The notes beneath the pieces were generated by a model. It saw only the letters and a list, made by a program, of their open reading frames with translations. It was not told where the DNA came from and did no database searches. Position numbers and translations under genes: made by a program. From an uncultured Deinococcales bacterium (GTDB lineage Bacteria > Deinococcota > Deinococci > Deinococcales > JAAFIG01), in assembly GCA_964244895.1 (NCBI GenBank), contig CAXTKV010000026.1, positions 1 to 36,505 on the forward strand: DNA of 36,505 nucleotides, in the 5' to 3' direction. Shown here in pieces: positions 1 through 36,505 of this stretch (within the stretch, counting starts at the first letter, position 1; every line of letters begins with the position of its first letter).

Positions 1-330
1 CGGAATGGCCACCAGCTTGCCGTCCAGGGATTCTAACGGTGTCTTCGTGACGATCAACGGCCCCACGCCGCGCCCGAGCGCCCCGCCAGAGCGCAACGCC
101 ACGTACCGATTGCGGACGTGCGCGTAGGCGTGATAGCTGATCTTGGTCATCTCGAGGCGTCCCTCTAACGCCCAGTGGTTCAGGGTTTCGACATCCTCGA
201 GCTTTTCAGCCACGTGGAACTCGAGCGGCACGCGTTGGTGCGTCAGGGCGTAAAAAATAAACGTGTCGTTCGGACAGAACGAGTACCCGAGGCTGATGGC
301 TCGGGTTTCCGGTGCAATCGGGCTGCTCAT
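1..330 (-). CDS. mqnD: 1,4-dihydroxy-6-naphthoate synthase (futalosine menaquinone pathway), 5' part; runs off window start
   Basis: Not in the ORF track; translated by hand from ATG 330: MSSPIAPETRAISLGYSFCPNDTFIFYALTH...LEDVETLNHWALEGRLEMTKISYHAY...LRSGGALGRGVGPLIV, matching MqnD (Thermus TTHA1568-like) motifs; TAGACT -10 six nt upstream. Confidence 0.92.
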   Translation of the reverse strand, partial: MSSPIAPETRAISLGYSFCPNDTFIFYALTHQRVPLEFHVAEKLEDVETLNHWALEGRLEMTKISYHAYAHVRNRYVALRSGGALGRGVGPLIVTKTPLESLDGKLVAIP

Positions 331-543
331 GCCCGGAGTCTAGCGCCGCAGACGGGTTTTTTCGGCATCCGAAACGACGATTCGCGCGATCGCTCGGGCG
401 CTTTTGGACTCGAACAAGCCGAGGTTTCGGCTCGAGATCGCGCTCTTGAGCCGAACGTCGCGTCCCCGCGTGCGAATGCGCTCAAGAAGTGCGCCTGGAA
501 TCTCGAGGATTCGCGCGGTTCCCCGAGAAGAACATTCAAGAAC

Positions 544-583
544 ACCGTCCAGCACGCAAATTGAAAGATGCGTGCTGGACGGT
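544..583. repeat. Intergenic palindromic element, 40-bp core (perfect 21-bp stem 538-558/569-589)
   Basis: ACCGTC cagc ACG N14 CGT gctg GACGGT. Confidence 0.9.
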
Positions 584-605
584 GTTCTTTCGCGTTGATC
601 GGACT

Positions 606-1343
606 TCAGATCTTGGCGAGCGCGCGCACCAGCGTCGGCTGGGCGGAACCGCCGTCGGGTTCTTCGGACATCGCGACCGCCACGGCGTCCTTCGGGATCA
701 CCACGGCCACGCTCGAGCCGGAGAACACGCCCAACGAGATCGGATTCTTCGCGTTTTTCGAGATGTACCACGCCTGCCAGGTCTTGCCCGAAGGCGCATT
801 GCCGAGCGTGTGACCGACCAGCACGCGACCGTCCGGCGCGACCACGACGCGCCCGGCGGGTTTGCCATCGGTCGTCTGGAACGCCAGGGTTCTCGCGCCA
901 GCGGTCTGCTGGATGGCGATCGGATCGAGGTTCGGCATTCCGGCGTTGCGAACCAGCGCGACCACCGCCAGGCTGGCCGCCAGTGCCGCGCCCGCCGCGA
1001 GGATCGTCCAGCGCGGCGTGGAGCGGGGCCGTGGGCGACTCGAACCGGGCGAGGCTTTGGTCTGCGCAGCGACCACCCCAGGGCTCGGCGCAATCGCGAC
1101 GGCGACCGAATCGCGTTCCGCGCGGAAGCGCGCCATGACCTTCGATTCCAGATCGGCGGGCGGTTCGAACTGCGGGACGCCCCGCGCGAGTTTCGCGGTC
1201 GTCTCGAGCTGCGTGCGCAGTTCCGCTCGGGCTTCCGGGTCGCGCTCGAGCAACTGCTCGACCTCTCGCGCCTCGATGGAATCGAGCGCGTTCAGCGCGT
1301 ACAGGGTTATTTGGTCGCGGTGGTCATCGGTGAGCATCATCAT
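606..1343 (-). CDS. Anti-sigma factor, RskA (anti-sigma-K) family
   Basis: N-terminal anti-sigma domain LYALNALD..E..EVE, PPADL linker, one TM helix (WTILAAGAALAASLAVVALV), C-terminal WQAW..PISLGVF..SEEPDGGSAQPT; true start may be ATG 1337. Confidence 0.85.
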   Translation of the reverse strand: MMMLTDDHRDQITLYALNALDSIEAREVEQLLERDPEARAELRTQLETTAKLARGVPQFEPPADLESKVMARFRAERDSVAVAIAPSPGVVAAQTKASPGSSRPRPRSTPRWTILAAGAALAASLAVVALVRNAGMPNLDPIAIQQTAGARTLAFQTTDGKPAGRVVVAPDGRVLVGHTLGNAPSGKTWQAWYISKNAKNPISLGVFSGSSVAVVIPKDAVAVAMSEEPDGGSAQPTLVRALAKI

Positions 1344-1358
1344 CCTCTTGCCCTGGTG

Positions 1359-1385
1359 TACGTCAGAACATACCCGATTGGATGC
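1359..1385 (-). promoter_or_regulatory. Putative ECF (SigK-like) promoter of the anti-sigma gene
   Basis: Minus strand GCATCC-N16-ACGTA just upstream of the RBS; resembles the CATCC...CG(A/T)A SigK-type architecture. Confidence 0.45.
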
Positions 1386-1521
1386 GGAAATTTCAAAGGA
1401 GAGAACGTGTGACCTCGCGCTGTGACACTATTCGTCGTTCGAGTACCGCGCGCCAAGGCGGGCTGAGCCCTTGGTTTGACGAACAAACCTGCTGCAGCGC
1501 AAAACCCGCTAACATGCACCC

Positions 1522-3180
1522 ATGACCAAAAATGACTGGCTCTCGAGCGCCTACGCCGAGGCGATTGCGCGCGTCCCGGAGCGCAAATTGAGCTTCCAGA
1601 CGATGTCCGGTATCGAACCGCAAGCCGTCTACACGCGCGATGACCTCGAGGGCGAATCCGGCAGCCTCGAGACTGCCGACAAACTCAACATGCCCGGCGA
1701 GTACCCGTTCACGCGCGGTGTGCAGCACACCAGTTACCGGGGGCGCTTGTGGACGATGCGGATGTTCGCGGGGTTCGGCAGCGCGGAGCAGACCAACGAA
1801 CGCTTTCACGCGCTCCTCTCGGCGGGCCAGACCGGGTTATCCACCGCGTTCGATCTGCCAACCTTGATGGGCTACGACTCCGATCACCCGTACAGCGTCG
1901 GTGAGGTCGGCAAGTGCGGCGTGGCGGTGTCATCTCTGGCCGACATGGAAATTCTGTTCGGCGGCGTGAACCTGGAAACCGTCACGACCAGCATGACCAT
2001 TAATTCGCCCGCCAGCGCGATCTGGGCGATGTACCTGGCCAACGCACAGAAGCAGGGTTTCAAACTCGAACACCTGGGCGGCACGATCCAGAACGACATC
2101 CTCAAAGAATTCATCGCGCAAAAAGAATTCATCTTCCCGCCCGACCCGAGCGTCAAACTGGTGATCGACACCTTCGAATGGGCGCCGCGCAACACGCCCA
2201 AATGGAACTTCATCAGCGTCTCCGGCTATCACATTCGCGAGGCTGGCAGCACCAACGTTCAGGAACTCGCCTTTACCCTGGCGGACGGCTTTCACTACAT
2301 CGAGGAAGCCATCAGGCGCGGCCTGGACGTGGACGAGTTCGCGCCCAGGATCAGTTTTTTCTGGGATGTCCACAACGATTTCTTCGAGGAAATTGCGAAG
2401 TTTCGCGCCGCCCGACGGATCTACGCCCGCGAAATGCGCCACCGCTACAACGCCAAAAACCCGAAATCCTGGATGCTGCGCACGCACGCGCAGACGGCGG
2501 GCGTCAGCTTGACCGCGCAGCAACCGTTGAACAACATCGCTCGCGTCGCGATCCAGGCGCTGGCCGCCGTGCTGGGCGGCACGCAGAGCTTGCACACCGA
2601 TTCCTTCGACGAGGCCCTGGCCTTGCCCACCGAGGAAGCCGCGACCATCGCCCTCAGAACCCAGCAGATCATCGCGCACGAATCCGGCGTGGCCGACGTG
2701 ATCGACCCGCTGGCGGGATCGTACTACCTCGAGAAACTGACCGACGAGGTTGAAAGCCGCGCGATGGTCTACATCGAAAAGATTCGCGCCCTGGGCGGCG
2801 TGACCCGCGCGCTCGAGGCCGGGTTCTTCGCCTCTGAAATCGGCGATGCGAGCTATCGATTCCAGCAGGAAGTGGATCGCAAGGAACGGTTGATCGTCGG
2901 CGTGAATGCGTTCACGGACGACAAACCGCTGTCCGTGCCGATTCAACTGGTGGACAAGAACGTCGAACGCGTGCAATCCGAACGCCTCGAGCGCGTGCGG
3001 CGCGAGCGCGACCCGATCCGGCACCGCGACGCCCTCGAGCACCTGCGGCGCGCCGCGACGCTCGGACAGAACACCATGCCCGCCTTCCTCGAGTGCGCCC
3101 ACGCCTACGCCACCGTCGGCGAGCAGATGGACGTGCTGCGCGAGGTCTACGGCGTCTACGAGGAACCCGTCGCGATTTGA
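1522..3180 (+). CDS. B12-dependent acyl-CoA mutase large (substrate-binding) subunit, methylmalonyl-CoA mutase family, isobutyryl-CoA mutase-like
   Basis: [50 protein letters not shown] motifs; no C-terminal DxHxxG B12-binding domain; TAACAT -10 at 1510-1515. Confidence 0.92.
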
Positions 3181-3195
3181 TGGATATCGCAGGAC

Positions 3196-3245
3196 ACCGT
3201 GCGGGACGGCATTCTCGCGAGATCGGGAAATGCGTCTGGGACGGT
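3196..3245. repeat. Intergenic element, 50-bp form
   Basis: ACCGTG cggg ACG N24 CGT ctgg GACGGT, followed by cttCTCGAG. Confidence 0.75.
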
Positions 3246-3297
3246 CTTCTCGAGACTGGCTTGAGGCGAGCCGCTGGCTCACATAAGATGAGGGTAG

Positions 3298-4440
3298 ATG
3301 GCACGCAAAGTCTTCGTCAGCGGTTGCTTCGACATGCTCCACAGCGGGCACATCGCGTTTTTTCAGACGGCAGCCAGATCGGGTGATCTGCATGTCGCGC
3401 TGGGTTCCGATCGGACGGTTTACAACCTCAAAGGGCGCTTGCCGGTCAACACTGAACAGGAACGCCTGTACATGGTCAAGAACGTTCAGTGCGTCTACGA
3501 CGCGTTCGTCTCGAGCGGGTCGGGGATGCTGGATTTCGAGCCGGAACTGCGGGTGATAGCGCCGGACGCGTTCGTGGTCAACGCGGACGGCAACATTCCG
3601 GCCAAAGAAGCGCTCTGCCGAGAACTGGGGATCGAGTACATGGTGCTGGAGCGCACGCCGCACGCGGAGTTGCCAGCGCGCAGCACGACTTCACTGCGCT
3701 CGCTCGATCAGATGCCGTACCGGATTGACCTGGCGGGCGGCTGGCTCGATCAGCCCTTCGTGTCCGGTGTGCATCCGGGAAGCGTGCTGACGGTCTCGCT
3801 CGAGGCCGGGATCGACTTCAACGAACGCAGCGGTATGGCCACCAGCACGAGGAACCGGGCGCTCGAACTGTGGGGGCCGAAGCTGCCGCCGGGCGACCCG
3901 CAGAAGCTGGCGTTCGTGCTTTTTTGCTACGACAACCCGCCCGGCACGACGCAGGTTTCGGGTTCTCAGGACGCCATCGGCATCGCCGTGCCGGGTCTGG
4001 CCAAATCGCACTACGATGGCGCATACTGGCCGAGTCGCATCGAACAGATCGGTGACGAACTGAGCTTGCAGTTCGTCGAACGCGCGCTGTACCTGGTGCC
4101 GCTCGATCCGAGGCGGCAGGGCTACGATCCGTTGCAGGGCACGAACATCACGCCTGATGGCGCTCGAGCACTGGCGGACGCGGCGGACGCGTGCTGGAAC
4201 GCGATCCTGGCCCGCGATATTCGGGCGTTCGGAGGGGCCTTCCAGGCGTCCTTCGAGGCGCAAGTGGCGATGTTCCCCAACATGATCACCGATGCGGTGC
4301 TCGAGGTCATCGACCGTCACCGCGATGCGGCGCTCGGCTGGAAGCTGTCCGGCGCGGGCGGTGGCGGTTACGTGATTTTCGTGGCCGAAGAACCGATCAA
4401 GAACGCCGTGCGCGTCAACGTGCGCCGCGCGATGGAGTGA
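3298..4440 (+). CDS. Cytidylyltransferase-like (HxGH) domain fused to GHMP sugar kinase domain
   Basis: GCFDMLHSGH nucleotidyltransferase motif; PYRIDLAGGWLD, SGMATS, GSQD, GWKLSGAGGGG GHMP motifs. Confidence 0.85.
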   Translation: MARKVFVSGCFDMLHSGHIAFFQTAARSGDLHVALGSDRTVYNLKGRLPVNTEQERLYMVKNVQCVYDAFVSSGSGMLDFEPELRVIAPDAFVVNADGNIPAKEALCRELGIEYMVLERTPHAELPARSTTSLRSLDQMPYRIDLAGGWLDQPFVSGVHPGSVLTVSLEAGIDFNERSGMATSTRNRALELWGPKLPPGDPQKLAFVLFCYDNPPGTTQVSGSQDAIGIAVPGLAKSHYDGAYWPSRIEQIGDELSLQFVERALYLVPLDPRRQGYDPLQGTNITPDGARALADAADACWNAILARDIRAFGGAFQASFEAQVAMFPNMITDAVLEVIDRHRDAALGWKLSGAGGGGYVIFVAEEPIKNAVRVNVRRAME

Positions 4441-4453
4441 ACACAATCGGGCT

Positions 4454-5491
4454 TCAGGATCGAGTCTTCATCTCGCACAGTACGCGTCTAACGCCCGTGA
4501 GTCTCGGCTCGAGGCGCGGCCAGGCGTCCAGTACGTGCTGTTCGATGATCTCGAGATCTCGCAAGTTCTGTTCGTCCGCGTCCGTCTCCACGATTTCGGC
4601 GGCGGACACAGCCAGATCCTCGAGGTTGCGGCGGTACATGTAAAAGCCGAACACGTCCGCGTCGAGTCTCGCGGGTGCGCCCAGCGCAGCTTCGTAGGCG
4701 GGCAGGAACGCCTCGAGCCTGGAATGGTAGAGGTGCAGGTCGTGTTCAGGTGGTGCGAGCCGCGCCGTCTCCCAGTCGAGCGCCCAGAGTTGACCGGTCG
4801 GGTCGAGCAACAGGTTCCCGCCGTGCAGGTCGGTGTGCGCCACGACCAGCGCTCGGGCTTTCGATCTGGCCAGGTCTCTGAGGGCTCGGGCGCGAGCCAG
4901 AAGCGACAGCAGTTCATCGCGCCGTGGTCGCAAAAGATCGCGCAGGGCGCGCACACCGACGGTGGCGCTCGAGCCAGGGTTCTCGAGGCGTTCCATCATC
5001 TCGAGCAGACCTGACTCGAACGGCAACCCAAAATCCTCGTCTGGGACGGGAAGCTCGAGCCCGCGCGCCTGCAACTGGTTTGCGCTCGCGTGAAGCTGCC
5101 CCAGAATCTCGGCAATCTGCGGCACGCGCTCTTCCCAGCCGACCCAGATCGTTTTGCCCTCGATGAATTGATACATCGCCAGCGGCCAACCTGAAAAGCT
5201 CGATCTGGTCAGACCGCTGAAGGTGCGTAAAACTTCTGGGACGCGCGGCAGGGCGCGCGTTTCCCGGAGCGCGATCAGCAGCCCGTGTTCGCCGTCCATC
5301 CGGGCGGCCATCTCGCGCCCCAGGATCGTGTCTGGGAAGAGTTTCAGGAAGTACCGACCGCTCGCTCCGCTCGCCCGGTACGCGTGAACGGAACCTTCGC
5401 TCAGGTACTCGAGCCGATCCAATTCGAGTCCGTAGGCGGCGCGAACCACCCTGAGCAGTTCGGTGCGATCAATCCGTGGCTCGAGCAGCAC
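4454..5491 (-). CDS. Aminoglycoside phosphotransferase / choline kinase-like protein
   Basis: YFLK, Brenner motif HTDLHGGNLL, LDWE, PPEHDL; leaderless TAGCAT-N6-GTG. Confidence 0.85.
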   Translation of the reverse strand: MLLEPRIDRTELLRVVRAAYGLELDRLEYLSEGSVHAYRASGASGRYFLKLFPDTILGREMAARMDGEHGLLIALRETRALPRVPEVLRTFSGLTRSSFSGWPLAMYQFIEGKTIWVGWEERVPQIAEILGQLHASANQLQARGLELPVPDEDFGLPFESGLLEMMERLENPGSSATVGVRALRDLLRPRRDELLSLLARARALRDLARSKARALVVAHTDLHGGNLLLDPTGQLWALDWETARLAPPEHDLHLYHSRLEAFLPAYEAALGAPARLDADVFGFYMYRRNLEDLAVSAAEIVETDADEQNLRDLEIIEQHVLDAWPRLEPRLTGVRRVLCEMKTRS

Positions 5492-5551
5492 GGGTTCATG
5501 CTAGAGCCTCGAGACACCGAGCGTCCAATGGGCGCGTGAAGACACCTTTTT

Positions 5552-5628
5552 TGGTGGGCCCGCCGGGACTTGAACCCGGAACCAACGGTTTATGAGACCG
5601 CTGCTCTAACCGATTGAGCTACAGGCCC
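5552..5628 (-). tRNA. tRNA with CAT anticodon, most likely tRNA-Ile2 (lysidine)
   Basis: GGGCCTGTAGCTCAATCGGTTAGAGCAGCGGTCTCATAAACCGTTGGTTCCGGGTTCAAGTCCCGGCGGGCCCACCA: cloverleaf, encoded CCA, C4-G69/C5-G68 pairs typical of Ile2, no initiator features. Confidence 0.92.
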
Positions 5629-5671
5629 GCGCGATGTGAATCCTCGTGCCCGTCGTTCGCGGCACACGAGG

Positions 5672-5700
5672 ATCGTAGCGGCTGTGCGCGCTCGAGGCAA
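5672..5700 (-). promoter_or_regulatory. Sigma70-type promoter of the tRNA gene
   Basis: Minus strand TTGCCT-N17-TACGAT about 45 bp upstream of the tRNA. Confidence 0.65.
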
Positions 5701-5727
5701 GTTGCCTTGCGATGAGTTCGCGTAAAC

Positions 5728-5767
5728 ACCGTCCAGCACGCGAATTGCTTGTCGCGTCCAGGACGGT
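5728..5767. repeat. Intergenic element, 40-bp form
   Basis: ACCGTC cagc ACG N14 CGT ccag GACGGT gttCTCGAG. Confidence 0.9.
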
Positions 5768-6039
5768 GTTCTCGAGCACTCGACACGTTCGCCCCGGTTC
5801 AGTTTGCGGAACTCGAGTTCCGAAACGCGCACTGAAGAACGTCTGAGATGCGGAATCAGCATCGTTACCGGCGCGTTACCGGAACTTGCAGAGACTCATT
5901 TCAAGATCCCAGCCGAAAAAAACAGTAGCGGGGGATTGCAAAGAAAGGAGACAGAAGTACCGCAGGCAGGACGGGACGCCGGGGAAGCGCAGCACCCATC
6001 GCTCGCACGGAGGGAACGCCCCTCAAAAGGAGTTCAACC

Positions 6040-6852
6040 ATGAACCTCAAACTCGCACTGATCGGACTTCCAGTCGCCGCCCTGACGCTCGCCCTGACCG
6101 CGACCGTCGACGCCCAACCGCGCGCCGTGGTCGTCAGCGCCGCCTGCGATGTCAGTTACGCGGTGGACAGCTTCAAGCGTTACCTCGGGCCGACCCGGTA
6201 CACGACCGCCGCCAACTGGTCGGGCTACCAGAGCGCGGGCTGGCAAGCCCCCAAAGGCTACCGTCAGATCACCTGGGACGGCGTGCCGAAGGAAGTGCTG
6301 GATTACGATTACATCCCGAACGACTGGTTCAACACGCGCTCGCCGCAGGGCCTGTACTACAGCACGCCGGGGCGAGGCTTCCGCGTCTCGAGCGACAGCT
6401 ACAGCTCCCTCAACCCGAATTACAAGAACTACTGGAAGCCCTACAGCGCCAACGACCTGTTCTCGCCGATCGGTTCGAACGTGCTGGACGTGAACTTCGA
6501 GCTTCCGGGCTCCAAGGGCGAGCGCGCCTGGACTCACGGCTTCGGCGCGGTCTTCGAGGACGTGGACAAGTCCAACACCACCCGGATGGAGTTCTTCGAC
6601 GACAAGGGCTACAGCCTGGGCACGTGGTACGCACAGCCCTGCGATTATGGCCACAGCTTCTTAGGGGTTTACTTCGAGGGTGCGTGGGTCACGAAGGTTC
6701 GCATCTGGCTGGGCGACAAGCCGATCGACGCCTACACCAACGAGGATTCGTACACCGATCTGGTCGTGCTGGACGACTTCGTGTACGACGAACCGTGGAA
6801 GTACGGCTACACCGGCGGCGCTTACGGCGGCTCGAGCGCGCCGAAGTACTGA
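6040..6852 (+). CDS. Secreted Tyr/Trp-rich hypothetical protein
   Basis: AAGGAG RBS, signal peptide ending VDA-Q, strong GC3 codon bias; RQITWDGVP...FSPIGSN...GFGAVFEDVD resembles a domain I associate with surface (PEP-CTERM-type) proteins. Confidence 0.8.
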   Translation: MNLKLALIGLPVAALTLALTATVDAQPRAVVVSAACDVSYAVDSFKRYLGPTRYTTAANWSGYQSAGWQAPKGYRQITWDGVPKEVLDYDYIPNDWFNTRSPQGLYYSTPGRGFRVSSDSYSSLNPNYKNYWKPYSANDLFSPIGSNVLDVNFELPGSKGERAWTHGFGAVFEDVDKSNTTRMEFFDDKGYSLGTWYAQPCDYGHSFLGVYFEGAWVTKVRIWLGDKPIDAYTNEDSYTDLVVLDDFVYDEPWKYGYTGGAYGGSSAPKY

Positions 6853-6957
6853 TTGCGGGTTGAACTCGTCTCCCGCGAGGATTTCACGATCCTCGCGGGT
6901 CTTCATCAAAGAGGTGACACAATGGAGGGTGCGATTCAAACGAATGAGAGGTGGGAA

Positions 6958-7539
6958 ATGACGAAAATCTGGATGGTTATGGCGGCGACCCTGGTCGGGC
7001 TGATCGCAATGCAATTCCCGGTCGCTGCGCGGCAGGCGGCTCCCGGTGCGAGCTACGTAGCGCTGACGCAGAACCCGCAAGCGTTCGTGGCGCTGGTGAC
7101 ATCCGGCGATAAGGTGCTGGCGTACCTCTGCGACGGGCAAAAGATCGCCGAATGGTTCCGGGGACGCGTCGAAAACGGACGGGTCAGCATGGCGTCCACG
7201 GGCGGCGCATCCAGGCTCGAGGCGACGTTCGCGTCCGGCGTCTGGGACGGCGCGGTCTCGCTCGAGGGCGATCGGCGCTGGGCGTTTCGCACTTCCGGGG
7301 CGAGGGCGCCCGCCGGGTTGTACCGTTCGGATGACGTGGTCAACGGCGCGCGTTACCTGGGCGGCTGGATCGTGCTGGACAACGGCGAGCAGCGCGGTGC
7401 GGTCATCGGGGACGGCTCGACCCGACCCGGTGCGAGGCTGAACGTGAGCGTTGCGAAGCCCAGTACCAGTCTGGCCAACGTCGGATCGCTGCTGCCTTTC
7501 CTGGTCACGCCAGATTTTGTGGACAGCGTGGTGCAGTGA
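6958..7539 (+). CDS. Secreted hypothetical protein
   Basis: GAGAGG RBS before ATG 6958 (ORF track start 6853 is likely too long); signal peptide MTKIWMVMAATLVGLIAMQFPVAA; AYLCDG...EWFRG, GLYR, GGWIVL..GEQRG motifs. Confidence 0.7.
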   Translation: MTKIWMVMAATLVGLIAMQFPVAARQAAPGASYVALTQNPQAFVALVTSGDKVLAYLCDGQKIAEWFRGRVENGRVSMASTGGASRLEATFASGVWDGAVSLEGDRRWAFRTSGARAPAGLYRSDDVVNGARYLGGWIVLDNGEQRGAVIGDGSTRPGARLNVSVAKPSTSLANVGSLLPFLVTPDFVDSVVQ

Positions 7540-7616
7540 ATCGCGTCGCGCAGTGAGTTCACGAGGGTTCTCGAGGGAGCAACCGCATTTCGCGGTTGCT
7601 CTTTTCGTGTCCAACT

Positions 7617-7676
7617 TCGATCCTCGCGCCTGAATTCCTCGATCTTGAATTCTACGCGCCTATATTCCTCGCGCCT
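7617..7676. repeat. Degenerate 15-bp tandem repeat x4 (consensus GAATTCCTCGCGCCT)
   Basis: tcgatcctcgcgcct gaattcctcgatctt gaattctacgcgcct atattcctcgcgcct. Confidence 0.7.
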
Positions 7677-7778
7677 CACGCGGAATCCTCGGGATTGCCA
7701 GGTTCTTGAACGCTCGATGTTTCCCGCCTTGAGCTTTAATGCCGCCAACGAATCGTCGCGCCGAGCAGGTTGCAGAAA

Positions 7779-7828
7779 ACCGTCCAGAACGGTGTTCTTG
7801 GTTCCTCGAGACCTGCGTCCTGAACGGT
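7779..7828. repeat. Intergenic element, 50-bp form
   Basis: ACCGTC caga ACG N24 (contains CTCGAG) CGT cctg AACGGT; left arm is itself ACCGT-N5-ACGGT. Confidence 0.75.
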
Positions 7829-8045
7829 CCTTTCTGGCGTCAACCTCAGATCTGTCCAATTCGTTACCGCCTTCAATTTGCCCGGTGTCCAAAAAAGAGC
7901 GTACAAACGGCGGCGGACGCGCCATTTTCTGGTCTAAAGATCCTCGCCCGCGTGCGCGACATTCAAAAACCCCGTATCCTGTGGTCTCGAGACACCACAG
8001 TGGCGCCCGACCGTGCACTTCGCGGCGCACCGCGCAAGGAGCCAG

Positions 8046-9389
8046 ATGCCGATCACCAGAGCAGAAATCCTCACGACCCTCAAATCAGAGAACGTCAAGT
8101 TCCTACGCTTGCAATTCACCGATATTCTCGGCATCGCCAAGAACGTCGAAGTGCCGCAAAGCCAGTTCGAGAAAGCCCTGGATGGGCAGATCATGTTCGA
8201 TGGTTCCGCCATCGAGGGATTCACGCGCATCGAAGAATCCGACATGCTGCTGCACCCGGATTTGCAAACTTTCCGGGCGTTCCCGGCTTTTTCCGCGTCC
8301 GACGCGAAGTACGGGCGGGTGGCGCGGGTGATCTGCGATGTCGCCCTGCCGGACGGCACGCCCTTCGTCGGCGATCCGCGAGTGACGCTCAAACGTCAGG
8401 TCGAGAAGGCCCGCAAGGCCGGATTCGACGATGTCAACTGCGGCCCGGAATGCGAGTTCTTCCTGTTCCAGCGCACCCCCGAAGGGGTCGCCACGACCAT
8501 CACCCACGACGCCGCCGGGTACTTCGATCTCGCGCCGGTGGACAAGGGTGAAGAGGCGCGCCGCGACATGGTCAACCACCTGGTCGAACTCGGCTTCGAG
8601 GTCGAGGCCGCGCACCACGAGGTCGCGCCCGGTCAGCACGAGATCGATTTCAAATACGACACGGCCCTGCACACCGCAGACGCGATCAGCACCTTCAAGT
8701 TCGTGATCAAACGCGTTGCGCTGGAACACGGCCTGCACGCCTGCTTCATGCCCAAACCGATCGCGGGCATCAACGGCAGCGGCATGCACACGCACCTGTC
8801 GCTCTTCAAGGGCGGCGAAAATGCCTTCTACGACGCCAAAGGCCAATACCAGCTTTCGAAGACGGCGTTGTTTTTCATCGGCGGCCTGCTCGAGCACGCG
8901 CCCGGCATGGCGGCCATCACCAACCCGCTCGTGAACAGCTACAAAAGGCTCGTGCCGGGTTACGAGGCACCGACCAACGTCGCCTGGAGCGCCTCGAACC
9001 GCAGCGCCATGATCCGGGTTCCGTCGCGGCGCGGGGTCGGGACGCGAGCCGAATTTCGCGCGCCGGATTCGGCCTCCAACCCGTACCTGGCCTTGACCGT
9101 CATGATCGCCGCCGGGCTGGACGGCATCAAGAACAAGATGGAGCCGCCGCCGCCGATCCAGCGCAACATTTTTGAAATGAGCGTCCGCGACCGCCGCCGC
9201 CACAAGGTTTCCAGCTTCCCGACGACGCTGCGCGAGGCGCTGGACGATTTCGAGAAGGACTCGACCATGCGCGATGCGCTCGGCGAGCACGTCTTCGACC
9301 ACTATCTGGAGGCCAAACGCACCGAGTGGCGTTCCTACGCGGGCAGCGTCCACCAGTGGGAACTGGATCGCTACCTCGAAATCGTTTAA
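8046..9389 (+). CDS. glnA: Glutamine synthetase type I (GSI-alpha-like)
   Basis: AAGGAG RBS before ATG 8046; LQFTDILG, FDGSAIEGF..IEESDM, HHEVAPGQHEIDF, FMPKP..GINGSGMH, GYEAP, EFRAPD; the adenylylation-site Tyr is Phe (NIFEM). Confidence 0.96.
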   Translation: MPITRAEILTTLKSENVKFLRLQFTDILGIAKNVEVPQSQFEKALDGQIMFDGSAIEGFTRIEESDMLLHPDLQTFRAFPAFSASDAKYGRVARVICDVALPDGTPFVGDPRVTLKRQVEKARKAGFDDVNCGPECEFFLFQRTPEGVATTITHDAAGYFDLAPVDKGEEARRDMVNHLVELGFEVEAAHHEVAPGQHEIDFKYDTALHTADAISTFKFVIKRVALEHGLHACFMPKPIAGINGSGMHTHLSLFKGGENAFYDAKGQYQLSKTALFFIGGLLEHAPGMAAITNPLVNSYKRLVPGYEAPTNVAWSASNRSAMIRVPSRRGVGTRAEFRAPDSASNPYLALTVMIAAGLDGIKNKMEPPPPIQRNIFEMSVRDRRRHKVSSFPTTLREALDDFEKDSTMRDALGEHVFDHYLEAKRTEWRSYAGSVHQWELDRYLEIV

Positions 9390-9412
9390 CCCGCAGTGTG
9401 CCCCTCGAGAAT

Positions 9413-9452
9413 ACCGTCCAGCACGCGTTCATGAATTTGTGTACTGGACGGT
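9413..9452. repeat. Intergenic element, 40-bp form
   Basis: CTCGAGaat ACCGTC cagc ACG N14 TGT actg GACGGT, 24 bp after the glnA stop. Confidence 0.85.
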
Positions 9453-9651
9453 GCGCCGGGATGTGACTCGAGCACCATCGAGGATTCGCTCTGTGGGACT
9501 AACCGGAGTGCGCCACGAACTGAACGCTCGAGTCCGAGAACCGTATGCGACGCCCGGATGGGCGCTCGCTCCAGTCGTTTCGAACGATCCTCGAGCCGCA
9601 CGGAATCGGCTGAAAATGTGTGTCCTGAATATATCTATCCCCGATGAAAAC

Positions 9652-9708
9652 ACCGTTCCAAACGCGCTTTTCTCGAGCCAATGCGCGAAACATACCGTCG
9701 TGAACGGT
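9652..9708. repeat. Intergenic element, atypical 57-bp spacing
   Basis: ACCGTT ccaa ACG N31 CGT cgtg AACGGT; right arm is a full ACCGT-N5-ACGGT palindrome. Confidence 0.65.
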
Positions 9709-9782
9709 GTTCTTGGAACGTAAAACGCGATTTTAATTGACTGGTCAACGATTTCTCAAGACCAAATGTTTCACCCCTCGCA

Positions 9783-9811
9783 TTGACAGCCCCATGACCG
9801 TCGCCTATATT
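9783..9811 (+). promoter_or_regulatory. Sigma70-type promoter of the liv operon
   Basis: TTGACA-N17-TATATT ending 77 bp upstream of the livK ATG (AGGAGG RBS). Confidence 0.75.
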
Positions 9812-9887
9812 TGGGGCGGCATCCAATCAGGAGGTCTCACGGCCAATCCACACAGATCGCGTCGTGATTCTGCTTTAGGAGGAAGGG

Positions 9888-11075
9888 ATGAAGAAACCAG
9901 CTTTGGTTCTCGGAGTTGCTCTGGCGGTCGGTGCGGTACTCGTGTCCGCTCAAGCGCAGAACAAAGGAACGATCAAGATCGTCTCGCAAACCCCCCTCTC
10001 AGGCGGACAGGCCGTCCTCGGAGAGGCCATCAAGAACGGCGTCACCATGGCGGTCGAAGAGTTCGGCAAGACGGTCACAGCCTACGGCTTCCGTTTCGTC
10101 TACGAGCCCTACGACGACCAAGCGACCCCGACCGTCGGCACGACCAACGCCAACCGCATCATCAACGACGCGGACGTGCTGGGCGTGGTCGGACACCTCA
10201 ACTCGGGCGTGGCCATCCCCTCGAGCGAGGTTTACTCCAAGGTCGGTCTGGCCGCCGTCAGCCCCGCCAACACCAACCCGAAGGTCACGGATCGCAAGAG
10301 CACCTCGGGCGTCATGAGCCGCGTCTGCGGTCGCGACGACGTGCAAGGCCCAGCCGGTGCGGAATTCGCCGTCGCCAAGGGCTGGAAGAAAATCTACGTC
10401 CTGAACGACAAGACCGCCTACGGTCAGGGCATCGCCGACGCGTTCAGCAAGCGCGCCAAGGAACTCGGCGCGACCATCATGGTCGAGACGGGCTTCGACT
10501 CGAAGGACACCGATTTCAGCTCGGTGCTGAACCGCGCCGCCGCCGACAAGCCCGATGTCATTTACTTCGGCGCGATCTACGATCAGGCCGGGTTGCTGGT
10601 CAAGCAGGCCAAGCAGAAGGGCATCACCGCCGCGTTCCTCGGTGGCGACGGCTGGGACGGCTCGGATCTTCAGAAGATCGCTGGCCCGGAGAACATCAAG
10701 AACGTCTACTTCACCACCACCAGCGCGCCCGTCTCGGCGCTGCCCGCCGCCAAGCGCTTCGGCGACAAGTACAAGGCCAAGTTCGGCAAGGACCCCGAAG
10801 GCTACAGCGCCTACGGCTACGATGCCGCGCGCGTCGTGATCCAGGGCATTTCCGCCGCCATCAAGGGCGCGAACGGTGCCAAGCCCAGCCGCGAGGCTGT
10901 CGCCAAGGCGATCCGTACCGTCAAGTTCAACGGCATCACGGGTCGCGTCGAGTTCAACGACCGCGGCGACCTGAAAATCGCCAAGTACTTCGTGATCGAA
11001 GCCCAGGGCGAGTACACGGCCAACAAGGTCGTCAAGAGCGTCAGCGTGGCTGCGCCGACGCCAGACCTGCAGTAA
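9888..11075 (+). CDS. livK: Branched-chain amino acid ABC transporter substrate-binding protein
   Basis: Signal peptide; PLSG, YDDQA, VVGHLNSG, RVCGRDDVQG, DKTAYGQG, YGYDA motifs. Confidence 0.92.
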   Translation: MKKPALVLGVALAVGAVLVSAQAQNKGTIKIVSQTPLSGGQAVLGEAIKNGVTMAVEEFGKTVTAYGFRFVYEPYDDQATPTVGTTNANRIINDADVLGVVGHLNSGVAIPSSEVYSKVGLAAVSPANTNPKVTDRKSTSGVMSRVCGRDDVQGPAGAEFAVAKGWKKIYVLNDKTAYGQGIADAFSKRAKELGATIMVETGFDSKDTDFSSVLNRAAADKPDVIYFGAIYDQAGLLVKQAKQKGITAAFLGGDGWDGSDLQKIAGPENIKNVYFTTTSAPVSALPAAKRFGDKYKAKFGKDPEGYSAYGYDAARVVIQGISAAIKGANGAKPSREAVAKAIRTVKFNGITGRVEFNDRGDLKIAKYFVIEAQGEYTANKVVKSVSVAAPTPDLQ

Positions 11076-11092
11076 GTCTTTGATCTCAGACG

Positions 11093-11116
11093 CGGGGGTG
11101 GGGAAACCCACCCCCG
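11093..11116 (+). terminator. GC-rich stem-loop after livK (terminator or mRNA stabiliser)
   Basis: CGGGGGTGGG-GAAA-CCCACCCCCG 10-bp stem with GNRA loop, weak U tract. Confidence 0.6.
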
Positions 11117-11311
11117 TTCGCTATAAACCCAGCCGATAGGCAGAGGGCTCGAGAACCGCGTCTCAGACGGTGCTGCTGATATTGAGCGTTGAGAAATTTG
11201 CCGAGATTGCGGACGATCACCCGGACGTGCGAACCCGAACCCACTTTTGAACCCGCACGCCGTCTCGAGTCACCCTGAAGCTCACCTGTCAGAACAAGAG
11301 AGGTCAAAAAC

Positions 11312-12283
11312 TTGAGTCTCGAGGGCTTATTTCTGCTCTTACCTCCGACCCTGGTTGACGGGTTGGTGCTGGGTCTGGTGTACGCCGTGATCGCGTTGGG
11401 CTACACGATGGTCTACGGCGTCCTGGAATTCATCAACTTCGCTCACTCTGAACTCTTCATGTTCGGCGCGATCGTCGGTGTCGAACTGTTGATCAATATC
11501 CTGTCCAAAACCTCGATCCACCCGCTCATACAGTTGATATTCGCGTTGATCGTCGGTGGCGCGGCGGCGGGCTTGCTGGCCGTGACGGTCGAGCGCGTCG
11601 CGTACCGCCCGTTGCGGTTGCGCGGTGCGCCGAAACTCGTGTCGTTGATCACGGCCATCGGCATGAGCCTGTTTCTTCAGGACGCCGTGCGTTTCGTCGA
11701 AAGCCTGTTCGGCAATTACAACCGACCCTTCCCTGGCTACACGCCCGATTTCTTCGGGTCGCAAATCCAGTTGTCCCAGACGGCATCGATTTCTTATAAG
11801 TCGCTGACCATCATGGTCGTGTCCGGCTTGATGCTGGCGGCCCTGACGTACCTGGTCAACCGCACCCGCACCGGGCGCGCCATCCGCGCCGTGGCCCAGG
11901 ATCAGGGTACGAGTTCGCTGATGGGCATCAACGTCACCAGCATCATCACGATTACCTTCCTGGTCGGTGGAACGCTGGGCGGCGTGGCGGGCGTGCTGTA
12001 CGCCATGCAGTTCGGTAACGCGGCCCCATTCATGGGTTTCGTGCCGGGCATCAAGGCCTTCACCGCCGCCGTGCTGGGCGGCATCGGTAACATTCCCGGT
12101 GCCATGATCGGCGGCATTGTGCTGGGTCTGATCGAGACGCTAGCGGCGACCTACCTGCCGATCTTCACCAACAACGTCATCGGATCGGAATACAAGGACA
12201 TCATCGCTTTCGGCGTGCTGATCCTGATTCTGATTTTCAAACCCACCGGCCTGCTCGGGAAGGCGGTGGCAGAGAAAGTATGA
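11312..12283 (+). CDS. livH: Branched-chain amino acid ABC transporter permease
   Basis: YAVIALGYTMVYGVLEFINFAH, GRAIRAVAQD, KAFTAAVLGGIGNIPGA; TTG start with GAGAGG RBS. Confidence 0.94.
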   Translation: MSLEGLFLLLPPTLVDGLVLGLVYAVIALGYTMVYGVLEFINFAHSELFMFGAIVGVELLINILSKTSIHPLIQLIFALIVGGAAAGLLAVTVERVAYRPLRLRGAPKLVSLITAIGMSLFLQDAVRFVESLFGNYNRPFPGYTPDFFGSQIQLSQTASISYKSLTIMVVSGLMLAALTYLVNRTRTGRAIRAVAQDQGTSSLMGINVTSIITITFLVGGTLGGVAGVLYAMQFGNAAPFMGFVPGIKAFTAAVLGGIGNIPGAMIGGIVLGLIETLAATYLPIFTNNVIGSEYKDIIAFGVLILILIFKPTGLLGKAVAEKV

Positions 12284-13764
12284 ACATGCAAAGTATCAAC
12301 GCGTCTCGAGACTGGACCGTGCCTGTGCTGGTTTACACCGTCGTCGTCGGTTTGTTGAAGGTCTTCGTCTTCGGCGGCGCGAACCTGCTCGATTCGTTGG
12401 TGTTCATCGCCTTCGTCGGTAGCTTGCTGTTGGTCACATCGTTCAAGACCCAGCGATGGGCGCAGTTGGTGGTGGCTCTGCTGGTGCTGGCCATCGGCAT
12501 TCCGTACATCGGATTGGCCAACACGTTTTACCTGAACGTGGCCGTGGACATCGCCATTTACGCGGCGCTCGCGCTCGGATTGAACATCGTGGTCGGGTTC
12601 GCGGGCTTGCTGGATCTCGGGTACGTCGCGTTTTTCGCCACGGGCGCGTACCTTTGGGGCATTTTCGGGTCGCCGCAGGCCAACGAATTCGCTCCTAAAT
12701 CTCTCGGGAGCGCCGAACTTACGACGATTCTGGTCGGGCTGGTCGTGGCTGGCGTGCTGGGTGCGGGATGGTGGTTCACGAGGGCGCTCAAACCGAACTG
12801 GTTGATCGGGTTGTTGCGAACCGTCGGTATCATCGTGGCCGGGTATCTGGTGCTTCAATCCTTGATCACCTTGCTGATTTCCGGGCGCAAATTTCCGCTG
12901 TCCGGCGATCCGTATTTTTTCGTGTTCGTGGTGCTGGCCGTGGTCGTTGCGGCGGGCGTGGGTGCTTTACTGGGCCTGCCCGTGCTGAAGGTCAAGGGCG
13001 ATTACCTGGCGATCATCACGCTGGGACTGGGTGAAGTGATTCGCGTGCTGGCCAACAACCTCAACCACCCGGTCAACATCACCAACGGCCCGCAGGGGAT
13101 CACGCCGATCAACCAACCCCTGGCGGGACTGGCGAACCAGCTCTCCTCGAGCATCGCCTTCCCGACGGAGCCGTTCAGGTGGCAACTTCTGATTTTTTAC
13201 GCCGTCGGTATCGCTGTGATCGCGGTCGCCATTCTGGTGACGCAGCGCCTGGATCACTCGAAGATCGGGCGCGCGTGGGTAGCCATCCGCGAGGATGAGA
13301 TCGCGGCACAGGCGATGGGTGTGCCGTTGGTCGCGACCAAACTGATCGCCTTCGCCACCGGCGCGAGCTTCGCGGGCGCGATGGGTGTGGTCTTTGCGGC
13401 CAAGCAGTCCTTCATCAGTCCAGAGAGTTTCGACATCAACCAGTCCATCGGCATTGTCGCGATGGTCGTGCTGGGCGGACTGGGTTCTATTCGGGGCGCG
13501 CTGGTCGGTGCGGTGCTGGTCAAATCTTTAGAGGTGATCCTGCTGCCCGCGTTGGGCAACCTGTTTAACGATCTTCGCGCATCTGGAACGCTCAATCTGC
13601 CCTCGCAGTTCGAGGTCACGAAGTACCAGCGATTGATCTTCGGTGTGATTCTGATCCTGATGATGATTTACCGTCCACAAGGTCTGATTCCGGCTCAACG
13701 ACGCGCGGCGGAGTTGACGCATCACGATGACGACGGTCCCGCCACGACGGGAGCCAACACGTGA
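12280..13764 (+). CDS. livM: Branched-chain amino acid ABC transporter permease
   Basis: LGLNIVVGFAGLLDLGYVAFF, GDYLAIITLGLGE, GRAWVAIREDEIAA; overlaps the livH stop. Confidence 0.94.
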   Translation: MNMQSINASRDWTVPVLVYTVVVGLLKVFVFGGANLLDSLVFIAFVGSLLLVTSFKTQRWAQLVVALLVLAIGIPYIGLANTFYLNVAVDIAIYAALALGLNIVVGFAGLLDLGYVAFFATGAYLWGIFGSPQANEFAPKSLGSAELTTILVGLVVAGVLGAGWWFTRALKPNWLIGLLRTVGIIVAGYLVLQSLITLLISGRKFPLSGDPYFFVFVVLAVVVAAGVGALLGLPVLKVKGDYLAIITLGLGEVIRVLANNLNHPVNITNGPQGITPINQPLAGLANQLSSSIAFPTEPFRWQLLIFYAVGIAVIAVAILVTQRLDHSKIGRAWVAIREDEIAAQAMGVPLVATKLIAFATGASFAGAMGVVFAAKQSFISPESFDINQSIGIVAMVVLGGLGSIRGALVGAVLVKSLEVILLPALGNLFNDLRASGTLNLPSQFEVTKYQRLIFGVILILMMIYRPQGLIPAQRRAAELTHHDDDGPATTGANT

Positions 13765-14600
13765 GCGCGCTGCTGGATGTTCAGGCGCTTCGCAAGGTCT
13801 TCGGCGGTCTGGTGGCCGTCAACGACGTGACCTTCACCGTCCCGGAGCGCGCCATCGTCAGCGTGATCGGGCCGAACGGCGCGGGAAAGACGACGTTCTT
13901 CAACGTCATCACGGGTATCTACCAACCGGATGGTGGCGCAATCCAGTTTGCGGGCTCGAGTCTGGTCGGATTGCGACCCGATCAGGTGGTCGAACGCGGT
14001 ATCTCGAGGACGTTTCAGAACATTCGTCTTTTCGGTGCGATGACCGCCCTGGAGAACGTCATGGTCGGGCGGCACACGCGCTCCTCGACGCGCTACGTGG
14101 ATGCCCTCCTGCACACCAAGCGTTACCGCGACGACGAACAAGAAAGCCAGCGTCGCGCCAGGGAACTGCTGAAGTTCATCAGCCTGGATCACAAACAGAA
14201 CGAACTGGCCGCCAACCTGCCTTACGGCGAGCAGCGCCGCCTCGAGATCGCGCGGGCGCTGGCCACCAACCCCAAGCTGATCCTGCTGGACGAACCCACG
14301 GCGGGCATGAACCCTCAAGAAACCGAGGAAGCCAAGCACCTGATCCGCCGCGTGCGCGACGATCAGGGCATCACGGTCGTGCTGATCGAGCACGACATGC
14401 GCGTGGTCATGACGATTTCTGACAGCGTGACGGTGCTCGATTACGGTACGAAGATCGCAGAGGGCTTGCCGGGTGAGGTGCGCCGCAACCCGAAAGTCAT
14501 CGAGGCGTACCTGGGTTCCGGCGCGGCGGCGGGCGAGTTCGGGTTGGACAGGGATAAAAACGATTCGGGCGGCGCGACGCCCAGCGGAGGTGCAGCGTGA
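13761..14600 (+). CDS. livG: Branched-chain amino acid ABC transporter ATP-binding protein
   Basis: GPNGAGKTT, RTFQNIRLF, LPYGEQRRLEIARAL, LLDEP, IEHDM. Confidence 0.95.
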   Translation: MSALLDVQALRKVFGGLVAVNDVTFTVPERAIVSVIGPNGAGKTTFFNVITGIYQPDGGAIQFAGSSLVGLRPDQVVERGISRTFQNIRLFGAMTALENVMVGRHTRSSTRYVDALLHTKRYRDDEQESQRRARELLKFISLDHKQNELAANLPYGEQRRLEIARALATNPKLILLDEPTAGMNPQETEEAKHLIRRVRDDQGITVVLIEHDMRVVMTISDSVTVLDYGTKIAEGLPGEVRRNPKVIEAYLGSGAAAGEFGLDRDKNDSGGATPSGGAA

Positions 14601-15337
14601 CGACCTCTGAGGCTGGCTCGAACGAGGTCATGCTCGAGCTGCGAGACGTGCACACCTACTACGGTCAGATTCACGCCCTCAAGGGCATCACCTTCACCGT
14701 TAAACGCGGTGAGATCGTCTGCTTGATCGGCGGCAACGGCGCGGGCAAGACGACCACGCTGCGCACGATTAGCAACCTCAAGACGCCCAAACGCGGCGAG
14801 GTCACGTACAAGGGCCAGAAACTGAACACGATCCTGCCGCACGAGATCGTCAAGCTGGGCATGGCGCACGTCCCCGAGGGACGCCGGATCTTCCCACGAT
14901 TGACCGTGCGCGAAAACCTCGAGATCGGCGCCTTCAGCGTCACCAACCGCGATCTGATCGTGGAACGCATGAATCGCGGCTTCGAGTTGTTCCCGCGCCT
15001 CAAAGAGCGCGAAAAGCAGCTCGGCGGCACGCTTTCCGGCGGAGAACAACAGATGTTGGCGGTGGCGCGCGCGCTGATGCAGGATCCCGAGTTGATCCTC
15101 TTGGACGAGCCCTCGATGGGACTCTCACCAATTTTTGTCGAGACGATCTTCGAGATCATCAAGGAACTGAACGCCAAGGGCAAGACGATCCTGCTGGTCG
15201 AGCAGAACGCCCTGATGGCGCTCGGCGTGTCCAATCGTGGGTACGTCCTGCAGACCGGCGAGATCGTGCTGGAGGGCACGGGCGAGAGCCTGGCCAGGAA
15301 CGAGGAGGTTCGCAAGAAGTACCTCGGTGAAGACTGA
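14597..15337 (+). CDS. livF: Branched-chain amino acid ABC transporter ATP-binding protein
   Basis: GGNGAGKTT, VPEGRRIF, LSGGEQQMLA, LLDEPSMGL, VEQNA. Confidence 0.95.
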   Translation: MTTSEAGSNEVMLELRDVHTYYGQIHALKGITFTVKRGEIVCLIGGNGAGKTTTLRTISNLKTPKRGEVTYKGQKLNTILPHEIVKLGMAHVPEGRRIFPRLTVRENLEIGAFSVTNRDLIVERMNRGFELFPRLKEREKQLGGTLSGGEQQMLAVARALMQDPELILLDEPSMGLSPIFVETIFEIIKELNAKGKTILLVEQNALMALGVSNRGYVLQTGEIVLEGTGESLARNEEVRKKYLGED

Positions 15338-15396
15338 ACGGCAAAGCCGAACGGCTCGTGCGCGCTGCACTCTCTGGGAGCATCAACTTAAAGAAC

Positions 15397-15545
15397 ACCG
15401 TCCCACACGGTGCTGATCAACGAAACACCGTCCTGCACACGTTTTTAAGAAACGGTTCCTGAGTTTTCGGCGCTGGAAGGGATCTCGTTCGCTCGGGCCA
15501 ACACGTCTCAGAAAAGCCTGAACTCGAGAAACATCGTCCAGGACG
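15397..15545. repeat. Cluster of half-sites/monomers of the intergenic element
   Basis: AAGAACACCGTcccacACGGTG (15391-15412), AAACACCGTCctgcACA (core 15427, 30 bp after the first), AACATCGTCcaggACG (core 15533). Confidence 0.6.
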
Positions 15546-15680
15546 CCTAAAAACGATTTCCCGAAACCTGTCACGGTTCCGTCACGAATTCTCGACATGA
15601 GAAACCCGAATTGATAGACTCCGAGCGCTCGTTCGGAAAGCCGAAGAGGCTTTCGAGACAGCAAGACCTGAGGAGGTTGT

Positions 15681-17291
15681 ATGAAGAAATTCATCGGAAT
15701 CGCGGCCCTGGCCGTCCTGGGCGCGGGCGCGTTCATCGCGGCCACCGCGCAAGGTGGGAAACCCATCGTGGTCGCCTCGAACCAGCCCGCCAGTCTGGCT
15801 CCGGGCAAGATCAGCGACGGCAACTCGATCTTCGTGCAGGATCAGATTTACGACCGCCTGCTCGAGTTCAAGGCGGGCACGACCGATGTCGAACCCAGCT
15901 TGGCCCTGTCAGTTCGTCCGAACGCGACTTCGAGCGTCTGGACGATCAACCTGCGTCCCGGCGTGAGTTTCCAGGACGGCACGCCGTTCAACGCCGACGC
16001 TGTGAAGTTCAACTTCGATTTCTGGTGGGACGACACGCGAGCCACCTTCCACGAGGATGGCGATTCCATCGTCCCGGAGATCTTCGGCGATTACAAATCC
16101 TCGAAGAACGCGACCTCGTTGATCAAAACCGTCGAGGTCGTCAACAGCTTGACCGTCAAGGTCACGCTCTCCTCGCCAGTTGCCAATTTCGATGAATTGA
16201 TGGCGACCGGGTACTTCGGCATGGCCAGTCCGACCGCCATCAAGAAGGCCGGCGAGGACAAGTACGGTACGGCTTCTACGATTCCTGTCGGCACGGGGCC
16301 GTACACCCTTCAATCCTGGCAGACGGGCGACCGCATCGTGCTTGCAGCCAACAAAAACTACTGGCGCAAAGGCTTCCCCAAGAACCCCGGCGCGATTGTT
16401 CGTTTCATCACTGACGCAGCGGCGCGTATCGCTGAATTGCGTGCGGGCAGCGTTGATCTGCTTCCAACTGGAGCCATTCCTTACGACAACCTGACGGCCC
16501 TCAAAGGTGATGCGAACGTCACGCCCATTTTCCTGCCGAGCTTTAACGTCGGCTACCTCGGTCTCAATCAAACGAAAACCCTCAATGGTGCGAAGAATCC
16601 GCTGGCTGACTTGAAAGTTCGCCAAGCCCTGGCTGCCGCGATCAACAAGAAAGCCATCGTGGAAGCGTTCTACGGCGAGTACGGCATCACCAGCCCGTTC
16701 ATTCCGCCGACCTCCCTGGACTGGACGTACTCCAAGAACGTCAAAGATTACGTCTACAACGTCGAAGCCGCCAAGAAGCTGCTGGCCGACGCCGGGTACA
16801 AGGATGGCTTCTCGATGGAACTCTGGTACATGCCCGTCTCGAGGCCGTACTACCCGAATGCCAAACCGATTGCCGAGGCGATGGCCAAGGATCTCGCGGC
16901 GGTCGGTATCAAGGCTGAACTCAAGACCAAGGACTGGGGCGCGTACCTGAGCGACGCGAGCGATGGCAAGTTCCAGGCGTTCTTGCTCGGCTGGACGGGC
17001 GATTACAACGACCCGGACAACTTCTACACGCCGCTGATCGGACCGGGCAATGTCAAGTCAACGGGTTACGACAATGCCACCTACTTCAAGCTCTTGGAGC
17101 AGGGCCGTGGAGCCATCAGTAAGGCGCAGAAGGCGACGATTTACCAGCAGGTCTCGGAAATTCTTTACAACGATATCGTCAAGATTCCAATTGTCCATTC
17201 CAAGCCCCTTCAGGCCAAGCGTGCCAACGTTGACGGCTGGGTTCCCAGCCCGTTGGGAAGCGTGTTCCTGGCTGATCTCTCGGTGAAGTAA
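15681..17291 (+). CDS. dppA: Peptide ABC transporter substrate-binding protein (family 5, DppA-like)
   Basis: GAGGAGG RBS, signal peptide, LRPGVSFQDGTPFNADAVKFNF, PVGTGPY, MPVSRPYYPN, GWTGDYNDPDNF. Confidence 0.88.
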   Translation: MKKFIGIAALAVLGAGAFIAATAQGGKPIVVASNQPASLAPGKISDGNSIFVQDQIYDRLLEFKAGTTDVEPSLALSVRPNATSSVWTINLRPGVSFQDGTPFNADAVKFNFDFWWDDTRATFHEDGDSIVPEIFGDYKSSKNATSLIKTVEVVNSLTVKVTLSSPVANFDELMATGYFGMASPTAIKKAGEDKYGTASTIPVGTGPYTLQSWQTGDRIVLAANKNYWRKGFPKNPGAIVRFITDAAARIAELRAGSVDLLPTGAIPYDNLTALKGDANVTPIFLPSFNVGYLGLNQTKTLNGAKNPLADLKVRQALAAAINKKAIVEAFYGEYGITSPFIPPTSLDWTYSKNVKDYVYNVEAAKKLLADAGYKDGFSMELWYMPVSRPYYPNAKPIAEAMAKDLAAVGIKAELKTKDWGAYLSDASDGKFQAFLLGWTGDYNDPDNFYTPLIGPGNVKSTGYDNATYFKLLEQGRGAISKAQKATIYQQVSEILYNDIVKIPIVHSKPLQAKRANVDGWVPSPLGSVFLADLSVK

Positions 17292-17301
17292 GCCTGAAAA
17301 C

Positions 17302-17352
17302 ACCGTCCAGTACGTCGTTTCTACGAATTCAGAAACTCGCGTGCTGGACGGT
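17302..17352. repeat. Intergenic element, 51-bp form
   Basis: ACCGTC cagt ACG N25 CGT gctg GACGGT, 11 bp after the dppA stop. Confidence 0.85.
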
Positions 17353-17497
17353 GTGTTCACCAGTTCAAGCTTCGATGATCGATCTCGAGGACATGCGCTC
17401 AAACCTGCCGTAGAAACGGCAAAATGTTGAAAAGTGGAGTTCTCAGCGCACAGACCGAACTTTGCCTCGAGTCTCGAGTACAAAAAAGGAATTCATT

Positions 17498-18559
17498 TTG
17501 ACTGCTTACATTGCCAGACGCTTGCTCGGATTGATCCCGGTATTGTTCGGGATTTCATTGCTGGTCTTTAGCTTCGTCCACCTGATCCCCGGCGACCCCG
17601 CGCTGACCATGCTCGGCGAGCGCGCCACGCCAGAATCTACGGCTGCTGTGCGGAAGCTTCTGGGCCTGAACCAGCCGTGGTTTTTCAACCCGCAGGCCGC
17701 CGCGAAAACCGGAAACCCACTCGATTTTTTTGACGGTCAGTATTTTCGTTTCGTGGGAAACACCTTGCGCGGCAACCTGGGCGAGAGCATTTTCAGCCGG
17801 ATTCCCGTCGCTGACGAGGTCAAACGGCGCTGGCCGGCCACGTTGGAGCTTTCCATCGCCGCGATGATCTTCGCCGTCGTAGTAGGCGTTCTGATCGGCG
17901 TGCTGGCCGCGCTCCGGCGCAATTCCGTGGTGGACAACGCCAGCATGGCGCTCGCGCTGGTCGGCGTTTCGATGCCGATCTTCTGGCTCGGCATGATCCT
18001 CAAGTACATTTTCAGCGTGTACTCGCAGATCCTGCCGCCCTCGGCGCGGATCGGGGATATCTTCTCGTTGAGCTTCACGCCGCTGACGGGTTTGTACGTC
18101 CTGGACGGTTTGCTGCGCGGCCAACCGGCGGTATCCTGGGATGCGTTGTTGCACCTCTTCATGCCCGCCGTGGCGCTGGGCACGATCCCGATGGCGATCA
18201 TCGCGCGCATGACCCGCAGTGCCATGATCGAGGTGCTGAGTCAGGATTACGTCCGCACCGCCAGGGCCAAAGGCTTGCCGCAGCGCGCCGTCGTGATGAA
18301 GCACGCCCTCAGGAACGCCATGCTGCCCGTCATCACGGTGGTTGGCCTGTCGTTCGGCGGTTTGCTTTCGGGCGCGATATTGACCGAGACGATCTTTAGC
18401 TGGTCCGGCATCGGCAGCTGGATTTACGAGGGCATTCTGCAACGCGATTACCCGATCGTGCAGGGCGGCGTGATCATCGTCGCGGTCGTGTTCGTGCTGG
18501 TCAACCTGCTGGTCGATCTGTCGTACGCGCTCTTCGATCCGAGGATTCAGTACCGATGA
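17498..18559 (+). CDS. dppB: Peptide ABC transporter permease
   Basis: AAGGA RBS then TTG 17498; RRLLGLIPVL, IPGDPA, PATLEL, EAA loop DYVRTARAKGL..HALRNA, DPRI. Confidence 0.9.
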   Translation: MTAYIARRLLGLIPVLFGISLLVFSFVHLIPGDPALTMLGERATPESTAAVRKLLGLNQPWFFNPQAAAKTGNPLDFFDGQYFRFVGNTLRGNLGESIFSRIPVADEVKRRWPATLELSIAAMIFAVVVGVLIGVLAALRRNSVVDNASMALALVGVSMPIFWLGMILKYIFSVYSQILPPSARIGDIFSLSFTPLTGLYVLDGLLRGQPAVSWDALLHLFMPAVALGTIPMAIIARMTRSAMIEVLSQDYVRTARAKGLPQRAVVMKHALRNAMLPVITVVGLSFGGLLSGAILTETIFSWSGIGSWIYEGILQRDYPIVQGGVIIVAVVFVLVNLLVDLSYALFDPRIQYR

Positions 18560-18599
18560 GCCGCCCGTATTCCATCAGGCTCGAGACTCGAGGAACCCC

Positions 18600-19493
18600 A
18601 TGACCACCGTGACAGCGCTGCCCCCCGCCCCGCGCGAGAGCATCGAGACGCCCGCCCAGATCGCCTGGAGGCGCTTTCGCAAATCCGGCCCCGGACGGGT
18701 GGGCGCGATCATCACGGCCTTGTTCATCGTGCTGGCGTTGATCGCGCCGATCGCGCGACCCTACGATCCGACGACCGACGGCGACCTCAAGGTGCGCCTT
18801 CAGGCTCCCTCGAGCGCGCACTGGTTCGGTACGGACGATAACGGTCGAGATGTTGCGGTTCGCATCTGGCACGGCGCGCGCATCAGCTTGCGAGTCGGTG
18901 TCAGCGCGGTCGCCCTGGCCGCCGTTTTTGGCTCGATCATCGGACTGGCGGCAGGATTTTTTGGTGGTCGATTCGATATATTTGTCGGTTGGGCGACCGA
19001 TATTTTGCTGGCTTTTCCGGGCACGCTGCTGGCCATCGCCATCGTCGCGGTGCGCGGCCCCGGACTGGACAACACGCTGCTGGCCATCAGCGTCGTGCAG
19101 ATTCCCGTATACGTGCGCTTGGCCAGGGGTGCGGTCATCGGATTGCGCGAACTCGATTACGTGCAGGCCGCGAACGCCCTAGGCGCATCGCGTTACCGCG
19201 TGCTGTTCCGCCACCTGCTGCCAAATTCCTTGACGCCGTTGATCGTGCAATCCACGCTGTCCATCGCCACGGCCACACTCGAGGCCGCCGCGCTGGGCTT
19301 TCTGGGATTGGGTGCGCAACCGCCCGCGCCCGAGTGGGGCACGATGATCGCTGACGCCTTCCGGGGCGGTTACTGGAACAGCGCGCCGTGGACGACGATC
19401 TTTCCGGGCATCGCCATTTTGATCACCGTGCTCGGGTACAACCTGGTGGGTGACGGATTGCGCGACGTACTCGACCCTCGAGCCGTGAATTGA
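18600..19493 (+). CDS. dppC: Peptide ABC transporter permease
   Basis: HWFGTDDNGRD, GARISL, DYVQAANALGA..RHLLPN, PPAPEWG, GDGLRDVLDPR. Confidence 0.9.
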   Translation: MTTVTALPPAPRESIETPAQIAWRRFRKSGPGRVGAIITALFIVLALIAPIARPYDPTTDGDLKVRLQAPSSAHWFGTDDNGRDVAVRIWHGARISLRVGVSAVALAAVFGSIIGLAAGFFGGRFDIFVGWATDILLAFPGTLLAIAIVAVRGPGLDNTLLAISVVQIPVYVRLARGAVIGLRELDYVQAANALGASRYRVLFRHLLPNSLTPLIVQSTLSIATATLEAAALGFLGLGAQPPAPEWGTMIADAFRGGYWNSAPWTTIFPGIAILITVLGYNLVGDGLRDVLDPRAVN

Positions 19494-19504
19494 AGCTCGA
19501 GAAC

Positions 19505-19544
19505 ACCGTCCAGCACGCATTCTTAGATTCGTGCGCTGGACGGT
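19505..19544. repeat. Intergenic element, 40-bp form
   Basis: CTCGAGaac ACCGTC cagc ACG N14 tgc gctg GACGGT gttc, directly after the dppC stop. Confidence 0.88.
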
Positions 19545-19598
19545 GTTCTTCAAAGGGGGTCTCGAGGAGCGGGTGCTTTTGACGGTATGCTCTGCGGC

Positions 19599-20906
19599 GT
19601 GCCGAACACGACCTCAGCCCTGCCCGAACACCTCCAGATTGAACCGCTCGGGAAGCCCCTGAACGCGATCCTGACGCCGCCCGGATCGAAGTCGTACACG
19701 AACCGCGCCCTGATCCTGGCGGCGCTGGCGAGCGGTCAGAGCAGGCTGACGGGCGCGCTTTTTTCGGACGACACGCGCTTCATGGCGAGCGCCCTGCGAG
19801 ATCTGGGTTTCGAGGTCGTGGCAGACGAGGTCGCGAAGACCTTCACTGTCCGGGGCGGTGCGGGACGCGTGCCCAAAGACCGCGCCAGCGTGTTCGTCGG
19901 CAATTCCGGCACGACCGCCCGATCCTTGCCGCCGTTGATGGCGCTCGGTGCGGCCTCCGGCGAGGGTATCTATGAACTGGACGGCGTGCCAGCCATGCAA
20001 AAACGCCCGATCCAACCCCTGATCGACGCGCTCAACGCCCTCGGCGCGAGGGCTGAAAGCTTGAATGGAACGGGCTGCCCGCCGATCCGCGTGACATCGA
20101 GTGGCGTGCGCGGCGGACGGTTCTCGATGCGCGGCGACCTGTCCAGCCAGTACTTCACGGGATTGGTGATGAGCGCACCGTATTTTCAGACGGGTTTGAC
20201 GCTGGATGTCGAGGGCGATCTGGTCAGCAAGCCGTACCTCGAGATGACCGCTCAGGCCATGCGCGCCTTTGGTGCGACCCTCGAGATCGATGATTTCAAG
20301 CGTTTTCACGTCGCACCCGGTGCCTACACCGCGACGACGTACGCCATCGAGCCGGATGCCAGCGCCGCCAGTTACTTCTTCGCGGCTGCCGCCGTCACCA
20401 ACGGGCGCGTGACCGTGCCGGGATTGGGTTCGCAGTCCTTGCAGGGCGATCTGGGTTTCGTGCGCGTGCTGGAACAGATGGGCTGCACGGTCAGGATGAC
20501 GGACGCGCAAACCGAAGTCATCGGCGCGTCGAACTTGCGCGGTGTGGACGTGGACATGTCGCAGCTTTCCGATACCGCGCAGACGCTGGCCGCTGTGGCA
20601 CCCTTCGCGGATGGCCCAACCCGAGTCACGGGCATCGGTTTCATCCGGCGCAAGGAAACCGACCGGATCGGAGCCGTGGTGCGCGAGTTGAACCGTCTCG
20701 GCATCCGCGCGCTCGAGGAGGACGATGGCTTCGTGGTGTATCCCGGCGCGCCGCAGCCCGCGTCCGTGCAGACCTACGACGACCACCGCATGGCGATGAG
20801 TTTCGCCGTGCTGGGCTTGCGCGCTCCGGGCGTGACGATTCTCGATCCGGGCTGCGTCTCGAAGACCTTCCCAGATTTTTTTGACGTGCTTCAAAGCCTG
20901 CATTGA
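19599..20906 (+). CDS. aroA: 3-phosphoshikimate 1-carboxyvinyltransferase (EPSP synthase)
   Basis: PGSKSYTNRAL, GNSGTTAR, SSQY, EPDASAASYF, RKETDRI, DDHRMAM, KTFPDFF; start set at GTG 19599 from TATGCT-N7 (alternative ATG 19587). Confidence 0.95.
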   Translation: MPNTTSALPEHLQIEPLGKPLNAILTPPGSKSYTNRALILAALASGQSRLTGALFSDDTRFMASALRDLGFEVVADEVAKTFTVRGGAGRVPKDRASVFVGNSGTTARSLPPLMALGAASGEGIYELDGVPAMQKRPIQPLIDALNALGARAESLNGTGCPPIRVTSSGVRGGRFSMRGDLSSQYFTGLVMSAPYFQTGLTLDVEGDLVSKPYLEMTAQAMRAFGATLEIDDFKRFHVAPGAYTATTYAIEPDASAASYFFAAAAVTNGRVTVPGLGSQSLQGDLGFVRVLEQMGCTVRMTDAQTEVIGASNLRGVDVDMSQLSDTAQTLAAVAPFADGPTRVTGIGFIRRKETDRIGAVVRELNRLGIRALEEDDGFVVYPGAPQPASVQTYDDHRMAMSFAVLGLRAPGVTILDPGCVSKTFPDFFDVLQSLH

Positions 20907-20915
20907 TCTCGAGAC

Positions 20916-20956
20916 ACCGTGCTGGACAGCGTTTGCTGGTATGCGTGCTGAACGGT
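20916..20956. repeat. Intergenic element, 41-bp form flanked by CTCGAG on both sides
   Basis: CTCGAG(20908)ac ACCGTG ctgg ACA N15 CGT gctg AACGGT gttt CTCGAG(20961). Confidence 0.8.
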
Positions 20957-21017
20957 GTTTCTCGAGTTCGTAACGTGGATGGCCACGCGTCGGAGCCATT
21001 CATTCTAGACTCGAGCC

Positions 21018-21557
21018 ATGACTGAAACCATTACGCTGGGCGGCGGTTGCTTCTGGTGTCTGGAACCCGTGTACGACGAACTCGAGGGCGTCACGGACGT
21101 GGTTTCGGGTTACGCGGGTGGACGCAGCGCCAACCCGAGTTACGAGCAGGTCTGCACCGGGCAGACCGGTCACGCCGAAGTCGTGCAGATCGAGTTTGAC
21201 CCGAGCAACGTCAGTTTGCGCGAAATCCTCGAGATTTTTTTCGTGATTCACGACCCGACGACCCTGAACCGTCAGGGCAACGATGTCGGTACGCAGTACC
21301 GCAGCGTGATTTACTACCGTTCCCCGGAACAAAAAGCGGTCGCAGAGGAAGTCATCGGGCAATTCGAGACGCTCAACGTCTGGGATGCGCCGATCGTGAC
21401 CGAAGTTTCACCGATGCCCGCGTTCTATCCCGCCGAGGATTACCACCAGAACTACTACGTGAATCACCCGGAGCAGGGCTATTGCCGCGTGATTATCGCG
21501 CCGAAGGTGGCCAAATTCCGTCAGCGCTACGCGCAGCGTCTGAAGGCGAGCGCCTAG
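21018..21557 (+). CDS. msrA: Peptide-methionine (S)-S-oxide reductase
   Basis: GGCFWC, SGYAGG, TGHAE, HDPTTLNRQGNDVGTQYRS, AEDYHQNY; TAGACT-N6-ATG. Confidence 0.96.
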   Translation: MTETITLGGGCFWCLEPVYDELEGVTDVVSGYAGGRSANPSYEQVCTGQTGHAEVVQIEFDPSNVSLREILEIFFVIHDPTTLNRQGNDVGTQYRSVIYYRSPEQKAVAEEVIGQFETLNVWDAPIVTEVSPMPAFYPAEDYHQNYYVNHPEQGYCRVIIAPKVAKFRQRYAQRLKASA

Positions 21558-21609
21558 GCGCCGGCTCGTACCTTTTCAGCGCGGTGTCGCCAGCGTCGGA
21601 CGCCGGCGA

Positions 21610-22086
21610 TCAGCGGATCAACGTCAGGCGCGGGTTCAACTCCTGGGTCGCCCGAGGATTCGGCCACGAACCGGGTACGGTTCCGAACGCGATCCGATCC
21701 AGCGCGCGCCCCACGATCCCGCGTTCCATCGGTTTGAAAATCAAGGCTTCAGCCTTGACGGGCTTGCTGGCGTCGTAGGTGCGGGTGTTGTGAATGCCGG
21801 TCGTGACGATCACCGGGACGTGTTTGAATCGGCTGACGCGTTTCATGCGCGCGCAGATGTCAATTCCGTTCAGAGCGCTCAAGTCCGCGCTCAGGATCGC
21901 GCCGATGGGCGTGATGCGCCGGAGAACTTCCATGGCCTGTTCGCCGCTGGTCACGACTTCGGTGCGCAGTCCGCGTTCGGCGGCTTGCGTGCGGAGCTGG
22001 TCGATGGTTTCGCGCTGGGTTTCGGCGATCAGGATGAACGGCGCGTTGACTGGCGGGTGACTACCGGAGCGATGAGTGGCTTGCAC
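21610..22086 (-). CDS. Single-domain response regulator receiver, atypical (pseudo-receiver)
   Basis: ILIAE, SGEQAM, NGIDICARMK, PVIVTT, FKP receiver pattern; Ser at the phospho-Asp position; start uncertain. Confidence 0.72.
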   Translation of the reverse strand: MQATHRSGSHPPVNAPFILIAETQRETIDQLRTQAAERGLRTEVVTSGEQAMEVLRRITPIGAILSADLSALNGIDICARMKRVSRFKHVPVIVTTGIHNTRTYDASKPVKAEALIFKPMERGIVGRALDRIAFGTVPGSWPNPRATQELNPRLTLIR

Positions 22087-22391
22087 GCAGAATAGTGTGA
22101 AACTTCCGACCTTTCAAATTACTGACAAATCAGTTCAGTGACTTCCCGTCAGGTCATCAACGGGTGATTTCTGAACCCACTTTTGCTCGAGCACAACGGC
22201 TCACGCGGCGGTATTCAAAGACGTTGACGCGCGAGACCCACCATCCGCATTGTGGGGCAGCCAGAGAGCCCCTGTGCACGTCGAGGATTCTGCGAGCCTC
22301 TGTAGACTCATTTCTGCACGACCCAGAGAACGCTCCAGACGATAAAAAGATTCCCGAAGCTCGAGATTCGCGCCCTGAACGGTCTCAAGAA

Positions 22392-23852
22392 TCAATGTTT
22401 AACCAGCACCATGCCTGAACGCTGCGGGACGTGACCTAAAGTGCGCTTGCCGGAGCGCACCTCGAAGCGCGTTCCGCTGAAAAAATCGATGTACACGCCG
22501 TCGTCCACGCCATCGAGTGGCACGTTGTGCGTCCTCGTGTCCGCATTGATGACCACGATGGCCGTGCTGGAACCGTCGCTCAGTTTGCGCTCGAAGGCGT
22601 AAGTCATACCGTGCGCGTGAACCGTGCGGTACGCGCCGCGCCGCAGCGCCGGAATGGATTTGCGCATCCGAATCGCGGTTCTGGTGAAGTCCAGAATTTC
22701 AATGTTCCAACGCGCTTCGTCCCAGACCATGCCGCGCCGACAATCGGGATCGCGTCCGCCCTCCAGACCGATCTCGTCGCCGTAGTAAATGCACGGCGCG
22801 CCCGGAAAGCTCATCTGCACCAACGTCATGAGTTTCAACGCGCTGACATCGTTGTCAACGATCGAGAGCACGCGCGGCGTGTCGTGCGAGCCGAGCAAAT
22901 TGAGTTGCGCCAGCGTGATCTCCCAGGGGTACAGACTGAACAAGCGCTCCGTCTCGCGCGCGAAGCGTTCGGCATCCATGCTGCCCAGGTGCTTCAAGCC
23001 GGATTCCGCCGTGATGTCCTTACGGATCGTTTTTCCGGCCAGGAACTCGTAGGTGATGGTCGTGAAGATGTAATTCATGACCGCGTCGAACTGGTCGCCG
23101 GAGAGCCAGCGTTGCGCTTCCGTCCAGATTTCACCGACGATATACGCGTCCGGGTTGGCGCGCTTGACGCGCCGCCTGAACTCCTGCCAGAAGGCATCAT
23201 CATCGATCTCGTTGGGCACGTCCAGACGCCAGCCGTCCACGCCGAATTTGATCCAGTCCTCGGCCACGCCCCACAGAAATTCGCGCACGGCAGATGAAGC
23301 CGTGTTGAACTTCGGTAAGGCCGCGTAGCCCCACCAGGCGTCGTAATTCGGGGCTTCTCGCGGGTCGTAGGCGTGCAACGGGTGTCCCTTGACGTTGAAC
23401 CAATCCAGGTACGGGCTCTGCGGCCCATTCTCGAGGATGTCGTGAAACTGAAAAAACCCCCGCGAGGCGTGGTTAAAAACACCGTCCAGCACGACCCTGA
23501 TGCCTTTGGTGTGGGCGCGCGCGATCAGTTCCTTGAGGGCCGCGTTGCCGCCCAGCATCGGATCTACGCTGCGGTAATCGTGCGTGTGGTAGCGATGGTT
23601 TGACCCGGACTGGAAGACCGGGCAGAAGTAGATCGCGTTGACGCCCAGGTTCTCGAGGTGATCGAGCTTCTCGACCACACCCAGCAAATCCCCGCCCTTG
23701 TAGCCGTGAATCGTCGGTTTCGCGTCCCACTCCTCGAGCCCACCCGACTTCAGCACGCGAGAGGACGCGGCGAAGCGATCCGGGAAGATCTGATAGAAAA
23801 TCGCGTCCTTGACCCAATCGGGTGTGCTGATGCGGTTCTGAAGGTCTGACAC
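22392..23852 (-). CDS. GH13 neopullulanase/cyclomaltodextrinase-like alpha-glycosidase
   Basis: TPDWVKDAIFYQIFPDRF, LDGVFNH, GWRLDVP, GEIW, LGSHDT, YYGDEIG..DPDCRR; no N-terminal CBM; start set at GTG 23852 from TAAGAT-N7. Confidence 0.92.
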   Translation of the reverse strand: MSDLQNRISTPDWVKDAIFYQIFPDRFAASSRVLKSGGLEEWDAKPTIHGYKGGDLLGVVEKLDHLENLGVNAIYFCPVFQSGSNHRYHTHDYRSVDPMLGGNAALKELIARAHTKGIRVVLDGVFNHASRGFFQFHDILENGPQSPYLDWFNVKGHPLHAYDPREAPNYDAWWGYAALPKFNTASSAVREFLWGVAEDWIKFGVDGWRLDVPNEIDDDAFWQEFRRRVKRANPDAYIVGEIWTEAQRWLSGDQFDAVMNYIFTTITYEFLAGKTIRKDITAESGLKHLGSMDAERFARETERLFSLYPWEITLAQLNLLGSHDTPRVLSIVDNDVSALKLMTLVQMSFPGAPCIYYGDEIGLEGGRDPDCRRGMVWDEARWNIEILDFTRTAIRMRKSIPALRRGAYRTVHAHGMTYAFERKLSDGSSTAIVVINADTRTHNVPLDGVDDGVYIDFFSGTRFEVRSGKRTLGHVPQRSGMVLVKH

Positions 23853-24334
23853 GCGGTGCATCTTATCAAGGCCCAATCAAACGCACCTGCCGCCGCCCAT
23901 CGAGCCCGGTCACTCCGTGCGGAACGCCCGCCGCGAATTGACGGCTCAATGGGCTCGAGGTTTCGCTTCCAGCACGGTGTTCCAGGAGCCTCGTTACTGG
24001 GTCGTGACCGGAGCGGCGTTACCTTGCTGCTCGAGGCGCACACCATCAGGAGGTTCAGATGAACCGTTAGCGCACTGCGGCCATTGATCCAACCACAATT
24101 TCTATCAGCCGCATTTCTTCACGAATCGATGCCCTGCCCTCAGTTTTCAATTTTTTCAAAAATCTGAATAACCCGCGCTGGACGGTATATTAAACGCGTA
24201 GGGCTCGGGCAGATCCAGCAACGTGCAGGATCTTCACGGTACGAACCGGATTGCACGATTCGGGCAACAGACGCTCAACCCTCGAACACTTTTTTGTGAA
24301 GGCGCGCAATGCCTTCAACCACCCGGAGGTCAAC

Positions 24335-24778
24335 ATGAAAGCAGTCATCGCCATTGCCACGCTCGTTCTCGCCTCGGTTCTCAGCGCCTGCGGTTCGACC
24401 ACGGTTCCCGGCAAGATCGTCGAGGTCGGTCAGTCCGGCCCGCTGCTCGACAAGCTCTACGCCGGGTCTCTGGCGGGCAGCAAGACCGGGTTGACGCTCT
24501 ACGCGTTCGCCAACGACACCAAGGGCGGCACGACCAGCGCCTGCACCTCGAGCGCCTGCGCCACCAAGTGGCCCGCCTTGACCGTGACGGATGCCTCTCA
24601 GCTCGTCCCTGGGTCGGGTGCGGCCAAGGCGCTCGGCACGATTGCTCGCACCGATCTGGGCGCTGGCGTGCTGCAGGTCACGTATGACGGCAGCCCGCTG
24701 TACTTCTTCTCGGGCGATACCTCGACCGGTCAGATCAACGGCGCGACCATCCAAAATTGGTCGCTGGTCGCCAAGTAA
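24335..24778 (+). CDS. Lipoprotein with Yx(F/W/Y)xxD repeats (COG4315-like)
   Basis: GGAGG RBS, lipobox LSAC, GLTLYAFAND, C...CA..WP, QVTYDGSPLYFFSGD. Confidence 0.85.
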   Translation: MKAVIAIATLVLASVLSACGSTTVPGKIVEVGQSGPLLDKLYAGSLAGSKTGLTLYAFANDTKGGTTSACTSSACATKWPALTVTDASQLVPGSGAAKALGTIARTDLGAGVLQVTYDGSPLYFFSGDTSTGQINGATIQNWSLVAK

Positions 24779-24796
24779 CGATCGGTTCCAGAAAAC

Positions 24797-24836
24797 ACCG
24801 TCCAGCGCGCAGAATTGATATTGCGTGCTGGACGGT
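24797..24836. repeat. Intergenic element, 40-bp form
   Basis: ACCGTC cagc GCG N14 CGT gctg GACGGT between convergent genes. Confidence 0.88.
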
Positions 24837-24953
24837 GTTTTTGGTGCGCCAGCGACTCGGGTTGCGCTCGGGCTGACTGAATCCTCGAGCTGCCTGCATC
24901 CTCGATGCGCTCGCGCCGACCATTCTCGAGATCGAGCAAACGCCGTGCATCGT

Positions 24954-25949
24954 TCAACCGAGCCCTCGAGCCCTCGCCCAGGCCGCCAGCAAGGTCTTCG
25001 CCGTCGCGAGATCGGATGCGTCGCCGCTTTCTTCGGCCTCTTTCAGGAATTCCAGCGCCTGCCCGACGGCCCTGCCCGGCTTGAGCTTCAAGAACGCCAT
25101 GACCTCGCGCCCGTCCATCAGCGGTTTGATGGTGTCGTGCTCCTTCATCGCTTGGAGCACCCGATCCATGCCCTGCTGGTACGTCCGCCGGGATTGTTCG
25201 CTCGATAAGGGGCCGCGCGCGGCTTCCCGATCCGCCAGCATGACTTGCAGCAGTTCCGGCAGGATGACGCGGTTGCGGTTGACGAAACGCCGCGCTTGGC
25301 GTTCGTCGCCGGGCAGGCGCAGCATGTGCCGATCCACCATCCGCGAGGCGCGTTCAATCAGGGTTTCGTCGTAACCGAGCCGGGTCAAGATTTCACGCGC
25401 GATGGTCGCGCCCAGTTGATCGTGCCCGAAAAAACTCCAGCGCTCGCGCACCGCGTCCCAGCTTCTGGCGGCGGGCTTGCCGACATCGTGCAGGAGCGTC
25501 GCCCAGCGCGTCTCGAGCCTGGCCTGGGGGAAGACGATCACCAGTCGCCGGAGCGCCTCGATGCTGTGTTCCAGGACATCCAGGTGGTGCAATCCACCGA
25601 ACTGTTCCAGCCCCGCGCCCGCCTCGAGTTCCGGAATGCAGCGCGCCAGCAAGCCCAGATCGCGCACGACCTCGATGCCGCGCGCGGGATCTTTGGCCGA
25701 CATCAGCGCGCTCAATTCGTCTCGCACTGATTCGCGCAAGCCGGACGGATCGGGCGGGGTCGGATCGAGCGCCACCATCGCGCGCAGCGCCTCCGTCAGC
25801 CGCGAATCGAGCCTCAGGCCGCGCTCGGCGCACAACCGCGCGGCCACGAGCGGGCTGTCCTGATGATCGATCAACGCCTCGGGCTCGCCCGTCAGCCATC
25901 GTCCCCGAACGCTGAAACCGTGACCGGCGGGTCTGGAGCGCGTAAACAT
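24954..25949 (-). CDS. HD-domain protein resembling the body/tail of a CCA-adding enzyme, without the nucleotidyltransferase head
   Basis: ESVRDEL, LL..IPEL, HHLDVLEHS, LLHDVGKP, FFGHDQLGA, RHM, AD, PLMDGREVM..LKPGRAVG; no GGxVRD/DxD head; TAGACT-N7-ATG 25949. Confidence 0.82.
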   Translation of the reverse strand: MFTRSRPAGHGFSVRGRWLTGEPEALIDHQDSPLVAARLCAERGLRLDSRLTEALRAMVALDPTPPDPSGLRESVRDELSALMSAKDPARGIEVVRDLGLLARCIPELEAGAGLEQFGGLHHLDVLEHSIEALRRLVIVFPQARLETRWATLLHDVGKPAARSWDAVRERWSFFGHDQLGATIAREILTRLGYDETLIERASRMVDRHMLRLPGDERQARRFVNRNRVILPELLQVMLADREAARGPLSSEQSRRTYQQGMDRVLQAMKEHDTIKPLMDGREVMAFLKLKPGRAVGQALEFLKEAEESGDASDLATAKTLLAAWARARGLG

Positions 25950-25956
25950 TTCCGTC

Positions 25957-25977
25957 AGTCTACGGCCTCGGTATTCT
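25957..25977. promoter_or_regulatory. Back-to-back leaderless -10 elements
   Basis: TAGACT (minus, 25957-25962) 7 nt before ATG 25949; TATTCT (plus, 25972-25977) 6 nt before GTG 25984. Confidence 0.65.
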
Positions 25978-25983
25978 GTGCGG

Positions 25984-26661
25984 GTGACCGCGCTCTTTGA
26001 ACGCATCGCCGCCGCTTACGTGCGCGGCAAGATCGGCTCAATTCTGCCAGAAGCGCTTTCCGGTTCGGCGCTCGAGACCTTGACCCCCGATGACCTGAGC
26101 GCGATCCTCGAGGCCGGACGCGAGGCCGGGTTGCGGTTGCACCGCTTCAAACGCACGATGGGTCTGGCGCGCGTGGAACGCGTGCTGGGAGCGCTGCGCG
26201 GTCTGGCTCCGATGCGTTTGCTGGACATCGGTTCCGGTCGGGGCGCGTTTTTGTGGCCGCTCCTGGACGCGATGCCGTGGCTCGAGATCACCGCCTGCGA
26301 CACCCTGGCGCACCGCGTGGCGGACATTCAAGCTGTCAGCGACGGCGGATTTCCCAACCTGACAGCGCGGCTCGAGGACGCCACCGAACTGTCCTTCCCG
26401 GACTCGAGTTTCGACGCGGTGACGGCGCTCGAAGTCCTCGAACACATTCCCGACGCGCAGCGCGCGGTTTCGGAGGCCGTCCGGGTCGCGCGGCGGTTCG
26501 TGATCGCCAGCGTGCCATCGCAGCCGGATGACAACCCGGAGCACATCCACCTCTTTTCCAATACGGACCTGACCCGAATGTTCCAAGCGGCGGGCACGGT
26601 GCGCGTCAGTCTGGATGCCGTGCTGAACCACTCGATCGTCGTGGCGCGGGTCGAGGCGTGA
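25984..26661 (+). CDS. Class I SAM-dependent methyltransferase
   Basis: LLDIGSGRG motif I, EDATELSFPDSSFDAV, LEVLEH, EHIHLF; stop overlaps the ligase start (GTGA). Confidence 0.88.
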   Translation: MTALFERIAAAYVRGKIGSILPEALSGSALETLTPDDLSAILEAGREAGLRLHRFKRTMGLARVERVLGALRGLAPMRLLDIGSGRGAFLWPLLDAMPWLEITACDTLAHRVADIQAVSDGGFPNLTARLEDATELSFPDSSFDAVTALEVLEHIPDAQRAVSEAVRVARRFVIASVPSQPDDNPEHIHLFSNTDLTRMFQAAGTVRVSLDAVLNHSIVVARVEA

Positions 26662-27437
26662 CCCCGCCGATTCGCAAATTCCCGCGCACACCGCACCTGG
26701 AAGGCTCGAGAATCCAGCCCGGCGATTCGCCGAACAGCGTCCCGTTTCACGAAATTCGCGGTCAGACCGTGGTGGTCGAGGAAAAAATGGATGGCGCGAA
26801 CGCCGCGATCTCGTTCGACGGCGGCAGATTGCTGCTTCAATCCAGAGGGCATTACCTGATCGGCGGCCCCCGAGAGCGCCACTTCGCACGGTTCAAAACC
26901 TGGGCGAACAGCCTGGTCGATGCCTTGCAGCCCGTGCTGGGCGAGCGCTACGTGATCTACGGCGAGTGGGTTTACGCCAAGCACACGATTTTCTACGACC
27001 GATTGCCGCATTACTTTCTGGTCTTCGACGCGCTGGACACCGTCCGGGACGCGTTCCTGGATACGCCGTCCAGGACGGCGTTGCTCGAGAATCTACCGCT
27101 CGCTTCCGTGCCAATTCTGGCCACGGGTGCGTTCCAGACGCCGGAATCGCTCTCGGCGCTGCTGGGCCGCTCGAGTTTCATCGGTCGGGATCACATCGCG
27201 GCGTTGCGCGAATCCTGCCTTCGGGACGGCCTCGAGCCCGCGCGAGTGGCGTCCGAAACGGACTCTTCCGAACTGATGGAAGGGCTCTACATCAAGCTCG
27301 AGCGGGACGGCGCGGTTCAGGCGCGCTACAAGTTCGTGCGCGCCAGCTTCCTTCAGGCCGTCACGCAGTCCGGTTCGCACTGGCTCGAGCGCCCGATCGT
27401 ACCGAACCTGCTCGCGCCGGGACGCTCCATCTGGTGA
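26658..27437 (+). CDS. ATP-dependent RNA ligase family protein (adenylation domain only)
   Basis: KFPRTPHL, motif I EEKMDGAN, QSR, motif III YGEW, IIIa FLVFD, IV MEGLYIK, V YKFV. Confidence 0.88.
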   Translation: MTPPIRKFPRTPHLEGSRIQPGDSPNSVPFHEIRGQTVVVEEKMDGANAAISFDGGRLLLQSRGHYLIGGPRERHFARFKTWANSLVDALQPVLGERYVIYGEWVYAKHTIFYDRLPHYFLVFDALDTVRDAFLDTPSRTALLENLPLASVPILATGAFQTPESLSALLGRSSFIGRDHIAALRESCLRDGLEPARVASETDSSELMEGLYIKLERDGAVQARYKFVRASFLQAVTQSGSHWLERPIVPNLLAPGRSIW

Positions 27438-27456
27438 ACCGGAGAGTCCGGGAAAT

Positions 27457-27507
27457 ACCGTCTGGGACGATCAACATTGAATTCTCGAGGATACTGTCGT
27501 GGACGGT
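27457..27507. repeat. Intergenic element, 51-bp form
   Basis: ACCGTC tggg ACG N25 (contains CTCGAG) TGT cgtg GACGGT. Confidence 0.8.
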
Positions 27508-27573
27508 ATTTTTGAGGGTACGGCTCGAATTCTTCGACGATGGCGAACGTACCCGCGCGGGTAAGCTGTCCTG

Positions 27574-28707
27574 GTGAACGACTGGACGTTTCCCCTCTGC
27601 CCGGACGCCCCATCCTGGCGGATCGACTGGGACGCGATCGTCGTCCGCCACGCGTGGCTGACGGCCCTTGGTCGGACGCCCCAGAATCCCGTCCATCACG
27701 CCGAAGGCGACGTGCTGATCCACACCAGGATGGTGACACAAGCGCTGGTCGCCAACCCCGAATGGCGCGATCTGGCGCCGACGCCGCGCTCGATTTTGTT
27801 CGCGGCAGCCCTGCTGCACGATATCGGCAAGCCCGACAAGACCATCACGGAAGACGACGGGCGCATCACCTCCAAGGGTCACGCCTCGGCGGGTGCGCGC
27901 ACCGCGCAACGCATCCTGATGCTCGAGATGGACGCCCCGGTTCCGTTCGAGGCGCGCCTCGCCATCGTGGCGCTGGTGCGTCACCACGGGCTGCCGTTGT
28001 GGTTCCTCGAGCGCGCCGACCCTGCCCGCGCCGCGATCGAGGCGAGCCTGCGGGTGCGCCCCGACTGGATCGCGCTGCTGGCCGAAGCCGACGCCAGGGG
28101 CCGCATCTGCCGCGACGGGAACGAACTCGTGGCTCGGGTCGGGCTGTTCCGCGAGTTCTGCGCGGAACGCGACTGCCTGATCCAACCGTTCCCGTTCGCG
28201 TCCGACCACAGCCGCTTCGTGTACTGCCGCACCCCGGGCCGCGACCCCGCCTACCGCGCTTTCGACGACACCAAAGGCGCCGTTTTGATGATGTCCGGCC
28301 TGCCCGGTTCCGGCAAGGACACGTACCTGAAAACCCACCACCCGGACTGGCCGAGCGTCCATTTGGACGGTATCCGCCACGAATTGGGCGTGTCGTGGAC
28401 GGACAATCAAGGCCCCGTCTTACAGCTCGCCAGGGAGCGCGCCAGGGGCTTCTTGCGCAACCGCACGAGCTTCGCCTGGAACGCCACCAACCTGACGCGC
28501 AGCGTGCGCGAGGGGCTGATCGGCCTGTTCACCGATTACGGCGCGCGCACCGAGATCGCGTACCTCGAGCCCTGCCTCGAGAAGATATTTCGACAGAACC
28601 GCGAACGCGAGGCGGTCGTCAACCAGAGCGTCATGCTCGATCTCGTCGCGAAGCTGGAAGTGCCCGACCTGACCGAAGCCCAGACCGTCCTGTACTCGAC
28701 GCAATGA
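27574..28707 (+). CDS. HD-domain phosphoesterase fused to P-loop polynucleotide kinase (HD-Pnk)
   Basis: HHAEGDVLIHT, LLHDIGKP, GHA, RHHG, EAD (HD); GLPGSGKDT, LDGIR, NATN, R..R lid (Pnk/AAA_33); TAAGCT-N6-GTG. Confidence 0.88.
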   Translation: MNDWTFPLCPDAPSWRIDWDAIVVRHAWLTALGRTPQNPVHHAEGDVLIHTRMVTQALVANPEWRDLAPTPRSILFAAALLHDIGKPDKTITEDDGRITSKGHASAGARTAQRILMLEMDAPVPFEARLAIVALVRHHGLPLWFLERADPARAAIEASLRVRPDWIALLAEADARGRICRDGNELVARVGLFREFCAERDCLIQPFPFASDHSRFVYCRTPGRDPAYRAFDDTKGAVLMMSGLPGSGKDTYLKTHHPDWPSVHLDGIRHELGVSWTDNQGPVLQLARERARGFLRNRTSFAWNATNLTRSVREGLIGLFTDYGARTEIAYLEPCLEKIFRQNREREAVVNQSVMLDLVAKLEVPDLTEAQTVLYSTQ

Positions 28708-28768
28708 ATTTCGGTGCGTGCGGCAGCGAGACTGGAAAAACCCACGAGCATCCTGGAAACTCAAGAAA

Positions 28769-28797
28769 ACGAGGCGGCGCAACCTGCGCCGCCTCGT
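28769..28797 (-). terminator. Intrinsic terminator of the pot operon (possibly bidirectional)
   Basis: ACGAGGCGGCGCA-acc-TGCGCCGCCTCGT 13-bp stem, followed by TTTCTT on the minus strand, between convergent genes. Confidence 0.75.
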
Positions 28798-28810
28798 ACC
28801 CTCGAAGACT

Positions 28811-29851
28811 CTATCGCGCCTTGATCTTCGTCCAGGCCGCGTCGTAGAGCTTCAACGACGCACCCAGATCGGTCGCAAACTCGAGCGATTTGAGGGTCGC
28901 GTCCGCCGGGTAAATCACGGGGTTGTCGCGATCCGCTTTCGGAATGAAAGCCTTTGCAGCCTCGTTCGGCGTGCTGGCGCGGACGCTGGTCGCGTTCCTG
29001 GCGGCGACTTTCGCGTCCAGGATGAAGTTGATGAACTGGTGCGCCAGATCGCTGTTCGGCGATTGCGCCGGGATCGCCATGTTGTCCAACGCGATCTCTG
29101 CGCCTTCTTTGGGGATGAAGAAGCCGATATTCTTGTCCTCTTCCATGCCCTTCAAGGCCTCGACGTTGTACGTCACGGCCATGACGGCCTGCTTGGACAG
29201 GACGCGGTTTTTCCCTTCGGGGCTGCCCGTGAAACCCAGGCTTCTGGATTTCGCGTCGATCAGCAAGTCGATGGCTTTCTTGATGTCATCCGTGCTGGTC
29301 GAGTTGTAGGACTTCCCGAGGTATTTGAGCGCGATCCCGATCATGCTTCTCGAGTCGTCCAGCATGGTGAACGTGCCGGGCTGCTTGGATTTGTCAAAAA
29401 AGAGCGCCCACGATGGCACCAGGTTCTTGATCTTGTCCTTGCGGTAGGTCACGCCCGTCAGGCTAAACAGGTATCCAGCGCTGTACGTGTTGCCCGGATC
29501 GAAGCTCGGGTTGGCGAAGCTCTTGGCCAGGTTTTTCAGGTTCGGGATTTTACCCAGATCCAACGGTTTCAACAGGTTCTGTTTGATCATCACTGGGATC
29601 ACGTAGCCGCTCGGCACGACCACGTCGTACTGCTTGGTTCCGCCCGCCGCGAGCTTGGCCAGCAAATCCTCGTTCGATTCGTATAAGGACACGTTGACCT
29701 TCGCGCCGAACTGCTTCTCGAAATCCTTGATTACGCCAGAGTCGATGTATTCCGACCAGATGAACAGGTTCAGCTTTTTCTGTTGCGCTCCGACGGTGGC
29801 CGCCAGCAGTGCCGCACTGAGCGCGGCCATAACCCAGACTCGTTTTTTCAC
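28811..29851 (-). CDS. potD: Polyamine ABC transporter substrate-binding protein (second copy)
   Basis: AAGGAG RBS then GTG 29851; signal peptide; LNLFIWSEYID, YESNE, YDVVVPS, PKEG..DNMAIP, FINFILD. Confidence 0.88.
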   Translation of the reverse strand: MKKRVWVMAALSAALLAATVGAQQKKLNLFIWSEYIDSGVIKDFEKQFGAKVNVSLYESNEDLLAKLAAGGTKQYDVVVPSGYVIPVMIKQNLLKPLDLGKIPNLKNLAKSFANPSFDPGNTYSAGYLFSLTGVTYRKDKIKNLVPSWALFFDKSKQPGTFTMLDDSRSMIGIALKYLGKSYNSTSTDDIKKAIDLLIDAKSRSLGFTGSPEGKNRVLSKQAVMAVTYNVEALKGMEEDKNIGFFIPKEGAEIALDNMAIPAQSPNSDLAHQFINFILDAKVAARNATSVRASTPNEAAKAFIPKADRDNPVIYPADATLKSLEFATDLGASLKLYDAAWTKIKAR

Positions 29852-29955
29852 GTTGATCTCCTTCACATTGCCCGCCTCGAGGGTGCGCGGTCGTGGCTGA
29901 ATCTTACGTCTCGAGGTGGTGCGGGTTCGTTAGACAGGTTCGGTTTTATCCGAAG

Positions 29956-29993
29956 ATCGTCCAGCACGCAATTAAAACGCTTTGCTGGACGGT
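29956..29993. repeat. Intergenic element, degenerate 38-bp form
   Basis: ATCGTC cagc ACG ... gctg GACGGT gttt; further degenerate ACCATC-N4-ACG half-sites at 30060 and 30096. Confidence 0.7.
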
Positions 29994-30119
29994 GTTTCTT
30001 ATAAATCCGACTTTCTCTCGCCACGGTCAGGAGCGCGGCAGGTCGAGATCTCGAGAAAAACCATCCCCGACGGGCGCTCGAGCATTTTCGAGGACACCAT
30101 CGGGGACGCTGCAACGGTC

Positions 30120-31166
30120 TTACTTCGATTTGATCTGCGTCCAGGCCGCGTCGTACAAGCGCTGCGAGGTACCCACGTCCGCCACGAACTCGAGCTTCGA
30201 CATGACCGCATCCGGCGGGTACATGCCGGGATTCTTGCGGTCGCCGGGCGTGATGAAGGGCTTGGCAGCCTCGTTCGGGGTGGCGTAACGGTTGTAGTTG
30301 GACAACCTCGCGCCGATCTTCGGGTCGAGCATGAAGTTCACGAACTTGTTGGCCATGTCCGCGTTGGGCGCGCCCGCTGGGATCGCCATGCTGTCGGTGA
30401 AGATCACGCTGCCTTCTTTGGGCACGGCGTAACCCACGTTCGGGCTCTCGGACTGAATCTTGATGCAATCCCCGCTGTACGCGACCGCGTAGGCGGCTTG
30501 CCCGCCCGCGACCTTGTTGCGGCCCGCGACGCCGTTGTCGAAACCCAGGCTGCGCCCCTTGGCGTCCACCATCGCGGCGACGGCGCTTTTCAGGTCATCC
30601 GCCGCGGTGGTGTTGACGCTCTTGCCCAGGTACTTCAGCACCGGCCCGAGCATCTCGCGGGTGGAGTCCATCATCAAGAATGGGCCTTTTTGCTTGGATT
30701 TGTCGAAGAACAAATTCCACGAGACGTCCGCTTCCTTGACTTTGCGCTTGTCATACACGATTCCGACCGTACCCCACTGGTACGCGGCGGTGTAGGTGTT
30801 GCCGGGGTCGTAGCTCGGGTTCTGGAATTTCTTGGAGAGGTTCTTCAGGTTCGGCACTTTGGATTTGTCGAACGGCTGCACCAGTTTTTTCTCAATCAGC
30901 AAGGGCACGATGTACTGACCGGGCACGATCACGTCGTACTGCTTGGAGCCGCCCGCCTGGAGCTTGGCGACCAGATCTTCGTTGGATTCGTAGAGCGTGT
31001 AGTTGACCTTGACGCCCTCTTTTTTCTCGAAATCCTTCAAGATCTGCGGGTCGATGTACTCCGACCAGTTGAAGACGTTCAGGACTTTCGTTTCAGCGCG
31101 CACGTACTCGAGCCCAACGCTGCTGGCCGCGAGGCATCCCAGGGCGATCAAGAATCTGCGTTTCAT
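30120..31166 (-). CDS. potD: Polyamine ABC transporter substrate-binding protein
   Basis: GGAGG RBS then ATG 31166 (ORF track 30120..32135 is over-extended); LNVFNWSEYID, YESNE, YQWGTVGI, YSGD, PKEGS. Confidence 0.9.
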   Translation of the reverse strand: MKRRFLIALGCLAASSVGLEYVRAETKVLNVFNWSEYIDPQILKDFEKKEGVKVNYTLYESNEDLVAKLQAGGSKQYDVIVPGQYIVPLLIEKKLVQPFDKSKVPNLKNLSKKFQNPSYDPGNTYTAAYQWGTVGIVYDKRKVKEADVSWNLFFDKSKQKGPFLMMDSTREMLGPVLKYLGKSVNTTAADDLKSAVAAMVDAKGRSLGFDNGVAGRNKVAGGQAAYAVAYSGDCIKIQSESPNVGYAVPKEGSVIFTDSMAIPAGAPNADMANKFVNFMLDPKIGARLSNYNRYATPNEAAKPFITPGDRKNPGMYPPDAVMSKLEFVADVGTSQRLYDAAWTQIKSK

Positions 31167-31237
31167 GGTTCCCTCCGTGTACTTCGGCAAGACGCGTTGC
31201 TCGAGCATCCCAGGCCCGAGGTTGACAGAAGCCTGAC

Positions 31238-32125
31238 TTATTCCTGGCGCCGTTGCAAGAGGTTCGAGGCGAAGACCGCCACGATCGTCACCAGCACGAT
31301 CAATGTGGACAGCGCGTTGATGTCCGGCGTGATGCCGCGCTTGACGGACGTGAAAATCAAAATCGGCAGCGTCTGAGAACTCGGGCCGGACGTGAAAAAA
31401 GAGATCACGAAATCGTCGATTGAAAGCGTGAACGCCAGCAGCGCTCCCGCCACGATGCCCGGCATGGCCAGCGGCAGAATCACGTACCTGACCGTATCCA
31501 AAGGCCCCGCGTAGAGGTCTCGCGCCGCCTCCTCGAGCGCCGGGTCGAGCAGCGCCAGCCGGGATCGCACGATGATCGCCACGAACGCGATCTGAAAGGT
31601 CACGTGTGCGATCACCATCGTCGTCATGCCCGGATCGAAAACCGAGCTGAGCTGCCGCAAGAACGCGTAGGTCAGCAGCAACGAGACCGCCATGACGATG
31701 TCCGGCGTGACCACCGGGATGTACATGAACCACGTGAAAAACCGTGATCCTGGGAACTTGTAACGGTGCAAACCGTAACCCAAGAGCGTCCCCAGAACCG
31801 TCGCGATCAGCGTCGAAACCACCGCCAGGAAGAGCGTATTTTCCGTGGCCTGGGTCAGTTGATCCACCGGCATGCCGATGTTGATCTCGTTCAATCCCAG
31901 GATTTTCCCGTACCACTTCCAGGTGAATCCCGACCAGGCCAGGCTGTAATTCGAGTTGTTGAACGAGAAAATGGCCACCAAGATGATCGGAAGGTAAATG
32001 AACAAGAGAATCAGGTAGCTCGAGATTCGCAAGCCCAGCGACACCGGCCTGGACATGCTTTCGCGTCTGGCGCGGCGCGGTTGAGTGACCACCTGCGGTG
32101 CTGGCTGCTGCGCTGGCATCGCCAC
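31238..32125 (-). CDS. potC: Polyamine ABC transporter permease
   Basis: FIYLPI..FSFN, PDIVMAVS, LEEAARDLYA, FTLSIDDFVISFFTSGP. Confidence 0.92.
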   Translation of the reverse strand: MAMPAQQPAPQVVTQPRRARRESMSRPVSLGLRISSYLILLFIYLPIILVAIFSFNNSNYSLAWSGFTWKWYGKILGLNEINIGMPVDQLTQATENTLFLAVVSTLIATVLGTLLGYGLHRYKFPGSRFFTWFMYIPVVTPDIVMAVSLLLTYAFLRQLSSVFDPGMTTMVIAHVTFQIAFVAIIVRSRLALLDPALEEAARDLYAGPLDTVRYVILPLAMPGIVAGALLAFTLSIDDFVISFFTSGPSSQTLPILIFTSVKRGITPDINALSTLIVLVTIVAVFASNLLQRRQE

Positions 32126-32198
32126 TAGCGATCACCTTTTCTCGAGAACGCGTGAAAAGACCGTTCTTGCTCGAATGACAGCACCTGACGGGCTACTC

Positions 32199-32238
32199 GC
32201 GCTCCTGCACACGAACTCGAGCATGCGTCCAGGACGGT
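32199..32238. repeat. Intergenic element, 40-bp form with decayed left arm
   Basis: GCGCTC ctgc ACA N14 (contains CTCGAG) CGT ccag GACGGT gttctc; extra half-site TGT gtga GACGGT attCTCGAG at 32337-32358. Confidence 0.65.
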
Positions 32239-32400
32239 GTTCTCTTGAGATTCGATGCGCGGCATTGGCTCCAGCGCGAGGGCGAACACCAGGTTCGCCC
32301 CTCCAGCATTGGTGCGTCGCTGGTTCTTATTTTGATTGTGTGAGACGGTATTCTCGAGCATCAATGTTCGAGAAATCACCCTCGAGACGAAGCTCTTCTC

Positions 32401-32428
32401 CCTGACCTCTGACCCCTGACCCCTGACC
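32401..32428. repeat. Heptamer tandem repeat (YCTGACC)x4
   Basis: cctgacc tctgacc cctgacc cctgacc immediately downstream of the potB stop. Confidence 0.8.
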
Positions 32429-32432
32429 AGCT

Positions 32433-33374
32433 TCACAGCAGATCACGCATCCCCTGCTCGCCCACGCGCCGGGAATAGACGTACAGCACGGTCAGCGTCA
32501 GGCCCATCACCAGGAAGCTGATGGCCGCGCCGAACGGCCAATCGCGGGACGATCCGAACTGTTGCGCGATGGCGTTCCCGACCAGAGATGTCTTCGCGCC
32601 GCCGAGAAGATCCGGCACGACGTACATGCCGAAGGCGGGAATGGCGGTCAGAATGATGCCCGCCACCAGTCCGGGCAGGGTTTGCGGCAACAGCACCTGC
32701 CAGAACGCCTGCCACTTGGACGCGTACAAGTCCTGCGCGGCCTCGAGCAAACTCCAGTCCAGGCGCTCTACTGCGGTGTACAGGGGTAGCACCAGGAACG
32801 GTAGAAAAATATTGACCATCCCCAGGTAAACCGCGAAGGCGCTCGGGTACAGGCCCTCGCCTTCCCCGACAATGCCCAACGTTCGGGCGATCACGGTGAT
32901 CGGTGCGTCCGGGTTCAGCACGATCATCCAGGCGTAGGTTCTGATCACCAGGTTGATCCACGACGGCGCGATCACCAGGAGCAACAGCGTGTTGCGGGCG
33001 CGCGGGCCGTGCGCCGCGATGAAAAACGATAGGGGGTAGGCCATCAGCACACAGAAGAACGTCGTAATGACCGCCACCAGCACGCTGCGCCCGACGATCT
33101 GCCAGTACGCCGGGTCGTATCCCAGCACGTCCCAGCCCGCGAAGCGCACGTAATTGTCCGGCGTCAACGGGGTCGTCACGCCGCCCAACGCGTCTCGAGT
33201 CAGGAACGAATAAACCAGCAAAATCAGTCCGGGCAGAATCAAAAAGAGCGCGATCCAGAACACGCCCGGCCCCGCCGTGATGGCCGCCCTGGCCAGCAGT
33301 TGCGCGCGGTTCAGCACTTCGCCACCGGCGGGCGTCAGGTCGGATTTGGGCGCGCTTCGCGTCGGCGCAGCCAT
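32433..33374 (-). CDS. potB: Polyamine ABC transporter permease
   Basis: AYPLSFFIA, PSWINLVIRTYAW, LPFLVLPLY, LLEAAQDLYA, PDLLGG, RDWPFGAA. Confidence 0.92.
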   Translation of the reverse strand: MAAPTRSAPKSDLTPAGGEVLNRAQLLARAAITAGPGVFWIALFLILPGLILLVYSFLTRDALGGVTTPLTPDNYVRFAGWDVLGYDPAYWQIVGRSVLVAVITTFFCVLMAYPLSFFIAAHGPRARNTLLLLVIAPSWINLVIRTYAWMIVLNPDAPITVIARTLGIVGEGEGLYPSAFAVYLGMVNIFLPFLVLPLYTAVERLDWSLLEAAQDLYASKWQAFWQVLLPQTLPGLVAGIILTAIPAFGMYVVPDLLGGAKTSLVGNAIAQQFGSSRDWPFGAAISFLVMGLTLTVLYVYSRRVGEQGMRDLL

Positions 33375-33394
33375 CAGCGATCACCCTCGAGAAC

Positions 33395-33445
33395 ACCGTC
33401 TGGGACGGCATTCCGATCATGCTCGAGAATCGCGTGCGGGACGGT
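33395..33445. repeat. Intergenic element, 51-bp form
   Basis: CTCGAGaac ACCGTC tggg ACG N25 (contains CTCGAG) CGT gcgg GACGGT. Confidence 0.85.
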
Positions 33446-33457
33446 TGTCCGGTGAGG

Positions 33458-33539
33458 CTCGAGCCTCGAGCCGCAAGCCGCAAGGGCCAGATTATCCCTT
33501 GCCGATCGGTGTCTGACCTCTGACCCCGTGACTCGTGAC
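33458..33539. repeat. Two heptamer tandem runs
   Basis: ctcgagc ctcgagc cgcaagc cgcaagg (33458-33485) and tctgacc tctgacc ccgtgac tcgtgac (33512-33539) downstream of the potA stop. Confidence 0.65.
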
Positions 33540-33543
33540 CGAC

Positions 33544-34758
33544 TCACACGCCCTCGAGTTCTTCGGCGCGCAACGCCTCTCCGCCCGAGATGACCACCAG
33601 GTGCTGAGGCGGCAAGTGCGCCACGACCGTCTCGCCGGGTTCAAAATCGTGACTTTCCAGGCCGGTGTTCATGACCTCGACGGACAGCTCGAAATGGTCT
33701 GTGCACAGCAGACGGTATTCGTTTTCGGCGCCGGAATAGATTTCGTCGGTGACGGTGGCTTTCAGCTGGTTGGGTGCGCTTCCGAAACCCTGCCGGGAAA
33801 TCTGGACTTTCTCCGGTCGGATCGAGAGCCGCACAGAACCTGATGAAGGCAGCGAATCTGCCACCACGAGCTCGCCCAGGTCGGTCTTGACGCGATTCGC
33901 GCCCGTGACCTTGCCGTCCAGCAGGTTGGATGATCCCAGGAACTTCGCCACGAACGGGGTTGCGGGGCGCTCGTAGATTTCCTCGCAGCCGCCGAGTTGC
34001 TCGATCACGCCCTTGTTCATGACCGCGATCCGGTCGGACATGGTCAGCGCCTCTTCCTGATCGTGGGTCACGAAGATAAACGTCAATCCCAACTGCTGTT
34101 GCAAGCGCATCAGTTCGACTTGCAACGACATCCGCAATTTTCTGTCCAGCGCGCTCAGCGGTTCGTCCAGCAGCAAGACCTGCGGTTCGTTGACCAGCGC
34201 CCGCGCCAGCGCCACGCGTTGCCGCTGACCGCCGGAAAGTTCCGCCGTCCGGCGTTTGGCGAACGCGCCGATCTCGACCATTTCGAGGGCGCGCTCGACC
34301 CTGGATTTGATTTCAGCGTTCGGAACCTTGCGCATTTTCAGTCCAAACGCCACGTTGTCCGCGACCGTCATGTGCGGGAAGAGCGCATAAGACTGAAAGA
34401 CCGTGTTGACGCTGCGCTGGTTGGGCGGCAGTTTGCTGACCTCCTGACCGCGCAAGAAGACCTCTCCGGCGTCCTGGAACTCGAAGCCCGCCAGAATCCG
34501 CAGCAGGGTCGTCTTGCCGCACCCCGACGGCCCCAGCAGACTGAAGAACTCGCCGCGCCGTATCTCGAGGTTGATGCCCTTCAGGACGGGGTTCTCTCCG
34601 AAGGATTTGGTGATGTCCTTGAAGTGAACGTCCACCGCGCTCTCGAGCTGCCGTTTGCGCCGTTCGGCCTGGTTGATCGCGGTCACGTCTGCCTCCGATG
34701 GCCTGAAATCTCGAGCGCTGCCGTTGTCCCTTCGCTCATGGACGGGATTATGCGTCAT
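33544..34758 (-). CDS. potA: Polyamine ABC transporter ATP-binding protein
   Basis: GPSGCGKTT, NTVFQSYALFPHM, LSGGQRQRVALARAL, LLDEPLSALD, THDQEEAL, TOBE-like C-terminus. Confidence 0.94.
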   Translation of the reverse strand: MTHNPVHERRDNGSARDFRPSEADVTAINQAERRKRQLESAVDVHFKDITKSFGENPVLKGINLEIRRGEFFSLLGPSGCGKTTLLRILAGFEFQDAGEVFLRGQEVSKLPPNQRSVNTVFQSYALFPHMTVADNVAFGLKMRKVPNAEIKSRVERALEMVEIGAFAKRRTAELSGGQRQRVALARALVNEPQVLLLDEPLSALDRKLRMSLQVELMRLQQQLGLTFIFVTHDQEEALTMSDRIAVMNKGVIEQLGGCEEIYERPATPFVAKFLGSSNLLDGKVTGANRVKTDLGELVVADSLPSSGSVRLSIRPEKVQISRQGFGSAPNQLKATVTDEIYSGAENEYRLLCTDHFELSVEVMNTGLESHDFEPGETVVAHLPPQHLVVISGGEALRAEELEGV

Positions 34759-34824
34759 GCCGAGCCGATCTGTACAGCTAGGCGGGACGACCCGATCCGA
34801 ATCGGATGACGAAAACCCGAGAAC

Positions 34825-34865
34825 ACCGTCTGGGACGATATCCTCGAGATTGCGTGTGGGACGGT
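34825..34865. repeat. Intergenic element, 41-bp form
   Basis: ACCGTC tggg ACG N15 (contains CTCGAG) CGT gtgg GACGGT, 4 bp from the aminotransferase stop. Confidence 0.85.
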
Positions 34866-34869
34866 GTAT

Positions 34870-36228
34870 TTACGCGAAGGCTTCGGTTAGCGCGTCCGTG
34901 GCGATGCTGACGATTTCGTCCACCTGATCGGCGGTGATGATCAACGGCGGCGAGAACGCGAAGCCCGTGTCGTTGCAGCGCGCGATCAGGCCGCGTTTTC
35001 GCGTGGCCGCCTGCAACTTGCCGCCGACGCCCGCGCTCGGATCGAAAGACTTCTTGGATTCTTTGTCCTGCACGGTCTCAATCAGCACCATCAAGCCCTT
35101 GCCGCGCACGTTCCCGACGTTCGGGTGCGCCTCGAGCGTTTTCATGCCCGCCAGCAGACGCTCGCCCATGAATGCCGCGTTCCCCGGCAGATCCTCGCGC
35201 TCGATCAACCCGATGTTCACGAGCGCGACCGCGCACGCGACCGGATGACCGGAGTAGGTGAAGCCGTGCATGAACATCCGATCCGGTTCCAGCAGCACGG
35301 CGTTGATCTCGTCCGTGATGCCGACCGCCCCGAGCGGGATGTAACCGCTCGTGATGCCCTTGGCGAGCGCCACGATGTCGGGCTGGAAGTGGTACGTCTG
35401 ATGGCCGAACATGCCGCCCGTGCGCCCGAAGCCCGTGATGACCTCGTCCGCGATCAAGAGAATGCCGTGCTTTTTCAGGATCGGCGCGATGGCCTGCCAG
35501 TACCCATCTGGCGGTGGCACGACCCCGCCTGCGCCCTGCACGGGCTCGCCGATGAAAGCCGCGATCGTCTCGGCTCCTTCGTTGGCGATCGTGTCCTCGA
35601 GTTCCTGCGCGAGCTTCGCCACGAATTCCGCGTCCGTCAAGCCCGCGCCGTTCCGGTAGGCGTGAGGTGCCGACAGGTGAATGAAGCCCGGAGCCAACGG
35701 CCCGAAATCCTTGTGGTACGCCGGAATGCCCGTCGCCGCCAGGCTCGCGTTGGCGATGCCGTGGTAGGCCATCAGCCTGGACAGCACCTTGACGCGCTCT
35801 GGCTGGCCTTTTAAGGCCCAGTAGTACCGCGCGATCTTGATGGCGGTCTCGTTCGATTCCGCGCCGCCGGACGTGAACTGAAAGTGGTTGATGGTGCCCG
35901 GAATCATGCTCGCCAGCTTCGAGGCGAGTTCAATCGTGGGTGGGCTGGCCAGCCCGAAGAAGTTCGGCACGAACGCCACTTCCTCGATTTGCTTTCTGGC
36001 CGCCTCCGCCAGCACCTTGCGCCCGTGCCCGACGTTGACGTTCCACAAGCCCGCGAAGCCGTCCAGGTAACGCTTTCCGGTCGTGTCCCAGAGGTACAGG
36101 CCCTCGCCTCTGGCCAGCACCAGCGGCCCGGTTTTCGCGTGCCTGTGCAGGTTCGTGACGGGATGTAGGATGTGCGCGATGTCCTGCGCGATCAGCGCTT
36201 CCGTGTTCCAGCTTTGCGTGGCAGTCAT
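34870..36228 (-). CDS. Class III PLP aminotransferase (putrescine/omega-amine transaminase-like)
   Basis: YLDGFAGLWNVNVGHGR, SGGAESNE, GEPVQGAGG, IADEVITGFGRTG, PDIVALAKG, HGFTYSGHP; lies upstream of potABCD. Confidence 0.9.
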   Translation of the reverse strand: MTATQSWNTEALIAQDIAHILHPVTNLHRHAKTGPLVLARGEGLYLWDTTGKRYLDGFAGLWNVNVGHGRKVLAEAARKQIEEVAFVPNFFGLASPPTIELASKLASMIPGTINHFQFTSGGAESNETAIKIARYYWALKGQPERVKVLSRLMAYHGIANASLAATGIPAYHKDFGPLAPGFIHLSAPHAYRNGAGLTDAEFVAKLAQELEDTIANEGAETIAAFIGEPVQGAGGVVPPPDGYWQAIAPILKKHGILLIADEVITGFGRTGGMFGHQTYHFQPDIVALAKGITSGYIPLGAVGITDEINAVLLEPDRMFMHGFTYSGHPVACAVALVNIGLIEREDLPGNAAFMGERLLAGMKTLEAHPNVGNVRGKGLMVLIETVQDKESKKSFDPSAGVGGKLQAATRKRGLIARCNDTGFAFSPPLIITADQVDEIVSIATDALTEAFA

Positions 36229-36290
36229 GGCTCGAGTCTACGGTTTTGGACGCTCGGGGCACAATCCGTTCATGTCTTCTCTTCGAGAAC

Positions 36291-36330
36291 ACCGTCGTAC
36301 ACGCATTCTCGAGATTGCGTCTGGGACGGA
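36291..36330. repeat. Intergenic element, 40-bp form
   Basis: ACCGTC gtac ACG N14 (contains CTCGAG) CGT ctgg GACGGA. Confidence 0.8.
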
Positions 36331-36505
36331 GTTTACGAACCGTCTACTATTCCGGATCTTGCCGAATCTCGATTTTGCCACGATCCATTACGTAATGCGA
36401 AACACCAAACTCGATGATTCGCCAGTATTCTCTCTGCAACATCCCAGTACAAAACGTATCTAAATTGAGCCCGTTAGAAAACGATATCGAAAGATCGCCC
36501 AAAGT

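Follow-up and report, generated by a model that had tools for sequence, protein, structure and literature searches.

The window, by which we mean the whole stretch of 36,505 nucleotides from an uncultured Deinococcales bacterium, carries a palindromic element in most of its intergenic gaps, and an earlier note left it as either a mobile repeat family or a protein-binding landmark. We asked what this element is. It consists of two imperfect palindromes of 21 bp each, spaced 25 or 35 bp apart, and it occurs at about 2,000 places in the genome. Our explanation of choice, which we hold tentatively, is that these pairs are phased double-stranded docking sites for an abundant host chromosome protein, a dimer of dimers, and that they are kept at intervals along the chromosome.

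All 24 positions named earlier bear the motif or a decayed form of it (Table 1). Both arms were called in 15 of the 16 copies described as two-armed, with centre-to-centre spacings of 25, 35, 25, 35, 25, 42, 36, 25, 26, 25, 36, 23, 36, 26, and 25 bp; at 32199 the right arm alone is called. The motif is also present at the supposed half-sites, but 15397 and 15427 form one pair (30 bp) and 30060 and 30096 another (36 bp; scores 11 and 16). The window holds further copies, namely a pair in the RNA-ligase gene and single arms in dppB and an amylase-family gene.

Table 1. Copies of the element in the window, with positions counted from its first letter
Feature	Position	Strand	Context	Remark
Pair, 25 bp	538..589		Convergent gap	Scores 32/32
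Pair, 35 bp	3190..3251		3' of methylmalonyl-CoA mutase gene
Pair, 25 bp	5722..5773		Upstream of tRNA gene (5555-5628, minus)
Pair, 35 bp	7773..7834			Direct arm orientation
Pair, 25 bp	9407..9458		3' of glnA
Two sites, 42 bp apart	9646..9714			Minor class
Single site	11151..11177	-		Score 17
Two sites, 30 bp apart	15391..15447	+	3' of livF	Minor class
Single site	15527..15553	+	Upstream of dppA	Score 24
Pair, 36 bp	17296..17358		dppA-dppB gap	Core unchanged in a relative
Single site	18089..18115	-	Within dppB	Score 17
Pair, 25 bp	19499..19550		dppC-aroA gap
Pair, 26 bp	20910..20962		aroA-msrA gap
Strong single site	23475..23501	+	Within amylase-family gene	Score 27
Weak single site	24166..24192	-		Score 13.5
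Pair, 25 bp	24791..24842		Convergent gap, 3' of lipoprotein gene
Pair, 26 bp	27033..27085		Within RNA-ligase gene	Length unchanged vs 2/2 homologs
Pair, 36 bp	27451..27513		3' of RNA-ligase gene
Pair, 23 bp	29950..29999			Shortened
Decayed pair, 36 bp	30054..30116			Scores 11/16
Strong right arm and decayed left arm, ~25 bp off	32193..32244
Single site	32329..32355	-		Score 17
Pair, 36 bp	33389..33451		potA-potB gap
Pair, 26 bp	34819..34871		3' of aminotransferase gene
Pair, 25 bp	36285..36336		Upstream of aminotransferase gene

Genome-wide, a weight matrix derived from the genome itself (arms called at a score of 16 or more) resolves each arm into an A-rich flank, a CGT-N5-ACG core, and a T-rich flank. 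Conservation is highest inside the arm and fades outward, and a sharp end is absent. The spacer had been described as free in length; instead, the distance between neighbouring arms is 24–26 or 34–37 bp in 1,846 of 1,976 cases, and the means of the two classes, 25.12 and 35.23 bp, differ by 10.1 bp, about one helical turn. Pairs account for 1,916 of 2,711 loci, many single sites have a weak partner arm at 25, 26, 35, or 36 bp, and triples of arms are nearly absent. At the 35-bp spacing the arms are in direct orientation in 177 of 572 pairs, which is expected of a dyad site and unexpected of a fold-back unit. Pairs inside genes fall into the same two classes (27 of 35), some of them having formed without a change in length.

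The assembly (328 contigs, 91% complete) contains 4,423 arms, 93% of them intergenic, against 11 called with the reversed matrix, and an exact 15-mer pattern has 2,006 matches, compared with 5 when it is read backwards. The motif is genome-wide and does not arise by chance. A two-arm pattern has 867 matches here and 0–2 per genome in 363 others from the phylum, as expected of the lineage-specific repeat family proposed earlier. No analogous motif of different sequence was seen in nine family genomes (11–100 kb each), and the element had no match in a viral sequence collection and, with a strict pattern, none in metagenomes. A loose pattern found at least 119 metagenomic loci, two of which, among the matches listed, look like relatives; in a genome contig collection at least one match, chance-like, was among those listed. 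Rfam at gathering score matched only a tRNA in the window, and a search of part of the literature returned no description of the motif or its phasing. The element is absent from accessory islands. Inverted pairs are unique in 1,353 of 1,359 cases, and copies differ on average by 7.86 positions against 9.03 in column-shuffled sets, so that they are closer to one another than shuffled copies are.

Placement follows gene ends, as judged by home-made gene calls. The proximity to stop codons noted earlier holds, with distances of 10, 11, 9, 23, 18, and 4 bp past dppA, dppC, aroA, glnA, the lipoprotein gene, and the aminotransferase gene, and in long convergent gaps a pair lies within 35 bp of a stop codon in 119 of 195 cases. 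Arm density is 6.4/kb in convergent gaps against 2.7/kb in divergent ones, 334 of 639 divergent gaps contain the element, and promoters are avoided. This extragenic distribution near 3' ends, in convergent and codirectional gaps, is that of REPs, for which 3'-end placement and dimer spacers of similar length but variable sequence are described in the accessible part of PMC3733652. Along 118 site-rich contigs the spacing between sites has a coefficient of variation of 0.606, compared with 0.672±0.015 after permutation; exclusion between neighbouring gaps was significant in only one of seven distance bins. In-gene sites occupy site-poor stretches: for the 20 of 34 in-gene pairs that could be assessed, the nearest intergenic site is 1,139 bp away, compared with 558 bp for random coding points (p=3e-5).

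Separately, the genome contains 21,883 copies of CTCGAG, mostly coding and also on element-free contigs, and the same excess occurs without the element in all nine family genomes sampled. The GAG/CTC framing that had been ascribed to the element is therefore partly a by-product of this family-wide excess. Any likeness to HIP1-type iterated palindromes applies to CTCGAG and not to the element.

Genes that contain copies bear on how these arose. Alignment of nine in-gene pairs, from 9 of 34 genes, gave five without a unit-length change, one clean insertion, and three in length-variable loops. Length is unchanged at the pair in PheT (against 5 of 5 relatives), MiaA and PriA (7 of 7 each), and the RNA ligase (2 of 2 homologs); the Nqo3-like gene is unchanged against one of two relatives and three residues longer than the other. 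The P-type ATPase gene, by comparison with 7 of 7 relatives, has a clean insertion of 17 residues (51 bp), one unit's length, and whole units can therefore be put in. Between dppA and dppB, a relative's contig has 0 changes in the 51 positions of the core and 16 in the other 155 positions of the gap (p=0.014). In a more distant relative, two of two orthologous genes are followed by 25-class pairs whose spacers differ; in all, relatives retain site positions at three orthologous loci. Neither empty paralogous sites, sought in this genome and in 781 kb of relatives' loci, nor target-site duplications at copies were found.

The arms match each other only weakly. In the 35 class they pair no better than with shuffled partners (4.60 against 4.59 mismatches), and where both arms depart from consensus at the centre base they agree in 83 of 258 pairs of the 35/36 class; mirror matching is seen to some extent in the 25 class (112 of 196). 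Within-arm covariation is absent (mutual information ≤0.015 bit). On both strands the folding energy of pairs is about -25 to -30 kcal/mol, without strand bias; there is no U-tract, and G-U is not in excess on the sense strand (1,707 G-U, 1,900 A-C). The element thus lacks the U-tract and the selection for a sense-strand hairpin that mark an intrinsic terminator.

It is possible that the element descends from REP/REPIN-like doublets, a two-length unit spread by an enzyme that was lost or lies in the unassembled 9%, and that the copies, by now old, are maintained at the ends of genes as RNA hairpins or protein sites. We consider this rather unlikely. In common with REP doublets of the GTAG and CGTC superfamilies (BIME/REPIN), as far as the accessible text of the sources goes, the element is extragenic, densest in convergent gaps near 3' ends, mostly an inverted dimer, lineage-restricted, and sometimes within genes; the hugging of stop codons even in long gaps, the one-unit insertion in the P-type ATPase gene, the folding energy of about -27 kcal/mol, and the mirror matching of the 25 class also agree with such an origin. 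However, each arm has a dyad of only 3–4 bp and no unpaired foot, whereas CGTC REPs have a stem of 8–9 bp (PMC3733652, accessible part); GTAG is absent from the profile, as had been observed, and CGTC is found within the dyad, in mirrored form. No Y1/RAYT transposase (PF01797) was matched in the 91%-complete assembly, although RAYT association is described there for GTAG families only, no paralog family exceeds five members, and there is no expanded transposase family. Young identical copies, target duplications, and empty paralogous sites are all absent, five in-gene pairs arose without unit-length insertion, and direct pairs share the same spacing, quantised by one helical turn. A MITE with terminal repeats bound by a DDE transposase would account for the inverted arms with a variable stretch between them and for the one-unit insertion, but the missing sharp end, target duplication, identical young copies, and expanded transposase family make it highly improbable. 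Of the two possibilities raised earlier, a landmark is the better fit, given the quantised spacing, unique copies, lack of target duplication, and sites written into genes by substitution; some mobility may nevertheless be involved, since the copy in one gene is a clean insertion of a single unit.

Uptake-sequence drive, in which DNA with a phased pair is preferentially taken up or recombined so that molecular drive fills the genome, is in our estimation unlikely. The resemblance to Neisseria DUS and Pasteurellaceae USS is nevertheless broad: about 2,000 loci, fairly even spacing, filling of voids, scarcity in acquired DNA, origin by substitution as well as by gap-facing insertion, writing into permissive protein regions, and frequent inverted pairs after genes (PMC2397512; PMC7811141; 10.1101/2025.10.24.684340, each in its accessible part). 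The genome also has four pilin-like and several ComEA-like genes, judged by eye; the ComP-type receptor pilin PF16732 had no match here or in any control genome. The known signals, however, are single 9–10 bp cores of which one copy suffices (PMC2397512, accessible part), whereas the unit here is a 21-bp palindrome that almost always comes as a pair in fixed phase, with 93% of arms lying between genes, and drive alone does not predict stop-codon hugging. Protein roadblocks on DNA that replace Rho against untranslated or antisense transcription appear very unlikely. Sites do follow stop codons and fill long voids, and Rho was found in 60 of 60 relatives and not in this assembly; but the gene immediately downstream of rho in seven family genomes has an ortholog here that is cut off by the start of contig C149, and the ortholog of rho's other neighbour is missing as well. 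The blank is therefore probably an assembly gap, and loss of Rho as the cause is not supported. The genome encodes an XRE protein (C77:2266-2655) that we take to resemble DdrO. An expanded form of the DdrO operator of Deinococcus (RDRM), which is a 17-bp palindrome with AT flanks in repair-gene promoters, would explain the GT-N5-AC dyad geometry shared with the published consensus (PMC8533742, accessible part). We nevertheless reject it as scarcely credible, since a separate RDRM-like set with AT-rich flanks (21 non-coding matches) precedes repair genes, among them recQ and, by eye, ssb, uvrD, and gyrB, whereas the element has other flanks, roughly a hundredfold more copies, and a position away from promoters.

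Under the docking-site reading, a putative host protein would bind the double-stranded pair as two dimers in fixed helical phase. Selection would likely keep one pair per ~2 kb of core chromosome, and the role of the sites may be to organise the chromosome, or to insulate it, where one gene borders on the next. They would arise by point substitution at near-matches and sometimes when a complete unit of 52 or 62 bp is copied in. No binding-protein candidate was found among 20 XRE hits in the genome, and no regulator stands out among 67 genes with sites near their start; a basic 159-residue protein with a lysine-rich tail was rejected because it is family-wide (12 of 18). Like the sites of matS/MatP, SlmA, Noc, and parS, these would be palindromic double-stranded sites for a dimeric protein, with no tie to gene regulation. 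Those sites number in the tens and mark one region, whereas the element has thousands of sites, in phased pairs, throughout core DNA. A stronger version, which we regard as somewhat unlikely, is a chromatin lattice in which a lineage-specific putative tetramer occupies ~2,700 phased pairs and sets a boundary every ~2 kb, with selection on spacing rewriting essential enzymes (PheT, MiaA, PriA) in site-less stretches.

To our knowledge, sequence-specific bacterial chromosome proteins use tens of sites, and no requirement for helically phased pairs is known for motifs that occur in thousands, such as REPs and uptake sequences. The docking-site reading predicts a binding rule in which pairs at 25 and 35 bp bind together and pairs at 30 bp do not. 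The spacing histogram and the void-filling tests are also cheap screens for similar lattices that are now filed as REP-like in the genomes of other organisms. Should the element instead be an uptake signal, its host would lie outside Neisseriaceae and Pasteurellaceae; if a protein reads the lattice, it would give this lineage its own handle on the division of the chromosome at the scale of genes.

The dispersed palindromic element is a real, lineage-specific family of phased site pairs, a lattice probably kept by selection, and on re-examination of the sequence the motif was present at every position in the window named by the earlier note. The window comprises all of contig C26. A DdrO-like gene, RDRM-like operators and a best hit in Deinococcus point to the phylum Deinococcota. 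The genome (G000; 5.12 Mb in 328 contigs, 62.7% GC, 91% complete) is the sole representative of its genus in our comparison, and its 4,544 genes were predicted with a home-made hexamer model whose calls agree with NCBIfam matches in the window. When an arm, one imperfect palindrome, was defined by a weight-matrix score of at least 16, the proposed genome-wide scan returned 4,423 arms against 11 by the reversed control matrix, and 4,109 of the 4,423 are intergenic by these gene calls. Grouping gives 2,711 loci: 1,916 two-armed pairs, 766 singles and 29 loci with three or four sites. The suspected restriction to one lineage was borne out, as the two-arm pattern occurs 867 times in G000 and zero to two times in each of 363 other genomes of the phylum, with any match at all in 15 of them. 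The element is also carried by relatives, namely those represented by the X1 contigs (approximately 89%–94% identity to G000) and by L226, a metagenome locus from a more distant relative (79%–90%). A literature search of incomplete coverage found no account of the motif.

An arm spans approximately 21 bp and forms an imperfect dyad, in which the weight matrix has an A-rich outer flank, a CGT-N5-ACG core centred on pyrimidine-N-purine, and a T-rich inner flank; conservation is highest in the core and declines toward the outside. The 1,976 spacings between neighbouring sites of a locus, measured centre to centre, fall mainly into two classes, with 1,011 of 24–26 bp (short class, mean 25.12) and 835 of 34–37 bp (long class, mean 35.23), and minor peaks at 30–31 bp (55) and 40–43 bp (49). 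The variant one base longer is commoner in the long class (36 bp, 211; 35 bp, 572) than in the short class (26 bp, 140; 25 bp, 852), as would be expected if the period were a little over 10. Of the 572 pairs at 35 bp, 177 are in direct orientation. Single arms often have a weak partner at the usual class offsets, and the third site of a triple is mostly 30–32 or 37–43 bp away. Two protein dimers held at a fixed helical phase typically leave such a signature, a step of ten bases with the middle sequence free, and by analogy the same rule may apply to the G000 pairs.

At the dppA-dppB gap of one X1 contig, none of 51 core bases had changed versus 16 of 155 in the rest of the gap (p = 0.014; one locus); just outside the core, one base of the flank differs and one base is inserted. 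Both genes of L226 are followed by a 25-bp pair; the G000 orthologs have 25 and 26 bp, and the spacers differ. Gaps in G000 mostly hold exactly one locus (variance approximately one-third to one-half of the mean), and convergent gaps average about one locus, not two. Sites occur behind stop codons and at the centre of divergent gaps, and are scarce just before start codons. Across 118 site-rich contigs, loci are spaced more evenly than when permuted among gaps of like type and length (CV 0.606 versus 0.672 ± 0.015), and 3.0% of neighbours are less than 600 bp apart versus 5.8% permuted; direct exclusion from one gap to the next reaches significance in only one of seven distance bins. Pairs within genes keep a greater distance to intergenic sites than coding positions drawn at random (1,139 versus 558 bp; p = 3e-5 for the 20 of 34 that could be tested), and strong single arms are likewise distant (51 arms, p = 5e-5). 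The 53 voids above 6 kb, totalling 545 kb, are largely accessory DNA, partly as judged by eye; examples are a BREX island and gene clusters for sugar use.

The earlier note had left the choice between a mobile repeat and a protein-binding landmark; the latter fits better, and in its behaviour the element comes closest to a protein landmark in high copy. Mobility is less probable: we detected neither target duplication at pairs, nor an empty paralogous site, nor a Y1 transposase in the 91% complete assembly. No paralog family of more than five members was found in G000, and the inverted pairs are almost all unique in sequence (1,353 of 1,359). The strongest column linkages across copies are local or between mirror positions, and nearest-neighbour copies differ somewhat less from each other than those of column-shuffled sets. 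Predicted genes contain 34 pairs, nine of which were aligned with homologs. Length is unchanged in PheT (5/5 relatives), MiaA (7/7), PriA (7/7) and the RNA ligase of the window (2/2 homologs); the Nqo3-like gene matches one homolog in length and is three residues longer than the other. In PheT, the arm is spelled exactly at four altered residues that are elsewhere shared or similar among relatives. The pair sits in length-variable loops in MetH, an LpxD-like gene and an E2 gene, and in a CopA-like ATPase it is a 17-residue insertion relative to 7/7 relatives, one short-class unit long. In-gene pairs thus come about both by substitution and by insertion of a unit. Arms are mostly weaker where no indel occurred. 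The RNA ligase has no match in five family genomes, and the E2 gene has a match in one of 18.

In the family relatives G001 (L085), G010 (L005), G009 (L014) and G004 (L038-L039), GTAG-type REP hairpins and tandem heptamers stand in gaps that hold the paired site in G000, and the same E2 linker contains a REP doublet in G001. That the element is itself a domesticated REP-like doublet is unlikely in our estimation, and uptake-sequence drive slightly more so; neither has a known need for phased pairs. An RNA hairpin was also considered. Among 1,065 codirectional pairs, G-U was not enriched at mismatched stem positions on the sense strand (1,707 versus 1,900 A-C), and long-class arms pair no better than with shuffled partners. 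Compared with shuffles inside each context class, the short class shows little difference (z −2.6 to +1.8), and the long class does no better or does worse (z +0.3 to +3.7); neither a U-tract nor strand bias in folding energy was seen at pairs. An incidental RNA role is possible, given identical centre bases in 112 of the 196 short-class pairs in which both are non-consensus, a predicted folding energy of approximately −25 to −30 kcal/mol for every pair, and the stop-codon proximity described previously, which recurs in 119 of 195 pairs in long convergent gaps of G000.

The rho gene was not found in G000 and is present in 60/60 relatives. The gene downstream of rho in seven family genomes maps to a G000 gene truncated at the start of contig C149, and the ortholog of the upstream neighbour is likewise missing; an assembly gap at this contig end is therefore the simpler cause, and probably the correct one. 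The element resembles the RDRM, the DdrO operator, in the GT-N5-AC geometry of the published consensus (PMC8533742). This candidate was rejected, as a separate AT-flanked RDRM-like set stands before repair genes in G000; among its 21 non-coding matches is one ahead of recQ and, as judged by eye, others ahead of ssb, uvrD, gyrB and further genes.

CTCGAG occurs 21,883 times in G000 and at 4.7–6.2 per kb in all nine family genomes sampled (L024-L043). In 608 arms the outer flank overlaps a copy, and the density of CTCGAG is normal on element-free contigs (correlation −0.06). This excess is family-wide, HIP1-like and separate from the element. In these ten genomes the copies are mostly in frame 0 of genes, and most other 6-bp palindromes are avoided.

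Locations of features observed alongside the element
Feature	Location	Observation
Methyltransferase, RNA ligase and AAA_33 kinase genes	window 25978-28707	Consecutive; RNA-repair-like operon; ligase ~50% identical to plasmid proteins, yet already bears a site pair
Two loci with similar flanks	G000:C1:31480 and C31:19652	Heptamer repeats; a 35-class and a 25-class pair, sequences differ
BREX genes	L108/L047 = G000:C50/C256	brxL and DUF3732 on an element-free contig; pglX homolog on a separate contig, strong pair inside gene
DdrO-like gene	G000:C77:2266-2655	
CRISPR array	G000:C36:30800-32100	CTCGAG within repeat; contig element-poor
Basic 159-residue protein	L104:295-774 (G000:C258)	Strong codon bias; lysine/alanine-rich tail; no Pfam match; in 12/18 family genomes, weakly in 2 Deinococcus-family genomes; possible unnamed nucleoid protein

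By the features tested, the element belongs to none of the GTAG/CGTC REP, MITE, DUS/USS and RDRM families (see PMC3733652, PMC12306157, PMC2397512, PMC7811141 and 10.1101/2025.10.24.684340). Its lengthwise arrangement is most likely explained, if tentatively, by an abundant host protein that would bind each dyad as a dimer, with two dimers cooperating at 25 or 35 bp. We used matS, SlmA, Noc and parS as comparison systems. Under this reading, sites would be tolerated behind stop codons and midway through divergent gaps and excluded just before start codons, and selection would make them recur approximately every 2 kb. Such spacing may serve to compact the DNA, to insulate transcription or supercoils, or to mark the DNA as self.

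Follow-up and report, generated by a model that had tools for sequence, protein, structure and literature searches.

The 36,505-nucleotide stretch of DNA analysed here (the window), from an uncultured Deinococcales relative of Deinococcus (assembly 91% complete), is scattered with inverted repeats of about 40 or 50 bp, and the question is whether these are inserted elements, RNA signals or protein-binding sites in double-stranded DNA. Palindromic repeats in large numbers usually get classed as REPs or MITEs, on the assumption that they are hairpins that have been inserted. A sequence-only reading of the window had instead proposed DNA–protein sites.

The repeats are built from a gapped palindrome of 15–23 bp with the pseudo-palindromic consensus RAACACCGTC-N3-SACG. 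Most sites keep only a 3-bp CGT/ACG dyad and a weak inner half, with CGTC lying within the paired arm. Paired sites (dyads) end in GAGAAC...GTTCTC and have an unconserved centre, with neither a conserved crossover centre nor a conserved dinucleotide. The 16 core coordinates and lengths listed by the sequence-only reading all read as described, as do its three symmetric monomers (7779, 9694 and 15397), although at 32199 the left arm has decayed, leaving the right one alone to pass the matrix. The in-gene copy at 27039, the 15397/15427 pair and the in-gene single sites 18095 and 23481 had been missed (Table 1; gene calls are from a hexamer model made for this analysis). The presumed genome-wide spread is real: the arm matrix gives 5,734 strand matches of at least 14 bits, against 118 expected under an order-4 Markov model. 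There are about 4,600 sites altogether, 1,739 dyads and 2,653 clusters, or about one cluster per 1.7 kb. Copies decay, and a weak phased partner lies beside 172 of 727 intergenic solo sites.

Table 1. Sites and paired sites (dyads) in the window
Position	Element	Context or remark
544..583	40-bp dyad, two inward-facing sites, centres 25 bp apart	3' end of RskA-like gene
3196..3245	50-bp dyad	after methylmalonyl-CoA mutase gene
5728..5767	40-bp dyad	
7779..7828	50-bp dyad	fully symmetric left site
9413..9452	40-bp dyad	after glnA; right site weak, 12.9 bits
9652..9708	57-bp dyad	minor class, centres 42 bp apart
11157..11171	single weak site	after periplasmic binding protein gene
15397..15441	direct-orientation pair (15397 + 15427)	centres 30 bp apart, half-turn class
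15533..15547	single site	
17302..17352	51-bp dyad	between ABC binding-protein gene and next co-directional gene
18095..18109	single site	within gene 17498-18559
19505..19544	40-bp dyad	upstream of aroA
20916..20956	41-bp dyad	aroA/msrA gap
23481..23495	single strong site, 23.7 bits	within alpha-amylase-family gene; minus strand reads VVLDGVF
23964..23978	single site	
24172..24186	single weak site	
24797..24836	40-bp dyad	convergent genes either side
27039..27079	41-bp dyad	within RNA-ligase-family gene, peptide TVRDAFLDTPSRTA; no indel relative to 7 homologues
27457..27507	51-bp dyad	
29956..29993	38-bp dyad	2 bp short, degenerate right site
32199..32238	40-bp dyad	left site decayed, right site 28.4 bits
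32335..32349	single site	
33395..33445	51-bp dyad	between ABC ATPase gene and next co-directional gene
34825..34865	41-bp dyad	
36291..36330	40-bp dyad	

Dyad length is sharply quantised. Lengths of 40 (803), 41 (131), 50 (514) and 51 bp (183) account for 1,631 of the 1,739 dyads; minor lengths are 39 (18), 49 (20) and 52 bp (11), with 30 dyads at 42–46 bp together, none at 47–48 bp and 26 at 55–58 bp. Site pairs 20–60 bp apart in one intergenic region fall at centre distances of 24–27 or 34–37 bp in 1,552 of 1,644 cases (94%), compared with 22% under random placement. The major mean distances, 25.1 and 35.2 bp, bear out the predicted quantisation with peaks 10–11 bp apart, and minor means lie at 30.3 and 41.3 bp. 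The claim that nothing lies between 42 and 49 bp holds in the window, but genome-wide there is a real minor class at 45/46 bp, and another at 56 bp. Site polarity sets the phase: centre distances of 25, 26, 35 and 36 bp comprise 945 inward pairs and 68 direct or outward ones, while at 30 and 31 bp the numbers are 2 and 25 (Fisher p 7e-26 for the polarity–phase contrast). The half-turn classes are small and consist mostly of re-oriented sites, and direct and outward pairs keep spacings of their own. The spacers themselves are nearly all distinct (744/801 and 514/514).

Signs of selection at the RNA level were looked for on the transcribed strand of the dyads and did not appear. G·U mismatches are as frequent as A·C ones (311:310, n = 346, and 243:242, n = 244; together 554:552), whereas 171 terminator-like hairpins taken as a control gave 37:6. 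The G·U-tolerant stem and 3' U-tract of an intrinsic terminator are missing from the dyads, which have no T-run excess (3' T = 5' A); the 40-bp class has no orientation bias, and the dyad has no Rfam match. Predicted folds are stable on the better strand (mean MFE about −27 and −25 kcal/mol), yet swapping arms at random in the 50 class barely shifts the energy (−25.3 vs. −25.2). Arms had been described as varying non-compensatorily. This is roughly true of the 50/51 class, in which the two arms share the same central 5-mer in 11.3% of 697 dyads against 8.6% expected, but not of the 40/41 class, in which arms co-vary (34% of 932 against 15.5%). After orienting the elements, arm identity is 37 vs. 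18% (40), 12 vs. 8% (50) and 9 vs. 8% (51). The concordance of the 40-bp arms may be a side effect of conversion, at the DNA level, between inverted repeats lying close together. Terminator-like hairpins are fewer after dyad-followed genes (49/922 vs. 141/1,698; p 0.004), and for 199 of 1,021 tandem dyads the next start lies no more than 40 bp away. The symmetric solo sites (n = 60) are richer in 3' T-runs (15) than in 5' A-runs (3), so some copies may double as terminators. The lack of G·U bias and of 40-class orientation bias, the polarity-dependent spacing, the length kept despite spacer turnover in relatives and the in-gene copies without insertion support the view that the dyad is a DNA-level, helically phased site and not an RNA hairpin, as the sequence-only reading had held.

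Dyads are 96% intergenic, lie at a median of 22–27 bp after a stop codon and occur between housekeeping genes in all three orientations (convergent > tandem > divergent). Clusters tend to come singly at gene junctions, and long gaps are filled. Convergent gaps of 100–200 bp hold zero, one or two clusters in 26, 149 and 7 cases (Poisson: 74, 67 and 30), and junction occupancy climbs from 0.56 to 0.81 as the flanking genes get longer. Interior sites number 89–93 per Mb in genes longer than 2 kb and 37–40 in shorter ones; among genes under 2 kb, the 82 that have an interior site sit in longer stretches free of sites (median 2,657 vs. 1,996 bp; 0 of 2,000 length-matched draws as extreme). The evenness of intergenic clusters equals that of a one-per-junction null (CV 0.68 vs. 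0.68), and a single cluster per junction could also come from deletion between neighbouring copies. Sixteen contigs longer than 8 kb, island-like as judged by gene content and missing sites only, lack any dyad. A core-genome distribution, absence from foreign islands and kilobase spacing are also properties of the DNA uptake sequences DUS and USS.

What is new here is that the sites are also found within genes, mostly with no element-sized insertion. Orthologue comparisons covered 4 intergenic copies and 7 of 35 intragenic ones, and an insertion of that size is absent from 5 of the 7 genes, with one ambiguous and one uninformative. PheT has no indel at the site relative to 5 of 5 relatives, yet it has both arms, and the left arm comes with several amino-acid changes. 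NuoG compares at 80 aa against 79 and 77, LpxD gained only 3 aa over its nearest homologues and the E2 linker is not longer; at its site MetH is 19 aa longer than two of four relatives, which is compatible with insertion. A search of 1,627 elements revealed no target-site duplication (best z 2.6 among all the offsets and lengths examined), and CTCGAG flanks them on both sides less often than expected. Coding interiors hold 220 matches of at least 16 bits against 33–49 in six synonymous shuffles (about fivefold), and 25 dyads of at least 12 bits, all at phased distances, against 0–1. GACGGT encodes Asp-Gly in 81 of 315 cases after V-x and in 869 of 6,401 elsewhere (p 3e-8). Origin by replacement and an excess in coding DNA above synonymous expectation are again found in DUS and USS.

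The repeat is confined to one genus-level lineage and is missing from the 250 genomes sampled in the order (0–4 matches vs. 674), a surprising restriction if the system were a core architectural one. Four metagenome contigs from relatives align around an element, and all four carry it in the same place, with lengths of 40/40, 40/40, 50/50 and 51/50 and spacer identities of 6/12, 4/12, 13/22 and 8/23; flanks carry indels. Spacers that are nearly identical outnumber expectation, at 86 identical pairs against 29 ± 8 for the 40 class and 27 against 5 at distance 2 for the 50 class, so some copying or conversion between loci does occur. Seven whole-core pairs at unlinked loci are identical (200 shuffles: mean 1.6, maximum 9).

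A candidate search for the binding protein gave nothing lineage-specific: HU is unremarkable in number (3 vs. 1–3), and the two small basic candidates are family-wide. The suggestion of a recombinase-type site fared poorly, as the genome has no serine recombinase (PF00239) and none of its 11 tyrosine-recombinase matches is bracketed by dyads. Neither a Y1 transposase (Pfam PF01797) nor IS110 was detected in the genome. The single RAYT-like gene (an NF047646 match below cut-off) bears a different GTAG repeat with its own family of about 145 bp. No IS ending in these sites occurs among the longest 90 of 232 matches (repeated DNA of at least 90 bp), and three of the five DDE_Tnp_1 matches lie on element-poor contigs. 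IS elements are often left unassembled, and at 91% completeness a transposase or other enzyme could be missing.

Set beside the observed spacing classes, polarity dependence, lack of RNA signature, lack of insertion in conserved genes, excess over shuffles and gap filling, the probable account is that these are double-stranded DNA sites for a dimeric, sequence-specific protein, bound as phased dimer pairs and built up in place by substitution. Two dimers would likely bind cooperatively on the same helical face, in a putative dimer-of-dimers geometry. Sites likely accumulated by base substitution to about one cluster per gene junction (~1.7 kb), perhaps under selection or drive for regular coverage. 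As to purpose, we tentatively favour a structural or boundary role played at gene junctions across the chromosome, in nucleoid or supercoil organisation, and rank it ahead of a DNA-uptake or self-recognition mark. A new chromosome-wide lattice, with phased dimer pairs of a putative protein at about 2,650 places, one per junction, may be envisaged with similar reserve. Selection for coverage would be strong enough to alter both the codons and the amino acids of essential genes, pheT among them, and the lattice, by a mechanism that has no described counterpart, would fold transcription units or insulate them, or serve as a mark of self DNA.

The same protein-bound site might, with rather lower probability, be an uptake or self-recognition signal of the DUS/USS kind spread by molecular drive, with phased-pair fragments preferentially taken up and recombined; this differs from the preferred explanation in purpose only. 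According to PMC2397512, DUS arises by replacement, is present inside genes and in the permissive core genome and is missing from recently acquired DNA, which the no-insertion origin, codon excess, 1.7-kb clusters, island absence and lineage restriction match. ComEA-like HhH matches (8 vs. 1–5 in 18 relatives) are a weak hint in the same direction. The same paper, however, describes a non-palindromic 10–12-mer of which one copy suffices and whose inverted pairs are terminators, while the pairs here are helically phased, 96% intergenic and free of G·U bias; a literature search yielded no uptake-sequence paper for Deinococcus or Thermus.

An unlikely alternative, slightly behind uptake, is a non-autonomous mobile repeat (REP/REPIN or a very small MITE) copied by a transposase, with copies decaying neutrally and the two lengths reflecting either a pair of master copies or the phasing that a paired-end complex requires. 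Position after stops is REP-like, paired sites outscore solo sites as REPIN doublets do (23.1 vs. 20.6 bits), and the excess of near-identical spacers, the seven identical cores and the lineage restriction fit, as does the greater conservation of REPIN spacer length than spacer sequence noted in PMC3116915. Against this stand the five genes with no insertion, the lack of target duplication, the direct and outward pairs with their own spacings, the different repeat borne by the one RAYT-like gene and the lack of a Y1 transposase by Pfam, of IS110 and of a serine recombinase. Less probable again is a non-adaptive writer, in which HIP1-like, methyl- or protein-directed repair or conversion makes near-matches into sites beside an existing bound site, at a distance given by the enzyme footprint and with no host benefit. 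It would account for in-place formation and for arm concordance with no G·U bias where spacers are unrelated. CTCGAG is hyper-abundant in this genome (21,883 copies) and family-wide (3.8–7.0 per kb in relatives), and peaks 13.5 bp from site centres. The dyad, however, is not family-wide, blind conversion predicts neither gap filling nor one cluster per junction, and no such enzyme was identified. Finally, a bidirectional terminator or mRNA 3' stabiliser is very improbable. Stable folds, post-stop position, co-varying 40-class arms, scarcer terminator-like hairpins and T-runs at symmetric solos speak for it. Against it are the G·U balance, the arm swap, the tandem dyads close to the next start and the missing Rfam match, and RNA folding accounts for neither the 10-bp quantisation nor the polarity-dependent spacing.

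On our best reading, the repeat falls outside REP/REPIN and MITE and behaves most like DNA uptake sequences. Integron attC sites have RYYYAAC...GTTRRRY ends, variable length and a place in cassette arrays; the dyads differ in their ends, their quantised lengths and their location between housekeeping genes. Large serine integrase attP and attB sites share two inverted-repeat classes that differ by about 10 bp, at 40–50 bp (PMC3783163), but have a conserved crossover centre and a recombinase that are lacking here, and the 45-bp class consists mostly of re-oriented sites rather than inward hybrids. MITEs duplicate their target, unlike the 1,627 elements above. REP, BIME and REPIN repeats resemble the dyads in being abundant, short, palindromic, intergenic, arranged in inverted doublets, enriched after stops and between convergent genes, patchy across taxa and occasionally in frame (PMC3733652 and PMC3116915). 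The text and Table 1 of PMC3733652 define a REP by a GTAG or CGTC tag that is unpaired and adjoins a self-folding stem-loop of 5–13 bp, and the dyad has no such tag ahead of an 8–9-bp stem. The same source includes CGTC families with no dedicated transposase, so the lack of a RAYT is not decisive by itself. Further differences are the absence of G·T bias and of a linked RAYT, in-gene copies with no insertion and a pair of lengths that differ by one helical turn while the spacers are unrelated. By position the family is REP-like, but its behaviour differs: its phasing resembles that of a protein-binding site, it looks to have formed within DNA already present, and its density looks controlled.

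DUS of Neisseria and USS of Pasteurellaceae share thousands of short-word copies, replacement origin, in-gene copies, kilobase spacing and a lineage-specific sequence (PMC2397512). Unlike them, the site here is pseudo-palindromic, its dyads are mostly intergenic and its pairs are phased with polarity-dependent spacing. If a cognate protein is confirmed, the system could be an independent uptake-type signal outside Neisseriaceae and Pasteurellaceae or a nucleoid organiser; either outcome is a testable case of a genome-wide DNA code arising within one genus, for which the sharp 25/30/35/41 rule offers ready-made probes. HIP1 of cyanobacteria is a single 8-mer palindrome created in place and spread through genes; the site here is likewise an in-place palindrome found in coding DNA and adjoined by the HIP-like CTCGAG, but it is longer, gapped, paired, phased and mostly intergenic. 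The matS sites of MatP and those of SlmA, Noc and parS are palindromic sites for dimeric proteins with a chromosome-scale role, numbering tens and regionally placed. In contrast, the present lineage carries sites at about one cluster per junction and in fixed-phase pairs within one genus-level lineage; a sequence-specific nucleoid organiser here would have roughly a hundred times more sites than the matS/SlmA type.

The paired elements (dyads) of the source genome form a family of DNA site pairs that is specific to its lineage, helically phased and written in place. The repeat is real and non-random, and is no artefact. The arm matrix gave 5,734 strand matches of at least 14 bits in the genome against 118 expected, corresponding to 4,598 distinct sites. 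Every core listed by the sequence-only reading was confirmed on re-reading the sequence, and the length quantisation described there extends genome-wide, with 1,631 of 1,739 dyads being 40/41 or 50/51 bp long. The gap between 42 and 49 bp reported for the window is narrower genome-wide: lengths of 47–48 bp are empty, but 42–46 bp holds 30 of the 1,739 dyads. A further 26 measure 55–58 bp. The intergenic site-centre distances have class means of 25.1, 30.3, 35.2 and 41.3 bp, and the major classes (25.1 and 35.2 bp) bear out the predicted histogram peaks 10–11 bp apart. Distances of 24–27 or 34–37 bp comprise 1,552 of 1,644 close intergenic pairs (94%, against 22% by chance). This establishes the quantisation as genuine, and small classes half a turn away accompany the main ones.

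Every site is a gapped palindrome. The strong half is AACACCGTC or AAGACCGTC; its partner is another strong half in some sites and, in the rest, a distinct weak one that reads GACGC and then A/T-rich bases. The most conserved blocks lie about 9–10 bp apart about the site centre, a spacing that would fit two reading heads of a putative dimer. Site polarity sets the spacing: unambiguous polar pairs at 25, 26, 35 and 36 bp are oriented inward in 945 of 1,013 cases, and those at 30 and 31 bp are direct or outward in 25 of 27 (p = 7e-26 versus the 25/26/35/36 class). The dyad spacers are AT-rich and almost all different. No replication polarity of the dyads was detected against a per-contig skew proxy, and transcription polarity was absent in the 40 class and weak in the 50 class (184 versus 227, p = 0.04). 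The hexamer CTCGAG, which we take to be a HIP1-like word of this family, is hyper-abundant in the genome (21,883 copies, 4.3 per kb, the genic ones mostly in frame as Leu-Glu) and reaches 3.8–7.0 per kb in six of six sampled family members; strong depletion is seen for many of the remaining palindromic hexamers. CTCGAG has a maximum 13.5 bp from site centres and is seldom found on both flanks of a dyad.

Thirty-five dyads lie inside called genes, seven of which were compared with homologues. The PheT alignment at the dyad is gap-free against five relatives from three genera, all lacking the repeat. In pheT of the source genome both arms are present 36 bp apart with an ancestral-like spacer retained; the right arm arose via mostly synonymous changes and the left with several amino-acid replacements. 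The RNA ligase of the window has no indel at its dyad relative to seven homologues, the E2 linker is no longer than in the relative genome G001, and the NuoG region comprises 80 residues versus 79 and 77 in homologues. LpxD is three residues longer at the dyad than its nearest homologues, MetH, which would fit either reading, is 19 residues longer than two relatives and equal or three longer than two others, and the seventh comparison covers the tail of a molybdopterin oxidoreductase. Genome-wide, coding interiors contain 220 matches of at least 16 bits, where six synonymous shuffles give 33–49; dyads there number 25, every one at a phased distance, against 0–1 in the shuffles. Asp-Gly after V-x is coded GACGGT at a rate of 25.7%, versus 13.6% elsewhere. 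Pure substitution is opposed by near-identical spacers in excess of the Markov null, by a few whole cores identical at unlinked loci and by the commonness of decayed partner sites. An origin as an inserted REP or MITE is unlikely, and no target-site duplication was found at the elements. The copies inside genes and the helical phasing speak against an ordinary REP-like family.

The assembly (5.12 Mb, 328 contigs, 91% complete) was annotated with 4,518 genes using a hexamer model built in this analysis. Intergenic dyads number 1,668 of 1,739, and at tandem junctions their median position is 22–27 bp past the stop. The dyad-occupied share of gaps longer than 45 bp is highest in convergent (58–71%) and lowest in divergent ones (3–43%). 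Junction occupancy climbs with the length of the flanking genes, and gene-interior sites are commoner in long genes and long site-free gaps. Sixteen contigs longer than 8 kb are free of dyads, and the ones inspected look like islands. A strict transcription roadblock is unlikely, since many dyads occupy short gaps between co-directional genes (of 1,021, 199 are at most 40 bp from the next start). Single-cluster junctions greatly exceed the Poisson expectation: convergent gaps of 100–200 bp have 0, 1 and 2 clusters in 26, 149 and 7 cases (Poisson 74, 67 and 30). A non-adaptive writer, which would place sites without benefit to the cell, does not predict this and is distinctly unlikely. The 2,653 site clusters, with a mean gap of 1.7 kb, have a spacing CV of 0.67, where random placement in intergenic DNA gives 1.27; this evenness does not exceed the one-per-junction null.

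The arms had been described as non-compensatory. This does not apply to the 40/41 class, where the central 5-mers match across arms in 34% of cases versus 15.5% expected, rare variants included; it is roughly correct for the 50/51 class (11.3% versus 8.6%). Concordant elements have no common spacers, thus the cross-arm match arose in place; it may reflect DNA-level conversion between close inverted repeats. The reading as a DNA site and not an RNA hairpin was supported: G·U and A·C mismatches on the transcribed strand are equal (311:310, n = 346, and 243:242, n = 244), the ratio being 37:6 in a control set of 171 terminator-like hairpins of the same genome, and no 3′ T excess occurs at the dyads on that strand. 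An RNA hairpin is very improbable, even with stable predicted dyad folds, fewer terminator-like hairpins after genes with a downstream dyad (5.3 versus 8.3%) and a 3′ T-run in 15 of 60 symmetric solo sites versus a 5′ A-run in 3 of 60; a minority of copies may double as terminators.

On the most economical account, which is reasonably probable, the dyads would be double-stranded DNA targets of a putative protein. A dimer would bind each site, two dimers would cooperate on one helical face, selection or drive would favour about one cluster per junction, and point changes would fill stretches without a nearby junction. The sites would more likely serve as structural or boundary elements at junctions than as uptake or self marks.

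The family of the source genome consists mostly of metagenome-assembled genomes, and this genome is the sole representative of its genus among those compared. Its place in Deinococcales follows from GlnA matches together with the composition of the order. The source genome contains 674 matches to the 40-bp pattern, against 0–4 per genome in 250 sampled genomes of the order; for the 50/51 pattern the count is 515 versus 0–12 in 18 family members. A stricter pattern was found at six single loci among 185,579 species and at none in viral contigs. No different dyad family was seen in 5–68 kb per genome of six relatives. One relative, with the repeat otherwise absent, carries a single perfect dyad, possibly transferred DNA or mis-binning. 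A first metagenome pattern gave no matches; a further scan matched at least 118 stretches, mostly by chance, and among the 118 listed, three have a full dyad and a fourth a decayed one. Four metagenome contigs, from relatives 70–90% identical, have the element at the orthologous place and in the same length class, the spacer being largely turned over. The sequencing-run search yielded one weak holder of the repeat and no RNA holder among the runs listed. Pieces in that run from a ~90–94% identical relative hint that dyad positions are kept.

Coordinates of the features discussed (G000, source genome; G005, a relative; L009 and L019, stretches examined; C, contig)
Feature	Sequence	Position	Observation
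Site pair	window	15397/15427	one direct-orientation pair at the 30/31-bp spacing
Dyad	window	17302	spanned by run pieces from ~90–94% identical relative, 4 gaps
Dyad	window	19505	spanned by run pieces from the same relative, 2 gaps
Gene cluster	window	25978-28707	methyltransferase, RNA-ligase-family gene, HD/AAA_33 gene; presumably resembles an RNA end-healing or repair set
Solute-binding protein genes	window	28811-29866, 30120-31166	tandem paralogues, 1,309 bp apart; stretches 70–78% identical
BREX BrxC gene	G000:C139	8898-12425	internal 45-bp dyad; element-poor contig
Gene 3′ of rho in relatives	G000:C149	1-1170	truncated by contig start
~145-bp GTAG family	G000:C123	3456-3615	one of at least 51 copies
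~70-aa protein gene	G000:C30	14466-14687	no Pfam match; paralogues on C267, C176, C37, C170
Perfect 40-bp dyad	G005:C557 (L009)	1660-1705	between two co-directional hydrolase-like genes
Weak RAYT match	L019	1405-1971	own GTAG palindrome at start and inside gene

The window is made up of ordinary metabolic and transport genes, with a tRNA as its sole Rfam match. No Y1 transposase (Pfam), serine recombinase or IS110 was found in the 91% complete genome. The weak RAYT match was rejected as the dyad enzyme because it carries a different, GTAG repeat. The ~145-bp family, which is REPIN-like and built around two GTAG-tagged palindromes facing each other as an inverted repeat, has a conserved interior, unlike the dyad spacers, and is separate from the dyad family. 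The proposed recombinase-type site gained no support, with no serine recombinase found and none of 11 tyrosine-recombinase matches bracketed by dyads. The serine-integrase att analogy was discarded, given no enzyme in the genome and no conserved centre; attP and attB lengths differ by 10 bp in the accessible text of the source (PMC3783163), and without an enzyme the likeness is coincidence. A tyrosine-integrase filled/empty-site model was likewise dropped, its predicted direct-orientation central 5-mer identity not being enriched (1.8 versus 2.6%; 4.4 versus 4.6%). Rho (PF07497), present in 17 of 18 relatives, was not found in the assembly; as its downstream neighbour is cut at the start of C149 and the orthologue of the upstream neighbour is missing too, a gap in the assembly is the likeliest cause, and the absence has no evidential weight as a link to the dyads.

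A codon-bias screen for small basic proteins gave a weak signal. No lineage-specific binder was found among HU, two small basic proteins and 20 Pfam-scanned candidates; the two small basic proteins were excluded as family-wide when checked in relatives. Atlas matches to candidate proteins were unnamed Deinococcota clusters only. ComEA-like helix-hairpin-helix matches number eight (C225, C115, C240, C39, C206, C179) versus 1–5 in relatives, several of them in small, secreted-looking proteins. The ~70-aa family occurs in every genome of the family at 1–14 copies each.

HIP1, attC, matS, SlmA and Noc were compared by their generally known features. The literature search, with most subscription journals outside it, brought up no account of the repeat or of similar phased dyads. 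Judged by the accessible text on REP/REPIN, the dyads resemble them in position (PMC3733652, PMC3116915); a tag, a cognate RAYT and G·T bias were looked for in the dyads and not found, and five of the seven genes compared had no element-sized insertion. Separation from the CGTC REP families relies on the text description in the available part of the source, not on consensus sequences (PMC3733652). DUS/USS, as far as the accessible text describes them, are nearest to the dyads in evolutionary behaviour, and the dyads depart from them in symmetry, phasing and intergenic bias (PMC2397512). The dyads would belong, as a new variant, among abundant DNA words that are driven or putatively protein-recognised, and possibly represent a new kind of chromosome-wide system.
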